Below, piece by piece: positions 1 through 64,000 of a DNA stretch of 64,000 nucleotides; position 1 is the first letter of the stretch, and every line of letters starts with the position of its first letter. The stretch is from Verrucomicrobiales bacterium (GTDB lineage Bacteria; Verrucomicrobiota; Verrucomicrobiia; Limisphaerales; JAYPXF01), in NCBI GenBank assembly GCA_038154405.1, contig JAYPXF010000001.1:22772-86771 (forward strand). Direction: 5' to 3'. Under the pieces are notes generated by a model. The model made no database searches, was not told where the DNA came from, and saw only the letters and a list, made by a program, of their open reading frames with translations. The position numbers and the translations under genes are program-made.

Positions 1-855
1 CCAAGCTTCGCGGCGCAGTTTTTCATCGGGCCGCAGGTCGCGCGCGAATTCCTTGTCGTAGTATCCGCTGTGACTGCGGGAGTTGTAGTAGAGCCGGCCG
101 TCATGCAATTCGACCAACGCAGCTTCCTCGGTGAACGGATCGGGAAAGAACTCGCTGATCTGCCAGGTGGCGCCGCGGTCGTCGCTGTAGAGCGCACAAC
201 TGACGATTTCATCACCCGGTTGGCGATCCGATGGATGCTCCTTTGCGTTGGGACGATAGGTGGCACTGATGATCAGGCGTCCTTTGTGCTTGCCGTGCCG
301 CAGGGTGATGCCTGACTCGCCGGCATTGGCGTGCATGAAGTAGGTGCCGAGTCTGTTCCCCTCTTTGACGCCGCGAGTCTTGGCGCCGCTCTTCGCCAGT
401 TGCTTCAACTTCAAGCTCGGCTTGACGGTCACGTTCTCAGGCGACCACGTCTTGCCCTGGTCCTTGCTCCGGATCATCCGGTCGCTTCCATCCCACATTC
501 GGATCGACATGATGTCTCCGTTCTTTTCATCCACGATCAGGTTGCTGTCCAGAATCCGGATGTCGATATCCTGTATCTCCCCCCACGTCTTGCCGGCGTC
601 CTTGCTCCGCCGGAGTTTGCCGGTGTAACTGCGGACGGCCAGCAGTGTCCCGTCCACGCCGATCGCGAGATAGGGTTCCCGCACGCGGTTGTCCCCATCG
701 AACACGACCTGTTTGCTGAAGGCCGGTTTTCCGAGGAACGGCTGCAGTGAGCCTTCGGGAGGTTTGCCGGCCGTCAGTCTGTCTTGGGCGGACAGATTGA
801 TGAGAGACAGGGCGATGAAGAACACGAAGCGCCGGAGGAATCTGTGCGAGTGCAT
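1..855 (-). CDS. BNR/Asp-box repeat glycoside hydrolase (exo-alpha-sialidase-like); C-terminus cut by window edge
   Basis: Not in ORF track (no stop inside window). Manual reverse translation from ATG (855-853) stays open to position 1. It gives MHSHRFLRRFVFFIALSLINLSAQ (signal peptide) followed by Asp-box motifs SKDAGKTW, SKDQGKTW and SDDRGATW, typical of sialidase-type beta-propellers. Confidence 0.7.
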   Translation of the reverse strand, partial: MHSHRFLRRFVFFIALSLINLSAQDRLTAGKPPEGSLQPFLGKPAFSKQVVFDGDNRVREPYLAIGVDGTLLAVRSYTGKLRRSKDAGKTWGEIQDIDIRILDSNLIVDEKNGDIMSIRMWDGSDRMIRSKDQGKTWSPENVTVKPSLKLKQLAKSGAKTRGVKEGNRLGTYFMHANAGESGITLRHGKHKGRLIISATYRPNAKEHPSDRQPGDEIVSCALYSDDRGATWQISEFFPDPFTEEAALVELHDGRLYYNSRSHSGYYDKEFARDLRPDEKLRREAW

Positions 856-997
856 GACGGGACCTATTACGTATCTGAATCGGACGCTTTCAAGCCCGAA
901 AGCCATGGAATTCAACGCGGAATAAGACAAGCTACTCCGACATTGCGTCCGGGTAGATCGCCTGCAATTCTGCCGACCAATCCACCGTCCCACGATC

Positions 998-1996
998 ATG
1001 AAAACCCTTGCCGCCTTCATCTCGTTCGCATTCGCAACAGGCGTTTGCGCCGCACCCAGTTTTGCCACGAACCCCATCGTCACCGAGTTCGACATCGATC
1101 CGGCGTGGCCGAAATACCCCGATCACATCGAACAGAAGGGTTGGGTGTCCGGTATGGCCATCGATGCCCAACAACAGATCTGGATGTTCAAGAAGGGACC
1201 GGATCCGGTGCAGGTCTATCGGACGGACGGAACCTTCGTGCGGTCCTGGGGCAAGGGAATGTTCAAGAGCCCGCACCAGCTTCGCATCGGGCCGGACGGG
1301 GCCATCTGGGTGTCGGATTTTGATCGTCACGTGGTCCAGAAGTTCACGCCGGAGGGCAAGCTGTTGCAGACCGTCGGCACGCTCGATGAGTCGGGTGAAG
1401 ACCAGACGCACTTCAATCGCCCGACGGACATGGCGGTGATGCCCAACGGCGAGATCTTCGTGACGGATGGTTATGGCAACCGCCGGGTCGTGCACCTGGA
1501 CAAGAACGGCAAGTTCATCAAGGCATGGGGCAAGTATGGTTCCGGACCGGGTGAATTCATCCTGCCGCATGCAATTGTCCATGATTCAAAAGGCCGGCTC
1601 TACGTGGCCGATCGCAACAGCGGTCGGCTACAGGTTTTTAAACAGGACGGCAGCTTCGTGGATCAATGGACCGGACTCATCATGCCATGGGGCCTGCATG
1701 TCGCCGAGGGCGACGAGATCTGGGTGGCGGGTTCCTCCCCGCATTGGTGGCGACGCCACAACAAGTACCAGGAATACAAGGACCAGATGTTCATGCGTTT
1801 CTCAACGGATGGGCGGGCGCGCCTGATCTGGACCTTTCCACTCGGCGATCCGGAGAACAAGAAGACCGGTGAAACCGTCGGCGCGCATTGCCTAGTGAAG
1901 GACAAGGATGGGAACATCTACGTCGGCGACATCTACACCGAGCGCGCCCAGAAGTTCGTTCCCGTCACCTCCCGGCCGCCGGCGCCCAAGAAGTGA
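998..1996 (+). CDS. NHL-repeat six-bladed beta-propeller protein, secreted
   Basis: 332-aa ORF. N-terminal signal peptide MKTLAAFISFAFATGVCAAP. Repeated NHL-like units (FNRPTDMAVMPNGEIFVTDGYGNRRVVHLDKNGKF; LPHAIVHDSKGRLYVADRNSGRLQVF). Confidence 0.75.
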   Translation: MKTLAAFISFAFATGVCAAPSFATNPIVTEFDIDPAWPKYPDHIEQKGWVSGMAIDAQQQIWMFKKGPDPVQVYRTDGTFVRSWGKGMFKSPHQLRIGPDGAIWVSDFDRHVVQKFTPEGKLLQTVGTLDESGEDQTHFNRPTDMAVMPNGEIFVTDGYGNRRVVHLDKNGKFIKAWGKYGSGPGEFILPHAIVHDSKGRLYVADRNSGRLQVFKQDGSFVDQWTGLIMPWGLHVAEGDEIWVAGSSPHWWRRHNKYQEYKDQMFMRFSTDGRARLIWTFPLGDPENKKTGETVGAHCLVKDKDGNIYVGDIYTERAQKFVPVTSRPPAPKK

Positions 1997-4413
1997 AGCC
2001 AGCACTTGTCTTCATCGCGGGATTCCTGTTGTTCGCCGGCGATCTCGGCGCGGCGAAACTCTACGAACGCAACACGGAAATTCCCTTTGCCTACCTGCCC
2101 GGTGGCCAGCGCTCGTGGCAACTCACCGACCAGTCGCTTGGTTCTGATGAAGAACTGGTTCGAGCGTCGTTTCTCCCCGAGGGACTGAGGGTGTTGTTCG
2201 ATCGGAAGGGGAAGATGACCGTAAGAGCGCGGAAGGGACTGCGTGAGAAACTGGACTTCGTGATTCGACATCATCGTTCGGACGGTTCGCGGGCGAAACA
2301 AACCATCAGGCTCGTTCCAGCTCCCCCCGATCGTCCCATCACCTATCTTTCAGATCAGTTGGATGACCTGATCCGCATCTTTCGCGACCACGGTACCGGC
2401 AAATGGAAACCGGTCACCCGCGATGGGTTCGATCAGTATTTCCGTCGGCTGCAGGCACATGGCGTCCGTCGCCTCATCGTATGGCCCAGCGCCTTTCCCA
2501 CGCTCAGCAATCCCAAGAACTACGGGTCCGACAACTGGGCGCGTTTTGAAAAACAGGCATGCGCGATCTTGGGGAACGAGGAGCTCAATCGTATCCTCTA
2601 CGATGACCCGGCCTTCGTGCCCTACGAATGGCATGGGATGTTGATGCGCTTTCGGCTGAATCCGGCCTGGGGACGCATGTACGCGCAGAGCGCAGCGGAT
2701 CACGGCATCGCGCTGACGGTCAGCTATCGCCCGTTCGAACATGCGCTGATGAAGTATTATGTCATTCCGGTCTTTGATTCCGACGGTCGTTTCCTTTGGA
2801 ACTTCCTTCCCGGCGCCAATCCAAAGGTGAATTTCGAGCCGGAGAAAGTCTCGTTCGCTCATTACCGAAAGGTGTTGGAGGTGAACGGCAAACACGATCA
2901 CGCGAAACTCGAAAGCGTGACGCTGGCCGCAGTCCCCGAATCCTCACCCCAGTCGATCAAGCGGGAGCATCTGCGCGTGTATGCCGCCCAGGTACCGCCG
3001 ATCGCGAAGGACTCATTCGTGCTGCGTCGTGATGCCGCAGGCGAATTCAACCTCGTTCGCTTCGCGCAGGTCGTGGATCAGGTCGAAGCGCAACGGATCG
3101 AACTCAGTGACTGGTCGATCGAGGTCGATGAGAGTGGCTCGATCCAACTCTCCGGATTGGACCTGCCTGCGGGTCACCGCTATCTGATCATTCGCCGGGG
3201 TGAGACTGCAGGATTGGATGTCCACCTGCCGGTGGAACTGCCGGTGATCGCACACTCGGTGGCCGGTTCGGTCTTCGGACGCATCAACGCTCATTGGTCG
3301 CTTGTTGACACCAATGCCGACAATGCCACCGCCCGGATCGGTGGAATCACGAGTGCCGGCTCGTACCGGACTGATTTCAAGGCGATCGAAAACAGCTTTC
3401 GATTGGTACGCCGGAGCGGAAAGCCGCTACGGCCGCTCGGTGACGATGAGATCGTCATCGACTTCGGCGCGGACTTTTCGCCGGAGATGATGGATTACCA
3501 TCGGGCCGCCTCGCGACGACTGGCGATCGACGAAATCAAAACCGCCCTCGCTGAATCGGCCTTTGACGAAATCGTCATCAACACGCGTTCGCATACCCAG
3601 TTGGCCGGCTCCCAAGGCGACGGTGATCTCGGCGTGCAAACAATCGGACATCATCGGCGCCGCCGGAAAAACTATTTCCACCTGGGCATCGATCGCGCCT
3701 ATGCCCCTCTGTCCGTCGCAAAGAGTTCCCCCATGCAGGCGCTGCTGCGAGACGGATCGAACACTGCCATCGGAAAGATCACGGATTGGCAGGCCGGTGA
3801 ATGGCAAGGCACGTGCCAGAGCGAATCGACCGGCTTTCCCTGGCGTTTCGCGCGCAATTCAGCCGTGGCCCAAGGCGTTCGTCTGCTGTTGGAGGATCTG
3901 GAGCGGGAGTTTCCGAAAACGCGCATCCGGGTGATGATCCCGCCCCGCGCCGAGGTGGAGAACGGCGTGAAGAAGACACTGGATCGCACGCCGAATCCCG
4001 AAGGTGGAAACTACGACGCGAGCTACTACCGCTTCCTCTGTTCGGGCATCAACCAGATCCCGTCCATCGGTGAAGGTATGAGCATGTTGGATCTGCGCGG
4101 ACTGCGTGCGGAACCAATGTTTCTCGGCCTGCGACATCTGCCGGACGACGGCCCGGTCAAACTGTTCCTGGATGCCTATCTCCAGAATCAGTCTGACAAC
4201 CACGGATCGAGTTATCGTGGCGCCAAGAGTTTTTTCTACGAGGCGCAATACACCTTGCGCGACAAGGACAAGGCCGCCGCGGCCGCCCGTCGGGAACAGA
4301 TCATCCGCAATCTTCTGGACCGCTCCGAAGTCAATGAGGTCATTCTCTACGAGGCCGCCAACTGGACCTACGACCTGCCGGTCCACAATCCCCATCAATA
4401 CCTTGATCGTTGA
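1993..4413 (+). CDS. hypothetical secreted/membrane-anchored protein (~806 aa), no recognised domain
   Basis: ORF track 1888..4413. I trim the start to the in-frame GTG at 1993, which overlaps the upstream TGA (GTGA) and is followed by a hydrophobic anchor VKPALVFIAGFLLFAGDLGAA. Long clean ORF in an operon-like arrangement with sulfatase genes. Confidence 0.6.
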   Translation: MKPALVFIAGFLLFAGDLGAAKLYERNTEIPFAYLPGGQRSWQLTDQSLGSDEELVRASFLPEGLRVLFDRKGKMTVRARKGLREKLDFVIRHHRSDGSRAKQTIRLVPAPPDRPITYLSDQLDDLIRIFRDHGTGKWKPVTRDGFDQYFRRLQAHGVRRLIVWPSAFPTLSNPKNYGSDNWARFEKQACAILGNEELNRILYDDPAFVPYEWHGMLMRFRLNPAWGRMYAQSAADHGIALTVSYRPFEHALMKYYVIPVFDSDGRFLWNFLPGANPKVNFEPEKVSFAHYRKVLEVNGKHDHAKLESVTLAAVPESSPQSIKREHLRVYAAQVPPIAKDSFVLRRDAAGEFNLVRFAQVVDQVEAQRIELSDWSIEVDESGSIQLSGLDLPAGHRYLIIRRGETAGLDVHLPVELPVIAHSVAGSVFGRINAHWSLVDTNADNATARIGGITSAGSYRTDFKAIENSFRLVRRSGKPLRPLGDDEIVIDFGADFSPEMMDYHRAASRRLAIDEIKTALAESAFDEIVINTRSHTQLAGSQGDGDLGVQTIGHHRRRRKNYFHLGIDRAYAPLSVAKSSPMQALLRDGSNTAIGKITDWQAGEWQGTCQSESTGFPWRFARNSAVAQGVRLLLEDLEREFPKTRIRVMIPPRAEVENGVKKTLDRTPNPEGGNYDASYYRFLCSGINQIPSIGEGMSMLDLRGLRAEPMFLGLRHLPDDGPVKLFLDAYLQNQSDNHGSSYRGAKSFFYEAQYTLRDKDKAAAAARREQIIRNLLDRSEVNEVILYEAANWTYDLPVHNPHQYLDR

Positions 4414-4466
4414 GCGGTCCTTGAAAACGTTCTTTCGTCCCGCTTCGCGGTCGCGCAACGTCGGGC

Positions 4467-5894
4467 ATGAGTTTACGTCTGATCATTGCGACCATTCTCG
4501 CCCCCTTCTGTCTGCCGGCGGCGAAGCCGTTGAATGTCTTGCTGATCACCGCGGATGATCTCGGAATTCAGTTGTCGTGTTACGGCGATCCGATTGCGAA
4601 CACACCCAACATCGATCGACTGGCCGCCCGCTCGGTCCGGTTTCAGACGGCTTATGTCAGTCAGGCATCCTGCAGTCCTTCGCGCTCCACGATGTTCACC
4701 GGTCTGTATCCGCACGCCAACGGACACTACGGATTGGCCAATGCCAACGTCGGTTTCCGGGTGCACGAAAAACTGCTCGATCGTCTGTTGCCCAACGTGT
4801 TGAAGCGGTCCGGCTATCGCACCGGAATCATCGGCAAGCTGCACGTGAACCCGGAGAAGGCCTTCAAGTTTGACATGCACCGGAATGAAGGCTTCGGCTC
4901 ACGCGAAATCAAGAAGCAGATCGGCTTCGCCCGCGAATTCCTGAATGCCACGGATGGGAAACCCTGGTTCCTCATGTTCAACATGTTCGATCCGCACGTT
5001 TCGCGGAAGCGCCAGACGAATCGCAAACGCGGTCCGAGCTATTTTCCGGATCAGGTTCAGGGACTGCCGAAAAAGGTTCTGCAATCGAAGGATGCCACGT
5101 CGTGGCCTTGGCAGCAGATTGATACCCCGGAACAACGCAAGAAAATCGCCGGCTATTACAATTGCGTGCACCGGATCGACGCCGCGATCGGGATGTTGAT
5201 GAAGGAACTGGAGGAGTGCGGTCACGCGGAGGATACCCTGATCATCTTCCTCGGTGATCACGGGCCACCGTTCTATCGCGGCAAGACGAGTTGCTACGAG
5301 GCGGGGCTGCGCGTGCCGTTCATCGTGCACTGGCCCGGTGTTTCCGTTGCGCACACATCCCGCCGACTGGTCGGCAGCGTGGATATCTATCCAACCATTC
5401 TGGATGCCGCTGGCGTCCCGCGACCGGAAGGCCTTCATGGTCAGTCGGTTCGTCCCACCATGTATCCTGGCACCAAAATCAGTTGGCGAAGAACGCTCGT
5501 GGCGGAATTCCACTATCATGGACACACTCCGTTCTTCCCGCGCCGCGCCATCACCGATGGATACCACAAGTTGATTCACAATATCCGAGCCGGCGAACTG
5601 TCCGCACTGACCAGCGTGGACGGTGATGCCGCCCCCGCGATCGCTCGCGATTTGGATGCCAATGATCCGGTCCGCATCGCGATGGAACGCACATTGAATC
5701 CGCCAGAGTATGAATTGTACGACTTGCGCAAGGATCCCATCGAGTTTCACAACTTGGCCGGACAGGAATCCATGTCCAAGATCCAGGCCCGCCTCGTGAC
5801 CGCGCTAGGGAAATGGCAGCAGCAGACCAAGGACCCGTTCAAAGATCCTGACTTTCGAGATCGCGTTGAAAAGCAATACCGGCCGTCCAACTGA
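4467..5894 (+). CDS. formylglycine-dependent sulfatase, N-sulfoglucosamine sulfohydrolase (SGSH/heparan N-sulfatase)-like
   Basis: Signal peptide, LLITADDLG, and sulfatase signature SCSPSRSTMFTGLYPHANGHYGL (C-x-P-x-R). From memory this closely resembles the human SGSH active-site block [24 protein letters not shown]. Confidence 0.85.
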   Translation: MSLRLIIATILAPFCLPAAKPLNVLLITADDLGIQLSCYGDPIANTPNIDRLAARSVRFQTAYVSQASCSPSRSTMFTGLYPHANGHYGLANANVGFRVHEKLLDRLLPNVLKRSGYRTGIIGKLHVNPEKAFKFDMHRNEGFGSREIKKQIGFAREFLNATDGKPWFLMFNMFDPHVSRKRQTNRKRGPSYFPDQVQGLPKKVLQSKDATSWPWQQIDTPEQRKKIAGYYNCVHRIDAAIGMLMKELEECGHAEDTLIIFLGDHGPPFYRGKTSCYEAGLRVPFIVHWPGVSVAHTSRRLVGSVDIYPTILDAAGVPRPEGLHGQSVRPTMYPGTKISWRRTLVAEFHYHGHTPFFPRRAITDGYHKLIHNIRAGELSALTSVDGDAAPAIARDLDANDPVRIAMERTLNPPEYELYDLRKDPIEFHNLAGQESMSKIQARLVTALGKWQQQTKDPFKDPDFRDRVEKQYRPSN

Positions 5895-5910
5895 ATCCAC
5901 TGCTTCACGA

Positions 5911-8900
5911 ATGAAGATTTCTGTAGTTGCGGCGGTAGTGACCATCGGTGCCGTTTTCCAACCTGCCGCCGCGCAGGTTACAGCCACCGCTTCTTCCAGT
6001 TACCCGAAGCGTGATCCGATCCATGCGGTGAACGGATCCGGATTGAAGAAGGGGGCGCATGACAACGAGCTGAATTCCGCGTGGCATTCCGGCATGGATC
6101 AGAATCCCTGGTTCCGGGTCTACCTGGGCAAGTTGCAACCGGTTTGCTGGATGAAACTTTGGAACCTGAACTGGGGTCCCTACACCGATCGTGGCATTCG
6201 GCAGGCGGACATCTATTGGTCAGCGCAGGAGGAGCCGGGGAACCCGGTCGACCATCCGGAGCGCTGGTCCCTCGTGCATGAAAACCACCAGTTCACGCGG
6301 GCGAGTCATTGGCCGGACTACGGTCTCAACCGGGATCGGCGCATGCCCGATGTTGTCGATCTGGGGAAACTCAATGCCCGGTTCATCTGCTTGAAGATGG
6401 ATGCGAATTTCTCCGAGTCAGGTCGCGGCTACTTCGGCATCAGCGAGATCCGGTTTTCCGCCGATCCGTTTCCGGAACCGAGGCAGATGACGATGGCCAG
6501 ACACGCCGCTGGTCCGAGACAAGTGCTGTTGGAAAAACCGATCGCCATCGCCAAGGACACCCACTTTCCCGCTCCGGCTGGCACCTGGGATCTGAGCCGA
6601 TTCAAGTACGTGAAGTTCGAGCTGGCCAACGAGAGTGAGAAACCGGTGTCCTTTTCCTGTTGGGTGTTTGCTCCTGATGGATGGGGAGGTTCCGGTTCGT
6701 TTCCCGATGACAGCGGATTGACGTTCCTCGAGCCGGGTGAGTCCGCGAAGGTTCATATCGACCTTCATGCGCGCTTCCTTGGCGCGGCCCACGAGAAATT
6801 CTGCAAGGTCATCGATCCGTCCAGGATATCACGGGTCGAGATCGTCTATTCACTCAGGCCGGGAGAAGAACCATCGCCATTGACCGTGCGCTCGATTTCC
6901 GCCGTGGGCAAAGGCGATCCGGTTCACGATGTATCCGGAAGATTGTTGGTACCGGAGATATCCGGTGGTGAACCTGCGCCGGGCAAACGCGTTCGCATGG
7001 ATCGACACGTGATGTATCTGCCGACCGATTGGCAGCCCGGGAAGAAATACCCGGTGATCATCGAGTATCCGGGGAATCTGTTTTACAACAAGTTCTGCTA
7101 TTCACCCGGCCTCACCGAGTATGGACGGCTGGGATGGGGACTCACGAAGGATCTCGGAGATCCGGACGTGGCGGGCGATGGGTTCATCTGGCTGAATCTC
7201 TCTTTCATCAACGACGAGAATACCGAACAGAAATCCGGCTGGGGCAACGAGCAGAAGACGGTGAAGTATTGTCTAAAGACCGTGGCCGAAGTCTGTCGCC
7301 AATACGGAGGCGATCCGGACGCGGTGGTGTTCACCGGCTTTTCGCGCGGCTCACTGGCAGCAAACCACATTGGCTTGCGCACGCCCGAAATGGCCGGATT
7401 GATTCGCGCCTGGCATCGCTCGCCGATCAAACGTGCTCCGCAGAATACCGGCGGCTGGCACGGCGCTTTTGTCGGGCAGAACGATCGTATCGATCAACAC
7501 TACCAGGGCCAGTCGATCTGTGAGAAATCACTGATCAACATGGGTGCATCCGCGCACGTGGATTGCGGCTATCTGGAAGATCGTCCAGATGCCGTGGCGG
7601 GCCGCATGTGGCTCAAGGAGGTGTTGTCCAAGGAAATGCGACCACTCCGCAATGATGCTTACAACATCTGGCCGCAGCCCGATGGATCGCTCCACATCGC
7701 CAATGTTGGCGGCGGTGGCTTCGAGGTATTTCAGCCGGAGTTCACCGTCATCCATTCGCAGGAAAAACCCACCACTTCGCGGCTCAAGTGGGCGCGCCCG
7801 GTTTACAACCTCCCCGCCTGGAAACTCGTGAACGGCCAGATCGAGGCGGACGTCTTCAAGATCGGGAACACGATCACCCTGAGCGATCCGCAGATCACCC
7901 GCGACGAATCCGGCATCATCTGGACCTTCACCCACGACAAGCTCGATCTGATCGCAACGATCAGTCTGCCCGACGGGCGGGCTGAACCCCGCATCGATTA
8001 CCAAGTGAAGGTAAAGGAAAAGGGTTACTGCACATTTGCCTACTCCGGTGCTCCATCGGCGAAACTGTCGAACGTCGCGCGTCTTTGGCAACCGCAGGTC
8101 TGGGACGGGCGACGTCTCCCTGAGCAATCGTTCCTAATCGGTGACGATCACTGCTCGATTCCCGGCTGCCTTGTCCAACGCGCCGACCGGTTGCGCACCA
8201 GCGGAGTGATGGCCGATCCGTGGAAGCTGCCCTATGAAATGCCGCATGGACGGAACCGACGTTTCGGAGTGACCGTACGCAATCAACACGGCGAAGCCCA
8301 ACCGTTGGTCTTCGCCCCGTTTCCTGGCTCCACGGCTCGTTTCAAATCCGGCGCTGAACATCGGTTTGCTGTCTTGCTCGTCACCCAACCCACCGATCTG
8401 AGCTGCACCTTCGAACACACCGCTCGCAACATCAGCGGATTCAAGGATCAGCGCGAGAACACGCTCACCACCTTGAACCAGACCCTGGACAACATGGCGG
8501 ACTTCGCGATGAGCAAGTGGGCGGCGTTCGATACTGAGAACAAGTCTTCCTACTACCCAGACGCCAAGGGAACCGTGAAGAATGTCAGCTGTCTACATCC
8601 CTTCAGCGTGGCGTTGGTCACCGACAATGCCCGCCTGTTTCACGAACAGACCGTGCCGATGATGGAATACCTCATTTCGCGCGAAAAATTTCTCTTCGCC
8701 ATCGATGAACAAGGCCTCAGCCACAGTCAGAAACCGAGCATGAACATGACCGGTCCCGCCATGCCGGTGTCTGAACTGGCGGCATTGAATCGCATCGCGC
8801 AAGGCGGCTCACCCGTCTTCCTGGAACAGGCCGAACGGCTTTATGCCGTGGATCGAAAACTCAACATGAACTGGGTTACAGCGGGTGCGACCTGGCAACG

Positions 8901-10290
8901 ATCATTGTCGCTTTATCGCGCGACCGGTGAAGCGAAATGGCTGACGGACGCGGTCACCAAGGCGGATCAATACATCGCCAGGCGAATCGATACCGCGCCC
9001 GTTGATTTCAGTGAAGCCAAGGACGGGACTTTCTTCGAATACATGATTCCCTGGTGGAAAGAACTCTACGAACTCTATCTCGAAACCAGGGAGCCGCGAC
9101 ATTTGGCCGCCGCGCATCAGGGCGCGAGACGCCATGCACAGTTTGTCTGGTTCTACCCGTCCGTGCCGGAAGACGACATCACGGTCAATCCCCGCGGTCT
9201 GGCTTCCCGACGTGGCCGTCCGGACGATGATGGAGTGCTCCTCGTGCCTCAGGAAACCGTTCCCAACTGGCGGGTCTCCGATCAGGGCCTGCTTTGCGAA
9301 GGCAACGGCACGGTACAACGCCTCGGCATCCTCATCGCCACCCACGCGCCGCTCTTCCTTCGCATCGCCAATGACACCAATGACGACTTCCTGCGCGACA
9401 TTGCCCGCTCTGCGGTGATCGGTCGGTATGCCAATTTCCCCGGTTACCATCTCAACACCCGTTTCGGCACGGCACAGGAGAAACCCGATTTTCCGCTGCA
9501 CGACTACAGTATTCTCAAGCCCACCACCTCGATCCACTACAACCACATCCTCCCGCAGGTGAACCTGGTGATCGATTATCTCTATTCCCGCGCCTACGAC
9601 CTTTCGGACGGCGCCATCGATTTCCCCACCGAGTTCATCGAAGGCTATGCCTACCTCCAATCCAAACTCTACGGCGCTCAACGCGGCAGTTTTCATGACG
9701 TGATGGGAGTCCGCCCCTGGATGCCGCGAAAACTTCTGGAAGTCGACGATGTCCAGGCCAATTACATTTCCGCCCAAGACAGAGACAAGCTGTGTCTAGC
9801 CTTCATGAACGCCAGCGATCGATCACTTGAAAGGCTCACGTTCAAACTCAATCCGAAATACTTCCGTTCGTTGGCAGGCGAGTTTCCCGTTCGCATCTGG
9901 CGGGACAACGAACCGGTCAAAACCACCATGAAGATCAAGGATGGAGTAGGTACGATTTCAGTCAGCCCCAAAGGCATCACCGCATTGTGCATTGAAGGAG
10001 TCCGCCCCTTGGTTTCCTTCCAGAACGAGCTTGGCGCAACTCAACCGCTCCGGCCCCGGACAGACAGCGAGACCACGCGGGCGATGGTCTTTTCCTTCGG
10101 CCCGAAGCTTCGCTGGCTTTACGCCTATCTTCAGAGCGAACCACGTACGATCCGCAATGCGCAGTCGAGAATCCGGTTCAACGATTCCGAGAAGATGCTA
10201 CGCGATGATTCCTATCCCTTCGAATTCAGCGCCCCGCTTCCAGAGAGTACGACCAATGTTGATATCGAGTTTTCAACCACGCGAAACTAG
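5911..10290 (+). CDS. large secreted multidomain protein (1459 aa): N-terminal F5/8 type C (discoidin)-like domain, alpha/beta-hydrolase (esterase)-like segment, long uncharacterised C-terminal region
   Basis: ORF 5866..10290 trimmed to ATG 5911, which begins the signal peptide MKISVVAAVVTIGAVFQPAAAQ. Discoidin-like block (SAWHSGMDQNPWFRVYLG...ISEIRF). Esterase-like block with nucleophile elbow G-F-S-R-G (VVFTGFSRGS). Confidence 0.7.
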   Translation: MKISVVAAVVTIGAVFQPAAAQVTATASSSYPKRDPIHAVNGSGLKKGAHDNELNSAWHSGMDQNPWFRVYLGKLQPVCWMKLWNLNWGPYTDRGIRQADIYWSAQEEPGNPVDHPERWSLVHENHQFTRASHWPDYGLNRDRRMPDVVDLGKLNARFICLKMDANFSESGRGYFGISEIRFSADPFPEPRQMTMARHAAGPRQVLLEKPIAIAKDTHFPAPAGTWDLSRFKYVKFELANESEKPVSFSCWVFAPDGWGGSGSFPDDSGLTFLEPGESAKVHIDLHARFLGAAHEKFCKVIDPSRISRVEIVYSLRPGEEPSPLTVRSISAVGKGDPVHDVSGRLLVPEISGGEPAPGKRVRMDRHVMYLPTDWQPGKKYPVIIEYPGNLFYNKFCYSPGLTEYGRLGWGLTKDLGDPDVAGDGFIWLNLSFINDENTEQKSGWGNEQKTVKYCLKTVAEVCRQYGGDPDAVVFTGFSRGSLAANHIGLRTPEMAGLIRAWHRSPIKRAPQNTGGWHGAFVGQNDRIDQHYQGQSICEKSLINMGASAHVDCGYLEDRPDAVAGRMWLKEVLSKEMRPLRNDAYNIWPQPDGSLHIANVGGGGFEVFQPEFTVIHSQEKPTTSRLKWARPVYNLPAWKLVNGQIEADVFKIGNTITLSDPQITRDESGIIWTFTHDKLDLIATISLPDGRAEPRIDYQVKVKEKGYCTFAYSGAPSAKLSNVARLWQPQVWDGRRLPEQSFLIGDDHCSIPGCLVQRADRLRTSGVMADPWKLPYEMPHGRNRRFGVTVRNQHGEAQPLVFAPFPGSTARFKSGAEHRFAVLLVTQPTDLSCTFEHTARNISGFKDQRENTLTTLNQTLDNMADFAMSKWAAFDTENKSSYYPDAKGTVKNVSCLHPFSVALVTDNARLFHEQTVPMMEYLISREKFLFAIDEQGLSHSQKPSMNMTGPAMPVSELAALNRIAQGGSPVFLEQAERLYAVDRKLNMNWVTAGATWQRSLSLYRATGEAKWLTDAVTKADQYIARRIDTAPVDFSEAKDGTFFEYMIPWWKELYELYLETREPRHLAAAHQGARRHAQFVWFYPSVPEDDITVNPRGLASRRGRPDDDGVLLVPQETVPNWRVSDQGLLCEGNGTVQRLGILIATHAPLFLRIANDTNDDFLRDIARSAVIGRYANFPGYHLNTRFGTAQEKPDFPLHDYSILKPTTSIHYNHILPQVNLVIDYLYSRAYDLSDGAIDFPTEFIEGYAYLQSKLYGAQRGSFHDVMGVRPWMPRKLLEVDDVQANYISAQDRDKLCLAFMNASDRSLERLTFKLNPKYFRSLAGEFPVRIWRDNEPVKTTMKIKDGVGTISVSPKGITALCIEGVRPLVSFQNELGATQPLRPRTDSETTRAMVFSFGPKLRWLYAYLQSEPRTIRNAQSRIRFNDSEKMLRDDSYPFEFSAPLPESTTNVDIEFSTTRN

Positions 10291-10298
10291 ACCTCAGT

Positions 10299-10328
10299 GG
10301 TAGGGACGCGCAGCGGCAAGTCCCTACC
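10299..10328 (+). terminator. stem-loop 9 nt after stop of the 1459-aa gene (no U-tract)
   Basis: GGTAGGGAC-gcgcagcggcaa-GTCCCTACC, a perfect 9-bp stem. Belongs to the group of GTAG-initiated hairpins seen after other genes in this window. Confidence 0.45.
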
Positions 10329-10388
10329 TGCGTCCATGCGAATCGTCGATCTGTCTTGAGCGGAGGTGTGCTTGCTCGGGTCATTCAT

Positions 10389-11068
10389 TCAATCTTGCAG
10401 GACGGCGGTGCTGTTCGGAGGTCTTCCACTTCCTTGTCGTTCAAGCTGGTGCAATCGGAGAGTTCCACCTGCTCGAGGGATTTTCAACTTATAGAGCGGA
10501 CTCAGGTCAGTCACTTCGTAGGTGGCGTGGAGCTCGAGTTCCTTCAACTGGGGCAGTTTCGACAAGGGACTGAGGCCGGCGATATCGCGTCGCTGATACT
10601 CAGGCGCTCGAGTTTGGTCAGTGACGCCAGTGGCGAGATGTCGGTCTGGTCGTCGCTTTGTATGGCCAGTTGCTTGAGTCCTGTGAGCGTGGAGAGCGGG
10701 CTCCAATCATCAATTGGCCCTTGGATGTGCAGGGACTGCAAGTTCCTCAGGTTGGACAGGAATCCGAGCTGGGTGACGCCTTCGCCGGTGAGTTCCCGCT
10801 GACGCAGATTGCCGAGTTGACCGATGGGTGCGAGTTCGACTTCGCGGACACTGTAGATGGTCAGGGAGTGCAGTTGCGCGAATTTTGCCAAGGGCGAAAC
10901 ATCAGTGATGGCAATGGCATTGAGATGGAGTGACTCCAGGCGATAGAGTTTGGCGATCTCGTCCGGGATTTCGGTTGGTTCCCATTCGATGTCGCCGATG
11001 CGCAGTTCGGTATCGCCGTGTATGCGGGCCGTCTTGATGGCGGCCACCGCTTTCTTGTCTTTGGCCAT
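10389..11068 (-). pseudogene. leucine-rich repeat (LRR) protein interrupted by a frameshift near 10586-10590
   Basis: ORF 10544..11068 (LRR units such as LESLHLNAIAITDVSPLAKFAQLHSLTI and LQSLHIQGPIDDWSPLSTLTGLKQL) ends ...LERLSISDAISPASVPCRNCPS*. The LRR pattern continues in another frame (ORF 10389..10706: RDIAGLSPLSKLPQLKELELHATYEVTDLSPLYKLK). One missing nucleotide around GACGCGAT would join them. Confidence 0.6.
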
Positions 11069-11152
11069 GGTGTCTCGGGATGGTTCTCGGCGAGCAACAA
11101 ATTTGCTTGTCGGATGCTCTGAATCGCCGTTGCCTTCGTATTCAAAAGCAAC

Positions 11153-11818
11153 ATGAAGAACACACCGTACAATCTTTTTGTCACCAAGCTTCTCTTCGCC
11201 GGCATCGCCTTGGGCAACGTTCAGGCCGGAGAAAAAGGCGGATGGAAATCGCTCTTCAACGGCAAGGACCTCAAGGGCTGGGAAATCCGGAGTGGCGAGG
11301 CGACCTACAGGGTCGAGGACGGTGCCATCGTCGGCACGACCAAGAAGGGCAGTCCGAACACGTTCCTATGCACGAAGAAGAAATATGGCGACTTTGAGCT
11401 GGAATTCGAAGTGAACTGCGACAAGGGACTGAACTCCGGCTGCCAGATTCGTTCGACGCTGAAGGGCGACAAGTTTGGCGGTCGCGTGAATGGTCCGCAG
11501 GTGGAAATCGAACACAGCGGAGCCAAGGGCGCCGAGTCTGGCTACATCTACGGCGAGGCCGCCGGTGGTTGGCGCACACCGAAGGAAGACCGCACGCCGC
11601 ACAGGCACTACAAGGACGGCGAATGGAATCACTATCGCATCGTCGCCAAAGGTCCCGTGATCGAGACCTGGATCAATGGCAACAAGGTCACCAAGCTCGT
11701 CGACGAAGAGATCTTCAAAACGCATCCAAAAGGCCTCATCGGTTTGCAGGTTCACGGTGTCGGCGATCGCGGTCCCTTCCAGGTGCGCTGGCGCAAGTTG
11801 CGGATCAAGGAACTCTGA
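11153..11818 (+). CDS. DUF1080 (3-keto-disaccharide hydrolase-like) domain protein, secreted
   Basis: Signal peptide, then hallmark GWKSLFNGKDLKGWE...GAIVGTT...NTFLCTKKKYGDFELEFE...GLIGLQVHG...VRWRKLRIKEL. Confidence 0.85.
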   Translation: MKNTPYNLFVTKLLFAGIALGNVQAGEKGGWKSLFNGKDLKGWEIRSGEATYRVEDGAIVGTTKKGSPNTFLCTKKKYGDFELEFEVNCDKGLNSGCQIRSTLKGDKFGGRVNGPQVEIEHSGAKGAESGYIYGEAAGGWRTPKEDRTPHRHYKDGEWNHYRIVAKGPVIETWINGNKVTKLVDEEIFKTHPKGLIGLQVHGVGDRGPFQVRWRKLRIKEL

Positions 11819-12066
11819 TTGGGGAGACCGGAAATCTACGAGGTAGGATGGGCGGGAACAAACGGTCTGCTGAACGGCGGGGCTGATTTGCTGCACCAGT
11901 ATCTTAGCGGCGACTTCCAAGTCACCGAGAAGGCGTATCCTATAAATGTTTCCCCCTTGCCCCGGCGATTTGGAGATTACCGCTACGATCGGGCTTGGCG
12001 GCCAACGCTGATGACATCGGATCCCGTTGATTGTGTTGGAGCAGTCGTTCGGCAATCATCACGGGC

Positions 12067-15015
12067 ATGAAATTGTTTGGCCTGTTGCCCGCTGTTTTCG
12101 GTTGCCTGGTCTGCTGTAGCGCCGCGCCGATACCGCGTCCGTTGGAGCTGGTGCCGAATCCGCCCGCCGTGCAGATGCTGGTGCCGGGTTTCGAGGTCGA
12201 GGAGTTGCCGGTACAATTGCGCAACATCAACAACCTGGTGTTTGCTCCGGACGGACGGTTGTTTGCGCTCGGCTATGACGGTTACGTCTACCAGTTGCAC
12301 GATCGCGATGGCGACGGACTGGAGGATAAGGCCACCCTGTTTCACGATGACCGGGACAACCGGATTCCCGAGAGCATCGGCATGACCTGGGGACCGGGGC
12401 GGAATGGCGAAGGCGAAGGACTCTACATCGCCAGCCGCGGTCGCGTTTTCTTCCTGCGCGATAAGGGGAATGGCACGGGCGAACTGGTGACGGCGACCAC
12501 CGGTTGGGATCCACCGACGTTAAAGGGCGGATCGAGTCTCGATGCGGTCGGGATTGCGGTGGACCAGGCCGGAGACATCTTCTTTTCGATCAGTGTGGAT
12601 GCGTGGCGCGAACCGTATCGCATCAACAGGGTAACCGGCAAATCGGACTACAACCAGTTCAGCGAACGGGGAACGATCATCAGGCTGTCGTCGAACTGGG
12701 TCCAGCGGGAGATCGTCAGCACCGGGTTGCGGTTTCCCGTGTCGCTGGCCTTCAATTCTGCCGGCGATCTTTTCTGTAGTGAACAGGAAGGCGCGACCTG
12801 GTTACCGAACGGAAATCCTTTCGATGAACTGCTGCACATTCAAAAGAGCCGGCACTATGGATTTCCGCCACGCCATCCGAGATATCTGCCCGGGGTGATT
12901 GATGAACCGAGCGTCTTCGACTACGCACCGCAACATCAGTCGACCTGTGGCCTGCACTTCAACGAGCCGGTCGCTGGCGGAAAGATGACCTTTGGCCCGC
13001 AGTGGTGGCGCGGTGACGCGATCGTGGCCGGTGAATCCCGCGGAAAAATCTATCGAACCAAGCTGGTGAAGACTCCGGTCGGATACGTCGCGCAGAATTC
13101 ACTCATCGCCTGTCTGAACATGCTGACCATTGATGCCGTTCCGACACCGGATGGAGATCTCATCGTGGCCTGTCACAGCGGCAAGCCTGATTGGGGCACG
13201 GGTCCGAAGGGGCAAGGCAAACTGTTTCGGATTCGGTATCGCGACGAAGCCGCACCACAACCGACACTGGCGTATGCCGCCAGTCCGACTGAGACCCGTA
13301 TTGTCTTTGATCGTCCGTTGCAACCAAAGCAGGTGAGCCATTTGACCCGCCGGAGTGATATCGACATGGGCCTCCATGTGGCCGCCGGAGATCGCTTCGA
13401 AGGACTGAGGCCCGGTTATCAGGTCGTGAAGGATCAGATGCAGATCGCCCGCTATCAGCTGCCGGTATTGTCGACCGCCCTTTCTTCGGACCGGCGGGAG
13501 ATCGCGTTGCATACGGAACGAAAAACGGTCGACTCCAACTATGCGGCGGCCATTCGGAAAGGCGGCGGTCTCCCGGACATGGATGTCCTTTCCGATCTGA
13601 ACGGAGTGGAGGTTCACATCGGGACGGAGCGCCATTGGCTGCCGCACGCGGACCTGAACGTGGCGCGTGAACTGACCAAGGCCAGCGAATCGCACCGCCG
13701 CTTGTTCCGGAATGCAGCCAAGCGAGGAATGGCTCTCAAGATGCAACTGGATCTGCATCTGATGCTGCGTCCGGCGATTCAACCAGGATCGAAACTCGAC
13801 TACGATTACCCACCGGAGCACGTGACTGTCGTGCTCGAATCGGACAAGCGACTCGAAGTGAAGTCCAGTGTGGTGACTCGCGGCGAGGGCAACACCGTCC
13901 GTCTCGCGGTCACTCCATCAGTCGAACAATGGTTGCCGCTGGAAGTGAAGCTGGCAGCGGGGGCGGATTTGAAAGTGCACTGGTTCACGGCCGAGGATGT
14001 GCGTCCACGTGCCTTCCCCCTGCGTCGCTTCAAACTTCCCTGGGTACGGCCCGCGGCTGAACAGTTGCCCGCATCGGAACGGCAGATTCCTGAAATCGCC
14101 GGTGGCGATTGGGCAAGGGGCAGGAAACTGTTCTTCAGTGAAACGTTTGCCTGCGGCAAGTGTCATCAGGTCGATGGACAAGGGGGCGTAATCGGAGCGG
14201 ATCTGTCCAACCTCGTTCACCGCGATTATGAATCTGTCCTGCGGGACATCATGCAGCCGAGCGGGGCGATAAATCCCGATCACATTTCGTACAACATCGA
14301 ATTGAAGGATGGCGATTCCGTATCCGGCGTCATTGTATCAGAGAATGAAGCAACGATCGGTGTCGCCCAGGCGAACGGAAACGTGATTCAGGTGAAACGC
14401 TTGACGATCAGTTCGCAAGTGGCCTCGAGTCTTTCACTGATGCCGGAGGGATTGCTCAAGACAGCGAGTCAGAAAGATGTTCGAGACCTGATGACCTACC
14501 TGTTGTCGAAGCCGACTGCGGCCAAGCCGGATTCCCGAGTGCCTCAATTGACACCGGCAGAGATTCTTGTCCTGCTCGGCGCCAAAGGCCGGAAAGCAGG
14601 AACGCCCAAGGAGCTCGCGGCGTACCAGCAGCACTTCGATCGCTCCGATTTGAATGGGGACGGCCGACTTTCTCGCGAGGAGTTTGTTGAAAAGGGTTTC
14701 TATCTCAACGCCCAGAGCCGGGAGGGAATCTTCCGCGCATCCGACACCGATCGTAACGACGTCGTGACTCGCGTTGAGTACGTCGAGAACCGGCGAATCA
14801 CAGATGAGGCCAAGTCCATCATGGCCGGCATGGACGAGAACCGGGATGGTCGGATCACCCGCTACGAATTCATGAAGATGTCTGGAGTCTTCGATCAGTC
14901 CTTCGCGGTCGAGATCTTTGAGCGATTGGATGGCAATTCAGATGGCGAGACGTTCACACCGGAGTATCTCCGCGTCTGGGGAGGTTGGGCGCGTTGGAAA
15001 CCCGCCGCTCCGTAG
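12067..15015 (+). CDS. PVC-type membrane-bound dehydrogenase-like beta-propeller fused to a cytochrome c domain and C-terminal EF-hand pair(s)
   Basis: ORF 12031..15015 trimmed to ATG 12067 (MKLFGLLPAVFGCLVCCSAAP). Propeller-like N-terminal half. Heme motif FACGKCHQVDGQGG (CxxCH). EF-hand loops DLNGDGRLSREEF, DENRDGRITRYEF and DGNSDGETFTPEY. Confidence 0.8.
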   Translation: MKLFGLLPAVFGCLVCCSAAPIPRPLELVPNPPAVQMLVPGFEVEELPVQLRNINNLVFAPDGRLFALGYDGYVYQLHDRDGDGLEDKATLFHDDRDNRIPESIGMTWGPGRNGEGEGLYIASRGRVFFLRDKGNGTGELVTATTGWDPPTLKGGSSLDAVGIAVDQAGDIFFSISVDAWREPYRINRVTGKSDYNQFSERGTIIRLSSNWVQREIVSTGLRFPVSLAFNSAGDLFCSEQEGATWLPNGNPFDELLHIQKSRHYGFPPRHPRYLPGVIDEPSVFDYAPQHQSTCGLHFNEPVAGGKMTFGPQWWRGDAIVAGESRGKIYRTKLVKTPVGYVAQNSLIACLNMLTIDAVPTPDGDLIVACHSGKPDWGTGPKGQGKLFRIRYRDEAAPQPTLAYAASPTETRIVFDRPLQPKQVSHLTRRSDIDMGLHVAAGDRFEGLRPGYQVVKDQMQIARYQLPVLSTALSSDRREIALHTERKTVDSNYAAAIRKGGGLPDMDVLSDLNGVEVHIGTERHWLPHADLNVARELTKASESHRRLFRNAAKRGMALKMQLDLHLMLRPAIQPGSKLDYDYPPEHVTVVLESDKRLEVKSSVVTRGEGNTVRLAVTPSVEQWLPLEVKLAAGADLKVHWFTAEDVRPRAFPLRRFKLPWVRPAAEQLPASERQIPEIAGGDWARGRKLFFSETFACGKCHQVDGQGGVIGADLSNLVHRDYESVLRDIMQPSGAINPDHISYNIELKDGDSVSGVIVSENEATIGVAQANGNVIQVKRLTISSQVASSLSLMPEGLLKTASQKDVRDLMTYLLSKPTAAKPDSRVPQLTPAEILVLLGAKGRKAGTPKELAAYQQHFDRSDLNGDGRLSREEFVEKGFYLNAQSREGIFRASDTDRNDVVTRVEYVENRRITDEAKSIMAGMDENRDGRITRYEFMKMSGVFDQSFAVEIFERLDGNSDGETFTPEYLRVWGGWARWKPAAP

Positions 15016-15076
15016 CGGAGTTTGCAGAAGAAAAATTCCGACGCCCGAGAACGGAAGATTTCGCATCTTGCGCTAC
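15012..15076. repeat. bipartite palindromic intergenic element (copy 1) spanning the gap between two convergent stop codons
   Basis: The left arm GTAGCGGAGTTTGCAGAAGAAAAATTCCGAC contains the TAG stop of the + gene (15013-15015). The right arm CGGAAGATTTCGCATCTTGCGCTAC (15052-15076) contains the TAG stop of the minus gene (complement of 15073-15075). Both arms recur at 28908-28996. Confidence 0.5.
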
Positions 15077-16230
15077 ACCTTCAGGAAGATCTTTTTGCGG
15101 TAACAGAGGTAGAGCATGGCCCACTTGGACATGACGAGGCCGATCGCGATCAGCACCGGTTTGAAGTCACCGGTCAATGAGACAGGTCCGTCCAACAATC
15201 CATGCGTCAGGCGATAGAAATCGATGAACTTGGGCGCCATGTAGATGAGGATCGAATTCGCTCCGATCACCACGAAGAAGAAGGTCCACTTGCGGAACTT
15301 CCACACATCGATCACGAGGTGGAACAGACTCAGCGACAGCAGACTCAAGCCCGCGCAGTGCAACACGAACGAACTGCTCCAGAGATTCTTGTTGATCGGG
15401 AAATCGAGGTTCCAAAGCTGTGCCAAGACTAAGGATCCGACACCGGTCGCCGCCATGATTCCGGATTTGCGCATGCCGCCGATCGAACTGCAGCGCAGCA
15501 GTTCGCCGGCGAGCCCACCGATCAACGCGGTGGCGATGGCGGGAAGCGTGGCAAACAGGCCTTCGGGATCACGAACGTCCTTGTAGAGCTTGCCCGGCAT
15601 AAGGTTCTGGTCGATCCAATCGGTGAACGTATGTCCCGGCGATAGGTCGCCCGCTCCATAGCCGGGAACGGGGATGAAACGAAGGGCGATCCAATAGCCT
15701 ACCAGGATCCCGACGATCCACCACAGCCGAGCCCGCCATTGGGTGTTCAGGACGATGATGGCGGCGAACATGTAGGCCAAACCAATCCGCCCGAGCACGC
15801 TGCAGTAGCGCATGTTCGCCCACTTGTCCGGATCACTCCAATCGAACTTGAGCAGGCCGTTGTAGATCGCTCCTAAGAGCACCAGCAAGAGACCTCTTTT
15901 GATCACGTGCCTCAGGATCTTCGAGTTGCTGTCACCTCGAGTCTGACGATTGGCAATGGCGATCGGCGTCGAAACGCCGGCGATGAAAAGGAACAGCGGA
16001 AAGATCAGATCCCACAAGGCAAAGCCGTGCCATTCCGGATGCACCATCTGGTTGTCGAGAATCCACTGCAGCCATTCCCACGAGGTGAAGGCAGCGAGCG
16101 CCGCCACCAGCGTCTTGCCGCCCATGATCCAGAACATGTCGAAGCCGCGGAGCGCATCGACGCTGACAAGGCGTTCTGCGGGTTGCTTGACTTCGTCGGT
16201 GAGCTTGTCGTTCGTCTGATCGTCCCTCAT
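15073..16230 (-). CDS. heparan-alpha-glucosaminide N-acetyltransferase (HGSNAT)-like / DUF5009 polytopic membrane acyltransferase
   Basis: 385 aa, multi-TM. The N-terminal motif RLVSVDALRGFDMFWIMGG resembles the conserved start of the HGSNAT/COG4299 family. Confidence 0.75.
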   Translation of the reverse strand: MRDDQTNDKLTDEVKQPAERLVSVDALRGFDMFWIMGGKTLVAALAAFTSWEWLQWILDNQMVHPEWHGFALWDLIFPLFLFIAGVSTPIAIANRQTRGDSNSKILRHVIKRGLLLVLLGAIYNGLLKFDWSDPDKWANMRYCSVLGRIGLAYMFAAIIVLNTQWRARLWWIVGILVGYWIALRFIPVPGYGAGDLSPGHTFTDWIDQNLMPGKLYKDVRDPEGLFATLPAIATALIGGLAGELLRCSSIGGMRKSGIMAATGVGSLVLAQLWNLDFPINKNLWSSSFVLHCAGLSLLSLSLFHLVIDVWKFRKWTFFFVVIGANSILIYMAPKFIDFYRLTHGLLDGPVSLTGDFKPVLIAIGLVMSKWAMLYLCYRKKIFLKV

Positions 16231-16351
16231 TGGCGGCTGCGGTGTATGGAAGAGCCGAATCTACGGTTGGCCCACTCGGATTCAAGAACACAAGGTCTGA
16301 GAGTTGAATTACTTCGCCTTCAACCGTCGCGCGGTGCGAGTCTTCGCGGCG

Positions 16352-16786
16352 ATGAAGACGAAGAAGATTCGACTCATCTATCTGGCCATCACCCCCTTGG
16401 TGGTGGTTTTGGGTCTGTCGTCGCGAAAGTTCGACGAATCCCTGCCTGCGTTCATCGCCGACTACGCCGGCGACACGCTCTGGGCGTTGATGGTGTTTCT
16501 GGGGATCAGTTTTCTTCTCCCGGATCTGCCGGTGATGAAGCGGGGAGGCTTCGCCCTGGCCTTTTCCTATTTCATCGAGGTGAGTCAGTTGTATCACGCG
16601 CCATGGATCGATGCATTGCGGGAGACCACTCTGGGCGGACTAATCCTGGGCTTTGGTTTTCTTTGGACGGACCTGATCTGTTACACGGTCGGCATCGCTT
16701 TCGGGGCGATGGCGGATCTGCAAATGCGGAAGCCCGACTCGATGTCCGAACCAACCGGGCAGGGCGATCGGAAGACATCCGAATGA
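16352..16786 (+). CDS. DUF2809 family membrane protein
   Basis: ORF 16304 (TTG)..16786; ATG 16352 is preferred (MKTKKIRLIYLAITPLVVVLG). Family-typical blocks YAGDTLWALMVFLG and EVSQLYHAPWIDALRETTLGGLILGFGFLWTDLICYTVG. Confidence 0.7.
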   Translation: MKTKKIRLIYLAITPLVVVLGLSSRKFDESLPAFIADYAGDTLWALMVFLGISFLLPDLPVMKRGGFALAFSYFIEVSQLYHAPWIDALRETTLGGLILGFGFLWTDLICYTVGIAFGAMADLQMRKPDSMSEPTGQGDRKTSE

Positions 16787-16787
16787 T

Positions 16788-19517
16788 TCAGCGAACCTCC
16801 ATCAGGGAGATGTCGTCGATCAGCACTTCGCTGTTGCTCGGTGGCTGGGGGTGAATGGTGATGGAGCGGAGGTTGTTTCTGGGCGTCAGTGAGACGGATT
16901 GGGATCCGCGTATCTCGCCTCCCGCGATGGTCATGGTCGCGCTGTAGGTCTGGGCGCGGCGATTTGCGAGGAGGCGGAGTTCGGTCCATTGATTGGCGGG
17001 AACGCTCAGACCGATGTCCGCCCATCGATCGGTGGACATGTCGCGGAGGCGGACGTTGCCGTGTTCGTTGATGCTGACCGCCAGCTCCTCCTGAAACGCG
17101 CCGTTGTAACCGCGCAGTTGGATGACGGTCGCGGATTGCAGGTTGAGGCGCATGAGCCGGAAACGGAGTTCGTAGTCGGCCTGATCATCAACGGGCGGAA
17201 CGGCCTGGCCGGTGAAGGATTGACCGCCGCGGCGCAACCAAAGGGCCTGACCTGATCCCGAAGGAACGGTGCGAATATGCGGTCCCCCATCGAGCAAGGC
17301 TCCCCAGCGACCGGTCACCCGATTCACATCACCGACCATGCCACGCTTGTCGGGTATCCATTCGGTTCTGTCTTCGAAATCCTGTGTCAACCGTGGTACG
17401 ACCGGTTGTTTGAGGAATAGAGGACGCTGTCTCATTGCTTCTGTGTTCTGGCGTTCGGTGACCTCTGAATAAGTCCCGGGGCTTTGTCGGATGTAGAGAC
17501 TCTTCCAGGCGTTGATGGCCAACTGACGGTCAGCGTCCTGATCGATGAATCTCTGCAGTATGGTTTCCCCTTCCGCACCGAATGCGAGCAGGGCGTTGCC
17601 CACGGGGCGGAAAGCCCATTCGGAGTCAACGTTCGTGTAACCATCCCCCAAGTGCTCGAAACGATCGCGCAGGACGTTGCGGATCTGTTCCTTCAGGTCT
17701 GCGACCGACGCATCATTGCGGGTGATCGCTTCGCCCAAGGCGACACAGGCTTCATTGATCATCACGGGATCGGAATGTTCTGTGATTCGCAAGAGTTCCG
17801 AGATTGCGTCTTCCTTGCGATGCAATCGGCCAAGTCCCCTCACCGCAGCAACCCGGGTAAAACGGTCGGTGTCAGAGAGGGCCTGTTTCCATACGGGAAG
17901 CAGAGAAGCATCGGGCATGAAGATCAATGCGCGCATGGCCATTTGTTTCACCTTGGCGGATTTACTTTTCAGATATGCCTGTGCCAATTCCGCGCGTGGC
18001 AGGGGACGAATCCGCGGCAAGGTGACCCGCATGATCTCGGCGAGCATGTGGTTTCCATGTTGCTCGATGGATTCGAGAATGCGGGTGGCGGACTGGGGAC
18101 CATGGGCTTCCCGCAAGGCGACCCCGGCCATGCAACGAATGCTGTTCTCCGGATCGAACAGCGCGGCTTCAATCGCCTTCACGGCGTCCGCGCCGCCGAT
18201 CTTGCCGAGCGACTGAAGTGCCAGACGGCGTACGATCAGATGGGGATGCCGGACCAAGGGGAGGACTGCGGCAGTCTCCGCCTTCGAATGACCGTGAATG
18301 ATCTGCGACAAGGCCTTCATCACCAGCAGCGGATCGTTGCTGCCGAGACTGCTCATCGGTTGTTCGGGCACGTAGCTGCGATCGAGATACATGGCGTCCT
18401 CGCCGTAAGCGATGACGGTCGGAACGCCTTCCTCTTGAAACGGTTTCCAATGAGTCGCCTTGGGACCCGAGGTGAGAATGCCGACATTGGCAGACGTGTT
18501 TCGGGTCAGCCAACGCATGTTCTTCACCGCGCGCAGCTGCACGTCGCGATTGGCGTAACCGTAGACGAGAAAGTCATCGACCAGGCCGGTCCGCACCCAG
18601 TTCTCGACGTCGAAATACATGCTACCGGCGGTCTGGAGGATCTCGGGAACATTCCATGGCTGTGGATGGCGCGGCTCCCAAGGCTGAAGGAAGAAGCCGA
18701 GGCCCTGCTTGTCCTTGTCCAGCTCCACCTTGAGTTCCTTGAGAAATTCGGTGACGTATTCACCGCGCAAGGCCAACCAGTCATGACGTGAGGCAAAACG
18801 GGTCCAGTCCTGGTAGCGGATGTCGATGCCGTGACGTCGCTTGAATTCCTTCACGATCGGTTCATTGAAACCGAACTCGTCCTGAAATCGCATGGAATGA
18901 TTCTCGGCATAGGTGAGAAAGGTCATTCCGTCGTAGCCGTCCTGCTTCATGAACTTCATGTGCAGATCGACCAGTGCTCGACGGGCTTCCGGGTAGGCAA
19001 GCTCGATGGGTCCCCCCTGTTTCAACAGACCCGATCGATCAACCGGCACCCATTCGGGATGGCCAATCCGCAAGCCGCTTTCCGAATTGAACGGATAGTT
19101 TTTGAACGGCGGGACCTCACCACCTCCGCCCCAGTCGAAGAGATTGGCGACGCCCCAGATCTCCATGCCCCGCTTGCGGGCGGCCTGAACCGCAAGACGA
19201 TCGGGATGCACGTCGCGATAGAGGTGACGCAGCCACTTCCAGAATTCGTAGTAGCGGACGCTTTCCGGACGTTCGCGATGCTTGTCCACCCAGGTGGCCG
19301 CTTCGAGGCCGCGCCAATAGACGCGCTTCACTCCGAGGCGATGCAACAGGTCGAAGCTGGCGTCGATGCTCGCTGGAGAATCGATCGGCAATGATTGACC
19401 GAGCCATTGGTTGTCGCCCGTGCTGATGTAGCAATGCAGCAACGGGCGTTCGTCGGTCGCGGCGGATACACCCGTGGAAATGGTGAAGAACAGAATGGTC
19501 AATGTTCGAATGCTCAT
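16788..19517 (-). CDS. secreted 909-aa protein: N-terminal glycoside-hydrolase-like TIM-barrel region, central HEAT repeats, C-terminal lectin/LamG-like region (function unknown)
   Basis: Signal peptide MSIRTLTILFFTISTGVSAA. HEAT-like repeats (LVRHPHLIVRRLALQSLGKIGGADAVKAIEAALFDPENSIRCMAGVALREA; DRFTRVAAVRGLGRL). Long clean ORF. Confidence 0.7.
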   Translation of the reverse strand: MSIRTLTILFFTISTGVSAATDERPLLHCYISTGDNQWLGQSLPIDSPASIDASFDLLHRLGVKRVYWRGLEAATWVDKHRERPESVRYYEFWKWLRHLYRDVHPDRLAVQAARKRGMEIWGVANLFDWGGGGEVPPFKNYPFNSESGLRIGHPEWVPVDRSGLLKQGGPIELAYPEARRALVDLHMKFMKQDGYDGMTFLTYAENHSMRFQDEFGFNEPIVKEFKRRHGIDIRYQDWTRFASRHDWLALRGEYVTEFLKELKVELDKDKQGLGFFLQPWEPRHPQPWNVPEILQTAGSMYFDVENWVRTGLVDDFLVYGYANRDVQLRAVKNMRWLTRNTSANVGILTSGPKATHWKPFQEEGVPTVIAYGEDAMYLDRSYVPEQPMSSLGSNDPLLVMKALSQIIHGHSKAETAAVLPLVRHPHLIVRRLALQSLGKIGGADAVKAIEAALFDPENSIRCMAGVALREAHGPQSATRILESIEQHGNHMLAEIMRVTLPRIRPLPRAELAQAYLKSKSAKVKQMAMRALIFMPDASLLPVWKQALSDTDRFTRVAAVRGLGRLHRKEDAISELLRITEHSDPVMINEACVALGEAITRNDASVADLKEQIRNVLRDRFEHLGDGYTNVDSEWAFRPVGNALLAFGAEGETILQRFIDQDADRQLAINAWKSLYIRQSPGTYSEVTERQNTEAMRQRPLFLKQPVVPRLTQDFEDRTEWIPDKRGMVGDVNRVTGRWGALLDGGPHIRTVPSGSGQALWLRRGGQSFTGQAVPPVDDQADYELRFRLMRLNLQSATVIQLRGYNGAFQEELAVSINEHGNVRLRDMSTDRWADIGLSVPANQWTELRLLANRRAQTYSATMTIAGGEIRGSQSVSLTPRNNLRSITIHPQPPSNSEVLIDDISLMEVR

Positions 19518-19529
19518 GGGAGGAATCGA

Positions 19530-19778
19530 TCAATCGTCAGGTTCCACTGCCTTCGCGGGCAGGGATTCAATGGTATCCCGCATGCTTTGCGCCTCCGCCT
19601 CATCGATCACGCTCAGGGCGAAGCCGACGTGCATCAACACGTGATCGTCAGTCTTGGCTTCGTTGGTGAAGGCGAGGTTGATCTCCTTGACCACGCCGCC
19701 GAACTGCACGCGACCGGTTCGCATGAGCGGATCGTCGCCTTGGATCTCCAGCACTTTTCCCGGTATGGCGAGGCACAT
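19530..19778 (-). CDS. hypC: hydrogenase maturation chaperone HypC/HupF
   Basis: 82 aa starting MCLAIPGKVLEIQG... (invariant N-terminal Met-Cys). Found as an internal start in ORF 19530..20231; ATG confirmed at 19778-19776. Confidence 0.85.
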   Translation of the reverse strand: MCLAIPGKVLEIQGDDPLMRTGRVQFGGVVKEINLAFTNEAKTDDHVLMHVGFALSVIDEAEAQSMRDTIESLPAKAVEPDD

Positions 19779-20527
19779 GGCTTTACGTTCCTGGTTCTTT
19801 GTTCTTGGTACGGTTCGACTGGGCTCACCGCGGGCTTCGTTTGTGCGGCGATGACGGCTTGGCCCAAGGCGATGCCGCCGTCGTTGAGTGGCACCTGTTG
19901 CGGCCAGAAGACTTCGAACCCGTCGGATTGCAGACGTTCGATCGTGGCTTCCAGCAGGATGCGATTCTGGAAACATCCACCGGACAGCACAACTTTCTTC
20001 TCTCCGATTTGCTGCGCGAGCATGGCGATGTTCTCGACCAACCAAGCGTGGAATCGTTCGGCAATGGTGTGCACTTCCGTGCCGTCGCGCAGATCGGCCA
20101 ACACCGCGTTGAGCATCGGTTCCCAATCGATCGGTTGAGCGGTTTCGATCGGATACACATTCTCTGCCAATCGATTGCAGGCGAATTTCAACGCCATCGC
20201 CGCCTCGCCTTCGAAGGTGTTGAAAGGACACAGTCCGGTCAGCGCGGCAATGGCGTCGAACAGGCGGCCGATGCTCGATGTGCGCGGGCAGTTGGTTTCG
20301 GAACGAAGCATCGATCGACCTGTTTTAGATTCCGCGGTCGGCAGTTTGAGCAATTCAACGTCTTCGTCTGAGCAGCCGGCTTCATGCAACAATCCCAGCG
20401 CGGCGCGAACGCGGCCGACCAGTTCACTGGCGGGACGTTCTTCTCTTCCATCACGGCCGCGGCCGCCCTGTTGACCGCCGTTCCACGGAAAATAGGCGGC
20501 CTGCCAAAAGTTTCGCGGGCAATGCAG
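19634..20527 (-). pseudogene. hypF: 5'-truncated remnant of carbamoyltransferase HypF (C-terminal Kae1-like part only)
   Basis: The frame of ORF 19634..20392 is open up to an in-frame TAA at 20530-20528. It encodes HypF C-terminal blocks SSIGRLFDAIAALTGL, VVLSGGCFQNRILLE and PLNDGGIALGQAVIAA. The acylphosphatase, Zn-finger and YrdC parts (about 450 aa) are absent. The tail runs about 145 nt into hypC. Confidence 0.65.
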
Positions 20528-20814
20528 TTAGACCAGGACACCCAGGCAGCGCATTCGTTAAGATTTTATTGCCACAAAGGTCGCTTGGGATTCAGTGATG
20601 GAAATCCCGCCGGGTGCCGGGGGGCAATCCATTTCACCGTCGCCGCGCTACCGGGTTGACCCGATTGAACGGCAGAATCCTGCCCGACGTCCATTACCGG
20701 GATGTCATAGTTTTGTAAGGAGCGATATTCCGCGAAGACGTATTTGTTGAACTCCAATAAATGAACTGTGGCTCGGTCGAGAGACCGGCCACAGATGGAC
20801 AAGTTGCGGCGCGG

Positions 20815-21711
20815 CTACTTGTTGAGGAAGTAGCCGCGTTGTTTCTCGCTGATGGGAAGATTGAGGAGTTCCATCACGGCGAGCATGTCTTCCCAAACCT
20901 TGCGTTTTTCGACATGGCCGGTGCTCCGGAGAAGATAGGACGGATGGAACGTGGGCATGACCGGAATGTCGCGATAGGTCATCCAGGTTCCACGAAGTCG
21001 CGTGATGCCTTGCTGTGATTTGCCGAACAAGCCTTCCAACGCAGTTCCACCGAGGCCGATGATGACTTTCGGACGGATGATCTCGATCTGCGACGCGAGA
21101 TACGGAAGGCAGGTGGCCATTTCAGAAGGCGTCGGTTTACGATTACCGTAACGCTGCCCAGGTGTATCCGGGCGGCACTTCAACACGTTGCCAATGAAGA
21201 CGTCCTGCCGCTGCAACCCCATGGCGGCGATGATCTTGTCGAGCAGTTGACCCGCCTTGCCGACAAAGGGCTCACCCTTGGCATCCTCGTCCATTCCGGG
21301 CGCTTCGCCGACAAACATCAGATCCGTGTGAATGTTGCCCACGCCGAACACGACATTTCGCCTGGAACGAACCAGATGGTCACACTTTACGCACTGCAAC
21401 GCGCGATTCCTCAGATCTGCCATTGCCCGCTCTTTTTCCTCGCGGGACATGAGCGCGCCGCTCGGAGCGGGTGACGACGGCGGAGCCGGCTGCTCTGCAA
21501 CCGACGGAGTCGGTGAAGACTGCGGAGGAGAAACGGGCTTCTGTCTGGCTGGGGCGGGCGCAGGTCGTTCCTGCTGAGCGGGAGCCGGGGCCGCCAAGGG
21601 CTTAGCCAGAGCCGTGAGATTCGCCGGATCCAAATTGACATGCCTTACTCCGCGTGCCTTCTCCGCTTCGAGATGGCGGATGGTGGCATCGAGCAGCTCC
21701 GGATAATCCAT
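20815..21711 (-). CDS. uracil-DNA glycosylase family 4 with Pro-rich N-terminal extension
   Basis: Motifs VVFGVGNIHTDLMFVGEAPGMDEDAKGEPFVGKAGQLL, NVLKCRPD and MPTFHPSYLLR. Confidence 0.85.
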   Translation of the reverse strand: MDYPELLDATIRHLEAEKARGVRHVNLDPANLTALAKPLAAPAPAQQERPAPAPARQKPVSPPQSSPTPSVAEQPAPPSSPAPSGALMSREEKERAMADLRNRALQCVKCDHLVRSRRNVVFGVGNIHTDLMFVGEAPGMDEDAKGEPFVGKAGQLLDKIIAAMGLQRQDVFIGNVLKCRPDTPGQRYGNRKPTPSEMATCLPYLASQIEIIRPKVIIGLGGTALEGLFGKSQQGITRLRGTWMTYRDIPVMPTFHPSYLLRSTGHVEKRKVWEDMLAVMELLNLPISEKQRGYFLNK

Positions 21712-21806
21712 TTGCGGATCTTGGAAGCCGCATCGTATGGCCGAAAGCCTTTCTTACTCACAAATCCGACCTTCATAATTCATCTTTCATCACCCATCCT
21801 CATCCA

Positions 21807-22103
21807 ATGAATCGTCATTGCTGGAAATGCGGAACGGAATACACCCTAGATGGCCAACCTGGCCGGGGTGAATCCTGCGAAAAATGCCGGAGCGATCTGC
21901 GTGTTTGCAAGAACTGCGTCAGCTATGATCCGCGCGTCGCCGAGCAATGCCGCGATCGCCGCGCCGATCCGGTGACGGAGAAGCACATGGCGAACTTCTG
22001 CGAATGGTTTGAAATGGCGAAGCGGGAATTTGGAGGCGAGGAGGCCGAATCGGATCGGGCGTCCAAAGCCCGGGAAGACTTCAACAAGTTGTTCGGCGAC
22101 TAA
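21807..22103 (+). CDS. small zinc-ribbon protein (98 aa)
   Basis: ORF 21654..22103 trimmed to ATG 21807. Cys pairs: CWKCG, CEKC and CKNC, plus C..FC. Confidence 0.6.
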   Translation: MNRHCWKCGTEYTLDGQPGRGESCEKCRSDLRVCKNCVSYDPRVAEQCRDRRADPVTEKHMANFCEWFEMAKREFGGEEAESDRASKAREDFNKLFGD

Positions 22104-22348
22104 TCGGCGCTGCATGGTTCAAAACACGGTCATTTCCCGATCAATCACCCATAAGCCAAGCTTGGTTAATTATTCTGAATCATTTTCGGTCAAGTTTAAT
22201 CCGTTTAGGAATTCTAATCAAAAGGCAACCGTTATTCTACGTAGTCCTTTGGACTACAGAAAATGGTTTTTTCTCATAAAATGTGGCAGATTTAGATCGG
22301 GTATAATTGTTACAGTTGTAAGACTTTTTAATTTTCTCAAAAAACAAA

Positions 22349-22377
22349 TTGACGATCATTAGTTTATGTTGTTTAGT
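22349..22377 (+). promoter_or_regulatory. candidate sigma70-type promoter inside AT-rich island
   Basis: TTGACG (22349-22354), 17-nt spacer, TTTAGT (22372-22377). Other promoter-like hexamers occur nearby (TATAAT at 22302-22307), as expected in AT-rich DNA. Confidence 0.3.
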
Positions 22378-22383
22378 TCGCTC

Positions 22384-22568
22384 AACACAGGTTGGGGCCG
22401 CTAAAAAGCGGGTGAAGCAATTCATTTTTGTTCTTTGACGGATTTTAAAATTTGGATCGGGCCGGCACTGTCCGAATCAAAGCACCTCCTAATCCTACAT
22501 TAGTGCCTGTTTCTGAAAACTCCCCGGGGCTGTAGCGACTTCCCCCAAGTCGGCAGCCCCGGTTTTTT
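22384..22568 (+). ncRNA. candidate small RNA (~185 nt) ending at a strong intrinsic terminator
   Basis: No credible ORF. Bounded by the candidate promoter and the terminator at 22524-22568. An internal hairpin GGCACT (22464-22469)/AGTGCC (22502-22507) exposes CACCTCCT (22483-22490), identical to the 16S anti-SD core. The terminator loop is C-rich (cttccccca). Confidence 0.35.
22524..22568 (+). terminator. rho-independent terminator
   Basis: CCGGGGCTG-ta-g-CGACT-tccccca-AGTCG-g-CAGCCCCGG followed by TTTTTT (22563-22568). It lies about 420 nt downstream of the nearest + strand CDS. Confidence 0.7.
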
Positions 22569-22634
22569 GTACCGCGGCCCAGCCACACATTCAGCTTCCC
22601 GGGCTCCACGCGTTGGCTATGCTCCCGGCCGCAC

Positions 22635-23744
22635 ATGAAGTCTCTCAATACCGTGTTCACTGTTTTTGGCATCGTTGCCGGGATCGTGTTCGTGCTCAAA
22701 CTGATCCAAGGCAGTGAGAGTCCGGTAAAACTCCTCTTCAAGGCGGCCCTGTCCGCGCTGGTCATCTGGGTCTATTTCGATCTGAAGAAATCCGGCCCCT
22801 TCGGCATGCTTTTCTCCATCGCTGCCTTGTCCGGGCTGGCGGTGATCTGGTGGGCTGATGTCGGAGAGATGCTTGGCGGTGCGATCGCCGGCGGTTTCAC
22901 CGGAGGCGGTAAGGTGGATAAGACCGCGCTTTTGTCCAGGGTGGAGAGTCTGCGCAAGACAGGACGCTACGAAGAAGCTCTGGAGGAGGCACAGGTGCAA
23001 CTTGCGAAGTTCAAGAACGACTTCGACTGCTACATGATGATCGCGTCCATTCAGGCCGAGGACATGGGCAACCTGCCGATCGCACAGTCGCTCTTGGAGT
23101 CATTGATCGAGAACAACAAGAAGCTCGAACGCAAACAAGTTTCCTACGCTCTCAACTCATTGGCCGACTGGCAGCTGAAATACGGCAAGGATCCGGAAGC
23201 CGCCAAGGTGACCTTGCAACAGATCATTGAAAAGTATCCCGACACCCGCGCATCGCAGAGCGCCGAGAGCCGCATCGCCCACATGGCCAGCAAGGAATCC
23301 CTGGAGGCGTCTGACAAGCCCAAGGAAGGCAAGGTGATGCCCCAGTTCGAGCGTGACCTGGGCCTCAAGGGCAAGAAACTGCAAATGGAAGATCTCGTCC
23401 AAAAGGTGGATCCAAATGAACAGACCGATCAGTACCTCGCGCATTTGGAAGCCCATCCTAACGATTGGGACACGCGCGAGAAACTCGCGGCGCATTACAT
23501 CGAGCATTACCAGAATGTTCCCTGCGCCGTGGAGGAACTGGAGATCCTGATCAAATCCAAACTCGCCGGCAAAGAGGACAAATGCCGTTGGCTGCACCAG
23601 ATCGCCGACTGGCACACCAAGATCGCCAACGACCAGGAATCCGCCAAGGCCGCCTTGCAGCGCATCGTCGACAAATATCCGGGATCCGCCCATGCGACCC
23701 GGGCCGAACAGGCAATCCAATACCTCCGCGAATCCAAAGCGTAG
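22635..23744 (+). CDS. membrane-anchored tetratricopeptide repeat (TPR) protein
   Basis: 369 aa. Three N-terminal hydrophobic helices, then TPR-like helical repeats (RKTGRYEEALEEAQVQL..., IEKYPDTRASQSAESRIAHM, VDKYPGSAHATRAEQAIQYL). Confidence 0.75.
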   Translation: MKSLNTVFTVFGIVAGIVFVLKLIQGSESPVKLLFKAALSALVIWVYFDLKKSGPFGMLFSIAALSGLAVIWWADVGEMLGGAIAGGFTGGGKVDKTALLSRVESLRKTGRYEEALEEAQVQLAKFKNDFDCYMMIASIQAEDMGNLPIAQSLLESLIENNKKLERKQVSYALNSLADWQLKYGKDPEAAKVTLQQIIEKYPDTRASQSAESRIAHMASKESLEASDKPKEGKVMPQFERDLGLKGKKLQMEDLVQKVDPNEQTDQYLAHLEAHPNDWDTREKLAAHYIEHYQNVPCAVEELEILIKSKLAGKEDKCRWLHQIADWHTKIANDQESAKAALQRIVDKYPGSAHATRAEQAIQYLRESKA

Positions 23745-23967
23745 CTTTCAACAACGCGCCCGGTCGATCGAACATTGTTGGCCACAATGAATTCAAAAAG
23801 CGCATTGTCCGAAGGACCGATGTAGCAGCGAGGTGTCTCCAAGATCTGAGTAATGGTCAGGATGGAGCCGGTTCGACGGGGCTTACGACCAATCGACGCG
23901 CCCCACGATGTACACGTCACCCCTCGCTTGGTTGAGCCCCCTTTCAAATAGTCCTTGCATCAAAATC

Positions 23968-24001
23968 TACAAATGTAACTTCAATAAAAACTACATCTGT
24001 G
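23968..24001 (+). promoter_or_regulatory. two BlaI/MecI/CopY-type operator boxes (TACAnnTGTA)
   Basis: TACAAATGTA (23968-23977, perfect dyad) and TACATCTGTG (23992-24001), 7 nt upstream of ATG 24008 of the BlaI/CopY-like gene. Confidence 0.55.
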
Positions 24002-24007
24002 GATTCA

Positions 24008-24336
24008 ATGAAATACGTTCCTAAGATTTCAGAGAGTGTATGGGAGATGATGCAGTGCCTGTGGAAGCGCAATCCATGACTGCGCAGGAGATCACCGATG
24101 AGCTGGGGCAGCACCCCCAGACGTTCAAGACCTACCTCAGCCGCTTGGCAAAGATGGGTGCCGTCATGTTTCACCACCAAGGCCGAGCCTATATCTACCG
24201 GCCTCTCGTTCAGGAGAAGCACTGCCAGGCAGCAGAAAGCAGTTCGTTTCTCGACCGGGTGTTCGGCGGATCCGTGCACCTACACCTGAGTCACAGGGTC
24301 GAGAACGAGCAGCTCAGCGACGCAGAGATCGAATAA
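24008..24336 (+). pseudogene. BlaI/MecI/CopY-family winged-helix repressor, frameshifted and probably prematurely terminated
   Basis: ATG 24008 encodes MKYVPKISESVWEMMQCLWKRNP* (family-typical first helix). The rest (MTAQEITDELGQHPQTFKTYLSRLAKMGAVMFHHQGRAYIYRPLV...FLDRVFGG) is in the frame of ORF 24040..24336. One missing nucleotide at CCATGA (24074-24079) would join them. After TAA 24334-24336 the frame continues LRKLPRKQGRRRNK*, matching the usual family C-terminus. Confidence 0.65.
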
Positions 24337-24387
24337 CTGCGGAAACTACCGCGGAAGCAGGGGAGACGGAGGAACAAGTGAACGAGT

Positions 24388-24573
24388 TCATGCAGACATT
24401 GCCGGATTCCCCCGGCGCCGGCGACTCTCCTCGGCCATGCCCTCCAAACCGCGAGCGACAAAACGCTCCCGCCACTTATAGCCGGTCTTGCGGCTGATGC
24501 CGTGTTCCCGGCAGAGCTGACCGAAGTTTCCACAGTTCATGGCTTTCATGGCCAATTCAATACGTTGATCCAT
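24388..24573 (-). mobile_element. IS transposase N-terminal HTH fragment (IS481/IS3-like), catalytic domain missing
   Basis: MDQRIELAMKAMNCGNFGQLCREHGISRKTGYKWRERFVARGLEGMAEESRR..., then an abrupt stop. No DDE/integrase core follows. It abuts the 3' end of the BlaI-like pseudogene. Confidence 0.55.
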
Positions 24574-24791
24574 CTTTCGGGTTTCTTGCCATGGTATCTC
24601 AAAGCTTCGGAAATCCGAAACCACAAGGCCACGGTGTCACCCATGTTCTGAACCAACCATGTTACCCTTGTAGTGAACCTGCACCATCAGGAATGAAGGT
24701 ATTCCGTGCCAGCACTGATTGCCGATTACTGCTTGGTCCGCTCTACGCCCTCGCTTGCGTTGCTTCCGCCGAATGACCTACGCTGCGCGCG

Positions 24792-25913
24792 ATGCGGTTG
24801 TTGGACCGTTACTTGTTGAAGGAATTGATCGTCCCGGTGGCTTACGCCTTCGTGGGCTTCTATATTTTCTATGTTGCCTTCGATGTCTTCAACTACCTGC
24901 CCGCCTATCAGCAGAACAATCTCGGCGGTCGTGAGATTCTGCTGATCTGCCTCTATAAAACACCGGAATTTCTCGCCGAAGTTCTTCCGGTCGCCCTGCT
25001 GCTGGGAATGCTCTATGCGCTCTCACAGCATTCGCGAAACAACGAACTCGTCGCCATCCGCGCGGCCGGTGTGAACATCTGGCGACTGTCGGCGCCGTAT
25101 TTTTTCGTCGGTCTCTCCTTTTCACTCGGCTTGTTCGCGTCAAACGAATGGCTGATGCCCCGCGCCAAGCACGCCAAGGAAACCGTGATGCAGAGCAAGA
25201 TCGCCGATCCTCAGCGCAAGACCGACGAGCAATGGCGATCCAACATCAGTTTCAAGAATGATAGCGAACGGCGTTCGTGGAATATCGGCGCGTTCAATCT
25301 CATCACCTACAGCCTGCGGCGGGTGGACGTCGGCTGGACGGACGATTACGGCGGTCAGCATCGAATGTTCGCCGAGCAGGGCAAGCGTGAGAATGACCGC
25401 TGGGTCTTCGAAAACGTGGAGATGCATCAACCCGATGCCGCCAACTCGGGTTTCCCCTTGAAGATCATCACCAACCGGATGGTGATGCCCGGCTTTACCG
25501 AATCGCCGGAGCTGATCGCCAGCGAGATCAAGATCAGCTCCATGAGCAGCATGCGCATGGCCAAGCGCCCGCGCTTCAGCCTCAAGGAGATCCAAGATTA
25601 CCTGATGCTGCATCCCAAACTGACCGGACGCAAACTGGGTGAACTCACGACGCAATTTCACGGCCGACTGGCCTTGCCATGGAGATGTCTGATCGTCGTG
25701 TTGCTTGCCTTGCCGTTCGGTCTTTTGCCGGGTCGACGAAACGTGATGGTCGGTGTGGGCATGGCCATCGGGTTGGTGTTCTGCTTTCTGTTCCTCACCC
25801 GCCTTTCATTGGCCCTCGGCACGGGCGGACATTTCTCCGGATGGGTTGCCGGATGGCTTCCGTTGATTCTCTTTGGCGGCGGCGGTGCCTACCTGATCCG
25901 GCGCAATGCCTGA
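24792..25913 (+). CDS. LptF/LptG family LPS export permease
   Basis: MRLLDRYLLKELIVPVAYAFVGFYIFYVAFDVF... is the typical YjgP/YjgQ N-terminus. Six-TM layout with a periplasmic insert. Confidence 0.85.
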   Translation: MRLLDRYLLKELIVPVAYAFVGFYIFYVAFDVFNYLPAYQQNNLGGREILLICLYKTPEFLAEVLPVALLLGMLYALSQHSRNNELVAIRAAGVNIWRLSAPYFFVGLSFSLGLFASNEWLMPRAKHAKETVMQSKIADPQRKTDEQWRSNISFKNDSERRSWNIGAFNLITYSLRRVDVGWTDDYGGQHRMFAEQGKRENDRWVFENVEMHQPDAANSGFPLKIITNRMVMPGFTESPELIASEIKISSMSSMRMAKRPRFSLKEIQDYLMLHPKLTGRKLGELTTQFHGRLALPWRCLIVVLLALPFGLLPGRRNVMVGVGMAIGLVFCFLFLTRLSLALGTGGHFSGWVAGWLPLILFGGGGAYLIRRNA

Positions 25914-25918
25914 AAACG

Positions 25919-27640
25919 ATGGCGGATGACACCGACAACCTGCGTGCGGAACTCGAGCGAACCAGACTGCTCTACCAGGTGAGCAAGGTCATCCACTCGA
26001 CGCTGGATCCGCAGGAGGCGTTGCGACTCATCGTGGGCGAGGCGGTGAAGGCGATGGGTGCCAGCAGCGGTTCGGTTGTGCTGATCAATCCCACCACCGG
26101 TTTCCTTGAGATCAACGCGGCCCACGGTCTTCCCGCGGACGCCGCGGACCTGCGCTTGCAACAGAATGAGGGCATCACCGGTTGGGTCGTTCGTCATGGA
26201 AAGCCCGTCCGGGTCGGCAACGTGTCCGAAGATCCTCGTTACATTGCCCTGTCCCCCACCGTACAGTCGGAACTGGCCGTTCCCCTCAAAGTAGGCGACG
26301 AGGTGCGCGGCACTTTGAATCTCGATTCCGACCGGGCGGACGCCTTCAGCGCGGAGGATCAGTCCATGTTGGAAGAACTCGGAGAGCAGGCCGCCACTGT
26401 CATTCACAACACCTGGCTCCATGAACAGCTGCGCATGAAGGCGCGCCTGTTCGAAGCCCTGCTCAAGATTGGTCAGGCGATCAACTCCACGTTGAACCTC
26501 GACGACACCCTGCAGGTCGTCACCCGCGAATCCGTGCAGCTCATGAACGCCCGCATGTCCTCGCTCATGCTGCTCGACGACGCGGGTGATCTGCTCGAAC
26601 TCAAGGCCAGCCACGGTGCCGGCGAAGCCTATCTGGATCGAGAACCGGTAAGTGTGAATGAAAGCCTCATCGGTACGGTTATCCGCCGCCGCAAGCATGT
26701 ACAGGACGAAGACGTTCAAAACTCCGGACGCTACCAGGCCAGCCTGTTGGCCAAAGACGAAGGATTGGTGTCACTGCTCAGTGTGCCGCTCATCTTCAGC
26801 GATCGCGCCATCGGGGTGTTGAACGTGTACACCGGTAATGCGCACGTGTTTCCAGATGAGGAGGTCCGCATCCTCTCCACCTTGGCGAACCTCTCCGCCG
26901 TCGCCATTGAGAAGGCGCGGCTCTACGAACGCATCGTTGACGTCGAGGAGCAGTTGCGGGCGAGCGAGCAGCTTTCTGCCATTGGTCTCCTCGCGGCCGA
27001 AGTCGCCCACGAGATCCGCAATCCGTTGACGGTGATGAAGATGCTTTATCACTCGCTCGACCTAAAGTTCGACGCGGACGATCCCCGTTCGCAGGATGCG
27101 AAGATCATGGGTGAAAAGATCGAGCTGCTGGGCCGCATTGTCGAGCAGATCCTCGACTTCGCCCGCCGCTCCGATCCGCAGCTGCAAGAGGTGAACATCA
27201 ACCAGCTCGTGGAAGATCTCGGACTGCTCACCCGTCACAAGCTGAAGGCGCAGTCGATCCAACTCGAACGTGATCTAGATTTCGACATCCCCGAAATCAT
27301 GGCGGACGCCACCCAGCTTGAGCAGGCATTCCTCAACCTCACACTGAACGCCGCCCAGGCGATGACCGATGGTGGTCAGCTGCGCATTACCACCGAAGCC
27401 CGGGAGGATGGCGTGCAGATCCGTTTTGAAGACAATGGCCCCGGCATGGATGAACGCACGCAACGCGACGCCTTCTCGTCCTGGTTCACCGCCGACAAGA
27501 AAGACGGCACCGGTCTCGGCCTCGCCATCGTCGCCCGCGTCGTCGAAGCCCACGGCGGCCGTATCGCTATTGACAGCAGGGAAGGCGAAGGCAGCACCTT
27601 CACCCTCGACCTCCCCGCCAAACCACCCGAACGCGGATGA
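25919..27640 (+). CDS. cytoplasmic sensor histidine kinase with two GAF domains
   Basis: ORF 25679..27640 trimmed to ATG 25919 (MADDTDNLRAELERTRLLYQVS). Two GAF-like blocks. H-box EVAHEIRNPLTVM. HATPase blocks (LNLTLNAAQAM, DNGPGM, GTGLGLAIV). No response regulator adjacent. Confidence 0.85.
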   Translation: MADDTDNLRAELERTRLLYQVSKVIHSTLDPQEALRLIVGEAVKAMGASSGSVVLINPTTGFLEINAAHGLPADAADLRLQQNEGITGWVVRHGKPVRVGNVSEDPRYIALSPTVQSELAVPLKVGDEVRGTLNLDSDRADAFSAEDQSMLEELGEQAATVIHNTWLHEQLRMKARLFEALLKIGQAINSTLNLDDTLQVVTRESVQLMNARMSSLMLLDDAGDLLELKASHGAGEAYLDREPVSVNESLIGTVIRRRKHVQDEDVQNSGRYQASLLAKDEGLVSLLSVPLIFSDRAIGVLNVYTGNAHVFPDEEVRILSTLANLSAVAIEKARLYERIVDVEEQLRASEQLSAIGLLAAEVAHEIRNPLTVMKMLYHSLDLKFDADDPRSQDAKIMGEKIELLGRIVEQILDFARRSDPQLQEVNINQLVEDLGLLTRHKLKAQSIQLERDLDFDIPEIMADATQLEQAFLNLTLNAAQAMTDGGQLRITTEAREDGVQIRFEDNGPGMDERTQRDAFSSWFTADKKDGTGLGLAIVARVVEAHGGRIAIDSREGEGSTFTLDLPAKPPERG

Positions 27641-27646
27641 TCAGAT

Positions 27647-27852
27647 GGAGGGAATCGCTCCGTCGATTCCGCCTCTCAACGAAAACCCGGAGGAGAATCT
27701 CCTGTCTGTGGGGCAAAATCATGGGCGACAGAATGAAGATTCAGAAAATGATTCTGCCCCCATCCCGGTGATGTCTGAGTGAGACAACCACGGAACACAT
27801 TAAAGGCGGAGGAATAATCCTTGTTTCAGTGTGTTCTGTGATTTCCGTGGTT
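27647..27852. repeat. structured intergenic region: post-stop hairpin repeat plus two further inverted repeats
   Basis: 27647-27672 GGAGGGAATCGCTCCGTCGATTCCGC (copy also at 40090-40115). IR GGGGCAAAATCAT (27710-27722)/ATGATTCTGCCCC (27748-27760). IR AACCACGGAACACA (27786-27799)/TGTGTT..CCGTGGTT (27830-27852). Confidence 0.45.
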
Positions 27853-27931
27853 GAATTCTGGTCTTCTTCCCCGGTCTCGCGTTCTGTTGCGAGCGTGCGA
27901 GAATCGGGCCACCGATAGAGGTGACGGACGA

Positions 27932-28231
27932 ATGAGCGAGGAAACCGAAGAGTCAGACGAGGATGAACTCCCGGCGAAGCGGTGGTTGCCGTGGGTGGCA
28001 GGTGTGCTCAGTATTTTTCTGCTGTACGTCCTGTCGTGGGGGCCGGCGATTTTCATGTGGGTCAAGAACCAGAACGACCTGCCGGATTCGGTTGAGAACG
28101 TCTTGATGGTGACGTATCGCCCCCGCCTCGTGGTGATGTATCACAGCGAAGCCTATTTCTACTATTCCATGTGGTGGGCGAAAAAGGCGGATCCGGCGGG
28201 CGGCCTGGTGACCTACAAAGAATTTCGGTAG
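27932..28231 (+). CDS. small single-pass membrane protein, unrecognised family, paralog A
   Basis: ORF 27851..28231 trimmed to ATG 27932. Acidic tail MSEETEESDEDE, TM WLPWVAGVLSIFLLYVLSWGPAIF, then DLPDSV...MYHSEAYFYYSMWW. Aligns with the two downstream ORFs. Confidence 0.6.
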   Translation: MSEETEESDEDELPAKRWLPWVAGVLSIFLLYVLSWGPAIFMWVKNQNDLPDSVENVLMVTYRPRLVVMYHSEAYFYYSMWWAKKADPAGGLVTYKEFR

Positions 28232-28239
28232 GACTTTGA

Positions 28240-28575
28240 ATGAGTGAGAAGCCGAATGAAGCAGAGGAGAATCCGGAAGCAGAAGATCGATCCGGCCGAC
28301 GCCTATCGACTTGGATCTTGGGTGGACTCAGCCTCGTGTTTCTCTACTTCATTTCCTTCGGTCCCGTCATGTTCACCACCATCAAGTTCCAGGATGATCT
28401 TCCCGATATGGTCAACCAGGCCCTGGAAGCGATCTATGCGCCGCATGCAGCGCTCATGTAGCACAGTGAGGGCTACTAACAATACGCTCTCTGGTGGGCG
28501 ATCAAAGGCGAGCCGGCTTTGTCGTCTCATTCCCACAAGCAGTTTCGCGAGGACTTCGAACGTCGCAACAAGTAG
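28240..28575 (+). pseudogene. paralog B of the small membrane protein family, with two in-frame stop codons
   Basis: MSEKPNEAEENPEAEDRSGRRLSTWILGGLSLVFLYFISFGPVMFTTIKFQDDLPDMVNQALEAIYAPHAALM, TAG (28459-61), HSEGY, TAA (28477-79), QYALWWAIKGEPALSSHSHKQFREDFERRNK, TAG (28573-75). The same frame holds throughout. TAG sits where A and C have Tyr (MYHSE). Confidence 0.55.
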
Positions 28576-28577
28576 GT

Positions 28578-28901
28578 ATGGACGAGAACGATTCAGTAGA
28601 GATTGCGGACGAGGAAGAACGACCGCTGAAGCGGATGATGCCGTGGATCGCGGGTGGCTTGGCGATTGTGCTGCGCTACTTTATCTCCTTCGGGCCGGTC
28701 GTTTATGTGAGCATCAAGTTTCGACGCGATTTGCCCAACTCGATCGGGAATGTGTTGGAGGTCGCCTGTTTCCCTCACGCCCTGCTCATGTATCATAGCG
28801 AAAGCTACGATAACTACTTCCAGTGGTGGCAGGGCATGGCGAATCCATCCATCGTAGGCCCGGATCACGCCGCCTTTTGCGAATATTTCGAACGCCAGTA
28901 G
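28578..28901 (+). CDS. small single-pass membrane protein, unrecognised family, paralog C
   Basis: ATG 28578, 2 nt after the end of paralog B's frame. MDENDSVEIADEEERPLKRMMPWIAGGLAIVLRYFISFGPVVYVSIKFRRDLPNSIGNVLEVACFPHALLMYHSESYDNYFQWWQG...FCEYFERQ. Confidence 0.6.
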   Translation: MDENDSVEIADEEERPLKRMMPWIAGGLAIVLRYFISFGPVVYVSIKFRRDLPNSIGNVLEVACFPHALLMYHSESYDNYFQWWQGMANPSIVGPDHAAFCEYFERQ

Positions 28902-28907
28902 TTCTGC

Positions 28908-28996
28908 GTAGCGGAGTTCGCGAAGAATTCCGACTCCGGCAGGGACCAACGGCAGCGTGTTCTTACCAAATCGGAAGATTTCGCATCTTCCGCTGC
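28908..28996. repeat. bipartite palindromic intergenic element (copy 2)
   Basis: Left arm GTAGCGGAGTTCGCGAAGAATTCCGAC. Right arm CGGAAGATTTCGCATCTTCCGCTGC (28972-28996) is 23/25 identical to 15052-15076. The central spacer is longer than in copy 1. Confidence 0.5.
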
Positions 28997-29083
28997 ATCG
29001 TTCGAGGGAGGATTGCTCTGAATGCAAACGGGGCCGACCCCGATGGAATCAGCCCCGTCCACAGTTTCAGATGTGATTAGCAA

Positions 29084-30115
29084 TCAGTATTTCCGAGAAG
29101 CGATCGCTTCGGCGGCCTGCGATTGATCGAACACCTGGTCATCCACCACGGTGTTCTTCGGGAGCTCCTCACCGGCGACGGCTTTTTCGACGGCGTCGAA
29201 CGCGAGCGGTCCCAGCAGCGGACTGCATTCGACCGTGCAGTTGAGCGTACCTTTCACCATGGCTTCAAACGCGCCTTTCACGCCGTCGATGGAGACGAGA
29301 ATGATGTCCTCTCCGGGTTCTTTGCCGGCTTCCTCGATGGCCTGGATGGCGCCGAGGGCCATGTCGTCATTGTGCGCATAAATGGCGGTGACCTTGTCGC
29401 CGTGCACTTTCAACAACGCCTCGGTGACTTCCTTGCCGTTGGCGCGGCGAAAGTCACCGGTCTGCGAGGCGATGATCTTCATGTCCGCGTGCGCCTTGAG
29501 AGCTTCTTCAAATCCCTTCTTGCGATCTATGGCCGGCGCGGCGCCGGGTGTGCCTTCGAGCTGGATGATGCTCGCCTTGCCGCCGGTCTTTTTGACGAGC
29601 CATTCGCCGGCCATCCGACCTTCGGCAACGAAGTCGGAGGCGATGAGCGTGGCGTATAGGGAATCATCCGAAACCTTCAGTCCTCGATCGACGAGAATGA
29701 CCGGAATCTCTGCGTCCTTGGCTTCCTTCAGAACCTGTTTCCAACCGGTCTCCACCACAGGTGCCAGAATGATCGCGTCAACGCCCTGAGCGATGAAGCC
29801 GTTGACCGCCTTGATCTGGTTCTCTTGCTTGCCCTGCGCGTCGGAGAACTTGAGGGTCACGCCGCGCTTCTCGGCTTCTTCCTTGATCGATTGTGTCTCC
29901 GCCGTGCGCCATGAGCTTTCCGCTCCGACCTGTGCAAAACCGACCGTGAGATCAAGCGGAGCCTCAGCGGCACGGGGATCGGCGGAGGTCGGTTCACCGG
30001 GCGTGGGAGTCGGTGTGCGTGACTCCTGTCTGCAGGCGACGCCGAGGGACATCATTCCCGCCACGGCGACGATGGCGAGTGAACGAAGGAGAGATGGATG
30101 GTGTGCTTTCTTCAT
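29084..30115 (-). CDS. sugar ABC transporter substrate-binding lipoprotein (YtfQ/RbsB family)
   Basis: Lipobox SLGVAC, then a type I periplasmic binding fold (VGFAQVGAESSWRTAETQSIKEEAEKRG...AIYAHNDDMALGAIQAIEEAG). Confidence 0.85.
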   Translation of the reverse strand: MKKAHHPSLLRSLAIVAVAGMMSLGVACRQESRTPTPTPGEPTSADPRAAEAPLDLTVGFAQVGAESSWRTAETQSIKEEAEKRGVTLKFSDAQGKQENQIKAVNGFIAQGVDAIILAPVVETGWKQVLKEAKDAEIPVILVDRGLKVSDDSLYATLIASDFVAEGRMAGEWLVKKTGGKASIIQLEGTPGAAPAIDRKKGFEEALKAHADMKIIASQTGDFRRANGKEVTEALLKVHGDKVTAIYAHNDDMALGAIQAIEEAGKEPGEDIILVSIDGVKGAFEAMVKGTLNCTVECSPLLGPLAFDAVEKAVAGEELPKNTVVDDQVFDQSQAAEAIASRKY

Positions 30116-30116
30116 A

Positions 30117-31076
30117 TCAGTTCTTTTTCAAATGGGTGATGCGGGTGAGATAACGCTGCATAAGGATGAAAATCAACAACAGGACACCGATGGCGATGCG
30201 CAGCCACCAGGAATTGAGCCGGCCGTCAAAGATGAGCGCCGACTGAATGGTTCCGAATATGAGGACGCCACCGAGTGTTCCGGCCACAAAGCCCACCCCG
30301 CCAGTCAGCAGCGTTCCGCCGATCACCACCGATGCAATCGCATTCAGTTCCTCGCCATAGGCACCGGCAGGATTTCCAGAGCCCATGTAGAGCGTCGTGG
30401 TGACCCCGGCCAGCGCCGAACAGAATCCATTGAACGCATAGACCGAGATCTTGGTCATCGCAACCGGAAGGCCCATCAGCTTGGCCGAAGTCTCGTTGCC
30501 TCCGATCGCATAGATGTTTCGACCGAAGGGCGTCCAATGAGCGATGAATATCGCTGTCACCAACAAGCCGAGAAATATCAGCGCCACCGCTTTCAGTTTG
30601 GCTTTCGGTCCGACCACGATCCGGAAATCCTGAATGGCCGTGTAGAATTCATGCTCGATCGCGAGCGATTCTGAGCTGACGACAAAAGCCATTCCCCGGG
30701 CGAAGAACATTCCACCGAGCGTCACCAGAAACGGCGGCATCTCATATCGATGAATCAGGTAGCCCATGCCGGCGCCGAAGAGGGTCCCCAAAGCCATCGA
30801 GGTCGTGATCGCCGCAACCGGATGCCACGAATGCTTCATGATAAGTGATCCGACCAGTGTGGCGGTAAAGGCGAGCACCGCGCCGACCGAAAGATCAATG
30901 CCACCGGAAAGAATCACGAACGTCATTCCAATCGCCATGATACCCAGCACGGCATTGTCCGAGAACAGGTTGGCAACGACTCGTGCCGTAAAGAAGCGCT
31001 CGTACATGAGCGACGCGGTGGTGAACAATCCGATCAACACCGCGAAGGTTGCGAGCAGCGGAATGAAGCGGCTCAT
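30117..31076 (-). CDS. sugar ABC transporter permease (YjfF/RbsC family)
   Basis: ORF 30117..31397 trimmed to ATG 31076 (MSRFIPLLATFAVLIGLF), which overlaps the upstream stop (ATGA). Motif GGIDLSVGAV. Confidence 0.85.
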   Translation of the reverse strand: MSRFIPLLATFAVLIGLFTTASLMYERFFTARVVANLFSDNAVLGIMAIGMTFVILSGGIDLSVGAVLAFTATLVGSLIMKHSWHPVAAITTSMALGTLFGAGMGYLIHRYEMPPFLVTLGGMFFARGMAFVVSSESLAIEHEFYTAIQDFRIVVGPKAKLKAVALIFLGLLVTAIFIAHWTPFGRNIYAIGGNETSAKLMGLPVAMTKISVYAFNGFCSALAGVTTTLYMGSGNPAGAYGEELNAIASVVIGGTLLTGGVGFVAGTLGGVLIFGTIQSALIFDGRLNSWWLRIAIGVLLLIFILMQRYLTRITHLKKN

Positions 31077-32092
31077 GCGGGAGCCCTCCGTCCAAAGATG
31101 TTCGCCATCTGATTTCGAAAGGGTGCCGATTGGAGCAGGCACACGGCCACGATGACGATCGCCTTGGGCACCGGCGCAATCGCCGGAGGAACACCTTGGG
31201 TGATCATCGTCGTGGTCAACGTTTGGATCAGCAGGGCGCCGATGATTGAACCCACGAGGCGGAAGCGACCGCCGGTCAGAGCGGTTCCACCGACCACCAC
31301 GGCGAAGATCGCATCGAGTTCCATCATCTCGCCTACGCGACTCGAATCGGCTGCCTTGATGTTGGAGGCGGCGATCAGTCCCGCAATACCGGCGCATATT
31401 CCGGAGAATGCGTAGACCGAGAGTTTGATACGCGCGGTCGGCAGCCCGCTGAAACGACTGGCGGTTTCATTGTCGCCCGTGGCATCGACGAACAGGCCAC
31501 ACGCTGTCTTGCGCATCAGCAGAATGGTGAGGAGCAAGGTGGCCAGCACGATGGTAACCGTGAAGGGGACGCCGAGGAAATGGCCGTTGCCGATATAGAC
31601 CAGTGCCGGGTTCTCAAAGGTTACGATCTGGCCGTCGGTAATGAGCATCGCGATGCCTCGTCCCGCAACCATGAGAATGAGGGTGGCCACGATGGGTTGA
31701 ATGCCGGCGACTGAAACGAGGATGCCGTTGAAAAGTCCCAGGGCGGCCGTGGTGGCCAACGCAATCGGAACGATCACGGCCAGGGACATTTCCGTCTGCG
31801 TCACCAACACTGCGGCGATCGCGCCGGAGATCGCCATCAACGAACCAACGGACAGATCCACTCCACCCGTCGCGATCACCAACGTCATGCCCAAGGCCAG
31901 CAGCATCGTCTTGGAACCTTGATTGAGAATGTCGATCAGAGTTCCGTAGAGGTGTCCGTCACGAACTTCGATGCGGAAGAAACCGTCGACGAAAATGAAG
32001 TCGTAGAGCAGCAGCGCAGCCAAGCCGAGCAGGGGCCAGAGGAGCCTCCCTCCCTGAAACATCCGTTTCAATGATGCCATCGGATCACTCAT
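31073..32092 (-). CDS. sugar ABC transporter permease (YtfT/RbsC family)
   Basis: ORF 31073..32140. The start is either 32140 or the internal ATG 32092 (MSDPMASLKRMFQGGRLLWPLLGLAALLLY). Motif TGGVDLSVGSLMA. Confidence 0.8.
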   Translation of the reverse strand: MSDPMASLKRMFQGGRLLWPLLGLAALLLYDFIFVDGFFRIEVRDGHLYGTLIDILNQGSKTMLLALGMTLVIATGGVDLSVGSLMAISGAIAAVLVTQTEMSLAVIVPIALATTAALGLFNGILVSVAGIQPIVATLILMVAGRGIAMLITDGQIVTFENPALVYIGNGHFLGVPFTVTIVLATLLLTILLMRKTACGLFVDATGDNETASRFSGLPTARIKLSVYAFSGICAGIAGLIAASNIKAADSSRVGEMMELDAIFAVVVGGTALTGGRFRLVGSIIGALLIQTLTTTMITQGVPPAIAPVPKAIVIVAVCLLQSAPFRNQMANIFGRRAPA

Positions 32093-32305
32093 TGAATGGC
32101 GCTCCCATGCACGCGCCAGCGTCCTGTAGTACGGTGGCATGACACCGCTTTGGCAACGGTGAAATTCTCAGCGGCGCGTTGTCTTCGGAACCGGGCGTCG
32201 CGACAACTTGCAAGATTCTCCCGCGATCCACGGCATCCAAAGCGCCGTCATGCCGGCGCACTCCAGGACCTGGCGGAACAAGCAAAGGCGTTGGCATCAC
32301 TCGGT

Positions 32306-33805
32306 TCATTCGTGGTGGGCAACGAGTTCCATGATGCGTTGTCCGGTGATCTCATCGCCGGTGAGATCACCGACCTTCTTGCGGTCGCGCAGCACGGCTA
32401 CCCGGTCGCAGGTATGAACGACTTCCTCCAACTCGGAACTGATGAACAAGACCGCCATCCCTTTCTCACGCAGAGAACGCACGAGCTTCTCAATCTCTGC
32501 CTTGGCGCCGACATCGATGCCGCGGGTGGGTTCATCGAGGATGATGAGCTGCGGCTGCATTGCCAACCAGCGGGCGAGGAGGACCTTTTGTTGATTGCCA
32601 CCGGAGAGATTGCCGATGGGCGTGGCAGAATCGGGTGTCTTGATATTGAGCGCGGAGATGTAGTGTTCGCAGAGCTGTTCCTGCTCGGCGCGCGGCAACA
32701 ACCGACGCGCGCCGCGACTGGCCTGCATTGCGAGGATGATGTTCTCGCGGACGGACAGGTTGGGAATGATGCCTTCGCCCTTGCGATCCTCGGAACAGAA
32801 CGCGAGCCCCTGGCTAATGGCCTGCCGCGGCGTGCGCACGCGGGTGTCATCCGAGGCAATGTTCATGGAACCGGATTCCGCGGGCTCAATGCCAAAGAGC
32901 ATGCGCGCGGTCTCCGTGCGACCGGAGCCGAGCAGGCCGCCCAAGCCGACGACTTCGCCTTTGCCGATCGCGAGATCGATCGGTCCGATCTGACCGCTTC
33001 GACCGATGGCTTCGGCCTTCAGGAACGATTCGCCGGTGGCGGTGTCTCCATTCGTCGCGGATTCCGCGGTGGATTCTTCCGGTTGTCTGCCCAGCATCTT
33101 GCCGATGAGTTCGAGGCGCGGCAGATCGGTTGTCCGGTATTCCCCGACCAATCCCCCGTTGCGCAGAACCGTGATGTGATCGGAGATCTCGTAGACCTGG
33201 TCGAGGAAGTGGGTGACGAAGACGATGGCGAGCCCGTCGTCGCGCAGTTGGCGCATGACCTTGAAGAGCGCCGCCGTCTCCTGGTCATCCAGACTGGAGG
33301 TCGGTTCATCGAGGATGAGCACGCGCGCCTGGACGTCGAGCGCGCGGGCAATGGCGACCATTTGTTGGATGGCCATCGAACAGGAATCCAGTTGCGCGCT
33401 GACATCGAGTTTTAGTCCGAGACGCTGCAAGGCAGCTTCAGCGAGCCGCTTGGTTTCGCCCCAGCGGATGATGCCGAAGCGACGCGGCTGACGACCAAGC
33501 AAAATGTTCTCCCCAATCGAGAGCGAGCCGACGAGGTTGACCTCCTGATAAACCGTGCTGATGCCGTTGGCTTCCGCTTCAAGGGGGGAGGCAGGATCGA
33601 TCGCTGCGTGATTCAGCTCCATCGATCCCTCGTCGCGTTGACAAACGCCGGTGAGCACCTTGATGAGCGTCGATTTGCCGGCGCCGTTTTCGCCCATCAA
33701 CGCATGGACCTCACCGGGATGAAGATTCAGGTCCACCCCATCCAACGCCACCACGCCCGGAAACACCTTCCGGATGCCACGCAGCTGGAGAATGGGGCCG
33801 CTCAC
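32306..33805 (-). CDS. sugar ABC transporter ATP-binding protein, duplicated ATPase (YtfR/RbsA/MglA type)
   Basis: 499 aa. Walker A GENGAGKST, two LSGG-type signature motifs (SIGENILLG.., LSGGNQQKVLLARWL) and Walker B ILDEPT twice. Confidence 0.9.
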   Translation of the reverse strand: MSGPILQLRGIRKVFPGVVALDGVDLNLHPGEVHALMGENGAGKSTLIKVLTGVCQRDEGSMELNHAAIDPASPLEAEANGISTVYQEVNLVGSLSIGENILLGRQPRRFGIIRWGETKRLAEAALQRLGLKLDVSAQLDSCSMAIQQMVAIARALDVQARVLILDEPTSSLDDQETAALFKVMRQLRDDGLAIVFVTHFLDQVYEISDHITVLRNGGLVGEYRTTDLPRLELIGKMLGRQPEESTAESATNGDTATGESFLKAEAIGRSGQIGPIDLAIGKGEVVGLGGLLGSGRTETARMLFGIEPAESGSMNIASDDTRVRTPRQAISQGLAFCSEDRKGEGIIPNLSVRENIILAMQASRGARRLLPRAEQEQLCEHYISALNIKTPDSATPIGNLSGGNQQKVLLARWLAMQPQLIILDEPTRGIDVGAKAEIEKLVRSLREKGMAVLFISSELEEVVHTCDRVAVLRDRKKVGDLTGDEITGQRIMELVAHHE

Positions 33806-35016
33806 GAAGCCAGTTGCGGGGTCAGGACGCCGGCGCCGGGTCCGGGGCGAACGGCAAACAGGGATGGATGAATTTCCGTCCGTTCCAGGTATTCGCGGGA
33901 GATGCGATCGCGAACCGAACCGGTATCAGCAATGCGTATCAGGGCGATCGCACAGCCGCCGAAACCGCCGCCGGTCATGCGCGCGCCATACACTCCGCCC
34001 TCTTCGCCGATGTCACGGCAGATGTCGACCACGGCATCAAGCTCGGCGCAACTCACCGCGTAGTCATCCCGCAGCGATTCGTGGCTGTGATACATGTGTT
34101 CGCCGGTGGTCGCCCAATCCTTTTCACGAACCGCCTGCGCGGCTGCCGTCGTGCGTCTGTTCTCGGAGATCACGTGCCGGGCGCGTTTGAATTCAGTGTC
34201 CGTCAACCTGCCGGAAGCCGCTTCGAGCTGCGGCAGACTGATCGCCCGCAAAGAATTCGCACTCAACTTTGCGGCCGCGCTCTCACAGGTCTGTCGCCGC
34301 AAGGCGTATTCCCCATCGGCAAGTTCGTGACGGACGTTGGTGTTGATCACCAGCATCTCGAGATCGGGATCCTGAAAGGACACGTATTCCGATTCACCAC
34401 TCTGGCAATCGAGCAGCAAGAGGTGATCTTCCCGACCGAACACGCTCGTGTATTGATCCATCAGTCCGCAGGGCACACCGACGTAGTCGTGCTCCGCCTT
34501 CTGGCAGATCATCGCCTTCTCCAATGGCGGAATTCTGCAGTCCAACAAGGCTTCAAGTACGCTCAGGGTGGCCACCTCCAGCGCCGCGCTGCTGCTGAGT
34601 CCGGAGCCCAAGGGCACGTCGGATGAAACAACTGCATTGAACCCGGCTACCGAAGCTCCGGTCTGGCAGAGCCCGGCCACGACCCCGCGCACGTAATCCG
34701 CGAAGTTTCCCTGCGGTTTCGGCTCCAGTTCACAGAGCGAGAAACGCAACTCCTCGTCCCGCTCCGCGGAGTAGACGACGACCGCGTTCGAGTCGTTGGG
34801 AGCGGCGGCCATCCGGCAGGTCCGGTTGATCGCCATCGGCAGCACGAAGCCGTCGTTGTAATCAGTGTGTTCGCCGATGAAGTTCACCCGCCCCGGCGCT
34901 GTCGCAATGGCGACCGGTTCCGTCCCGAACTGCTTGCGAAACAGTTCGGATATGACGGTGGCCTGGCAGGGTGATTTCGGGTTGGTGGACAAGTTGTGGC
35001 CACCATAACGATTCAC
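33802..35016 (-). CDS. galK: galactokinase
   Basis: Galactokinase signature GRVNFIGEHTDYNDGFVLPMAI and GHMP kinase motif PLGSGLSSSAALEVA. The stop overlaps the ATPase start by 4 nt. Confidence 0.9.
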   Translation of the reverse strand: MNRYGGHNLSTNPKSPCQATVISELFRKQFGTEPVAIATAPGRVNFIGEHTDYNDGFVLPMAINRTCRMAAAPNDSNAVVVYSAERDEELRFSLCELEPKPQGNFADYVRGVVAGLCQTGASVAGFNAVVSSDVPLGSGLSSSAALEVATLSVLEALLDCRIPPLEKAMICQKAEHDYVGVPCGLMDQYTSVFGREDHLLLLDCQSGESEYVSFQDPDLEMLVINTNVRHELADGEYALRRQTCESAAAKLSANSLRAISLPQLEAASGRLTDTEFKRARHVISENRRTTAAAQAVREKDWATTGEHMYHSHESLRDDYAVSCAELDAVVDICRDIGEEGGVYGARMTGGGFGGCAIALIRIADTGSVRDRISREYLERTEIHPSLFAVRPGPGAGVLTPQLAS

Positions 35017-35114
35017 CCCACCCCAACAATGAGCTCAAGGGTTAATGGTTGGAAGAATCCGGTCACGGGTCAAAAACGCTTTCAATGAACGGGTTGGCGG
35101 GCAGGATCACCGGC

Positions 35115-36560
35115 ATGAGATTCCAGAAACTTCGGTTCTTTCGACGATTGGCAGTCATTGCCTTGGCTTGTGCAGGGGTGTGTAGCCACGCCGCGGAGAA
35201 GCTGAACGTCCTTTTCATAGCCGCCGACGACATGAACAACGACCTGGGCGTTTACGGCGACAAGCGGGTCAGGACGCCGCATCTGGATCGCCTGGCAAAG
35301 ATGGGCGTCCGCTTTGATCGCGCGTATTGCCAGCAACCGCTTTGCGGACCGAGTCGCGCCAGCCTGATGACCGGCCTGCGGCCGGACACCTTGGACATGC
35401 ACACGCTGGCGCATGAACTTCGGAAGAAGAACCCGGACGTCGTGACGCTGGGCCAGCTGTTCCGCAACAATGGTTATTTCTCCGCGCGGGCCGGCAAGAT
35501 CTATCACTACGGCAATCCCAAGCAGATCGGCACGGACGCCAATGATGATCCTGCCACCTGGGACGAGCGTTACAACCCGGCCGGCATCGACAAGCAGCAC
35601 GAGGACAAGATCATCAATCATGGTCCCAACAAGGGGCTTGGCATTTCGATGGCCTGGTGGGATCCCGTGAGTCGCGATGAGGAACACACCGACGGAATGG
35701 TCGCGAGCAAGATCATTGAGTTGGTCGGGAAGAAAAAGGACGAGCCGTTTTTTCTCGCCGCCGGCTTCTTCAATCCCCATTGCCCCTACGTCGCGCCCAA
35801 ACGTTACTTCGACATGTATCCGTTGGACGAAATCACCATTCCGGACCTGCAGGCGGCCAAGGAAGATTTGAAAGACGTGCCTCCGATGGCGATCCAACGG
35901 GACACCAAGAACTGGCCCTACTATTTCAAGGACATCACCGTAGAGGAAGCCCGCAAGTGCAAGCAGGCCTACTACGCGTGCAACACCTTCGTGGATGCCC
36001 AGGTCGGGCGACTCCTTGATGCGCTCGATAAACACAACCTGATGGGCAAGACCATCATTGTTTTCTGTTCCGACCACGGGTATTTCCTCGGCGAGAAGGG
36101 ACTCTGGTACAAACGTAAGGCGTTTGAGCGATCCGCGCGGATGCCGCTCATCATTGCTGCGCCTGGCCTTTCCCGCAACAAGGCCACCGGGAAACCGGTC
36201 GAACTGCTCGATCTATATCCGACGCTGGCCGATTTGTGCGGCCTGACACCGCCATCAAATCTTGAAGGCCAATCTCTCCGTCCGCTCCTGACGAATCCGA
36301 TGCAAGCAGTATGGAACAAAGCAGCGGTCACGCAGGTGTGGCACAATCGCAACGCTTGGGGCTATTCCATTCGGACAGAGCGTTGGCGCTACACCGAATG
36401 GCTGCAAGGGAAGGCGGGACGGGAATTGTACGACCATGCCAACGATCCCGACGAGACCATCAATCTCGCCCCGTTACCCGATCATCTTGACATCGCCGAT
36501 CGCCTTGCCAGGCGATTGGCACCGTACCACCGGCTGCGACCGCACAAACGGCCCAAATAG
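35115..36560 (+). CDS. formylglycine-dependent sulfatase, iduronate-2-sulfatase (IDS)-like
   Basis: ORF 35049 (TTG)..36560 trimmed to ATG 35115 (MRFQKLRFFRRLAVIALACAGVCSHA). KLNVLFIAADDMNNDLGVYGDKRVRTPHLDRLA...LCGPSRASLMTGLRPDT. From memory this resembles human IDS ([31 protein letters not shown]...CAPSRVSFLTGRRPDT). Confidence 0.85.
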   Translation: MRFQKLRFFRRLAVIALACAGVCSHAAEKLNVLFIAADDMNNDLGVYGDKRVRTPHLDRLAKMGVRFDRAYCQQPLCGPSRASLMTGLRPDTLDMHTLAHELRKKNPDVVTLGQLFRNNGYFSARAGKIYHYGNPKQIGTDANDDPATWDERYNPAGIDKQHEDKIINHGPNKGLGISMAWWDPVSRDEEHTDGMVASKIIELVGKKKDEPFFLAAGFFNPHCPYVAPKRYFDMYPLDEITIPDLQAAKEDLKDVPPMAIQRDTKNWPYYFKDITVEEARKCKQAYYACNTFVDAQVGRLLDALDKHNLMGKTIIVFCSDHGYFLGEKGLWYKRKAFERSARMPLIIAAPGLSRNKATGKPVELLDLYPTLADLCGLTPPSNLEGQSLRPLLTNPMQAVWNKAAVTQVWHNRNAWGYSIRTERWRYTEWLQGKAGRELYDHANDPDETINLAPLPDHLDIADRLARRLAPYHRLRPHKRPK

Positions 36561-36620
36561 CGGGTGCTTGACCGCCGTTTTGCGGCCTGTTCCGACTTGT
36601 CACCCGATCGTAACAAGATA

Positions 36621-36628
36621 TGTATAAT
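36621..36628 (+). promoter_or_regulatory. extended -10 element (TGTATAAT) upstream of DUF11 gene
   Basis: TGTATAAT at 36621-36628 in an AT-richer intergenic stretch, about 150 nt upstream of ATG 36777. The nearest -35-like TTGTCA (36597-36602) is 20 nt away (non-canonical spacing). Confidence 0.25.
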
Positions 36629-36776
36629 ATTGCGTAAAAACACGGATTGCGGTCGGGGATTGGCTATTAATCTTGCCTGCTTGGGGCGCAGTCCTTCCCG
36701 GCAACTGATTATCCATTCCAATACAAGAGGAAGTCATTAAACACACTAAAGAAACTGACGCTCGCCGTGGCGAACC

Positions 36777-38293
36777 ATGGCGTTCGCCGTTGGCTCCGTT
36801 CAATCCCAACAATTCCCCCAAGTCTATGACCGCACGGGAATCGCCGCTCCCGTGGAACTGAAGCGGGACGGATTTGACACTCTTGGTCGCAAATGGCGTC
36901 CGGGTGAAGCTCCCCCTCCTGCAGCCACGCCGGCACCGGCACCGGCCGCTCCCGTTCAGACCTGGGGCAACCTTGTGGACATCTCCAAGACCTCTCCGAA
37001 CATGGTCGCACTGAATGAGGAGTACGACACCACGCTGAACGTCACCGCCAACCGCGATGCTGCGGATGTGGAAGTGCACGACGTGATCCCCGAAGGCGCC
37101 GAATTGGTCAGCTCCGATCCCAAGGCCACGGTGAACGGCCGCAACCTGAGCTGGAAGTTCAACTCCATGGATGCCGGTCAGGTGAACAAGATCAAGGTTC
37201 GCTACAAGGCCGTGAAGGTGGGCTCGCTGAAGAGCTGCGCCAAGGTCCTCGCCTTGCCGCGCGTCTGCACGGTCGTCGTGGTCGGCCAGCCCAAGCTGAA
37301 GATCACCAAGACCGGTCCGGCCACCGCCATCCTCAATGAGGATGTGTCTTACACCGTGACGGTCAGCAACACCGGCAACATGGTCGCCCGCAACGTGGTC
37401 GTGACCGACGTAATTCCCGGCGGACTCTCCCACTCCAGCGGTCAGAAGAAGGTGAACTGGCCGGTCGGTGATCTCGCCGCCCAGACTTCCCGATCGTTCT
37501 CACCGCTTCGCAGAAGGGCAAGCACTGCAACAAGGCCGTTGCCACCTCCTCCAATGCCGGCCAGGTCGAAGCCGAAGCCTGCACCACGGTGCTGACCCGC
37601 GGTATCGACATCGTGAAATCCGGTCCGGCCAAACAGTTCCTCGGCAAGACCGCCAAGTATGACATCAAGGTCTTCAACACCGGCGACACCGCCCTCACCA
37701 GCCTGACCATCACGGACAACGCACCGACCAACACGGTCATCGTTTCTGCTCCCGGCGCACAGGTCGTCGGCAACCAGGCCACCTGGACGCTCGGCTCCCT
37801 CGCGGCCGGCAAGGATCAGAATTACAACATCACGCTCAAGGCCCTGCAGGCCGGCACCTGGGTGAACAACGTCGGTGTGAACACCGCTGAAGGCCTGAAG
37901 GACGCCGCCAGCGCCAAGACCCTCTGGCTCGGCTTCGCCGCCGTGCTCGTGGAAATGGTCGATGACCCCGATCCGTTGCTGGTCGGTGGCGAAACCACCT
38001 ACACCCTCAAGGTCACCAATCAGGGAACCGCGGCTGACCAGGACATCAAGGTCGTCGTGAACTTCCCCGAACAGATCACGCCGACCTCCGCCGGCGGCCA
38101 GACTGCCGGCAGCATCGCCGGTGGCAAGGTCACCTTCGCTCCGTTGGCCACGCTGCCTGCCAAGGCGGTTGCCACCTGGACCATCAAGGCCAAGGCGGCC
38201 AAACCGGGTGACGGTCGCGTGAAGGCCGAAATCACGACCCGCCTGCTGAAGGACAACCCGGTCACTGAAATCGAAGCGACCCAGGTTTACTAA
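36777..38293 (+). pseudogene. DUF11 (conserved repeat domain) surface protein split by a frameshift near 37485-37500; N-terminus uncertain
   Basis: ORF 36777..37595 and ORF 37589..38293 both carry DUF11-like repeats (LKITKTGPATAILNEDVSYTVTVSNTGNMVARNVVVTDVIPGGL; IDIVKSGPAKQFLGKTAKYDIKVFNTGDTALTSLTITDNAP; YTLKVTNQGTAADQDIKVVVNFPEQI). The second frame is already open from 37472 (..PIVLTASQKGKHCNKAVATSSNAGQVEAEACTTVL). One missing nucleotide in ACTTCCCGATCG would join them. A signal-peptide-like KKLTLAVA lies in a third frame just upstream of 36777. Confidence 0.65.
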
Positions 38294-38320
38294 TAAACTC
38301 TCATAGTTGATTCCTGCGCA

Positions 38321-38351
38321 GCCCCGTCCGGTAATCCGGGCGGGGCTTTTT
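38321..38351 (+). terminator. rho-independent terminator after DUF11 gene
   Basis: GCCCCGTCCGG-taat-CCGGGCGGGGC followed by TTTTT (38347-38351). Confidence 0.8.
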
Positions 38352-38491
38352 CGTGGTGCGGTTGCATGGTCGAACGGTTGACGGCTTACAAAGGTTTGAG
38401 GGGTGGCCCTGATCGCCGCCGCGCACTGATCAATCATTCAACCTTTTAACCCTTCAACCCGCTTGCCACCGGTGATACGGTCCGCGCCCCT

Positions 38492-40084
38492 GTGGATCTG
38501 AAAGACCAAATCCAGAAACGGCGGACCTTTGCGATCATCTCGCACCCGGACGCCGGCAAGACGACCCTGACGGAGAAGCTCTTGCTCTACGGCGGCGCAG
38601 TGCAACTAGCCGGTTCCGTCACCGCTCGCAAGAACCAGCGCGCCACCACTTCCGACTGGATGGAACTGGAGCGCAAGCGTGGCATTTCGGTGAGCTCCAC
38701 CGTGCTGCAGTTCGACTACAACGGCGTGCGCATCAACCTGCTCGACACCCCGGGCCACAAGGACTTTTCCGAAGACACCTACCGAGTGCTGACCGCCGTC
38801 GACGCCGTGGTGATGGTCATCGATTCCGCCAAGGGCATTGAGCCGCAGACGCGCAAACTGTTTGAGGTATGCCGGCAACGGGGCGTGCCGATCTTCACCT
38901 TCATGAACAAGTGCGACCGTCCGATGAAGGATCCGCTGGAACTCTTGGACGACCTGGAGAATGTCCTCGGCATCGGCGCCTTTCCGGTGAACTGGCCGGT
39001 CGGGACCGGCTTCGAGTTCCAAGGCATCTATGACCGCCAGTCCAGGCAGATCTCCCTATTCGAGAAAACCCAGGGCGGGCAATACCGCGCTCCCGAAGCC
39101 ATTGGCAGTCTCGCCGATCCGATCATTCGCGACCGTCTGGATGATGACACCTATGCCCAGGTTTCCGAGGAACTGGAGATGCTTGAAATGGCCGGTGAAC
39201 AGTTCGATCACGACTCCGTTTTGGCCGGCACTTCGACCCCGGTCTACTTTGGCAGCGGCATCAACAACTTCGGCGTGCAGCATCTGCTCGACGGTTTTCT
39301 TAGCTACTCCCCCGCTCCGTCCGGTCGCGGATCCAATGGCGAGATGGTGGCGCCGGAACATCCCAAGTTCTCCGGCTTCATTTTCAAGATCCAGGCGAAC
39401 ATGGATCCCAAGCACCGCGACCGCATCGCCTTCATTCGGGTATGCTCCGGAAAGTTCGAGCGGGACATGCAGGTGATGCATCCGCGCAGCAGCAGGAAGG
39501 TGCGCCTGTCGAGTTCGCACAAGCTTTTCGGCAGCGATCGTGAGACGGTGGATGAAGCCTATCCAGGCGACATCATCGGGCTCGTTGGACTCTCAGATTT
39601 TGGCATTGGTGATACGCTGACCACCGATGCCAAGATCGAGTACAACGAGATTCCGCGCTTTGCTCCCGAGGCCTTCTCCTATCTGCACAATACCGATACC
39701 GGAAAGTTCAAGCAGTTCCGCAAGGGCCTCGATCAGCTGCTGCAGGAAGGCGTCATCCAGGCAATGGAACTCCGGGACTCCGTCGCCAAGGTTCCGCTGC
39801 TCGCCGCGGTCGGCCCGCTGCAGTTCGACGTGGTGCAGTACCGCCTGGAAAGCGAATACGGCGCCGAGTCCCGATTGGAATCCGCGCCCTTTGAAGTCGT
39901 TCGTTGGCTGCCCGATTCCGTGAAGGAAGAAGACCTGCCCTCCATTTCTCTTCCCACCGGCGCCCGTCACGCGATCGACATGGATGGTCACTTTGTGATC
40001 CTGTTCACCAGCTCGTGGTCCGCCGACTACTTCAACGAACTGAACTCCGGCATTGAACTCACCCCGCTCCCACCGCGCGAATAG
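38492..40084 (+). CDS. prfC: peptide chain release factor 3
   Basis: GTG start. RRTFAIISHPDAGKTTLTEKLLLYGGAVQLAGSV, DTPGHKDF and the NKCD GTPase motifs. 530 aa. Confidence 0.92.
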   Translation: MDLKDQIQKRRTFAIISHPDAGKTTLTEKLLLYGGAVQLAGSVTARKNQRATTSDWMELERKRGISVSSTVLQFDYNGVRINLLDTPGHKDFSEDTYRVLTAVDAVVMVIDSAKGIEPQTRKLFEVCRQRGVPIFTFMNKCDRPMKDPLELLDDLENVLGIGAFPVNWPVGTGFEFQGIYDRQSRQISLFEKTQGGQYRAPEAIGSLADPIIRDRLDDDTYAQVSEELEMLEMAGEQFDHDSVLAGTSTPVYFGSGINNFGVQHLLDGFLSYSPAPSGRGSNGEMVAPEHPKFSGFIFKIQANMDPKHRDRIAFIRVCSGKFERDMQVMHPRSSRKVRLSSSHKLFGSDRETVDEAYPGDIIGLVGLSDFGIGDTLTTDAKIEYNEIPRFAPEAFSYLHNTDTGKFKQFRKGLDQLLQEGVIQAMELRDSVAKVPLLAAVGPLQFDVVQYRLESEYGAESRLESAPFEVVRWLPDSVKEEDLPSISLPTGARHAIDMDGHFVILFTSSWSADYFNELNSGIELTPLPPRE

Positions 40085-40089
40085 CCGGT

Positions 40090-40115
40090 GGAGGGCATCG
40101 CTCCGTCGATGCTGC
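40090..40115. repeat. post-stop hairpin repeat (second copy of 27647-27672)
   Basis: GGAGGGCATCGCTCCGTCGATGCTGC begins 6 nt after the prfC stop and is 23/26 identical to the copy that begins 7 nt after the kinase stop. The stem A-T pair is replaced by C-G (compensatory). Confidence 0.45.
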
Positions 40116-40179
40116 TTTGGGATGGCGGTTCTGCCTTGAGGCAACGAGGGAACCGACGAAGCGCTTCCCTCCATTCGCT

Positions 40180-40563
40180 TCAGGAGCCCAAGCCCCCGAT
40201 TGGCCGGATCAGCGGGCGGAACAACGCACGGAACATATGATATGCGCCGGGCAGTTGAAGACATGGCAACACACCACCGAGGGTCGCCAAGAGTGCGTAG
40301 CATATCCGGGTGAAACACGCTCCCATCAGGCCTGCCAGACTGAGCGCGAGGAAAAGACAGGTGATATGGAAACCCCAGCGGAGCACCAATTCACTCGACG
40401 TCGTCAACCAATGGGAGCTGAGAATTCCTCCATATATTTCCCAGAACATATCGGGAGCGACGAATGTGATCGGGATCCCCCACGCATTTGCAAAAGTGAG
40501 CCAGGCAAAGATCGAAACCAAATGGTAGCGGTCCGGCGCCAGTTCTTCGGGAAACACTTTCAT
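40180..40563 (-). CDS. hypothetical polytopic membrane protein (may be the C-terminal half of one frameshifted gene with 40593-40955)
   Basis: Internal ATG 40563 of ORF 40180..40791: MKVFPEELAPDRYHLVSIFAWLTFANAWGIPITFV... hydrophobic helices. No family recognised. Confidence 0.45.
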   Translation of the reverse strand: MKVFPEELAPDRYHLVSIFAWLTFANAWGIPITFVAPDMFWEIYGGILSSHWLTTSSELVLRWGFHITCLFLALSLAGLMGACFTRICYALLATLGGVLPCLQLPGAYHMFRALFRPLIRPIGGLGS

Positions 40564-40592
40564 TGTGGGATGTGCGATTGGGACGACCGCCG

Positions 40593-40955
40593 TCACACGC
40601 CGATGCGATGCGTCATGACCAGCATCGGCAGGCACATGGCCAGAAACAGCAACGTGAGCAGAATCAACTCCACGACCACCATTACGTTGAAACCGACGGT
40701 CAGCAGAGAAAAAGAAGGAAGGGATCCGGTCGATTTTAGGAACCCTTCCATGCTCAGAATCGTTGCGAGACACATGCACGACACTCCCCACTTGAGCGCA
40801 AACATCGTGGCGGCCGGCAGGTCTTCGAGGCTGAGAATCTCAGCCAAGTATTCGGTGATCACTTGAGTGATAAGGAATACGATCAGCACCAGCCAGACGT
40901 TGACGATGCTCAGGGACAGGAGACACCAAGACACGGGCTGACGATTCACAAACAT
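40593..40955 (-). CDS. hypothetical membrane protein (120 aa)
   Basis: MFVNRQPVSWCLLSLSIVNVWLVLIVFLITQVITEYL... with 3-4 predicted helices. The stop lies 30 nt upstream of the next membrane ORF in a different frame. Confidence 0.5.
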   Translation of the reverse strand: MFVNRQPVSWCLLSLSIVNVWLVLIVFLITQVITEYLAEILSLEDLPAATMFALKWGVSCMCLATILSMEGFLKSTGSLPSFSLLTVGFNVMVVVELILLTLLFLAMCLPMLVMTHRIGV

Positions 40956-41022
40956 TCCGGATTGTCCCTCCCGTCAGCCGGGGACGCCATCCACGGCTCT
41001 GCCTAAGGTCGATCTCCCACGA

Positions 41023-41688
41023 TCACGCCCCGTGCACCATCAGCACGACGAGCTTGAAGCCGATGACCAGGGCCGTTCCCAGCAGACCCGCTCCGGCTAC
41101 GCGGGCGATCCACAGCATGCCCTTGTCGGATATGTGTTTGTGGCTGATCGACACGAGGTAACTCAGAAAGGCAAACCACAACATTCCTCCGGTGGCCATG
41201 CCGGCCACGCACATGCCCTTGGCCGGCAGGTTGTTGCCCACCCAGTTCTGGGCGGTGAAGGTGGTCGCCAGGGCAATCCACATCAAGAGCACGCCGGGAT
41301 TGCCGAGCACCTGGATGAAGCCGCTCCAGAACGCCGTGTGCGGATGAAACTTCTCGTCGAGTTTGCGGCCGCCGCGGGTCTCCGTCTTGAGTTCGGAAGC
41401 CAGCAGGTATTTCAATCCCAGATAGCCCAGCAGACAAAAGCTGATCAGCTGGAATGCCGCTTTGGCGTATTTGTTCGTCAAGATGTCCGTGAAGCCCGCA
41501 AAACTGATCGCGCAATACGTTGCCTCCATCAACACCGCACCCGCGCCCGTGAACAGGCTCCAACGAAACCCCTTGATCGGGCCTTCATGAATGATGGCGG
41601 CATTGATCGGGCCAACCGGAATGGACACGAGAATTCCGCTGATCACCCCGGTGAGATACGCCGCCAGCAATGGGAAGTTATCGATCAT
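41023..41688 (-). CDS. LysE/RhtB family amino-acid exporter
   Basis: 221 aa, 6 TM. The N-terminus LLAAYLTGVISGILVSIPVGPINAAII is typical of the LysE superfamily. Confidence 0.8.
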   Translation of the reverse strand: MIDNFPLLAAYLTGVISGILVSIPVGPINAAIIHEGPIKGFRWSLFTGAGAVLMEATYCAISFAGFTDILTNKYAKAAFQLISFCLLGYLGLKYLLASELKTETRGGRKLDEKFHPHTAFWSGFIQVLGNPGVLLMWIALATTFTAQNWVGNNLPAKGMCVAGMATGGMLWFAFLSYLVSISHKHISDKGMLWIARVAGAGLLGTALVIGFKLVVLMVHGA

Positions 41689-41703
41689 CCAAATGGACGG
41701 CGG

Positions 41704-42540
41704 TCAGGCTTCTTCCTCCAGTTCCTCGATGTCGCGGCGCATCTGCGGCGAAATCCAGGGCCTCACAAATCCGTAGATCAGATAGATGATGAAGATGATC
41801 GGCAGGACCACCGGCAGGATCTTTTCCCAGAGCACGATGAAGAAGCCAAGGGTGACCAAAACGAGCACCATCTTGTGAAAGGTGCGTTTCATCTTCCAAC
41901 CCACCGTCTTGAACGAGGGATACTTCACCTCGCTCACCATCATGAAGGAAAGAAACAGCAGGATGGCCGGCAGCAGAAAACGCCAGTTGCCCCGCGCAAA
42001 ATCCTTCTCGTCCCACCACATGAGGAACAGCGTCAACGATGCGACCAAGGCCGCGGCCGCCGGTATGGGAAAGCCCACGAAGGCATTGGATTTGTCCTTC
42101 TCGTTCGGCATCTCCGCCAGGCAGTTGAACCGCGCCAGCCGCAGCGCGCCACAGATGAGGTATACCGAGGCGATGAACCAGCCCACCTGGGGCACATTTG
42201 CAAACACGTCCCGCAACACGATCCGGTGAACGAGAAAGGCTGGCGCGACGCCGAAGGACACGATGTCCGCCAACGAATCAAACTCACGGCCGAATGGGCT
42301 TTCATATCCACCCAGGCGCGCCACGCGTCCATCCAACAGGTCAAAGATGCAGGCCAGCAGAATCAGGAACAACGCCTCCTTGATCGCCGGATAGGGCGGC
42401 TCCAGCTGGGCCTCGACGATGCGGGTGATCGCGAGAAAGCCGCAGAACAGATTCCCGCCTGTAAACAGGTTGGGCAGGAAATAGATCTTGAGCTTGCCGT
42501 CGTCCTCGGCAGCGGCGGATTTGTCACCGTTTTCAGCCAT
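41704..42540 (-). CDS. pssA: CDP-diacylglycerol--serine O-phosphatidyltransferase
   Basis: CDP-alcohol phosphatidyltransferase motif DLLDGRVARLGGYESPFGREFDSLADIVSFGVAP. N-terminus NLFTGGNLFCGFLAI. Confidence 0.88.
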   Translation of the reverse strand: MAENGDKSAAAEDDGKLKIYFLPNLFTGGNLFCGFLAITRIVEAQLEPPYPAIKEALFLILLACIFDLLDGRVARLGGYESPFGREFDSLADIVSFGVAPAFLVHRIVLRDVFANVPQVGWFIASVYLICGALRLARFNCLAEMPNEKDKSNAFVGFPIPAAAALVASLTLFLMWWDEKDFARGNWRFLLPAILLFLSFMMVSEVKYPSFKTVGWKMKRTFHKMVLVLVTLGFFIVLWEKILPVVLPIIFIIYLIYGFVRPWISPQMRRDIEELEEEA

Positions 42541-42626
42541 TGGAAAAGCGCGAGACTATAGTCCCGTGATCGAACTTGGGAAGCGGATAATGGTCAGCTG
42601 AAGTCGTAGAGAAAGCGAGGTGGCGC

Positions 42627-43170
42627 TCAGTCCAGTGCCGGGAGTCCGTCGATGCTCTGGCGGTTTCTCTGCTCTTGATATTCGATCACGCCCTTCGCTC
42701 CGGTCTTTTCCGCCCAATTGGTCAGGACCTTGCGTTGCTGCACGAAATCATATTCGGGCACGGAGAAACCGCACGAGGTGCAGACCCGTGAGATGTTCGC
42801 CAGGATGATGCTGCGCACACCGGGCGAGACCGGAAAACGGTCGCAGATCTCCCCCCAACCGGCAGATTCCGGGGTGACGAATTCGGCTTGGCCATGCGGT
42901 CGCAGGATTCGCGGCCCGCCTGCGAACGCGCAGAACATGAACACGATCCGGCCGTTCTCCCGGATGTGTGCGTTAGTCTGCGCACCACTCCCCGTATATT
43001 CGATATAGGCCGACCCGGGTGGGCCCCAACACGCGGAACGAATCTGCCCCTTTTGGCGAACAGTTCACGTTTTGATCCGCCGCCAGTGGAGCCGTGGCCA
43101 CGAAGAACATCTGCTGCTTCGCAATCGACTCCCGCAGTTCCTCCGTTATTTCGTCATGCACCTTTGCCAT
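42627..43170 (-). pseudogene. pyridoxamine 5'-phosphate oxidase-like FMN-binding protein, frameshifted near 43005-43012
   Basis: ORF 42973..43170 (MAKVHDEITEELRESIAKQQMFFVATAPL...VNCSPKGADSFRVLGPTRVG) stops early. The frame of ORF 42627..42944 continues the family sequence from YIEYTGSGAQTNAHIRENGRIVFMFCAFAGGPRILR. One extra nucleotide in GTCGGCCTAT explains the split. Confidence 0.65.
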
Positions 43171-43188
43171 GGTCGCCCTTTCCTTTCT

Positions 43189-43632
43189 TCATCCTTTGTC
43201 ATCGAGATATTTCCACTTTCCTTCGAATCGTCGAAAGCGTGAGCGCTCGTGGTGCTTTTCCTGTTTGCCGTTGTATACGTAGTCCGCCTCGAAGATCACC
43301 TTGCCGATCTTGTCCTTGGCCTGACCTTGATTCGTCGACAGCACCTGGAGGTTGCTCCATTGCAGTTGATCGGCGGTCTCGGCCACTTCGCCATTCAGGT
43401 TGCGTGTGCGGGTGTCCGGATGGGTTGTCTCCACGATGTAGTCCACCCGCTTCAGGCAATAGGCGGTGAAGCGCGAACGCATCAACTGCTCGGCCGTCTC
43501 CGGTGTCTGCCGGCCATCGACGAAACGTCCGCAGCACTCCGCCAACGGAGCGCCCGAGCCGCACGGACATTGGTTGTCATCCTCAAATGCCACGCCACGG
43601 ATTCTAGGATTTACGTCTCCTGCATAAAGCAT
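43189..43632 (-). CDS. YchJ-family (UPF0225) protein with SEC-C metal-binding motif
   Basis: CPCGSGAPLAECCGRF near the N-terminus, and NTF2-like remainder. 147 aa. Confidence 0.8.
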   Translation of the reverse strand: MLYAGDVNPRIRGVAFEDDNQCPCGSGAPLAECCGRFVDGRQTPETAEQLMRSRFTAYCLKRVDYIVETTHPDTRTRNLNGEVAETADQLQWSNLQVLSTNQGQAKDKIGKVIFEADYVYNGKQEKHHERSRFRRFEGKWKYLDDKG

Positions 43633-43735
43633 GGAAACCCGTATCCGGGATTCTTCGGGGAACCAATTCAGGCGACGGATTCAACAATATCGGATAGGCT
43701 GTGTCGCCTCCCGACCGGCAATTTGCAGACAGCTC

Positions 43736-44983
43736 ATGAACCGACCAGACCGGATAGCCTTTTTTTTGCGGCCGCCGTCATCTTTGCGCTCGCTCCTGCG
43801 ACGTTCGCCCAGCGGAACGCCGCCTACGAGGAACCGCCGCTGAATTACAGCGACACCACGACGAGCAATCGTGCCGAACAGGTTGAAAAGCTCTGGCGTG
43901 CAGGGAAGCTGAATGGTTCGGACGATTACGGCAAACCAGCCTTGCGGGCGTTTCTGAAGGCCTTCGACGTGCCGGTCGAATCCCAGGTGCTGGTGTTCAG
44001 CAAGACCAGCCTGCAATACCCGCATATCGATCCCAAGAATCCCCGCGCCATCTAATTCTCCGATGACGCCTACTTCGGCTGGGTCCCGGGTGGCATCTAT
44101 GAGCTTACGCTGAACGATCCCCATCTCGGCCTCGTATTCTACGGGATCGATCCGGAGGAGAAACGCATTCAGCGCGGGCGAGACTGCCTGAACTGCCACG
44201 CCGGGTCCCGCGTCCGCGATTGGCTGGGCGTGTTGGTGCGTTTGGTCTTTCCCGAAGAGGACGGCACACCGATGGGACGCGCCGGGGGATTCGTGATCGG
44301 ACATGAAAGTCCGTTTGAGAACCGCTGGGGCGGCTGGTACGTAACCGGCCAGCACGGCAAGGCCCGGCATCTCGGCAACGGCATCGCCAAATGGGCTCCC
44401 GGCGAAGCGGTGATTGACGGGGATGTCAATGCAAACCTGACGGATCTCTCCAAGAAGTTTGACACTTCCAAACACCTGCGCGGCGACAGCGACATCGTTG
44501 CGCATTCGCAAATGGAAGCACCGGCAGGAGGAGTTTCAAAGAATGATCGGTGAGCCGATGCCAGAGGAACCGACCGGCACCTTGCTGACCGTGCTGAAGG
44601 GTGAGCGCGATCGCATTGTCGATTACCTGTTGTTCCGCGATGAAATCGAACTTCCCGAAGGCGGCATCACGGGCACGGAGGATTTCGAGAAGGCGTTTCA
44701 TGGCAACCGCAAGCCGGATTCAAAGAACCGTAGCCTGAAGGACTTCGATCTGAACACCCGCCTGTTCAAGTACCGCTGCAGCTACATGAGCTACAGCCAG
44801 GCATTTGAAATCCTGCCCGATATGCTCAAACGCGCCGTGTATGGGAAGCTGTTCGAGGTGTTGGAAGCGGATGAACCGCCGGCAAAGTTCGCCCATCTTC
44901 CCGCGGCCGAACGCGAAGCCATCCGCGACATCCTCCTCGCCACCAAACCCGACATCACCCGCCTGCTCGGCCGGGATGGGTAA
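43736..44983 (+). pseudogene. secreted CxxCH heme-motif protein carrying three lesions (T8 frameshift, in-frame TAA, second frameshift)
   Basis: ATG 43736 gives MNRPDRIAFF, then a T8 run (43760-43767). The hydrophobic signal sequence continues only in the +1-shifted frame (AAAVIFALAPATFAQ). TAA at 44053-55 interrupts ..KNPRAI*FSDDAYFGW.. while the same frame stays open through CLNCHAG. A further shift near 44510-44530 is needed to reach ORF 44459..44983. Confidence 0.55.
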
Positions 44984-44989
44984 TCCCAC

Positions 44990-45056
44990 GTAGCGGAAGT
45001 CGTGAGACTTTCGAGGTGGTGTTCCACAAGAACGAAACTCTCACGAGTTCCGCTAT
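44990..45056. repeat. long hairpin between convergent genes (probable bidirectional terminator), GTAGCGGA-type
   Basis: GTAGCGGAAGTCGTGAGA (44990-45007) pairs with TCTCACGAGTTCCGCTA (45039-45055), giving 8+8 bp around one central mismatch. An inner CTTTCG/CGAAAC extension is present. Confidence 0.55.
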
Positions 45057-45086
45057 AAAGCCGGTCGCCTCCGTCATTCTCGGGAA

Positions 45087-47804
45087 TCACTCGAACGAAC
45101 CGGTTGCCGCCGGAGCTGCAGCCGCGGCTGATTGGTCCCCGTCCTTCACGCCCCTGATATAGAGAATCAACGCCTCGATCTGTGAATCGGTGAGCACGCC
45201 GGCGTAGCTTGGCATTGCGTATTCGCCCTTCTCGAATCCCTTCACGACCTTTGCTGTCGGATCGAGAATGGATTCCCGCAAATAAGCGACATCTGCCTTC
45301 GCCTTCGTACGTTTCTTGTCGATTACCACGTCCCGCTCGCTGCCGAACAATCCCATCCACGTCGGCCCCACCTTCGCCACGGTATCGCCGTTTACTGAGT
45401 GGCAGGCCACGCAGCCCAGCAGACCGTAGAGGCGGCGACCTTCTTCCAATGTCACCGGACCTTCCTCCTGTTTGACCAGTGCACGAGGTGTGAGGTCGAC
45501 CTTGATGTCACCAAAGCCTTCTTTGCGCGGATCGAACGGCGCCAACGAATGAGGCGTCGTATAGGCGTTCTTTTCGAACGGCTGGCCATTCGCAGTCTTG
45601 AGCGACCAGCCGATACGGAACTGCTGCACCGGTTTCATTTCCGGGATGCCGACAAACACACTGAGTCCGTTCTTGGACAGATAGGCGCTGCTCGCCGCGT
45701 GCCAGTCGATGCCCGGTTTGCCATCCGCCTTGTACTGCGCGGAGCCGTACTTGTAGCTGCGTTGGTAGCCCCAACTCGCAATCGAATAGTTGTCCGGATT
45801 GGAAGCCTGCTGGCGATCCAGCGTCACGCCGAACTTCAGCAACACGCCCTTGTCCATCGGGATGACTTTCTTCGGCAAAGTGACGCGCCGACCAGTGTAG
45901 CGCACGCGACTCATGCCGGCGAGGCGGCTCAGAGCATTTCCCCAGCCTTGGATCTGGAAGCCGGCGACATACAGCTGTCCATCGTTCGGATTCACGGAAC
46001 CGTTCAACGGCGGATGTTGAAAACCGGTGGTGACGCTGCTCAACGCCGCCTGCAGTTTCGGTCCTCGATCGTTGAGCATGATCTTGAAGACCTCTGGTCG
46101 GGTGAAGCCGATGTGGATCAGCTCGTTGTTGAGCGCTCCCAGTTTCGCATCGAACAACCACACCTGCGATATGGCTGAGGCATTCACTGAATGCGGCATC
46201 CAGGTCATCGGGGCCGCAATGGGTGCGGGATACTTCTCGCGACCATGAATCCCATCATCGATGTAGCCGTAAAACTGTCCGTCACGCACCTCGTGCAACG
46301 GCGTGCTCGGAATGTATTGCCCTTCCTGATCACCGGATGTCACCAACCCCGTACGGATGTTCACGCCCACGGCCGGTTGCCGGAAGCCGTAGCCGAGCAC
46401 GGTTGCCTTGCGACCATTCTTGGAGATGCGCAACACGCTGCCGTTGTGTTTGCCGTAGGTCTTCTGCTGCCCACCTTTCGCGATCACGAACTCGCCATTC
46501 GGCGCATTGCGAATCGTGCTGGGAAACTCGCGCAGGTCGATCGTCTGCCCAAAGGCGTTGGAGAACAGTTCGTGCACATCCGCTTCGCCATCGCCATTGG
46601 TGTCCTTGAGTTTCCAGATGCCGTTCTTGTCGAACACAAAGATCTCACCATCGCGAATGGCACAGGTCATCGGCTCATGCAGACCGGCGGCGAAGCGACG
46701 CCAGCGGATTTCCTCGAGCGAATCTTTCAGACCTTCCACCAACCAAACGTCGCCATCGAGGCAAGGCACGACACCGGTACCGTTCGGCAGGAACTGGATG
46801 TCGCCTGGGCGGATGTTCCGCTTCCACGGATTCGGGAGCGGCAGGGCAATGTCATCGACCACGTAGGCACCCTTGGCCTTGGACAGCACCGCCTTGGTGA
46901 CCACCGATTCCGGCCAACGAACATCGGGCAGAGTCTTTGGAATCCGCACCCAGCGCTTGCCCGTCTGGAAACTGTGTTCATCGTGATACACCCGGAACTC
47001 CACCGGTTCGTCGTGCGGTTTCAGAGTCACGTGGTAGACGTCTCGCCAGTCGCGATTGCCGGACTTGTTGTGCTCCATGTCGACCGGTGCATCATTTATT
47101 GTGGCGAGGGAAAACGTCCATGCCTGACGGCCCATGCCCACTGCCATCACCAGTGGCTGTTTGGAAGGTCCGACGCGGAACTTGCGTTGGATCGAATGTT
47201 TCTGCGCCTCCTCCACGTACGTCACCCATTCCTCGATCTTGGTGCCGGCCACTTCGTATTCGAGCACCACACCTTCATTGATCAACCGCACCGCGAGGAA
47301 GCGTCCCAGCTTCCACGGCAAACCTCCGCGTCCGACTTCATTGGGATCGGGTGCGGGCGTGCGCGGATCGACCAGCTTCGGTTTTTCGCCCACCTGCCAG
47401 CCGGGATAGATGCCGTTGGCGATGAACGGTTTGCCAAGTGGTTTGGGCGCCAGCATGCCGCCGCGCGTCTTGCTGCCCCACGGGTGATAGGACTTCTGCG
47501 CCAGGCCATCCTCGGTCACGGCCTTGCCATGCCACATGGCGGACATCCGCAGCAGATCGATATCGAAACAGGCCCAGCAATCGTTTCCGAGATTCAGGAT
47601 GATACCGCGTGGCGTGAGATTGTTCTTCAACAGTTCGTGTTCGTTGTCGCGGGCATCCAACGTGGAGGAAAAGAACGGGAAGTCCGGCTCGATCCATTCG
47701 GCATAGGGTGTCACGCGCGCCTCGGACTGTTTCTTCTTCGCCGCGGACACTGGTTGCAGTGCGAATGTGAGACTGAGCAGGACAAGTGAAAATCTGGTTA
47801 TCAT
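45087..47804 (-). CDS. secreted 905-aa protein with C-terminal cytochrome c domain (PVC-type heme-binding domain protein)
   Basis: Signal peptide MITRFSLVLLSLTFALQPVSAA. C-terminal LLGCVACHSVNGD (CxxCH) with distal AMPSYAG. Beta-propeller-like middle region. Confidence 0.75.
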   Translation of the reverse strand: MITRFSLVLLSLTFALQPVSAAKKKQSEARVTPYAEWIEPDFPFFSSTLDARDNEHELLKNNLTPRGIILNLGNDCWACFDIDLLRMSAMWHGKAVTEDGLAQKSYHPWGSKTRGGMLAPKPLGKPFIANGIYPGWQVGEKPKLVDPRTPAPDPNEVGRGGLPWKLGRFLAVRLINEGVVLEYEVAGTKIEEWVTYVEEAQKHSIQRKFRVGPSKQPLVMAVGMGRQAWTFSLATINDAPVDMEHNKSGNRDWRDVYHVTLKPHDEPVEFRVYHDEHSFQTGKRWVRIPKTLPDVRWPESVVTKAVLSKAKGAYVVDDIALPLPNPWKRNIRPGDIQFLPNGTGVVPCLDGDVWLVEGLKDSLEEIRWRRFAAGLHEPMTCAIRDGEIFVFDKNGIWKLKDTNGDGEADVHELFSNAFGQTIDLREFPSTIRNAPNGEFVIAKGGQQKTYGKHNGSVLRISKNGRKATVLGYGFRQPAVGVNIRTGLVTSGDQEGQYIPSTPLHEVRDGQFYGYIDDGIHGREKYPAPIAAPMTWMPHSVNASAISQVWLFDAKLGALNNELIHIGFTRPEVFKIMLNDRGPKLQAALSSVTTGFQHPPLNGSVNPNDGQLYVAGFQIQGWGNALSRLAGMSRVRYTGRRVTLPKKVIPMDKGVLLKFGVTLDRQQASNPDNYSIASWGYQRSYKYGSAQYKADGKPGIDWHAASSAYLSKNGLSVFVGIPEMKPVQQFRIGWSLKTANGQPFEKNAYTTPHSLAPFDPRKEGFGDIKVDLTPRALVKQEEGPVTLEEGRRLYGLLGCVACHSVNGDTVAKVGPTWMGLFGSERDVVIDKKRTKAKADVAYLRESILDPTAKVVKGFEKGEYAMPSYAGVLTDSQIEALILYIRGVKDGDQSAAAAAPAATGSFE

Positions 47805-47846
47805 GGAATTGGATCAGTTTCGACGCGACCCGCGCCGACCGCATTC

Positions 47847-47872
47847 GTAGCAGCGAACGCAAGTTCGCTCAC
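47847..47872. repeat. GTAG-type hairpin downstream of the minus-strand ORF ending at 47910
   Basis: GTAGC-AGCGAAC-gcaa-GTTCGCT-CAC, a 7-bp perfect stem with a tetraloop. Confidence 0.4.
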
Positions 47873-47909
47873 TCAAAAATGAAGGGTGTCGTCAACGACA
47901 CCAGCGAAA

Positions 47910-48337
47910 TTACCGTTGGCGAAAATCGACTGCCTTCAGAAAGCCTTCCCGTGTCTTGTGTTCGTCGCAGATCGATTGCATTTCCGATCGCGTAAGCGAC
48001 CCACCTGTGTGGGTTTCGGCAAACTCGTTAACCAGAATGAGGTGACGAGTGCCGCCGGGTCCGGCCGCCACCCAATTGTCCGTTTCTCCCTTCCATCGGA
48101 TCATTGGTGGTCGCGCATAGGAGGCGTTCAGATGAGCGACACGAGCAGCGATGACATTCCATGACCGGCGGCCATTGCGTTGGATGGCCATTCTCCAAGA
48201 TGTTTCAGCGCGATCTCCATGGCGGATTCCGCGTCATCGAGTTCACCGGGAATCAGCTGAGGACGCATTCCGATGTCATCGCACGAGATCAGATCATCCT
48301 GATCGATGCCATAACGGTATGCAGCCCCGCCGTTCAC
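47910..48337 (-). pseudogene. unrecognised gene apparently split into two overlapping frames (ORFs 48128..48337 and 47910..48191)
   Basis: Both ORFs have coding-like composition (MNGGAAYRYGIDQDDLISCDDIGMRPQLIPGELDDAESAMEIALKHLGEW... / ...NVIAARVAHLNASYARPPMIRWKGETDNWVAAGPGGTRHLILVNEF...). No domain recognised. The single-gene interpretation is speculative. Confidence 0.3.
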
Positions 48338-48420
48338 CGGAAGAAGGTTGACTCAATATGGCCGAAGCACAATCAGCGCGGTGCCTACATCCCGGAGAGG
48401 TGCTGGATAGAGATTACTCC

Positions 48421-48714
48421 CTAAAAGTAGTCGTCCCGATGTGAACCATCGTATCTGCCGGACTTCAGGCAGCAGGCTTTGAAGCGACGGCCGGAGCCGC
48501 AGGGGCAGAGGTCGTTGCGGCCGAGCTTCTCGCCGTGTACGCCGCGCGCGCCTTTGCCGACCTGGGTTTCGGATGGGAATCCTTTCCGACGCTTGCCGGT
48601 GCGTTCGAAAAAAAAGCCATGTCTTCGTAGTGTTCGCGTTCGCGCATGGTTACTCCTTTGTCGAGTTGGACGGCGAAACGACGACAGAAATCCGCGATGT
48701 AAACCGGACTTCAT
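48421..48714 (-). CDS. small SEC-C motif protein; N-terminus ambiguous because of an A8/T8 tract
   Basis: C-terminal [16 protein letters not shown] (SEC-C). An alternative start ATG 48647 ([13 protein letters not shown]) is in another frame and would join across the homopolymer 48608-48615 if it were 9 nt long. Confidence 0.6.
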
Positions 48715-48873
48715 TCGCTTCCGGCGTAAAGACCGTTCACGCCAATGGAATGCGAAGGAAGATTGCGAAGGAGAGTAATCAGTAACCGGTCATCAGAGAT
48801 CAGTGCTGGCGCAAGAGAGTCCGATTACTGACCTCTGATCGCTGATTACATTGTTACGGTGCCACCATCTTGT

Positions 48874-49455
48874 TCACCGGCCGGCATGAAGCCACGGATG
48901 CAGCCAGCGCGTGAGCGTGGGCATGATCGGCCAGGTGAGCAGGACGGAGAGAAGACATACCGAGATGAATAGGTCCAGATCGGGATGCAGGTTCAGCGGA
49001 GACAGCACGGGCGTGGTGACCCAACGCAACAGAATGATGGACGGGTAGACCGCCAGGACACTGGTGGCGATGAGCTTCCATGCCGGTGGCGTTCGTTCCG
49101 TCGGCTCAGGGGATGCGAACCAGAGTTCCACCCCTTCACAGGGTGTGTGATGGGTTCGTTCCTCGATGAATCCCGTGCATAGGTCGATCCAGTGACGATA
49201 CTCATCGGACGCGTGCCAGCGGTTCAGATTCTCCGCGGTGTCGAACTTGAGAATGATGAGGTATTCCGGACGGTCACGGCTGCGTGGTTCCACCACCTGC
49301 CGGGCGCGAAATCCGGGTGCCTTTCTGGCCGCCGCGCAGATGCCAGCCGACCAGGCCTGATATTCCTCGATGCGATCGGGCCGGACGATTTCAGAAATGA
49401 CCAGACCCACGCCGCTGGCGGGTTGCGGGTCGGAAGGCGCATCGTTCATGCGCAA
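48874..49455 (-). CDS. antibiotic-biosynthesis-monooxygenase (ABM)-like domain fused to a C-terminal membrane segment
   Basis: Ferredoxin-like ABM block (LVISEIVRPDRIEEYQAWS...YLIILKFDTAENLNRWHASDEYRHWID) followed by hydrophobic helices (WKLIATSVLAVYPSIILL, LFISVCLLSVLLTWPIM). Confidence 0.65.
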   Translation of the reverse strand: MRMNDAPSDPQPASGVGLVISEIVRPDRIEEYQAWSAGICAAARKAPGFRARQVVEPRSRDRPEYLIILKFDTAENLNRWHASDEYRHWIDLCTGFIEERTHHTPCEGVELWFASPEPTERTPPAWKLIATSVLAVYPSIILLRWVTTPVLSPLNLHPDLDLFISVCLLSVLLTWPIMPTLTRWLHPWLHAGR

Positions 49456-49497
49456 AGAAGATCTTGTGGGAATGGTCGCTGTCCAGCCAAATGCCGA

Positions 49498-50028
49498 TCA
49501 CTTCTCATGACGGATGTGCCAACGACCGCGGCCGTTGTTCTCGACATCCACAGAATAGGTCTTGGCGGTCTGGCCATCGGGAGTGGCGGGTTGCATCGAG
49601 TACTCGACGTCGATGTACAGTTCCAGCCGCTTGCCTGTGTCCCCGCGAGTTCGACGGCGGGCGGTGAGATCTTCGATCTTCAGGGAGTCGATGACCTTGA
49701 TTACGGACTGCAGTTTCTCGGCCACTTCGGGCTTGGACGCCGGATCATCGCCGAGCTGTTCCAGCAACGGATTCTGAAAACGCTTGCGGTAATCGATCAG
49801 GATCTCACTGCGGATCTCCTTCTTGCCCTTCGTCTCCGGGACCTTGTCCGAAAGCGTGGTGACACCGCCGGACCGCAACATCTCCTACAGTCCGGACGGT
49901 CCCTTCACCACGAGGACACCCCCGATCACGACAATGGCGGCGATGATACCGGCTGGCCCCTTCAATTCGAACTTCTGCCCCATGGACAAGATGATCGTGC
50001 CACTTTGCTGAGCGCGGCCGAGACGCAT
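49498..50028 (-). pseudogene. hypothetical membrane-anchored protein interrupted by an in-frame TAG (49887-49885)
   Basis: ATG 50028 (3 nt after the selO stop) gives MRLGRAQQSGTIILSMGQKFELKGPAGIIAAIVVIGGVLVVKGPSGL, then TAG, then in the same frame EMLRSGGVTTLSDKVPETKGKKEIRSEILIDYRK... (= ORF 49498..49881). Confidence 0.45.
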
Positions 50029-50030
50029 CG

Positions 50031-51491
50031 TCAGGTGCCGCAGAAGGTGGCACACACAATTTCGTCGGGTTTGGGCGCGGCTTCAAATTCCGTAAACTCA
50101 GGCTGTTCCGTGAAGGGCTTCTTTAGCACGTCGTTCAGCCGATGGAACGGTTCGTAGTCCCCTTGGTACGCCGCGGCGATGACTTCCTCGATGCGATGAT
50201 TGCGCGGGATGTAGATGGGATTGGTCTGGCGCATCAGTTTGCCGGCATCAGCGCGTTGCGACTCGGCGATGCGATCCCGCCACTGTTTCAGCCAGTCGTT
50301 CAGTTTCTCGGATGATGAGAACAATTCGGCCAACGGTTCATCGTTGCCGGACTTTAAGGCGGCGGGCAATCGGCGGAACACCAGGGTGAAATCCGCTCTG
50401 CCCTCGGCCATCGCAACCAGCAGCGCCTGCGCGAGTTCCCAGTCGTCCTCGCTTTCACCGGCCAGACCGATTTTGGCATTGAAGCGGCGGCGCAGGGCCG
50501 CGTTGTGCAGATCGGCAAACCGATCGAGTGATGATTCCGCGATCGAAATCGCCTGCTTGCGATCGGTGTGCAGCAGTGGCAGGAGGGTTTCGGCCAGGCG
50601 GGTCAGATTCCACTGGGCGATGGGACCCTGGTTGGCGAAGGCATAGCGTCCCTGATGATCGATGGAACTGAACTTCTTCTGCGGATGGTATTCATCCATG
50701 AAGGCGCAGGGTCCAAAGTCGATCGTCTCGCCGGACACGTTCATGTTGTCCGTGTTCATCACGCCGTGAATGAAACCCAGGGACATCCATTGCGCGACCA
50801 GTTCGGCCTGGCGCTCAATCACGCTGTCCAGCAGCGCACGAAAGGGTTCCTTTGATTCTCGCGCGTTGGGGTAGAGACGGTTGATGACATAGTCCGCCAG
50901 AATGCGAAGATTGTCTTCGTCGCTGCGGGCGGCAAACCATTGGAACGTGCCGACGCGCATGTGCGATCTCGCAATGCGCGTAAATACGCCACCGGGAACG
51001 GGTGTTTCGCGAAACACCTGATCGCCGCTGGCAATGGCCGCCAAAGCGCGCGTGGTCGGAACCCCGAGCGCGTGCATCGCCTCCGAAACGATGTATTCGC
51101 GCAATACGGGGCCGAGCGCCGAAAGACCATCGCCCCGACGTGAAAAGGGTGTCTGACCGGAACCTTTCAGCTGGATGTCACGACGCACGCCGTTGCGGTC
51201 CACCACTTCACCGAGCAGCAGCGCCCGACCATCTCCAAGCTGCGGAACGAAGTTTCCGAACTGATGTCCGCAATAGGCCATCGCAATCGGCTCGGCCCCT
51301 TCCGCGATTCGATTGCCGGACAGGTATTCGAGAGCTTCCCCGCCTTCAAGTCGTTCGCGATCGAGACCGAGTTCCTCGGCGAGCTCAGGATTGAAGCGGA
51401 TCAACTCCGGCGCACCGACCTTGGCCGGATTGACGCGGGCGCCAAATGCCTCGGGCAGGCGGGCGTAGGTATTGTCAAACTTGAATGGCAT
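50031..51491 (-). CDS. selO: protein adenylyltransferase SelO (YdiU/UPF0061)
   Basis: MPFKFDNTYARLPEAF..., YCGHQFGNF.PQLGDGRALLLGE, HGVMNTDNM. 486 aa. Confidence 0.9.
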   Translation of the reverse strand: MPFKFDNTYARLPEAFGARVNPAKVGAPELIRFNPELAEELGLDRERLEGGEALEYLSGNRIAEGAEPIAMAYCGHQFGNFVPQLGDGRALLLGEVVDRNGVRRDIQLKGSGQTPFSRRGDGLSALGPVLREYIVSEAMHALGVPTTRALAAIASGDQVFRETPVPGGVFTRIARSHMRVGTFQWFAARSDEDNLRILADYVINRLYPNARESKEPFRALLDSVIERQAELVAQWMSLGFIHGVMNTDNMNVSGETIDFGPCAFMDEYHPQKKFSSIDHQGRYAFANQGPIAQWNLTRLAETLLPLLHTDRKQAISIAESSLDRFADLHNAALRRRFNAKIGLAGESEDDWELAQALLVAMAEGRADFTLVFRRLPAALKSGNDEPLAELFSSSEKLNDWLKQWRDRIAESQRADAGKLMRQTNPIYIPRNHRIEEVIAAAYQGDYEPFHRLNDVLKKPFTEQPEFTEFEAAPKPDEIVCATFCGT

Positions 51492-51558
51492 GTCTTGCAG
51501 GCGCGGTCGGGTGACTTAACAGGGTTGATGTGCGGTGGCAACGAGTTAGGGTCGGCAC

Positions 51559-53034
51559 ATGCGCAATTCTCTGCTGTTGGCGCTGCTGGCCCTTGTTGTT
51601 GCCGGTGATCTGAAATCGGCTGACCGGCCGCCGAACTTCGTTTTGGTGTTCGTCGATGACCTTGGCTATGCCGACATCGGCTGCTTCGGATCGCCGGACA
51701 TCCGCACGCCGCGCCTGGACCGGCTGGCCAAGAAGGGCATCCGCTTCACCCACTTCTACGCGCAACACATCTGCGGACCGTCGCGCGCCGCGTTGATGAC
51801 CGGCTGTCATCCTTTGCGCGTGGCCGAGAAGGGAAATGTGAAGGACATTCATCCGGTGTTGCACACCAAGGAGATCACCATCGCCGAGGTGCTGAAGGGC
51901 AAAGGTTATGCAACCGGTTGTTTTGGCAAGTGGGACCTTGCGCGGCACACGCAGGTGAATTTCGAGCCGGAACTTATGCCGAACGGCCAGGGCTTCGACA
52001 CGTTCTTTGGTACGCCTTCCAGCAACGATCGCTACGTTGACCTGTATCGAAATCGGGAGCGCATTGAGGAGAAGGCCGACATGGGAATGTTGACCGAACG
52101 GCATACGGATGAAGTGATTCGTTTCATCGAGAAGAACCGGGATCGTCCGTTCTTTGCCTATGTGCCTTATACAATGGTACACACGATTTTGGACGCCTCG
52201 CCAAAGTTCAAAGGCAAGTCATCACGCGGCCTGTATGGAGACGCGGTTGAAGAGATTGATTTCAATTGCGGCCGCATCATCGACACGCTCAAGAAGCTCA
52301 AGCTCGTCGACAACACTTACTTCCTGTTCACCAGTGACAACGGTCCGTGGCTGATCAAGAACAAGGACAAGGTGGATGGGCATCTCAAGACCGATCATGG
52401 TGGCTCGGCCGGTCTTTTGCGCAGCGGCAAGGTGTCGACGTGGGAAGGCGGAGTGCGGGTGCCGACGATTCTCTGGGCGCCGGGACGGGTTCCTGCTGGC
52501 AAGGTCTGCGACAAGATCGCCGCGACCATTGATGTGATGCCGACATTTGCGAAACTGGCCGGCACGAAAGCCCCGACTGACCGAGTCATTGATGGGACAG
52601 ATATCCGTCATCTGTTTGTCGGCGCATTTCATGAAGCGGATCCGGATCGGGTGTTTCGTTATTACTTCATCAACCATCTGCAGGCGGTGAGACAGGGCAA
52701 GTGGAAGCTGCATCTTCCCCGACCGGCGCGTCCCGGTTGGTTGGGACCGTTTGCGAACAACCGCCATATACATCCATCGGATTGGGCCGGGATTGAGAAG
52801 CCGTTTCTTGTGGATCTGGATGCCGATCCGGGAGAAACGAAGAGCGTTGCGGAAGCCAATCCAAAGGTCCTGGCGCATATGTTGAAACTCGCCGAAGAAG
52901 CCCGGGCGGACATTGGTGATTACAATCGAGTCGGCAAGAACATGCGGTTCTTTGACCCGTTGGAGGAGCGTCCGGCAAAGCCGCCGTTTCCACGGTTGGC
53001 GCCGAAGAAGCCGAAGAGACCCAAGAAGAAATAG
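51559..53034 (+). CDS. formylglycine-dependent arylsulfatase
   Basis: Signal peptide, PNFVLVFVDDLGYADIGCFG, signature CGPSRAALMTGCHP and SDNGPW. Confidence 0.88.
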   Translation: MRNSLLLALLALVVAGDLKSADRPPNFVLVFVDDLGYADIGCFGSPDIRTPRLDRLAKKGIRFTHFYAQHICGPSRAALMTGCHPLRVAEKGNVKDIHPVLHTKEITIAEVLKGKGYATGCFGKWDLARHTQVNFEPELMPNGQGFDTFFGTPSSNDRYVDLYRNRERIEEKADMGMLTERHTDEVIRFIEKNRDRPFFAYVPYTMVHTILDASPKFKGKSSRGLYGDAVEEIDFNCGRIIDTLKKLKLVDNTYFLFTSDNGPWLIKNKDKVDGHLKTDHGGSAGLLRSGKVSTWEGGVRVPTILWAPGRVPAGKVCDKIAATIDVMPTFAKLAGTKAPTDRVIDGTDIRHLFVGAFHEADPDRVFRYYFINHLQAVRQGKWKLHLPRPARPGWLGPFANNRHIHPSDWAGIEKPFLVDLDADPGETKSVAEANPKVLAHMLKLAEEARADIGDYNRVGKNMRFFDPLEERPAKPPFPRLAPKKPKRPKKK

Positions 53035-53231
53035 GTGTCGCCCCGGTGGGGTGCTGATTTGGGCTCGCGAGTACGATCTCCCCACCAAATGTTGGGACAG
53101 CTATCGCCACGAATCGAGAAACGGCTGCTACAAGAACACGTTCATTGCCAGCGCGAGCGGTCAAAACATCGGTGGGGCGAGAGTCCCCGCGAGCCCGCTT
53201 CAGCGTCCCGGAGGGACGACAGAACTCTCAC

Positions 53232-53558
53232 TCAACTCACACCAAGCAGTTCGACCTCGAAGATGAGGGTCGAGTTTGGCGGAATGGCGCCGGGGAAACC
53301 CTGTTCGCCGTAAGCCTTTTCCGGCGGGATGGTCAGCTTGACCTTTTCGCCGACCTTCATCTGGGCAACGCCTTCGTCCCAGCCCTTGATGACCTGGCCG
53401 ATGCCGAGGACGAATTCAAAAGGCTGGTTGCGGTCGAGGGAACTGTCGAACTTCTGGCCGTTGGTCAGAGTGCCGGTGTAGTGAACCGAGACGGTCTGGC
53501 CTTTTTGCGGGGTGACGGCGTTGGCGTCGTCGGATTTGGTGAGGTAATCGATTTGCAT
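53232..53558 (-). CDS. FKBP-type peptidyl-prolyl cis-trans isomerase
   Basis: [60 protein letters not shown]...LIFEVELL. Confidence 0.9.
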
Positions 53559-53599
53559 TTTCTAAAGCGTTCTTTGTTCTTGGTTTCTCGTGCGACGAC

Positions 53600-54571
53600 C
53601 TACTTGGGAAGCCACTTCTTCCAGTTCTGGGCGAACTCCTCGACGTTCTTCTGGGTGACGGCAGTCAGGGGGAAGTTGTCGATGGCGTTTCTGGGTTTCT
53701 TGCGAAGGTGAACCTTGTTGATGACGTGTTCCACGCTCTTGTAGCCGTAGCCGTAAACGTCTTGTGAGAGCAACAGCGGAACGTGGCCGCTGCGGACGTA
53801 GTCGAGCTGTTGCGGGAGGGCATCGACACAGACGCACTTGACGGTGCCCGGTTTCCATTTGAGGGCATCGTCGGTGAAGAGCGGCCAACCGCCGAGCAAT
53901 CCCCAGCCGGTGATTTCCGGATGAGCCTGCATGACCTGCTCGATGCGGGCGACAGCGTCCTGCGGAGTTTCTTTGTGGTAGTAGACGTCAAGCAGCTTGA
54001 TGCCCGGGAAATCTTTGGCGGCAGCCCGGAATCCCTTCTCACGTTGCTGGAGGTTCTGCGCATTCGGGTTGCCGTCGATCGCGGCAACGACGCCCTTGCC
54101 CTTCAGGAGTTTGGCCAGTTCCAAGAAGGTCTGGCGGCCGCATTCGAAATCGTCGATGCCGACGGCGACCGTACGTTTGCTGCGGGGTGCATCGCCGGAA
54201 AAGGTTACGACCGGCACGCCGTAACGTTCCGCCTTGTTGATGGAGTCGGTGAGCTTGTTGGCGTCGGAGCAGCTAATGATGACGCCGTCGGCGCCGTTGA
54301 GCAGGAGCTGTTCGATGATTTCGGCCTGCCGCTGCGAGTCCTCCTGATTGGGGGAACGCCAGTCGATCTTGATCTTGATGCCATACTTCTTGCCCAAGTC
54401 GCGGGCGGCGTCATTCGCGCCGACCCGGGAGGCCTCGAAGAACGGGTTGCCCTGCGATTTGGCGATCATGCCGATGACGTAAGAGCGCGCGGCGTCGGCG
54501 GGTGTCGCCGCAAAAAGGCTTATGGCAAGCAGGGGAAGAAGACGCTGAAGGAATTTCATGGCGCGGAGCAT
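53600..54571 (-). CDS. orphan sugar-binding periplasmic protein (type I PBP, RbsB/LsrB-like)
   Basis: Signal peptide MLRAMKFLQRLLPLLAISLFAATPADA. IGMIAKSQGNPFFEASRVGANDAARDLG... No adjacent permease or ATPase. Confidence 0.8.
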   Translation of the reverse strand: MLRAMKFLQRLLPLLAISLFAATPADAARSYVIGMIAKSQGNPFFEASRVGANDAARDLGKKYGIKIKIDWRSPNQEDSQRQAEIIEQLLLNGADGVIISCSDANKLTDSINKAERYGVPVVTFSGDAPRSKRTVAVGIDDFECGRQTFLELAKLLKGKGVVAAIDGNPNAQNLQQREKGFRAAAKDFPGIKLLDVYYHKETPQDAVARIEQVMQAHPEITGWGLLGGWPLFTDDALKWKPGTVKCVCVDALPQQLDYVRSGHVPLLLSQDVYGYGYKSVEHVINKVHLRKKPRNAIDNFPLTAVTQKNVEEFAQNWKKWLPK

Positions 54572-54645
54572 AACGGTGAAATCGGAAATGCCAATTTAAG
54601 TTTGAGCCGGGAAGGTCCGGTCCGCACACAAGCCGCTTCAACCGC

Positions 54646-55549
54646 TCAACAGATACGAGGCAACTGTTCACCGCTCAGCAGATCGAGGACGCGGTTGGCA
54701 CCCATCATTGTCTCCATGACGAGTCTTCCGTTCCCGGGTTTTCCAACGGTTCCGATCACGGCGGAGGCGGCGGTAATGGGTTTGTGGCGCAATGCGGAAA
54801 GCGCGGGGCCAACCTGTTCCGCGGGAACGATCGCAATCATTCGACCTTCGTTGGCGACGTACAGCGGATCCAGACCGAGCAGCTCGGCCGCGCCCCGGAC
54901 CTCCTCGCTGACGAGGATGTCGCGCTCGGTGATGCGGATGCCTATTCCCGAGTCGGCTGCAATCTCCTTGAGGGCGGTTGCCAGTCCGCCACGGGTGAGA
55001 TCACGCAGGCAATGCAATTCAATTTTCGCGTCCAACAATCGCTTCACGGCGCCGTTCAACAACCCGCAGTCGCTCAGGATCTCGGTCTCAAACTTCAGGC
55101 CTTCCCGCGCGGCAAGAATGGACAGGCCGTGCCGTCCGATGTCGCCGGTCACCAGTTGCACGCCGGCATTTTCTGCCGTTGCCTGCATCGACGCCGTAAC
55201 CTTCTCGAGATCGGTGCGGGAGAATCCCTCTTCGATGATCATTCCGACGCTGAGATAGCGCGGTGTCGCCCCGCACATTGCCAGGTCGTTCACGGTGCCG
55301 CAGACCGCGAGCTTGCCGATGTCGCCTCCGGGAAAGAACAATGGATGGACGACATATGAATCCGTGGTGAATGCCAATCTTGCTTCGCCGATCTCCACGA
55401 CCGCTCCGTCGTGATTCTGTCGCAGGATCGGGTTTGTCAAACGCCTGCTGGAACAGGTCCGTCACCAAGGAGCGTGTCAACGAACCACCGCCACCATGCG
55501 CGAGCTGGATGGTGGACCCGGATTGCTTTGGCAACGGACATTCGGCCAT
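54646..55549 (-). pseudogene. hypE: hydrogenase maturation protein HypE, frameshifted near 55430-55435
   Basis: The N-terminus MAECPLPKQSGSTIQLAHGGGGSLTRSLVTDLFQQAFDKP (ORF 55088..55549) continues in another frame as NPILRQNHDGAVVEIGEARLAFTTDSYVVHPLFFPGGDIGKLAVCGTVNDLAMCGA...GEQLPRIC* (ORF 54646..55440, canonical PRIC end). One extra nucleotide in GACAAACCCGATC explains it. Confidence 0.75.
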
Positions 55550-55659
55550 GGCGATGAACGGTTGCCAGCATGTCCGGGCGCATCACAGGCATCAAGCGAC
55601 ATAAATTGACGTCTGCTGACCCTGTTCGCCGACGGCAGCAGTCTGCGGTATGTTGATCC

Positions 55660-55905
55660 ATGGACATCGATTCACTGCGCGCGTTTCTCGGCTGGTGCAG
55701 CGTGATCAACTCGGGTCTGTTGCTGTGGTGGTGGGGTTGGTTCGTCTTCGGACGCGGATTCATCTATCGAATGCACACCCGTTGGTTCCGGTTGAGTGAG
55801 GAACGGTTTGACGAGATTCACTACGGTGCGATGGCCGGTTTCAAGCTGGGTATCATCCTGCTGAACGTCGTGCCGTGGATCGCCCTGACGATCATGGAGC
55901 GGTAG
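55660..55905 (+). CDS. small two-TM membrane protein (81 aa)
   Basis: MDIDSLRAFLGWCSVINSGLLLWWWGWFVF...FKLGIILLNVVPWIALTIM. No function recognised. Confidence 0.5.
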   Translation: MDIDSLRAFLGWCSVINSGLLLWWWGWFVFGRGFIYRMHTRWFRLSEERFDEIHYGAMAGFKLGIILLNVVPWIALTIMER

Positions 55906-56281
55906 GTGGCCCCACGCCCACCGGAGATTTCAGCCAGGCCAGAGCTTCGTCCGCATGGCTGCTGCTGAAGAAGTGCGTTTCGCCGGAGATGAACGGTTTG
56001 CAAAGCTCCGTCATCCAGATGTGCCACTGTTTTTCGCCCACCACCGCCAGCTTGGTGATGTCGCCGAAATGCTGCAGGTCGAATTTGAGGTCCTCCCACA
56101 TGGCAACGAGTGAGAAACCCTTGATCTCGTGCAGCTCGATCAGGAGGCGCAGTTCGCCCCAATGCGCGATGAGGCTCTCCGCTTCGGCGACAAACGGCCG
56201 GTAATCCTGCGTGGTGAGGTTTCCGGAAACAGACACCCGCAGGATCTGCCCGGCCGCCAGTTCTTCCATTTCGAGGGGCAT
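55892..56281 (-). CDS. STAS/SpoIIAA-like (DUF3478-type) protein
   Basis: 129 aa. LRVSVSGNLTTQDYRPFVAEAESLIAHWGELRLLIELHEIKGFSLVAMWEDLKFDLQHFGDITKLAVVGE fits the SpoIIAA-like fold family. Confidence 0.65.
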   Translation of the reverse strand: MPLEMEELAAGQILRVSVSGNLTTQDYRPFVAEAESLIAHWGELRLLIELHEIKGFSLVAMWEDLKFDLQHFGDITKLAVVGEKQWHIWMTELCKPFISGETHFFSSSHADEALAWLKSPVGVGPPTAP

Positions 56282-56433
56282 GATCCACGTTCAACGTTCT
56301 CTGCCTGAACGGCTCCGCACATTTTGATGTTTGCGAGGCGTCAATTGGTGTCCCACAGGTTGGCCCGGGGGTTATGAATAAATTTGTCCCTTGTTCGCTG
56401 GACCGGCCTTGTCAGGGTCGCTAGCTTGCGACC

Positions 56434-56781
56434 ATGAAGTTGGTGATCACTCCCGAATTTGAACAGTTGCTGGCGCGATGCAGCGATCCCCGCGAGCCGG
56501 CTTTCTGGCTGCTGGTCGGCGCGGCGATGTGTTACCTCTACGGATTCGTGATCGTGCGGCACATCTACCGGGAAGATGAGGAGCGGCTGGGACCGGTCCC
56601 GTTCAACCGTTTTGCCCACGTGATTCTCTTCGTGGCGCCGATCGCGTTCATCTGGCCGGTCCCTTGGCTGAACTGGAGTTTCCGTGAGTCCGAAGCTTCG
56701 GCGGAGCGTTGGGCCGAACGCGAGAGGGAATGTGAGGCCAACCGCGTTCTCTACGAGTGGCAACCGCGACGCGACGGGTGA
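56434..56781 (+). CDS. hypothetical membrane protein (115 aa)
   Basis: Two hydrophobic helices (FWLLVGAAMCYLYGFVIV; HVILFVAPIAFIWPVPWL). The stop overlaps the prmC GTG (GTGA). Confidence 0.45.
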   Translation: MKLVITPEFEQLLARCSDPREPAFWLLVGAAMCYLYGFVIVRHIYREDEERLGPVPFNRFAHVILFVAPIAFIWPVPWLNWSFRESEASAERWAERERECEANRVLYEWQPRRDG

Positions 56782-57632
56782 CCGTAGGCGAAGCCATCCG
56801 ATTCACGTCCGTCCAGCTGGGCGCACGCGACATTCCGAACTCCAAGGTGGAGGCGGAGCTGATGTTGTCGCACCTGCTGCTGGTGCCGCGCACGATCCTG
56901 TTCATGAAGTCGGGCATCCCGCTCGACCCACCGCATGAGTCGGCCCTGATGGAGTTCATCGAACGCCGGGTACGTCGTGAACCGTTGCAGCACATTCTCG
57001 GCAGTGTTTCCTTTTGCGGCATCGAACTCACCGTCAATGAAGACGCGCTCATCCCCCGTCCGGAAACCGAGATGCTCGCCGAAATGGCCTGGACGCATCT
57101 GGACAGCATCGGGAAGGCCGCACCGCGCGTCTTGGATTACGGGACGGGCACGGGTTGCATCGCGATCGCGATTGCCACCAACCGACCCGCGGCATCGGTA
57201 CATGCCCTGGACCGGTCACCCAAGGCCTTGGCGTTGGCGGAACGGAATGCCCGTGAGCTGAACCTGTCCGACCGCATCCACTTTCACGAGGGAGACGGGT
57301 TTGCGGCGCTGGCGGAGATTGGCGAATTCGATCTCATCGTGTCCAACCCGCCTTACATCCCGTCTTCGGAGATCCGGGGATTGCAGCCGGAAGTCCGCGA
57401 CTACGATCCGCGCCTGGCATTGGACGGCGGCAAGGACGGTCTCGAATTCTATCGCCGCTTCGCCGAACGGGCGTCGGATCATCTGGCGCGGCACGGGGCG
57501 CTGTTGTGCGAGTTTGGCGACGGTCAGGAGAAGGAACTCGAACTGATCTTTGCGGACGCGGAATGGATGGCGTTCGAAACCGGGGAAGACATGAATGAAG
57601 TTCCGCGTTTCATGAAAGTGGTGCGGCGCTGA
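56778..57632 (+). CDS. prmC: release factor glutamine N5-methyltransferase PrmC (HemK)
   Basis: ORF 56757 (GTG)..57632. GTG 56778 is preferred (4-nt overlap with the upstream stop). SAM motif LDYGTGTGCIAIA and catalytic VSNPPYI. Confidence 0.85.
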   Translation: MTVGEAIRFTSVQLGARDIPNSKVEAELMLSHLLLVPRTILFMKSGIPLDPPHESALMEFIERRVRREPLQHILGSVSFCGIELTVNEDALIPRPETEMLAEMAWTHLDSIGKAAPRVLDYGTGTGCIAIAIATNRPAASVHALDRSPKALALAERNARELNLSDRIHFHEGDGFAALAEIGEFDLIVSNPPYIPSSEIRGLQPEVRDYDPRLALDGGKDGLEFYRRFAERASDHLARHGALLCEFGDGQEKELELIFADAEWMAFETGEDMNEVPRFMKVVRR

Positions 57633-57633
57633 A

Positions 57634-57661
57634 GAAAAAAGGCCGGACGTATTGTCCGACC
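57634..57661 (-). terminator. rho-independent terminator of the YceI-like gene (hairpin also usable by convergent prmC)
   Basis: On the minus strand: GGTCGGAC-aatac-GTCCGGCC followed by TTTTTT (complement of 57634-57640). Confidence 0.7.
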
Positions 57662-57691
57662 TTCCTTCGGCGTGACGGGTCGCTCAGGCGT

Positions 57692-58399
57692 TCAGAGCGC
57701 CTTGAAATCGGCTTCGCCCGGAGTGGCTTTCACGTCCAGCTTGATGACGACTTCCTTGCGGATCAGGTTGTCGGCCTGCCCCGCGTATTTCATGTCGAAG
57801 TCGAAGCGGTTGATGAAGAACTCGGCCTTCACGGTCACCCCGTCGTCGGCAACGGAGATGGTTGCGGGAAAGGTGATGGACTTGGTGACACCGTGCATGG
57901 TCAGGTCGCCGGTGAGATTCCGCTTGGTGGCATCCTCGGGCATCGATTCCACCTTGCGCGCGGCGAAGGTGGCCGTCGGGAATTTTTCGACGTGGAAAAA
58001 GTCTTCGTTCAGCAGGTGGGCGGTGAGTTTGGGCTTCTCCGTGTGGATGGAACCCACGTCAATGACGATCTGGCTGCCTTTCGGGAGGAAACGACCCTCG
58101 GACGTGTTGATCTGGCCCACGAACTTCTTGAAGCTGCCCGGGGTTTCCCCGCCGATCGCCTTCGAGGCGAGGAATTCCACCTTCGAGTCTCCGTCGATGA
58201 CGTAGGGTTTCGTTGGTTCCTCGGTGGTGGCCGTTCCTGGTGAGATTGGGGCTGCCGGTGCCGGTGTGGCTGGTGCGTGCGCCTCCTTCGGCGCGGGTTC
58301 ATTGACCTGCGCTTCGGCGACTTTGTCAGCGGGATTGGAACAACCGGCGACACAGACGATCGCCACGGTCAGGACGGAATTGAGAAACAGCTTCTGCAT
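57692..58399 (-). CDS. YceI-like polyisoprenoid-binding lipoprotein
   Basis: Lipobox VAGCS. The YceI domain starts at SKVEFLASKAIGGETPGSFKKFVGQI and runs to LTGDLTMHGVTKSITFPATI. Confidence 0.8.
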   Translation of the reverse strand: MQKLFLNSVLTVAIVCVAGCSNPADKVAEAQVNEPAPKEAHAPATPAPAAPISPGTATTEEPTKPYVIDGDSKVEFLASKAIGGETPGSFKKFVGQINTSEGRFLPKGSQIVIDVGSIHTEKPKLTAHLLNEDFFHVEKFPTATFAARKVESMPEDATKRNLTGDLTMHGVTKSITFPATISVADDGVTVKAEFFINRFDFDMKYAGQADNLIRKEVVIKLDVKATPGEADFKAL

Positions 58400-58519
58400 T
58401 TGATGAATCGTAAGGTGAAAGTTTGAGAGTGTTACCCCGCCGGGCTTCCAGTCAAGGGGTGGTTTACCGTGAACTGAGCATGCCCGGAGCCGCTGCGGAT
58501 AACTAATCTCGGCGTTTCA

Positions 58520-58548
58520 TTGACGAACCCTTGCCGCTCCTCTATCTG
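58520..58548 (+). promoter_or_regulatory. candidate recA promoter
   Basis: TTGACG (58520-58525), 17-nt spacer, TATCTG (58543-58548), about 30 nt upstream of ATG 58579. No obvious LexA-type palindrome seen. Confidence 0.3.
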
Positions 58549-58578
58549 TGGCCGTACTCAAATTCACCCAAGGAACAA

Positions 58579-59667
58579 ATGGCCGCAAAATCCAAGTCCA
58601 CCAGTCCTTCCAAGGCGGAAGGTAACGCAGAAAAGCAGCTCGAAGCCGCGATCAGTTCAATCACCAAGAGCTTTGGCGAAGGCGCCATCATGCGCCTCGG
58701 CGACGCGGTTTCCGCCAAGTCGCTCGATGTGATTCCCACGGGCGCGCTTTCGGTTGATCTCGCGCTCGGGGTCGGCGGGTTTCCGCGCGGCCGGGTGGTG
58801 GAGATCTACGGTCCGGAATCTTCGGGCAAGACCACGCTCATGCTGCACGTGGTGGCCAATGCTCAGAAGATGGGTGGCACGGCTGCGTTCATCGATGTGG
58901 AGCACGCGCTGGATCCTTCCTATGCGAAGAAACTCGGCGTGGATCTGGACAACCTGCTCGTCTCGCAGCCGGACAGCGGTGAAGAGGCTTTGACAATCTG
59001 CGAGACGCTCGCCCGGTCCGGTGCGTTGGATGTGATCGTGGTGGACTCGGTGGCGGCGCTAGTGCCGAAGGCGGAGCTCGAAGGCGACATGGGCATGGCC
59101 ACCATGGGCATGCAGGCCCGCCTGATGAGCCAGGCGCTGCGCAAGTTGACCTCAGTGCTCGGCAAGACGAAGACCCTGTGCCTGTTCACGAACCAGATTC
59201 GCGAGAAGGTTGGCGTCATGTTCGGCAATCCCGAAACCACGCCGGGCGGCAAGGCGCTGAAATTCTACGCCAGCATCCGTGTCGACATCCGACGCAAGGA
59301 GCAGCTCAAGGACACCTCGGGGAAGGTCTACGGCAACCATGTGAAGATCAAGGTGGTGAAGAACAAGGTCGCGCCGCCGTTCACCGAGGCCGAATTCGAC
59401 ATCTTCTACAATGAGGGCATCAACAAGGCTGGCTGCATTCTCGATGCCGGACTCAGCCACAATGTCCTGACCAAGCGCGGTGCCTGGATTCAGTTCGACG
59501 GCGAGCTCGTGGGCCAGGGTCGCGATGCGGCGCGCAACGCGATGATAGAGAATCCGGACCTCGCCAAGAAGGTCGTGGAAGCCATTTACGTTGCTCGCGG
59601 CGACAAGCCAGCCGCCGAGGAAAAGGACGAGGAGGAGACTGAGGCCGCTGCTGCGGGAACTTCGTAA
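58579..59667 (+). CDS. recA: recombinase RecA
   Basis: ORF 58531..59667 trimmed to ATG 58579. [24 protein letters not shown], Walker [33 protein letters not shown]. Confidence 0.95.
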
Positions 59668-59802
59668 GTCACTGCGCCGCAGGGAAGAAGCGGGATTTTT
59701 GGGTTGGCAGCGGGGGCCGGATTGTCCCAATGTGTTGGAGAATATCCAGTGTTGAGGCTGGATTCCCGCAGACACACAACCCATAGCAACCAACCACCGG
59801 CG

Positions 59803-60090
59803 ATGTTTGACTTTTTCTGGATGCATTTCTCCATTGACGACTCCAAGCTCAATTGGCAGGTCAAGACGTGCGCGGTTGTGCTTTGGTGCGCCGCATTGTA
59901 TTGCGGCGTTTGGAGCATCAACCAACAGCCGTTTAACCGCCGGGAGCGGATGAGCTGGACGATCATCCTGATCGCCGTGCCGCTCATCGGGATGCTCATC
60001 TATCTTTTCAAGGCCTGGTACAACGCCTCGACTGGTGCACTGTCCTTCTGGAAGAAGCCGAAGAAGAAACGCAAATTCTACGGTTACTGA
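59803..60090 (+). CDS. small membrane protein with PLD-nuclease-N-like C-terminal helix and Lys-rich tail
   Basis: ORF 59704..60090 trimmed to ATG 59803. WTIILIAVPLIGMLIYLF followed by KKPKKKRKFYGY. Confidence 0.5.
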   Translation: MFDFFWMHFSIDDSKLNWQVKTCAVVLWCAALYCGVWSINQQPFNRRERMSWTIILIAVPLIGMLIYLFKAWYNASTGALSFWKKPKKKRKFYGY

Positions 60091-60205
60091 CGACGGCAAC
60101 CCGAACTTCCGCAAGCCTCCACCGCCAATGCACCTGAACGCGCGCCTGGATCAGCCACTGCCGACCGGGCCGGTCGCAGCGAGCCACCGGCTCATCTGAT
60201 CCGGC

Positions 60206-61888
60206 ATGCGGCGTCTTCGGCGGAAACTGAAAGTTGCAGCGCTCGCGCTCCTGCTGGCTTGGGCCCGCCTGGGATCCGCCCAAGTCGGCACCAGTTATGA
60301 TGCCTCCAATGTGCAGGTCTCACCCCGCATACGAGTCGGCGGGATTCCGGGCGAACGAACCTACAACAGCATCCCGCAAGGATTGGCCGGTGATCGGATC
60401 GGTGGCTCCGGCACTACACAGACTGACTTCATCGAGGAAGCGTTTACCATCAACCGGCAGGTCAACACGGCCCTCGCTGACGGATTGACGACCGATGCCA
60501 AGATCGGCCGTCTGCAACCGCAGGCGGTGCTTCAGACACCCATCGGCCGCCAACTCGGTGTGCCGTTCTTTGCCTGGCAGGAGAAGCCCGACGGAGAACA
60601 GGTGGAACTTAAGGCCGGTCGATTCTATATCGATCTCATCAGCGCATCCGCTACGGTCATTTACACCGACAACTTCAATCAGAGTGAATTCGATCGCCGA
60701 GGACGGGCGATTTCCTCGGTCGATCTTTTCGGTCAGGCCATCTTTCAGATGACGGAGACAACGCGCCTCTTCACCGGTGGTGAGGTTCACTGGTTTCCGT
60801 TTGAGAACCGCGTCACGCTTTCTGATCCCCAGACCGATCTAGCCGCCGGCTTCCTGCCTCGTGTCAACGCGTCATTCCTGTTGGACCATTCCGTTCGGCT
60901 CGGACCCACCGCCGAGATCTTTTTCCGCAATGATCTTCGTTCCGACGTTCCCAACCTGGGCGCGCGGGAGGCGTTTGACCTGCTCGAAGGTCCGGTCGGA
61001 ACCCGTCCGGACGATGGTCCAGTTCGCAATCTGCAACCCCGGCAGCGCCGACGAAACCGGTTCAATCCGGGAACGCTCATCATCAACGACACGGAAATCG
61101 GGGTGACCGCTTTGGTGCCGAGTCAGACGCGGATGACCGCATCGTATCGCCGGGAGCACCAGTGGTTTGCCTTGGGTGCACCGGGAAGCCCGCAGTCCAT
61201 CGATACATGGCGATTTGATCTCGTCAACGAACGCGAGAACATGCGGTTCAAGCCGTTCATCAGCTTTCGCGCCGATCATCGGAACAACCGTCCCGGGTTC
61301 ATCAAGAATATTGATGTCGGCTTGTTTGGTCCGGTAACCGACTACATCGACATTCTCGGGCGGATGGGCGTGTTCATCGATCCCTTCTTCGACACCAAGG
61401 GGCTGCTCTTCGATTTCCGTATTCGTCATCGCCCGCGCCAAAGCACGACCCACTTCTTCGCTGTTTCGCGGAGGCTGACCTTTCCCGACTTTCTGGTGGC
61501 GAACATTCTGGAGTATCGGCTCGAACAGGTCCTCAGTCCGGAGTGGATCATGGATTTCGCCATGCAACGCCGGGTGTTTGAGCCGATCAACAACACCAAC
61601 GACGCGGAAGGGGTGAAGGAGGATCAGATCGACGTGCGCTTTACCGTTATCATGGGCGACAAGGTCCAATCGGAGTTCGGGTATTCGTTCATACATCAGA
61701 CCCAGCGTGGGGTCCGTCTGCTGCGTCCGCGACAGGACAGCCACGAGTTTCTCTTCGACACGACCTACTTTCACTCCCCCGACCTCGAGTCCATTGTCAG
61801 CTACCGCTTCCGCCGGCGGCTTTCAAACATCGTCGGCGACAGTTTCGACGAGAACGTGGTGCTCTATCGCTTGCGGAAGTCGTTTTGA
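60206..61888 (+). CDS. putative outer-membrane beta-barrel protein (560 aa)
   Basis: Signal peptide MRRLRRKLKVAALALLLAWARLGSAQ. Alternating amphipathic strands throughout. C-terminal aromatic residue (..VVLYRLRKSF). Confidence 0.55.
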   Translation: MRRLRRKLKVAALALLLAWARLGSAQVGTSYDASNVQVSPRIRVGGIPGERTYNSIPQGLAGDRIGGSGTTQTDFIEEAFTINRQVNTALADGLTTDAKIGRLQPQAVLQTPIGRQLGVPFFAWQEKPDGEQVELKAGRFYIDLISASATVIYTDNFNQSEFDRRGRAISSVDLFGQAIFQMTETTRLFTGGEVHWFPFENRVTLSDPQTDLAAGFLPRVNASFLLDHSVRLGPTAEIFFRNDLRSDVPNLGAREAFDLLEGPVGTRPDDGPVRNLQPRQRRRNRFNPGTLIINDTEIGVTALVPSQTRMTASYRREHQWFALGAPGSPQSIDTWRFDLVNERENMRFKPFISFRADHRNNRPGFIKNIDVGLFGPVTDYIDILGRMGVFIDPFFDTKGLLFDFRIRHRPRQSTTHFFAVSRRLTFPDFLVANILEYRLEQVLSPEWIMDFAMQRRVFEPINNTNDAEGVKEDQIDVRFTVIMGDKVQSEFGYSFIHQTQRGVRLLRPRQDSHEFLFDTTYFHSPDLESIVSYRFRRRLSNIVGDSFDENVVLYRLRKSF

Positions 61889-61913
61889 TTCCGGCCAACC
61901 GTCCGCCCGGTGC

Positions 61914-64000
61914 TCAGCCGAACAGATCCAACTGCGGACTTGGCTCCAGTTCCTTCAGCTTCTGTCGTTCGGCTCGATGACGTGACGACTGGCGGACCTT
62001 GCCCTCGGGCGTCAGTTCGGATTCCTCCAGGTTCACCAGGATCACCTTGGCTCTCTCCAGTACGTCCTTGGGCACTCCGGCCAGACGCGCCACGTGAATT
62101 CCGTAGCTCTTGTCCGTCCCGCCCTCGACGATCTTGCGCAGGAAGATGATCTGGTCGTTCCATTCGCGCACGGCCACGTTGAAGTTGCGCAGGCGTGAAA
62201 GCCGGCCGGCCAGTTCGGTCAGCTCATGGTAGTGCGTTGCGAAGAGTGTCTTGCAACCGACCTGGTTGTGCAGGAATTCCACGATGCTCCACGCGAGGCT
62301 CAGGCCATCGAACGTGCTCGTACCGCGTCCGATCTCATCCAGGATCACCAGGCTGCGTGAGGTGGCGTTGTTCAGGATATTCGCCGTTTCGCTCATCTCC
62401 ACCATGAACGTGGATTGGCCACGGGCCAGGTCGTCGCTGGCCCCGACCCGCGTGAAGATGCGGTCGATCAGGTCTACCCGCGCCTTTTCCGCCGGCAGAA
62501 AACTCCCCGTATGCGCCAGCAGCGCCAGCAGCGCCACCTGGCGGATATAGGTGCTCTTGCCGGCCATATTCGGGCCCGTGATCAGTCCAATCTGCTGCTC
62601 CGTCCGGTCCAGTGCGGTGTCATTCGGCACAAAACGCTCCTCGATCAGGGTCTGGTCCAGCACCGGATGGCGGCCTTCCCGGATGTCGAAGACGCCGTCG
62701 TCCACCACCACCGGGCAGATATGCGAATACAGCCGCGCGGTTTCTGCGAATGACGACAGCACATCCAGTTGCGCAAATCCGGAGGCCGTTTCCTGGATCG
62801 TGGACAGCGAACCGATCACCTTTTCGCGGACCTGCAGGAAGAGATCATACTCCAGCTTCGTGCTGCGTTCTTCCGCACCGAGAATCTTGCCCTCCATTTC
62901 CTTCAGCTCGGGGGTGATGAAGCGTTCCGCGTTGGCGAGGGTCTGCTTGCGACGATAGTGCTCGGGCACCTTGTCGAGGTGCGACTTGGTGACCTCGATG
63001 AAGTAACCGAACACCGAGTTGTATCCGATCTTGAGGTTCTGGATCCCGGTCTTCTCCGCTTCATCCTGCTTCAACTTCGCCAGCCAGTTCTTGCCCTCCG
63101 TCGCGGCGCTGCGCAGTTCATCCAACGTTGCATCGTAACCATCACGGATGATGCCGCCGTCCTTCAACGCGATCGGCGGTTCATCGTTGATCGCGCGATC
63201 GATGAGTTCGGTCAGTTCCGGGCACGGCGAAAGTTGTTCACCCAGTTCGACCAACAGCGAGATCGTCGGCGCTTCATCTGATTCTTCTACGATCAGTTCC
63301 TCGTCGTTCGTGGAAGTCTCAAACTGCAAGATGAGTTCACGCGCGCGCGGCACCTTTTCCAATGCCTGCTTCAAGGCTACGAGATCACGCGCATTGCCGG
63401 ACCCGACGCTGAGTCGACTCAAGGTGCGTTCGAGATCACGAACCTCTTTGAGGTGTTCGCGGAACTCATCCACCAACATCACGTGATCGAGAAACGACTG
63501 CACCGCCTGTTGACGACGATGGATCGCCTCGACCGAAGACAACGGTTGCGAAAGCCAGTCGCGAAGACGCCGTGCGCCCATCGGGGTGACGCAACGGTTC
63601 ATCGCTCCGAACAACGACGCATCACGTGGTGCATCGCGATGCAGGGGCTCGAGAATCTCCAAGTTGCGCAACGTGGTCGCATCGAGCACGAGGTAGTCAC
63701 GGCACTCGTAGAAGGAGAGCCGCGTGAGATGCTTTACGTCTCGCCGAAGATGTTGCGTGAGGTAATGCAGGGCCGCGCCGGCAGCTCCCGTTGCACCGTT
63801 GCGATTCTTCAGACCGAAGCCGTCCAGTGACGCGACCTGAAAGTGGTCTCGCACTGTAAATACAGCGGTCTCGGGCCCGAACACCCAGTCTTCGTAACCG
63901 TTGAGAATGGGAAAGGAATTGCCGAGCAACTCCAGGAACGAACTGTCTTCCGCAGGAAAGATGACCTCCGCGGGACGCAGTCGTTCGAGCTCCGCAACCA
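61914..64000 (-). CDS. mutS: DNA mismatch repair protein MutS (N-terminus beyond window end)
   Basis: The frame of ORF 61914..63929 stays open to position 64000. Walker A GPNMAGKSTYIRQVAL, STFMVEMSETANIL, DEIGRGTSTFDGLSLA, FATHYHELT. Confidence 0.92.
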   Translation of the reverse strand, partial: VAELERLRPAEVIFPAEDSSFLELLGNSFPILNGYEDWVFGPETAVFTVRDHFQVASLDGFGLKNRNGATGAAGAALHYLTQHLRRDVKHLTRLSFYECRDYLVLDATTLRNLEILEPLHRDAPRDASLFGAMNRCVTPMGARRLRDWLSQPLSSVEAIHRRQQAVQSFLDHVMLVDEFREHLKEVRDLERTLSRLSVGSGNARDLVALKQALEKVPRARELILQFETSTNDEELIVEESDEAPTISLLVELGEQLSPCPELTELIDRAINDEPPIALKDGGIIRDGYDATLDELRSAATEGKNWLAKLKQDEAEKTGIQNLKIGYNSVFGYFIEVTKSHLDKVPEHYRRKQTLANAERFITPELKEMEGKILGAEERSTKLEYDLFLQVREKVIGSLSTIQETASGFAQLDVLSSFAETARLYSHICPVVVDDGVFDIREGRHPVLDQTLIEERFVPNDTALDRTEQQIGLITGPNMAGKSTYIRQVALLALLAHTGSFLPAEKARVDLIDRIFTRVGASDDLARGQSTFMVEMSETANILNNATSRSLVILDEIGRGTSTFDGLSLAWSIVEFLHNQVGCKTLFATHYHELTELAGRLSRLRNFNVAVREWNDQIIFLRKIVEGGTDKSYGIHVARLAGVPKDVLERAKVILVNLEESELTPEGKVRQSSRHRAERQKLKELEPSPQLDLFG

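Follow-up and report, generated by a model that had tools for sequence, protein, structure and literature searches.

Genome erosion after recent host restriction or a population bottleneck is familiar from Mycobacterium leprae, Sodalis glossinidius and Shigella. The bacterial group considered here is usually seen as one of free-living polysaccharide degraders. Its closest analogue in a state of decay is the sponge symbiont "Candidatus Thermopylae lasonolidus" (Verrucomicrobiota, Pedosphaerales), which has been described as undergoing early genome reduction and has a genome of 4.9–5.1 Mb, 54% G+C, 99.9% ANI, ~16% pseudogenes and a coding density of 79%, or 72% without pseudogenes (PMC9600693). 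Pedosphaera parvula, by comparison, has 0.5% pseudogenes against the 16% of this decaying relative (PMC9600693).

The 64-kb stretch of DNA analysed here (the window) shows genome decay of this known kind in a seawater bacterium. The species belongs to the same phylum as "Ca. Thermopylae lasonolidus" and has a genome of at least 4.0–4.3 Mb with 58% G+C, similar to the symbiont's in both respects. Like the symbiont it is near-clonal (~99.8% here, 99.9% ANI there). Pseudogenes account for ~20% of the window, or roughly one gene in five, and intact coding sequence for ~79% of it, figures that cover 64 kb only, against 16% pseudogenes genome-wide in the symbiont. Unlike the sponge dweller, the long contigs of this species come from seawater plankton samples of the Great Barrier Reef (GBR), and the kinship between the two is placed at the level of phylum or order. 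As in M. leprae, Sodalis and Shigella, frameshifts, nonsense changes, truncations and IS remnants have put many accessory genes out of action, with several lesions per gene and core genes spared; unlike in those genomes, the window holds a single IS481 fragment and its DNA-repair genes are intact. We consider it likely (probability about 0.85) that the broken genes are true pseudogenes which have reached fixation in the population sampled, that of an uncultured marine Verrucomicrobiota species, and that these accessory genes are drifting neutrally.

Dead genes among intact core genes

A census of the window counted 11 dead genes among ~56, summing to 7.4 kb. Against an expectation of 3–5%, the Poisson probability of such a number is 2 × 10−6 to 2 × 10−4. 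Six-frame reading confirmed the presence of seven small frameshifts and five in-frame stops. All lesions named in a preliminary description of this DNA were found at or near the positions given there, with corrections for an LRR gene, a site at ~44520, hypE and a SEC-C gene. That list missed a pseudogene at 47913–48313 (minus strand) and a second shift in the LRR gene.

Homology across the lesions was judged by alignment to Pfam profiles, PDB entries, paralogues or full-length homologues. The families are recognisable on both sides of the lesions in the BlaI-like, PNPOx-like, hypE, LRR, DUF11 and CxxCH heme genes, in the gene interrupted by a TAG at 49885 and in a small membrane-protein gene, paralogue B. 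None of the 43 genes counted as intact has an internal stop in its translation. The genes recA, mutS and UDG are undamaged, and the core genes are clean of in-frame stops, as first described. The lesions form no single island; they are spread over 45 kb among core genes (prfC, pssA, lptF/G, galK, recA), and G+C is uniform along the window.

Recurrence of the lesions in independent assemblies

Long-read errors at homopolymers or methylation motifs, or a MAG consensus of chimeric origin, could produce such a pattern in the assembly while the genes remained intact in the cells. The only two homopolymers of at least 7 bases in the window, both 8-mers, are the sites of two listed lesions, and related contigs derive from Nanopore R9.4 assemblies, one of which (Erskine) shows private 1–2-nt deletions within otherwise intact genes. 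Against this, the lesions recur in close assemblies from at least 10 samples, 99.4–99.9% identical to the window. The assemblies compared included Illumina-only Tara scaffolds (SAMEA6003590), Logan short-read contigs and two GBR seawater contigs of 4.0–4.3 Mb. Every one of the listed lesions reappears unaltered in two or more independent assemblies (2–8), short-read-only ones included, except that the TAA at 24334 is confirmed only in two hybrid GBR contigs, which are identical there. None of the listed lesions is private to the window, and no indel separates the window from the Illumina-only Tara assembly in 49.8 kb of intact CDS.

The nature of the lesions also argues against base-calling error. 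Five of the seven small shifts lie outside runs of more than 3 bases, the exceptions being the second LRR shift (A4) and a T8 run. Several other lesions are deletions of 59–110 nt or truncations, and a ~59-nt deletion in the heme gene, a ~36-residue deletion in hypE and the truncation of hypF cannot be base-calling errors. Because separate assemblies of other samples show these same lesions, the dead genes are genuine rather than sequencing errors. The lesions are thus real and shared, and an artefactual origin is largely refuted and now highly improbable. The earlier preference for real decay is borne out by the identity of the lesions across samples and technologies. As to polymorphism in the population, the listed lesions are shared, and additional private lesions occur in the DUF11, hypE and heme genes.

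Residual hyp genes

The hypF remnant (19637–20527, minus strand) retains only the C-terminal Kae1-like subdomain, matching Pfam HypF_C_2 at positions 50–241 of 241 (E = 6e-52). The truncation recognised earlier has removed ~500 N-terminal residues, and UDG ends 287 nt upstream of what is left. The open frame of the remnant overlaps hypC (19530–19778, minus strand), an intact gene of 82 aa that matches HupF_HypC over positions 1–63 of 65 and is also called in three other assemblies. With no hypD or hydrogenase genes within the 64-kb window, this hypC is an orphan.

The hypE pseudogene (54646–55549, minus strand) is matched by Pfam AIRS and AIRS_C and is damaged twice. A 1-nt insertion lies at ~55430–55434, where "FDKPIL" aligns with "FDNPIL" of PDB 2z1t over the frameshift. 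There is also an in-frame deletion of ~36 residues with its junction at ~55140: query residues 9–137 align with 3–130 of the 2z1t chain and 130–300 with 167–343, the missing residues corresponding to 131–166. The structural alignment supports the shift previously placed at ~55432 and adds a loss that had been overlooked. Both lesions are identical in the Tara scaffold, and both GBR contigs have an additional 1-nt deletion at 55018. A lone hypC, a C-terminal fragment of hypF and a doubly damaged hypE resemble the residual hyp sets that follow [NiFe]-hydrogenase loss, a comparison in which the lack of hypD and structural hydrogenase genes is seen within 64 kb only.

Regulatory, surface and small-protein genes

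A BlaI-like repressor pseudogene (24008–24381, plus strand) contains a 1-nt frameshift at ~24072–24079 and an in-frame TAA at 24334–24336. Penicillinase_R aligns through both lesions over positions 1–112 of 115, in agreement with the first reading of the locus; the TAA falls at about position 108 and the alignment goes on 4 residues beyond it. No blaR1 partner is present. The frameshift is identical in five assemblies. Short-read scaffolds stop at 24320 and resume at 24540, breaking at an adjacent IS481-family transposase remnant (24388–24573, minus strand). This remnant encodes only the N-terminal 61-aa HTH part (Pfam LZ_Tnp_IS481, HTH_28 and HTH_29), and a look-up of its product matched this locus only; it is the single IS fragment in the window.

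The LRR-protein pseudogene (10388–11068, minus strand) has three LRR-like segments in frames A, B and A. The shift described at ~10588 is real (at ~10586) and is not the only one, since a second of opposite sign, also of 1 nt, lies at ~10485, where A3 became A4. Once the frame is repaired, LRR_4 and LRR_14 both match the protein over the two junctions, LRR_14 covering residues 45–211, and no indel separates the locus from its counterparts in Tara, Masthead and two Logan assemblies. A second surface-protein pseudogene, with DUF11 and CLIPPER repeats (36777–38293, plus strand), has a 1-nt frameshift at ~37488–37492, as noted before. Its DUF11 domain (residues 174–261) crosses the junction at about residue 238, and three assemblies have CLIPPER domains in the called genes of both halves. 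The Tara strain carries further damage here, with a tryptophan-to-stop change at 36964 and the loss of 1 nt at 37317.

In the PNPOx-like pseudogene (42627–43170, minus strand), positions 1–81 of PNPOx_N align over a 1-nt frameshift at ~43005–43012, confirming the shift reported at ~43008. Eight assemblies cover the site and none differs there by an indel. Seven substitutions fall in this 0.55-kb gene; four of them (42973–43004) are private to the window, and all four are non-synonymous.

Paralogue B (28240–28575, plus strand) is the middle one of three tandem small membrane-protein genes and contains TAG 28459 and TAA 28477, both identical in Tara and Logan contigs. The TAG aligns with the conserved Tyr of "MYHSE" in paralogues A (27932–28231) and C (28578–28901), and the TAA with their F/D residue; the paralogue alignment passes through both stops, as proposed. 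The remnant absent from the earlier list (47913–48313, minus strand) derives from a 615-aa gene, of which residues ~469–615 are left. It is 5′-truncated and frameshifted: tblastn with the product of sister-species contig L109 placed residues 469–518 in one frame and 519–615 in another, with the change at ~48180–48203.

The A8 run at 48608–48615, where a frameshift had been thought possible, lies in a small SEC-C-motif gene (48421–48714, minus strand; motif E = 4e-9) with an intact ORF of 97 aa. Its homologues, 64–77 aa long, align solely with the region 3′ of this A8 tract, and the tract is invariant in contigs L001–L003. That region contains the entire conserved 64-aa core, which shares its frame with an upstream ATG; a frameshift here is unsupported.

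A function-unassigned gene (49498–49983, minus strand) is interrupted by a TAG (CTA at 49885–49887 on the plus strand) just past its N-terminal membrane helix. Full-length homologues of 161–165 aa, up to 76% identical, align straight through the stop, as would be expected of the interruption originally described, and the GBR and Tara assemblies share the TAG unchanged. A putative 127-aa product could begin just after it and may retain some residual function.

A CxxCH heme-protein pseudogene with variable tracts

The pseudogene at 43736–44983 (plus strand) belongs to an unnamed CxxCH family with more than 1000 members, each of 420–460 aa. A T8 run at 43760–43767 lies within the signal peptide and leaves the ATG at 43736 out of frame with it. 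The TAA at 44053–44055 sits at the conserved Tyr of "PRAIYFSDD". Both of these lesions had been recognised; the frameshift reported at ~44520 is instead a frameshifting deletion of ~59 nt with its junction at ~44496–44502, flanked by TTGCG microhomology. It removes ~18 conserved residues ("LMVLEHQ..HN"), as alignment with six full-length homologues shows, and tblastn reveals the change of frame.

Two tracts in this gene vary. The poly-T is T6, T8 or T9 among eight other assemblies, T6 and T9 restoring the frame with the ATG, and a 14-nt repeat seeded at 44367–44386 has 1, 7 or 9 copies. Neither the TAA nor the deletion differs in any assembly that covers them.

Substitution patterns and relaxed constraint

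Single-nucleotide polymorphisms reach 2.54 per kb in the pseudogenes (a small sample of 31 SNPs), 1.31 in intact CDS and 3.84 in spacers (Fisher P = 0.018). Over codon positions 1, 2 and 3 they are evenly distributed in the pseudogenes (13/10/8) and show a third-position excess in intact genes (24/26/55; P = 0.013). The ratio of synonymous to non-synonymous changes is 7:24 in the pseudogenes against 48:57 in intact genes (P = 0.023). Every indel relative to the Tara strain falls in a pseudogene or a spacer, and strain-specific extra lesions consist of the heme-gene tract differences and the further stops or deletions that DUF11 and hypE have gained. The pseudogenes are under relaxed constraint compared with neighbouring genes.

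These patterns bear on whether the interruptions could be functional, through stop-codon recoding, programmed frameshifting or phase-variable tracts (the T8 run and the 14-nt repeat). The strain-dependent poly-T, with two of its three lengths in frame, is what phase variation would produce, and TAA makes up three of the five in-frame stops yet serves as terminator in just 2 of the 43 intact genes. However, TAG ends 12 others, and recoding is excluded because the two codons together terminate 14 of the 43, in keeping with the earlier rejection of stop-codon reassignment; the core genes contain no in-frame stops. No tRNA gene lies within the window, the junctions have no conserved slippery heptamers, homologues of the same families are uninterrupted, and SNPs in the pseudogenes show no codon-position bias.

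Simple-sequence tracts mediate phase variation in the contingency loci of Neisseria, Haemophilus and Campylobacter. The heme gene is like these in that the length of a homopolymer in its 5′ coding region differs between strains and toggles the frame. It is unlike them in that the rest of the gene is dead in all strains. No poly-T length gives a heme product, because the TAA on a conserved Tyr and the frameshifting deletion are fixed; the poly-T variation is therefore neutral slippage and not a switch. Taken together, there is only a very slight chance that the interruptions are functional.

Origin and extent of the decay

Under the favoured reading of fixed, genuine pseudogenes, accessory genes would have lost their predicted function and would now drift neutrally. 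These would include hypF, hypE, the orphan BlaI repressor, the surface LRR and DUF11 proteins, the PNPOx-like and CxxCH proteins and small membrane proteins. Their lesions would have arisen through ordinary mutational processes: single-base indels, mostly outside homopolymers, changes of Tyr codons (TAY) to TAA or TAG, and short-repeat deletions, such as those of ~59 nt at TTGCG in the heme gene and ~36 codons in hypE. Truncation at the 5′ end could account for hypF, the 615-aa remnant and the IS481 fragment, and replication slippage for the poly-T run and the 14-nt repeat. Since several genes carry two or three lesions, their death would long predate the last ancestor shared by the strains sampled, and the dead genes would have been retained since, still gaining strain-specific lesions. 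We infer as the cause functions that were no longer needed, together with weak purifying selection or a weak deletion bias. The earlier suggestion of ongoing pseudogenisation is supported by the strain-specific lesions and by faster substitution without codon-position bias; early genome reduction, judged from 64 kb, is no more than plausible.

The decay is possibly an early stage of genome erosion. A wider and somewhat doubtful proposal is that a near-clonal, widespread marine lineage with a ~4-Mb genome, sampled at the Great Barrier Reef, by Tara Pacific and in further runs, is in early genome-wide erosion, with about one-fifth of its genes dead and old, multi-hit pseudogenes kept. If so, its effective population size would have collapsed recently, for example on becoming an obligate associate of a planktonic eukaryote or some other host. 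Neither the intact recA, mutS and UDG nor the seawater origin fits classical host-restricted reduction.

The pseudogenes could instead be real and their density local, an old relic cluster in an ordinary free-living genome with neither genome-wide erosion nor a change of lifestyle. Consistent with this somewhat doubtful alternative, the 7.4-kb flank beyond the window in the Masthead contig contains seven genes of normal size and no split gene, a genome of 4.0–4.3 Mb is unreduced, the repair genes are intact and chromosome-scale contigs were assembled from seawater. Lesions scattered over 45 kb between core genes, uniform G+C and the persistence of undeleted multi-hit pseudogenes argue against a local cluster, as does the absence here of an 8-kb block of seven genes carried by the sister species. 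In a contig of that species, at 76% aa identity, coding sequence makes up 94%, and none of the 15 genes called over 19.7 kb is split. Among GTDB representatives, the best match to the window is the MAG "Verrucomicrobiales bacterium SP5", at 71% aa identity.

Broken reading frames and the families they belong to

The evidence supports the reading put forward in the preliminary description, namely that accessory functions are undergoing real, continuing pseudogenisation while the core is spared; it consists of lesions shared among assemblies, relaxed constraint and new private lesions. All six frames were read around each reported site, and conceptually repaired products were aligned as a family test. 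All five in-frame stops were found: TAA 24334, TAG 28459, TAA 28477, TAA 44053 and TAG 49885 (CTA on the plus strand). The small frameshifts reported in the LRR, BlaI-like, DUF11, PNPOx-like (minus strand), heme (T8 run) and hypE genes are likewise present; that placed at ~44520 is a larger deletion and that in the SEC-C gene is unsupported, as discussed below. The window has only two homopolymers of at least 7 bases, a T8 run (43760) and an A8 run (48608), and the junction sequences lack runs of more than 3 bases at five of seven small shifts, the exceptions being the second LRR shift (A4) and the T8 run.

The repaired products match their families through the breaks. The BlaI-like product covers Penicillinase_R profile positions 1–112 of 115, the PNPOx-like product (minus strand) covers PNPOx_N positions 1–81, and LRR_14 extends over residues 45–211 of the LRR protein, across both junctions. 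The DUF11 product is aligned over residues 174–261, with its junction at about residue 238. For hypE, alignment to PDB 2z1t places 'FDKPIL' against 'FDNPIL' over the shift, and the structure–sequence alignment shows that about 36 residues, corresponding to residues 131–166 of the 2z1t chain, are missing. HypF survives only as its last part, an open frame at 19637–20527 (−) covering HypF_C_2 positions 50–241 of 241; an intact hypC adjoins this remnant. TAG 49885 breaks a 161-aa protein just past its membrane helix, and homologues (at most 76% identical) are uninterrupted at this site. A further relic at 47913–48313 (−) is split between two frames and corresponds to residues ~469–615 of a protein that is 615 aa long in a sister species.

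Three tandem genes at 27932–28901, paralogues A (27932–28231), B (28240–28575, +) and C (28578–28901), encode proteins of about 100 aa that share the conserved motif 'MYHSE.Y..Y..WW' and have a single membrane helix; the middle copy has two stops. Both lie opposite sense codons of the flanking paralogues A and C, the TAG on the conserved Tyr of 'MYHSE'. Pfam and NCBIfam searches returned no family for the heme protein, the TAG-49885 gene or the paralogues, and none for the small ORFs at 40.1–40.9, 47.9–48.8 and 56.4 kb, with the exception of a sub-threshold HypA-like match at 21654–22103. Codon-usage scoring failed to tell true frames from antisense ORFs, given the G+C content of this DNA.

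The frameshift suggested at the A8 run of the SEC-C gene (48421–48714) is unsupported. Homologues of 64–77 aa match only the part 3′ of the run, and since an upstream ATG shares the frame of this part, the gene reads as an intact ORF of 97 aa. The protein has an Arg-rich N-terminal extension of 31 residues and is missing about four residues that its homologues have, with a 10-letter stretch where these have 'VHGxKELTEKLGRND'. Immediately 5′ of the run, which reads T8 on the coding strand, there is an ATG in another frame.

Agreement of independent assemblies

Exact-protein look-ups identified independent assemblies from at least 10 samples, 99.4–99.9% identical to the window; those for paralogue A, paralogue C and the NHL protein gave no match. 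Great Barrier Reef seawater yielded two contigs of chromosome scale, Erskine (erskine_4__contig_13467_pilon, 4.02 Mb) and Masthead (masthead_4__contig_37743_pilon, 4.31 Mb); both were built from Nanopore R9.4 reads and polished with Racon and, by means of Illumina reads, with Pilon. Tara scaffolds, among them those of SAMEA6003590, were treated as Illumina-only, a platform that we inferred, and Logan contigs are short-read. Compared column by column with these assemblies, every listed lesion is unchanged in at least two assemblies. TAA 24334 is seen in the two hybrid contigs only, because the short-read scaffolds end at 24320 and resume at 24540, a gap that takes in the 3′ end of the BlaI-like gene and part of the IS481 remnant.

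Between the window and Tara, indels number 0 in 49.8 kb of intact coding sequence, 1 in 7.1 kb of pseudogene and 4 in 5.7 kb of spacer. The Erskine contig has private deletions of 1–2 nt in prmC and in genes for a sulfatase (52179–80), an EF-hand protein (14724), DUF2809 (16542) and an ABC ATPase (33153), splitting genes that every other assembly has intact. Such deletions are probably Nanopore errors that survived polishing, and pseudogene counts taken from this contig would come out too high. The listed lesions are unlike residual long-read error of this type; they are not assembly errors. Methylation-linked Nanopore error, considered for the GATC sites at the DUF11 and hypE shifts, was rejected because the Illumina-only assemblies agree.

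Recoding was also weighed. Among 43 intact genes, TGA terminates 29, TAG 12 and TAA 2; core genes in the window contain no in-frame stops, and scanning the window for tRNA genes and Rfam families gave no match. Stop-codon reassignment, already discounted in the preliminary description, is therefore unsupported, as is programmed frameshifting.

Decay of the heme gene

The heme gene (43736–44983, +) belongs to a CxxCH family of more than 1000 members, each of 420–460 aa. Alignment to six full-length members places TAA 44053 on the conserved Tyr of 'PRAIYFSDD'. The supposed frameshift at ~44520 is instead a deletion of about 59 nt between two TTGCG copies, with loss of about 18 conserved residues ('LMVLEHQ..HN'). 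Strains differ in the poly-T run of the signal peptide (T6, T8 or T9) and in further small deletions. T6 and T9 would put the gene back in frame with its ATG, as expected of phase variation; the fixed TAA and fixed deletion make this restoration irrelevant whatever the tract length, and phase variation was rejected. The differing tract lengths are slippage within a gene that is already dead. A 14-nt unit, GCATCTCGGCAACG (44356–44386), is present once in the window and the Tara scaffolds, 7 times in Erskine and 9 times in Masthead. This array looks like a young minisatellite that arose inside the dead gene. One Logan short-read contig stops within it.

Relaxed constraint and continuing decay

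SNPs between the window and Tara amount to 2.54 per kb in pseudogenes, 1.31 in intact coding sequence and 3.84 in spacers (Fisher P = 0.018, pseudogenes versus intact coding sequence). Across all assemblies, SNPs at codon positions 1/2/3 number 13/10/8 in pseudogenes and 24/26/55 in intact genes (P = 0.013), with synonymous to non-synonymous ratios of 7:24 and 48:57, respectively (P = 0.023). The listed lesions are shared, and strains add private ones within pseudogenes: DUF11 in the Tara strain has an extra W→* (36964) and an extra deletion (37317), and hypE in both reef strains has an extra deletion (55018).

Pseudogene density

Eleven genes in the window are dead: LRR, hypF, BlaI-like, the IS481 transposase fragment, paralogue B, DUF11, PNPOx-like, heme, the 615-aa remnant, the TAG-49885 gene and hypE. 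They carry at least 18 separate lesions and span 7.4 kb among ~56 genes; intact coding sequence makes up ~79% of the window. Under a background of 3–5%, the Poisson probability of at least 11 dead genes is 2e-6 to 2e-4. recA, mutS and UDG are intact, and on the Masthead contig the 7.4 kb past the window holds normal-looking genes. Look-up of the IS481 fragment product returned this locus only and yields no IS copy number.

The sister species is represented in the Logan assemblies SRR24111872 and SRR26909571. In a contig of this species (76% aa identity in a shared gene), 94% of the sequence is coding and none of the 15 genes called over 19.7 kb is split. The contig carries an 8-kb, seven-gene block that the window lacks. 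This block (10486–18664, ~8 kb) lies between homologues of the TAG-49885 gene and the Y2318_C/ABM gene, which are only 43 bp apart in the window (49455–49498), and includes a Metallophos/Laminin_G protein, a CN hydrolase, an esterase, the 615-aa protein and an acetyltransferase. The RecQ-like gene that comes next in the sister species is also missing from the window.

Pedosphaera parvula has 0.5% pseudogenes (PMC9600693). The sponge symbiont "Ca. Thermopylae lasonolidus", of the same phylum as the window organism, has 16% pseudogenes and a coding density of 79% (72% without pseudogenes), read as early genome reduction (PMC9600693). The phenomenon described here is of a known kind. Its cause, and whether the density extends over the genome, remain a matter of inference from a 64-kb survey.

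The organism and the significance of the decay

The 905-aa DUF6797/cytochrome c protein has matches in Verrucomicrobiota only among GTDB species representatives, the best being at 71% identity to the MAG 'Verrucomicrobiales bacterium SP5' and at 67% to Limisphaerales MAGs; the species is therefore not among these representatives. The neighbouring YchJ gene is kept in one relative only, with no room there for the heme gene between the two, so that the GTDB representatives offer no synteny comparison of the lesion genes. The gene content, with its sulfatases, sugar ABC transporters, galactokinase and 3-keto-disaccharide hydrolase, is consistent with a marine polysaccharide degrader.

The retention of multi-hit pseudogenes, together with near-clonality (~99.8% identity in distant samples), would fit either weak deletion bias or an effective population size that is small. 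Host restriction is not established, because the long contigs come from seawater. If the density extends genome-wide, the organism would be a seawater-derived member of the Verrucomicrobiota in genome erosion. As a natural case in a marine bacterium, it would be useful for asking how pseudogenes originate, endure and are lost, why the cell could dispense with hydrogenase-maturation and surface-protein functions, and whether the organism needs a host.

In practice the result serves correct annotation and marks the lineage out for a genome-wide pseudogene count. The split ORFs described here should be labeled as pseudogenes, neither "repaired" as long-read errors nor called as short hypothetical proteins. 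In public-collection gene calls for the Masthead region matching the window, 8 of 26 are shorter than 110 aa and without a Pfam family. Independent public assemblies can also stand in for read mapping in telling real lesions from assembly errors.

Further strain variation

In the PNPOx pseudogene, beside its frameshift, four substitutions within 32 nt (42973–43004) are private to the window, T/G/T/T versus A/C/G/G in all eight others, and all are non-synonymous. This cluster could be a multi-nucleotide mutation or a patch from a divergent allele; no donor sequence turned up in the window. At 33583, one G present in the window and Tara is missing from both reef contigs, so that the ABC ATPase is called at 445 aa rather than 499 aa; the two contigs share either real variation or a systematic error of long reads. 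Both reef contigs also have an extra T at 55927, near the 3′ end of the SpoIIAA-like gene, with a called product of 153 aa versus 129 aa in the window and Tara. At 6100, C→T in Tara may be a strain-specific nonsense mutation in a very long gene; the 1459-aa ORF (5911–10290) is called there as 63 + 1379 aa. The spacers flanking the 369-aa TPR/YfiO-like gene (22160–22420 and 23912–23986) are hotspots of strain variation, with several SNPs and 1-nt indels. Within these hotspots, Tara and Logan contigs share a 4-nt deletion upstream of the BlaI pseudogene, and an extra T at 22392 is private to the window.

Follow-up and report, generated by a model that had tools for sequence, protein, structure and literature searches.

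Small RNAs of the Hfq type in enterobacteria combine a seed, an A/U-rich stretch, and a terminator whose U-tail has 6 or more residues. To our knowledge, hardly any regulatory RNAs have been described from the Verrucomicrobiota. In the Bacillales, the small RNAs RsaE and RoxS (Rfam family RF01820) use C-rich motifs to base-pair with G-rich sites in mRNAs (PMC6158497), and their known targets are Shine-Dalgarno (SD) regions. The predicted verrucomicrobial RNA described here resembles RsaE and RoxS in standing alone, with a predicted promoter, an intrinsic terminator, and several C-rich, G-poor motifs, one of them in a hairpin loop and the others between stems. The repeated unpaired C-rich motifs that are a trait of RsaE and RoxS are present in a long single-stranded loop (L3), at the end of a linker (CUCCCC), and in the terminator loop. 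However, the Rfam model for RsaE/RoxS does not match this RNA, which originates in another phylum, has roughly twice their length and a probable pseudoknot as its core, and belongs to a lineage without the SD regions that RsaE and RoxS target. An earlier reading made from the DNA letters alone (hereafter, the sequence-only reading) had likened the RNA to the RsaE/RoxS type; the analogy of C-rich loops is retained as a best guess, whereas membership in the family is not, given the lack of an Rfam match.

Two further groups of RNAs offer partial parallels. With the Hfq-type small RNAs, the verrucomicrobial RNA shares a tail of 6-7 U on a strong terminator, a conserved A/U-rich single strand (UUCUGAAAAC) before it, and a variable 5' portion, but its most conserved parts lie in the 3' domain and not in a 5' seed, so that the likeness is one of architecture only. 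With the riboswitches SAM-II and preQ1-II, it shares a probable layout in which the loop of a hairpin is paired with a strand farther 3' and an intrinsic terminator comes next, and its loop 3, which is long and rich in pyrimidines, could run along helix 1; it differs from them in matching no Rfam riboswitch, in the variable identity of the downstream gene, and in showing no anti-terminator alternative.

The locus and its neighboring genes

The RNA lies in the gap between the second and third of the following genes (positions are those of the window, i.e., the whole stretch of 64,000 nucleotides that was analyzed).

20815-21711, minus strand: family-4 uracil-DNA glycosylase (UDG) gene
21807-22103: gene for a zinc-ribbon protein of 98 aa (no Pfam or NCBIfam family)
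22635-23744: gene for a membrane-anchored TPR protein

The named homologues of both the zinc-ribbon and the TPR protein are all from Verrucomicrobiota. By composition count, the GC content is 0.35-0.39 over positions 22100-22499 compared with approximately 0.55-0.60 in the flanks, and a direct check of the sequence found this AT-rich island, and all of the motifs named in the sequence-only reading, where that reading had located them. The gap was also correctly described as lacking a credible ORF, as the ORFs listed there are out-of-frame run-ons or low-complexity stretches. A small ORF was considered and rejected: there is no ATG on the RNA strand, and 1-nt indels occur among the homologues in the most conserved part of the region, which excludes a coding function.

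Searches for known RNA classes gave uniformly negative results within their scope. None of the 4227 Rfam families matches the RNA; at the gathering score neither the window nor 8 homologous loci contained any family, and at E values up to 10 the same sequences yielded only chance snoRNA and viral matches. Models for 6S RNA, tmRNA, tRNA, SRP RNA, and RNase P RNA found no match, and ARAGORN likewise detected no tRNA or tmRNA. An Rfam scan of the gap, which the sequence-only reading had proposed as a check, thus revealed no known RNA class with other boundaries.

Closer to the zinc-ribbon gene, the sequence-only reading had pointed to another short hairpin.

22241-22257: hairpin GTAGTCC-ttt-GGACTAC (from sequence)

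This element exists, but it is not conserved in the homologues and is nested in a longer hairpin that, together with a U-run, occupies 22227-22272 between the zinc-ribbon gene and the promoter of the RNA. Analogues of the longer hairpin occur in some relatives, and it probably ends the zinc-ribbon mRNA as that gene's own terminator.

Homologues and extent of conservation

Orthologous loci were fetched by means of the zinc-ribbon and TPR proteins and by one DNA-pattern scan of metagenomes. Searches with nhmmer and a covariance model (R1) recovered 10 further distinct homologues from related Verrucomicrobiota, with scores of 133-154 bits and E values from 1e-28 to 1e-33 (loci L012, L025, L013, L017/L018, L014/L015, L016, L019, L020, L001, and L003/L021; L016 differs from L014 by a single base). 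The closest named carriers are the Limisphaerales MAG JBLFYM01 (L001) and 'Verrucomicrobiales bacterium SP5' PBAL01 (L003). The conserved block begins approximately 75 nt 5' of the predicted start and runs through the U-tail; both flanks have diverged, with no conservation from the zinc-ribbon stop codon to the block or after the terminator. Mean pairwise identity in the 3' domain is 0.82 (minimum 0.76) compared with approximately 0.5-0.58 in the flanks, which is roughly alignment background, and the TPR proteins of the RNA-bearing loci are only 49-83% identical.

Two of the scans had a limited yield. A profile scan of genome contigs for the TPR protein returned 11 loci, 2 of which have the RNA, and the metagenome scan for the pattern GTGCCT-N6/7-GANANCTCCCCGGGG gave 6 matches, consisting of 2 true and 4 chance occurrences. 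The RNA is absent from the fetched flanks of more distant TPR loci (L002, L004-L011, L027, and L028) and of more distant zinc-ribbon loci (L029-L032), the latter also having no gap. As judged from these comparisons, the locus is a predicted gene for a structured small RNA, absent from Rfam, whose conservation extends over one group of uncultured Verrucomicrobia.

Promoter, transcript boundaries, and 5' domain

The boundaries of the RNA were set from the conservation of its promoter and terminator, and the following elements precede the RNA or belong to its 5' part.

22307-22326, plus strand: conserved block TTGTTACAG, then a palindrome-like element TTAC-N4-GTAA centered near -68 (homologue alignment)
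22327-22348, plus strand: A/T-rich stretch abutting the -35 hexamer, putatively UP-element-like (TAATTT conserved in alignments)
22349-22354, plus strand: -35 hexamer TTGACG (TTGAC invariant in 10/10 aligned homologues)
22372-22377, plus strand: -10 hexamer TTTAGT, TCTAnT in homologues, 17 nt after the -35 hexamer (T, T, A, and T conserved, spacing fixed)
22384-22568, plus strand: predicted small RNA of approximately 185 nt (5' end at an A 7 nt past the -10 hexamer, 3' end in the U-tail)
22397-22412, plus strand: hairpin CCGC-loop-GCGG of the variable 5' domain (RNAfold)
22432-22438, plus strand: conserved UCUUUGA of the 5' domain, predicted single-stranded (10/11 homologues; region deleted in L003)

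The promoter candidate TTGACG-17-TTTAGT of the sequence-only reading is supported by the homologues, which keep both hexamers and their spacing, and the pattern TTGAC-N18-TNTANT occurs once in the 64 kb, with 0.06 occurrences expected. The available alignments suggest that a predicted sigma-70-type promoter drives the small RNA. A simple consensus scanner applied to positions 21500-23200 called neither promoter nor terminator, which can be attributed to false negatives of its fixed rules: the -10 hexamer has no A at position 2, and the terminator stem has an internal bulge. Since the homologues conserve both promoter hexamers, the terminator, and the start predicted near 22384, and since the helices covary, the proposal of a non-coding RNA with its own promoter and an orphan terminator is upheld for the predicted transcript. 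Farther upstream, the distance from TTGTTACAG to the -35 hexamer is fixed at 40 nt in 8 of 9 lineages, and L012 carries TTACGATCGTAA, a symmetric change that preserves the palindrome; the block may be regarded as a candidate regulator binding site.

The 5' domain (approximately 60 nt) is more variable than the 3' domain, with hairpins that differ in sequence (e.g., CCGA/UCGG in L014 and GCCG/CGGC in L017), and the hairpin region is unalignable in L001, L003, and L020. Within this domain UCUUUGA is kept where a potentially complementary UCAAAG has changed, which indicates conservation at the level of sequence; pairing of these two segments as an alternative to the first helix of the 3' domain (helix A) was rejected on the same grounds. 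The helices of the RNA contain frequent G-U pairs, consistent with a reading of the plus strand only, and a minus-strand transcript was rejected because these pairs would become A-C mismatches.

Structure and covariation of the 3' domain

The 3' domain comprises 132 nt, is highly conserved, and consists of helix A, a helix that crosses it, a linker, and the terminator.

22451-22455 and 22457-22462 paired with 22470-22475 and 22477-22481, plus strand: helix A, 11 bp interrupted by an A-A mismatch and closing a 7-nt loop, CGGCACU (RNAalifold consensus)
22464-22469 paired with 22502-22507, plus strand: predicted pseudoknot helix, GGCACU in the loop of helix A with AGUGCC (covariance-model alignment)
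22482-22501, plus strand: L3, single-stranded, C/U-rich and G-poor by composition, with CACCUCCU at 22483-22490 and UCCUACAU at 22493-22500
22483-22490, plus strand: octamer CACCTCCT in DNA letters, CACCUCCU in RNA letters (from sequence)
22508-22523, plus strand: linker UGUUUCUGAAAACUCC, nearly invariant (mean pairwise identity 0.87) and predicted single-stranded (unpaired in the consensus)
22524-22562, plus strand: terminator hairpin with lower stem 22524-22533/22553-22562, upper stem 22536-22541/22547-22552, and loop CCCCC at 22542-22546
22563-22572, plus strand: U6 tail, then GTAC, which is kept in 10/11 sequences

Consensus folding with RNAalifold recovered helix A and the terminator; the GGCACN/N'GUGCC helix was added by hand as a crossing helix, and pairs were counted on the model-based alignment. 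Standard pairs occupy 97.2% of cells compared with a mean of 89.5% in shuffled alignments; none of 500 shuffles attained the observed pairing and slid controls were at most 50% paired, although these shuffle statistics are inflated by kinship among the 11 distinct sequences, which come from one clade. Thirteen pairs are altered on both sides among the 11 sequences. In the alignment, repeated compensatory substitution has preserved three of the helices, and the fourth, GGCAC/GUGCC, is invariant in all but one pair.

Helix A shows compensatory changes in 5 of its 11 pairs, with 92.6% of cells paired. The sequence-only reading had described GGCACU/AGUGCC as a hairpin presenting the octamer in its loop. 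The pairing itself holds, being kept in 11/11 sequences with 5 invariant pairs and one change from U-A to A-U (shared by three close relatives, i.e., one lineage), but helix A had been overlooked, and the octamer region is consequently L3 instead. The pairing partners GGCAC and GUGCC are 33 nt apart, and since GGCAC lies within the 7-nt loop of helix A, the two helices cross in an H-type pseudoknot topology, with loops 1, 2, and 3 of 1, 0, and 20 nt, respectively. We infer that both helices may coexist as an H-type pseudoknot; nested folding alone favors helix A in most homologues. In L3, which is 39% C and 10% G with a mean pairwise identity of 0.68, the local hairpins UAAU/AUUA and GCAC/GUGC were considered and rejected, as neither is conserved.

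Downstream of the pseudoknot strands, the 3' end of the linker is invariant in the 11 homologues (AAAACUCCCC). The terminator is an interrupted stem of 16 bp, very stable according to RNAfold, in which compensatory changes affect 5 of 6 pairs of the upper stem and 2 of 10 of the lower stem. The claim of a long hairpin followed by T6 is therefore well supported, with a G+C-rich hairpin, U6 at 22563-22568, and 7 covarying pairs, and the proposed checks by RNAfold and covariation reproduced the terminator and found covarying helices. The tail has 6-7 U in most homologues and reads UUUUGU or UUUUAU in three. The 5-nt terminator loop, described as C-rich in the sequence-only reading, is 84% C and 16% U and contains pyrimidines only in all 11 sequences, while its closing stem covaries. 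Identity is highest in GGCAC and GUGCCU (0.93) and in the lower terminator stem (0.90-0.92).

Independence from the neighboring genes

As judged from gene order in the available loci, the ancestral arrangement is UDG (minus strand), zinc-ribbon gene, RNA, and TPR gene, and departures from it bear on two explanations in which the RNA is part of a neighboring mRNA. One of these is a cis-regulatory leader (riboswitch or attenuator) governing read-through into the TPR gene; in most loci the RNA does lie 55-260 nt upstream of that gene on the same strand, and riboswitches commonly place a terminator after a pseudoknot. However, in L012, L025, and L033 the RNA has remained alongside the UDG and zinc-ribbon genes and precedes an unrelated gene of the Com_YlbF family, whereas the TPR gene and its aldolase neighbor are on the opposite side of UDG. 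The detached TPR gene sits there behind a divergent sulfatase gene, and the approximately 55 nt directly preceding it are still like those of the window, from which it follows that this gene must have a promoter of its own. The converse is seen in L027 and L028, which have the TPR gene without the RNA. Inspection of the homologue alignments, moreover, revealed no conserved anti-terminator, in the sense of a segment able to pair with the 5' half of the terminator, which is itself a very stable stem of 16 bp, and a leader is accordingly very unlikely. The other explanation, a 3' UTR or a processed 3' fragment of the zinc-ribbon mRNA, is in keeping with the position of the RNA downstream of that gene on the same strand in 9 of the 11 distinct sequences, but has to contend with the conserved -35 and -10 hexamers directly 5' of the conserved RNA block and with the long hairpin and U-run (22227-22272, with analogues in some relatives) that separate the gene from this promoter. 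In addition, L003 and L021 keep the RNA with the TPR gene and have no zinc-ribbon or UDG gene within 4 kb (the zinc-ribbon gene of this genome is on another contig, P0130), and the more distant zinc-ribbon loci have neither the gap nor the RNA. An origin as part of the zinc-ribbon transcript therefore deserves very little credence. Taken together, the rearranged neighbors, the conserved promoter, and the upstream hairpin with its U-run argue against both origins, and the gene-order comparison indicates that the predicted RNA is an independent gene, neither leader nor 3' UTR.

A functional link between the RNA and the zinc-ribbon protein was also considered and rejected, the protein being widespread without the RNA.

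Proposed function and alternatives

The favored reading, to which we assign a probability of roughly 0.5, is an independent, structured small RNA gene of approximately 185 nt whose product acts in trans through C/U-rich unpaired patches. The RNA would be made from its own promoter, ended by the intrinsic terminator, and act by base pairing, with the G-depleted, C/U-rich patches as seeds that recognize G-rich stretches in a few mRNAs. The candidate seed patches are L3 (CCYCC and UCCUACAU), the linker motif AAAACUCCCC, and the terminator loop with its pyrimidines; a chaperone may bind the A/U-rich linker and the U-tail. Such a mode would be like that of the small RNAs with C-rich motifs in Firmicutes, except that in a lineage without SD sites the targets would not be ribosome-binding sites in general. 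C-rich, G-poor unpaired regions hold across all homologues, an observation on the side of base pairing. On the other side, conservation peaks in the pseudoknot strands, the linker, and the base of the terminator and is lower in the C-rich L3. When four unpaired regions were scanned for duplexes with the window's 43 translation-start regions, no pairing rose above the shuffled background, and a scan for G-rich, SD-like sites before ORFs returned mostly internal and unconvincing sites.

The octamer in L3 was the centerpiece of the sequence-only reading, which took it for a copy of the 16S rRNA anti-SD core aimed at GGAGG ribosome-binding sites. The letters are indeed present at 22483-22490, but as a conserved anti-SD copy the octamer does not hold up: CACCUCCU is found in 4 of the 11 homologues only, the others having CUCCCCCU, CACCUCAU, AACCCUCC, AACCCUCA, or AUUCCCCU. 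What is conserved in the unpaired regions of the 11 homologues is a C-rich, G-depleted composition, with the letters of the octamer variable. The supposed targets are themselves essentially absent from the lineage. A 4-nt SD core (GGAG, GAGG, or AGGA) at -18 to -4 precedes 5 of 53 called genes in related loci, which is about the level of chance, the gene starts within the window show the same near-absence, and Verrucomicrobiales, like Bacteroidia, have been reported to be globally without SD sequences (PMC10798248). Because the octamer is not conserved and the lineage hardly uses SD sites, the resemblance to the ribosomal anti-SD is probably coincidental.

These findings bear directly on the idea that the CACCUCCU loop occludes GGAGG sites as a general translational repressor. 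Although the octamer is unpaired in the consensus structure and a C/U-rich stretch occupies its site in all homologues, the variable octamer and the lack of SD sites make general occlusion implausible as a function, and the probability of such a mimic is correspondingly minimal. No greater weight is given to a role as decoy or competitor akin to the 16S rRNA 3' tail, in which the RNA might titrate a few SD-like, G-rich mRNAs or a protein that handles the rRNA tail. The 16S rRNA tail consists of helix 45 and then single-stranded ...CACCUCCUUA, and the window copy of the RNA likewise has a helix followed directly by single-stranded GCACCUCCUAA; the match varies among the RNA homologues, however, which suggests that selection does not maintain a likeness to the rRNA tail. 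The decoy reading compares leftover SD-like mRNAs with rpsU and prfB of Bacteroidia; it is compatible with degenerate C-rich recognition, and the variability of the octamer speaks against strict mimicry. If true, this reading would mean that ribosome status is coupled to expression. The main rival to a base-pairing small RNA is of a different kind, namely an RNA that binds or sequesters a protein, with the pseudoknot domain, linker, and terminator base as a platform and the C/U-rich strands as protein contacts. As the pseudoknot strands, linker, and terminator base are the most invariant parts of the molecule, a scaffold for protein or ligand binding fits this pattern as well as a seed does. 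GGCAC/GUGCCU (0.93), the lower terminator stem (0.90-0.92), and the linker (0.87) are conserved beyond the needs of pairing, L3 has a lower value (0.68), all 11 sequences share the compact pseudoknot topology, and no mRNA target emerged among the 43 start regions of the window. Yet no partner protein is indicated, and neither neighboring gene is obligatorily linked to the RNA; the molecule lacks Rfam matches and repeated motifs for protein binding like those of CsrB or 6S; and G-depletion of unpaired regions is a typical signature of base pairing. A protein-binding scaffold is thus considered unlikely, if still a serious contender.

Implications

The predicted RNA constitutes a new small RNA family of a known category and involves no new principle. 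Its significance lies in the combination of covariation support and a probable pseudoknot core in an uncultured clade without SD-led initiation. The covariance model is ready for use in annotating metagenome-assembled genomes, and the family offers a handle on post-transcriptional control in bacteria that initiate translation without SD guidance.

Flanking genes and candidate operator of the small RNA

The features on either side of the small RNA are as follows.

Features flanking the small RNA (window coordinates)
22227-22272: hairpin AACCGUU...AAUGGUU followed by a U-run, ~125-170 nt past the zinc-ribbon stop codon
22307-22326: TTGTTACAG block, a constant 40 nt upstream of the small RNA -35
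24040-24336, + strand: BlaI/Penicillinase_R-type repressor gene
24388-24624, - strand: 78-aa fragment, N-terminal HTH of an IS481-type transposase only

The position of TTGTTACAG relative to the small RNA -35 is the same in seven of the related Verrucomicrobiota loci fetched for comparison (L012, L014, L017, L019, L001, L003, and L020), and the block is often included in a TTAC-N4-GTAA palindrome upstream of the promoter. The L012 version reads TTACGATCGTAA, a change that is symmetric relative to TTGTTACAG. With its centre near -68, the block looks like a candidate operator for a dimeric regulator.

Within the variable 5' domain of the small RNA, the motif UCUUUGA (22432-22438) is retained in 10 of the 11 homologues, including homologues whose potential partner UCAAAG differs. 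Because it persists despite the altered partner, UCUUUGA may be a second recognition element. Immediately 3' of the U-tail, GTAC (22569-22572) is likewise retained in 10/11 homologues, though it lies past the expected 3' end of the RNA.

The zinc-ribbon gene (21807-22103) encodes a 98-aa protein with several CxxC pairs that matches no Pfam or NCBIfam family and is labeled L40E or aMBF1, wrongly, by some sources. With 63-85% identity over hundreds of Verrucomicrobiota proteins, it is a conserved protein of unassigned function. The short hairpin noted in the sequence-only reading (22241-22257) sits within the longer hairpin at 22227-22272, which together with its U-run is probably the zinc-ribbon gene's own terminator; its sequence is not conserved, and analogous hairpin and U-run features occur in L014, L017, and L019.

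In a rearranged lineage (L012, L025/L034, and L033), the TPR gene and its aldolase neighbor lie on the opposite side of the uracil-DNA glycosylase gene, with the breakpoint between the small RNA terminator and the proximal upstream region of the TPR gene. The ~55 nt immediately 5' of the TPR start codon are conserved even at the relocated gene (L012 3722-3835 versus window 22585-22634), the shared sequence being cacattcRgcttccc...ggctatgctcc...gcacATG. Retention of this stretch with the relocated gene implies that the TPR gene has its own promoter and that its mRNA is either leaderless or carries a very short 5' UTR. Farther along (24040-24624), the IS481-type fragment comes after the oppositely oriented BlaI/Penicillinase_R-type gene and is probably an insertion sequence remnant.

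Translation starts

A Shine-Dalgarno core is present at only 5 of the 53 genes called in loci L012-L033, and the window's ORF starts are similar. These SD-poor starts are consistent with the published absence of SD sequences in Verrucomicrobiales (PMC10798248).
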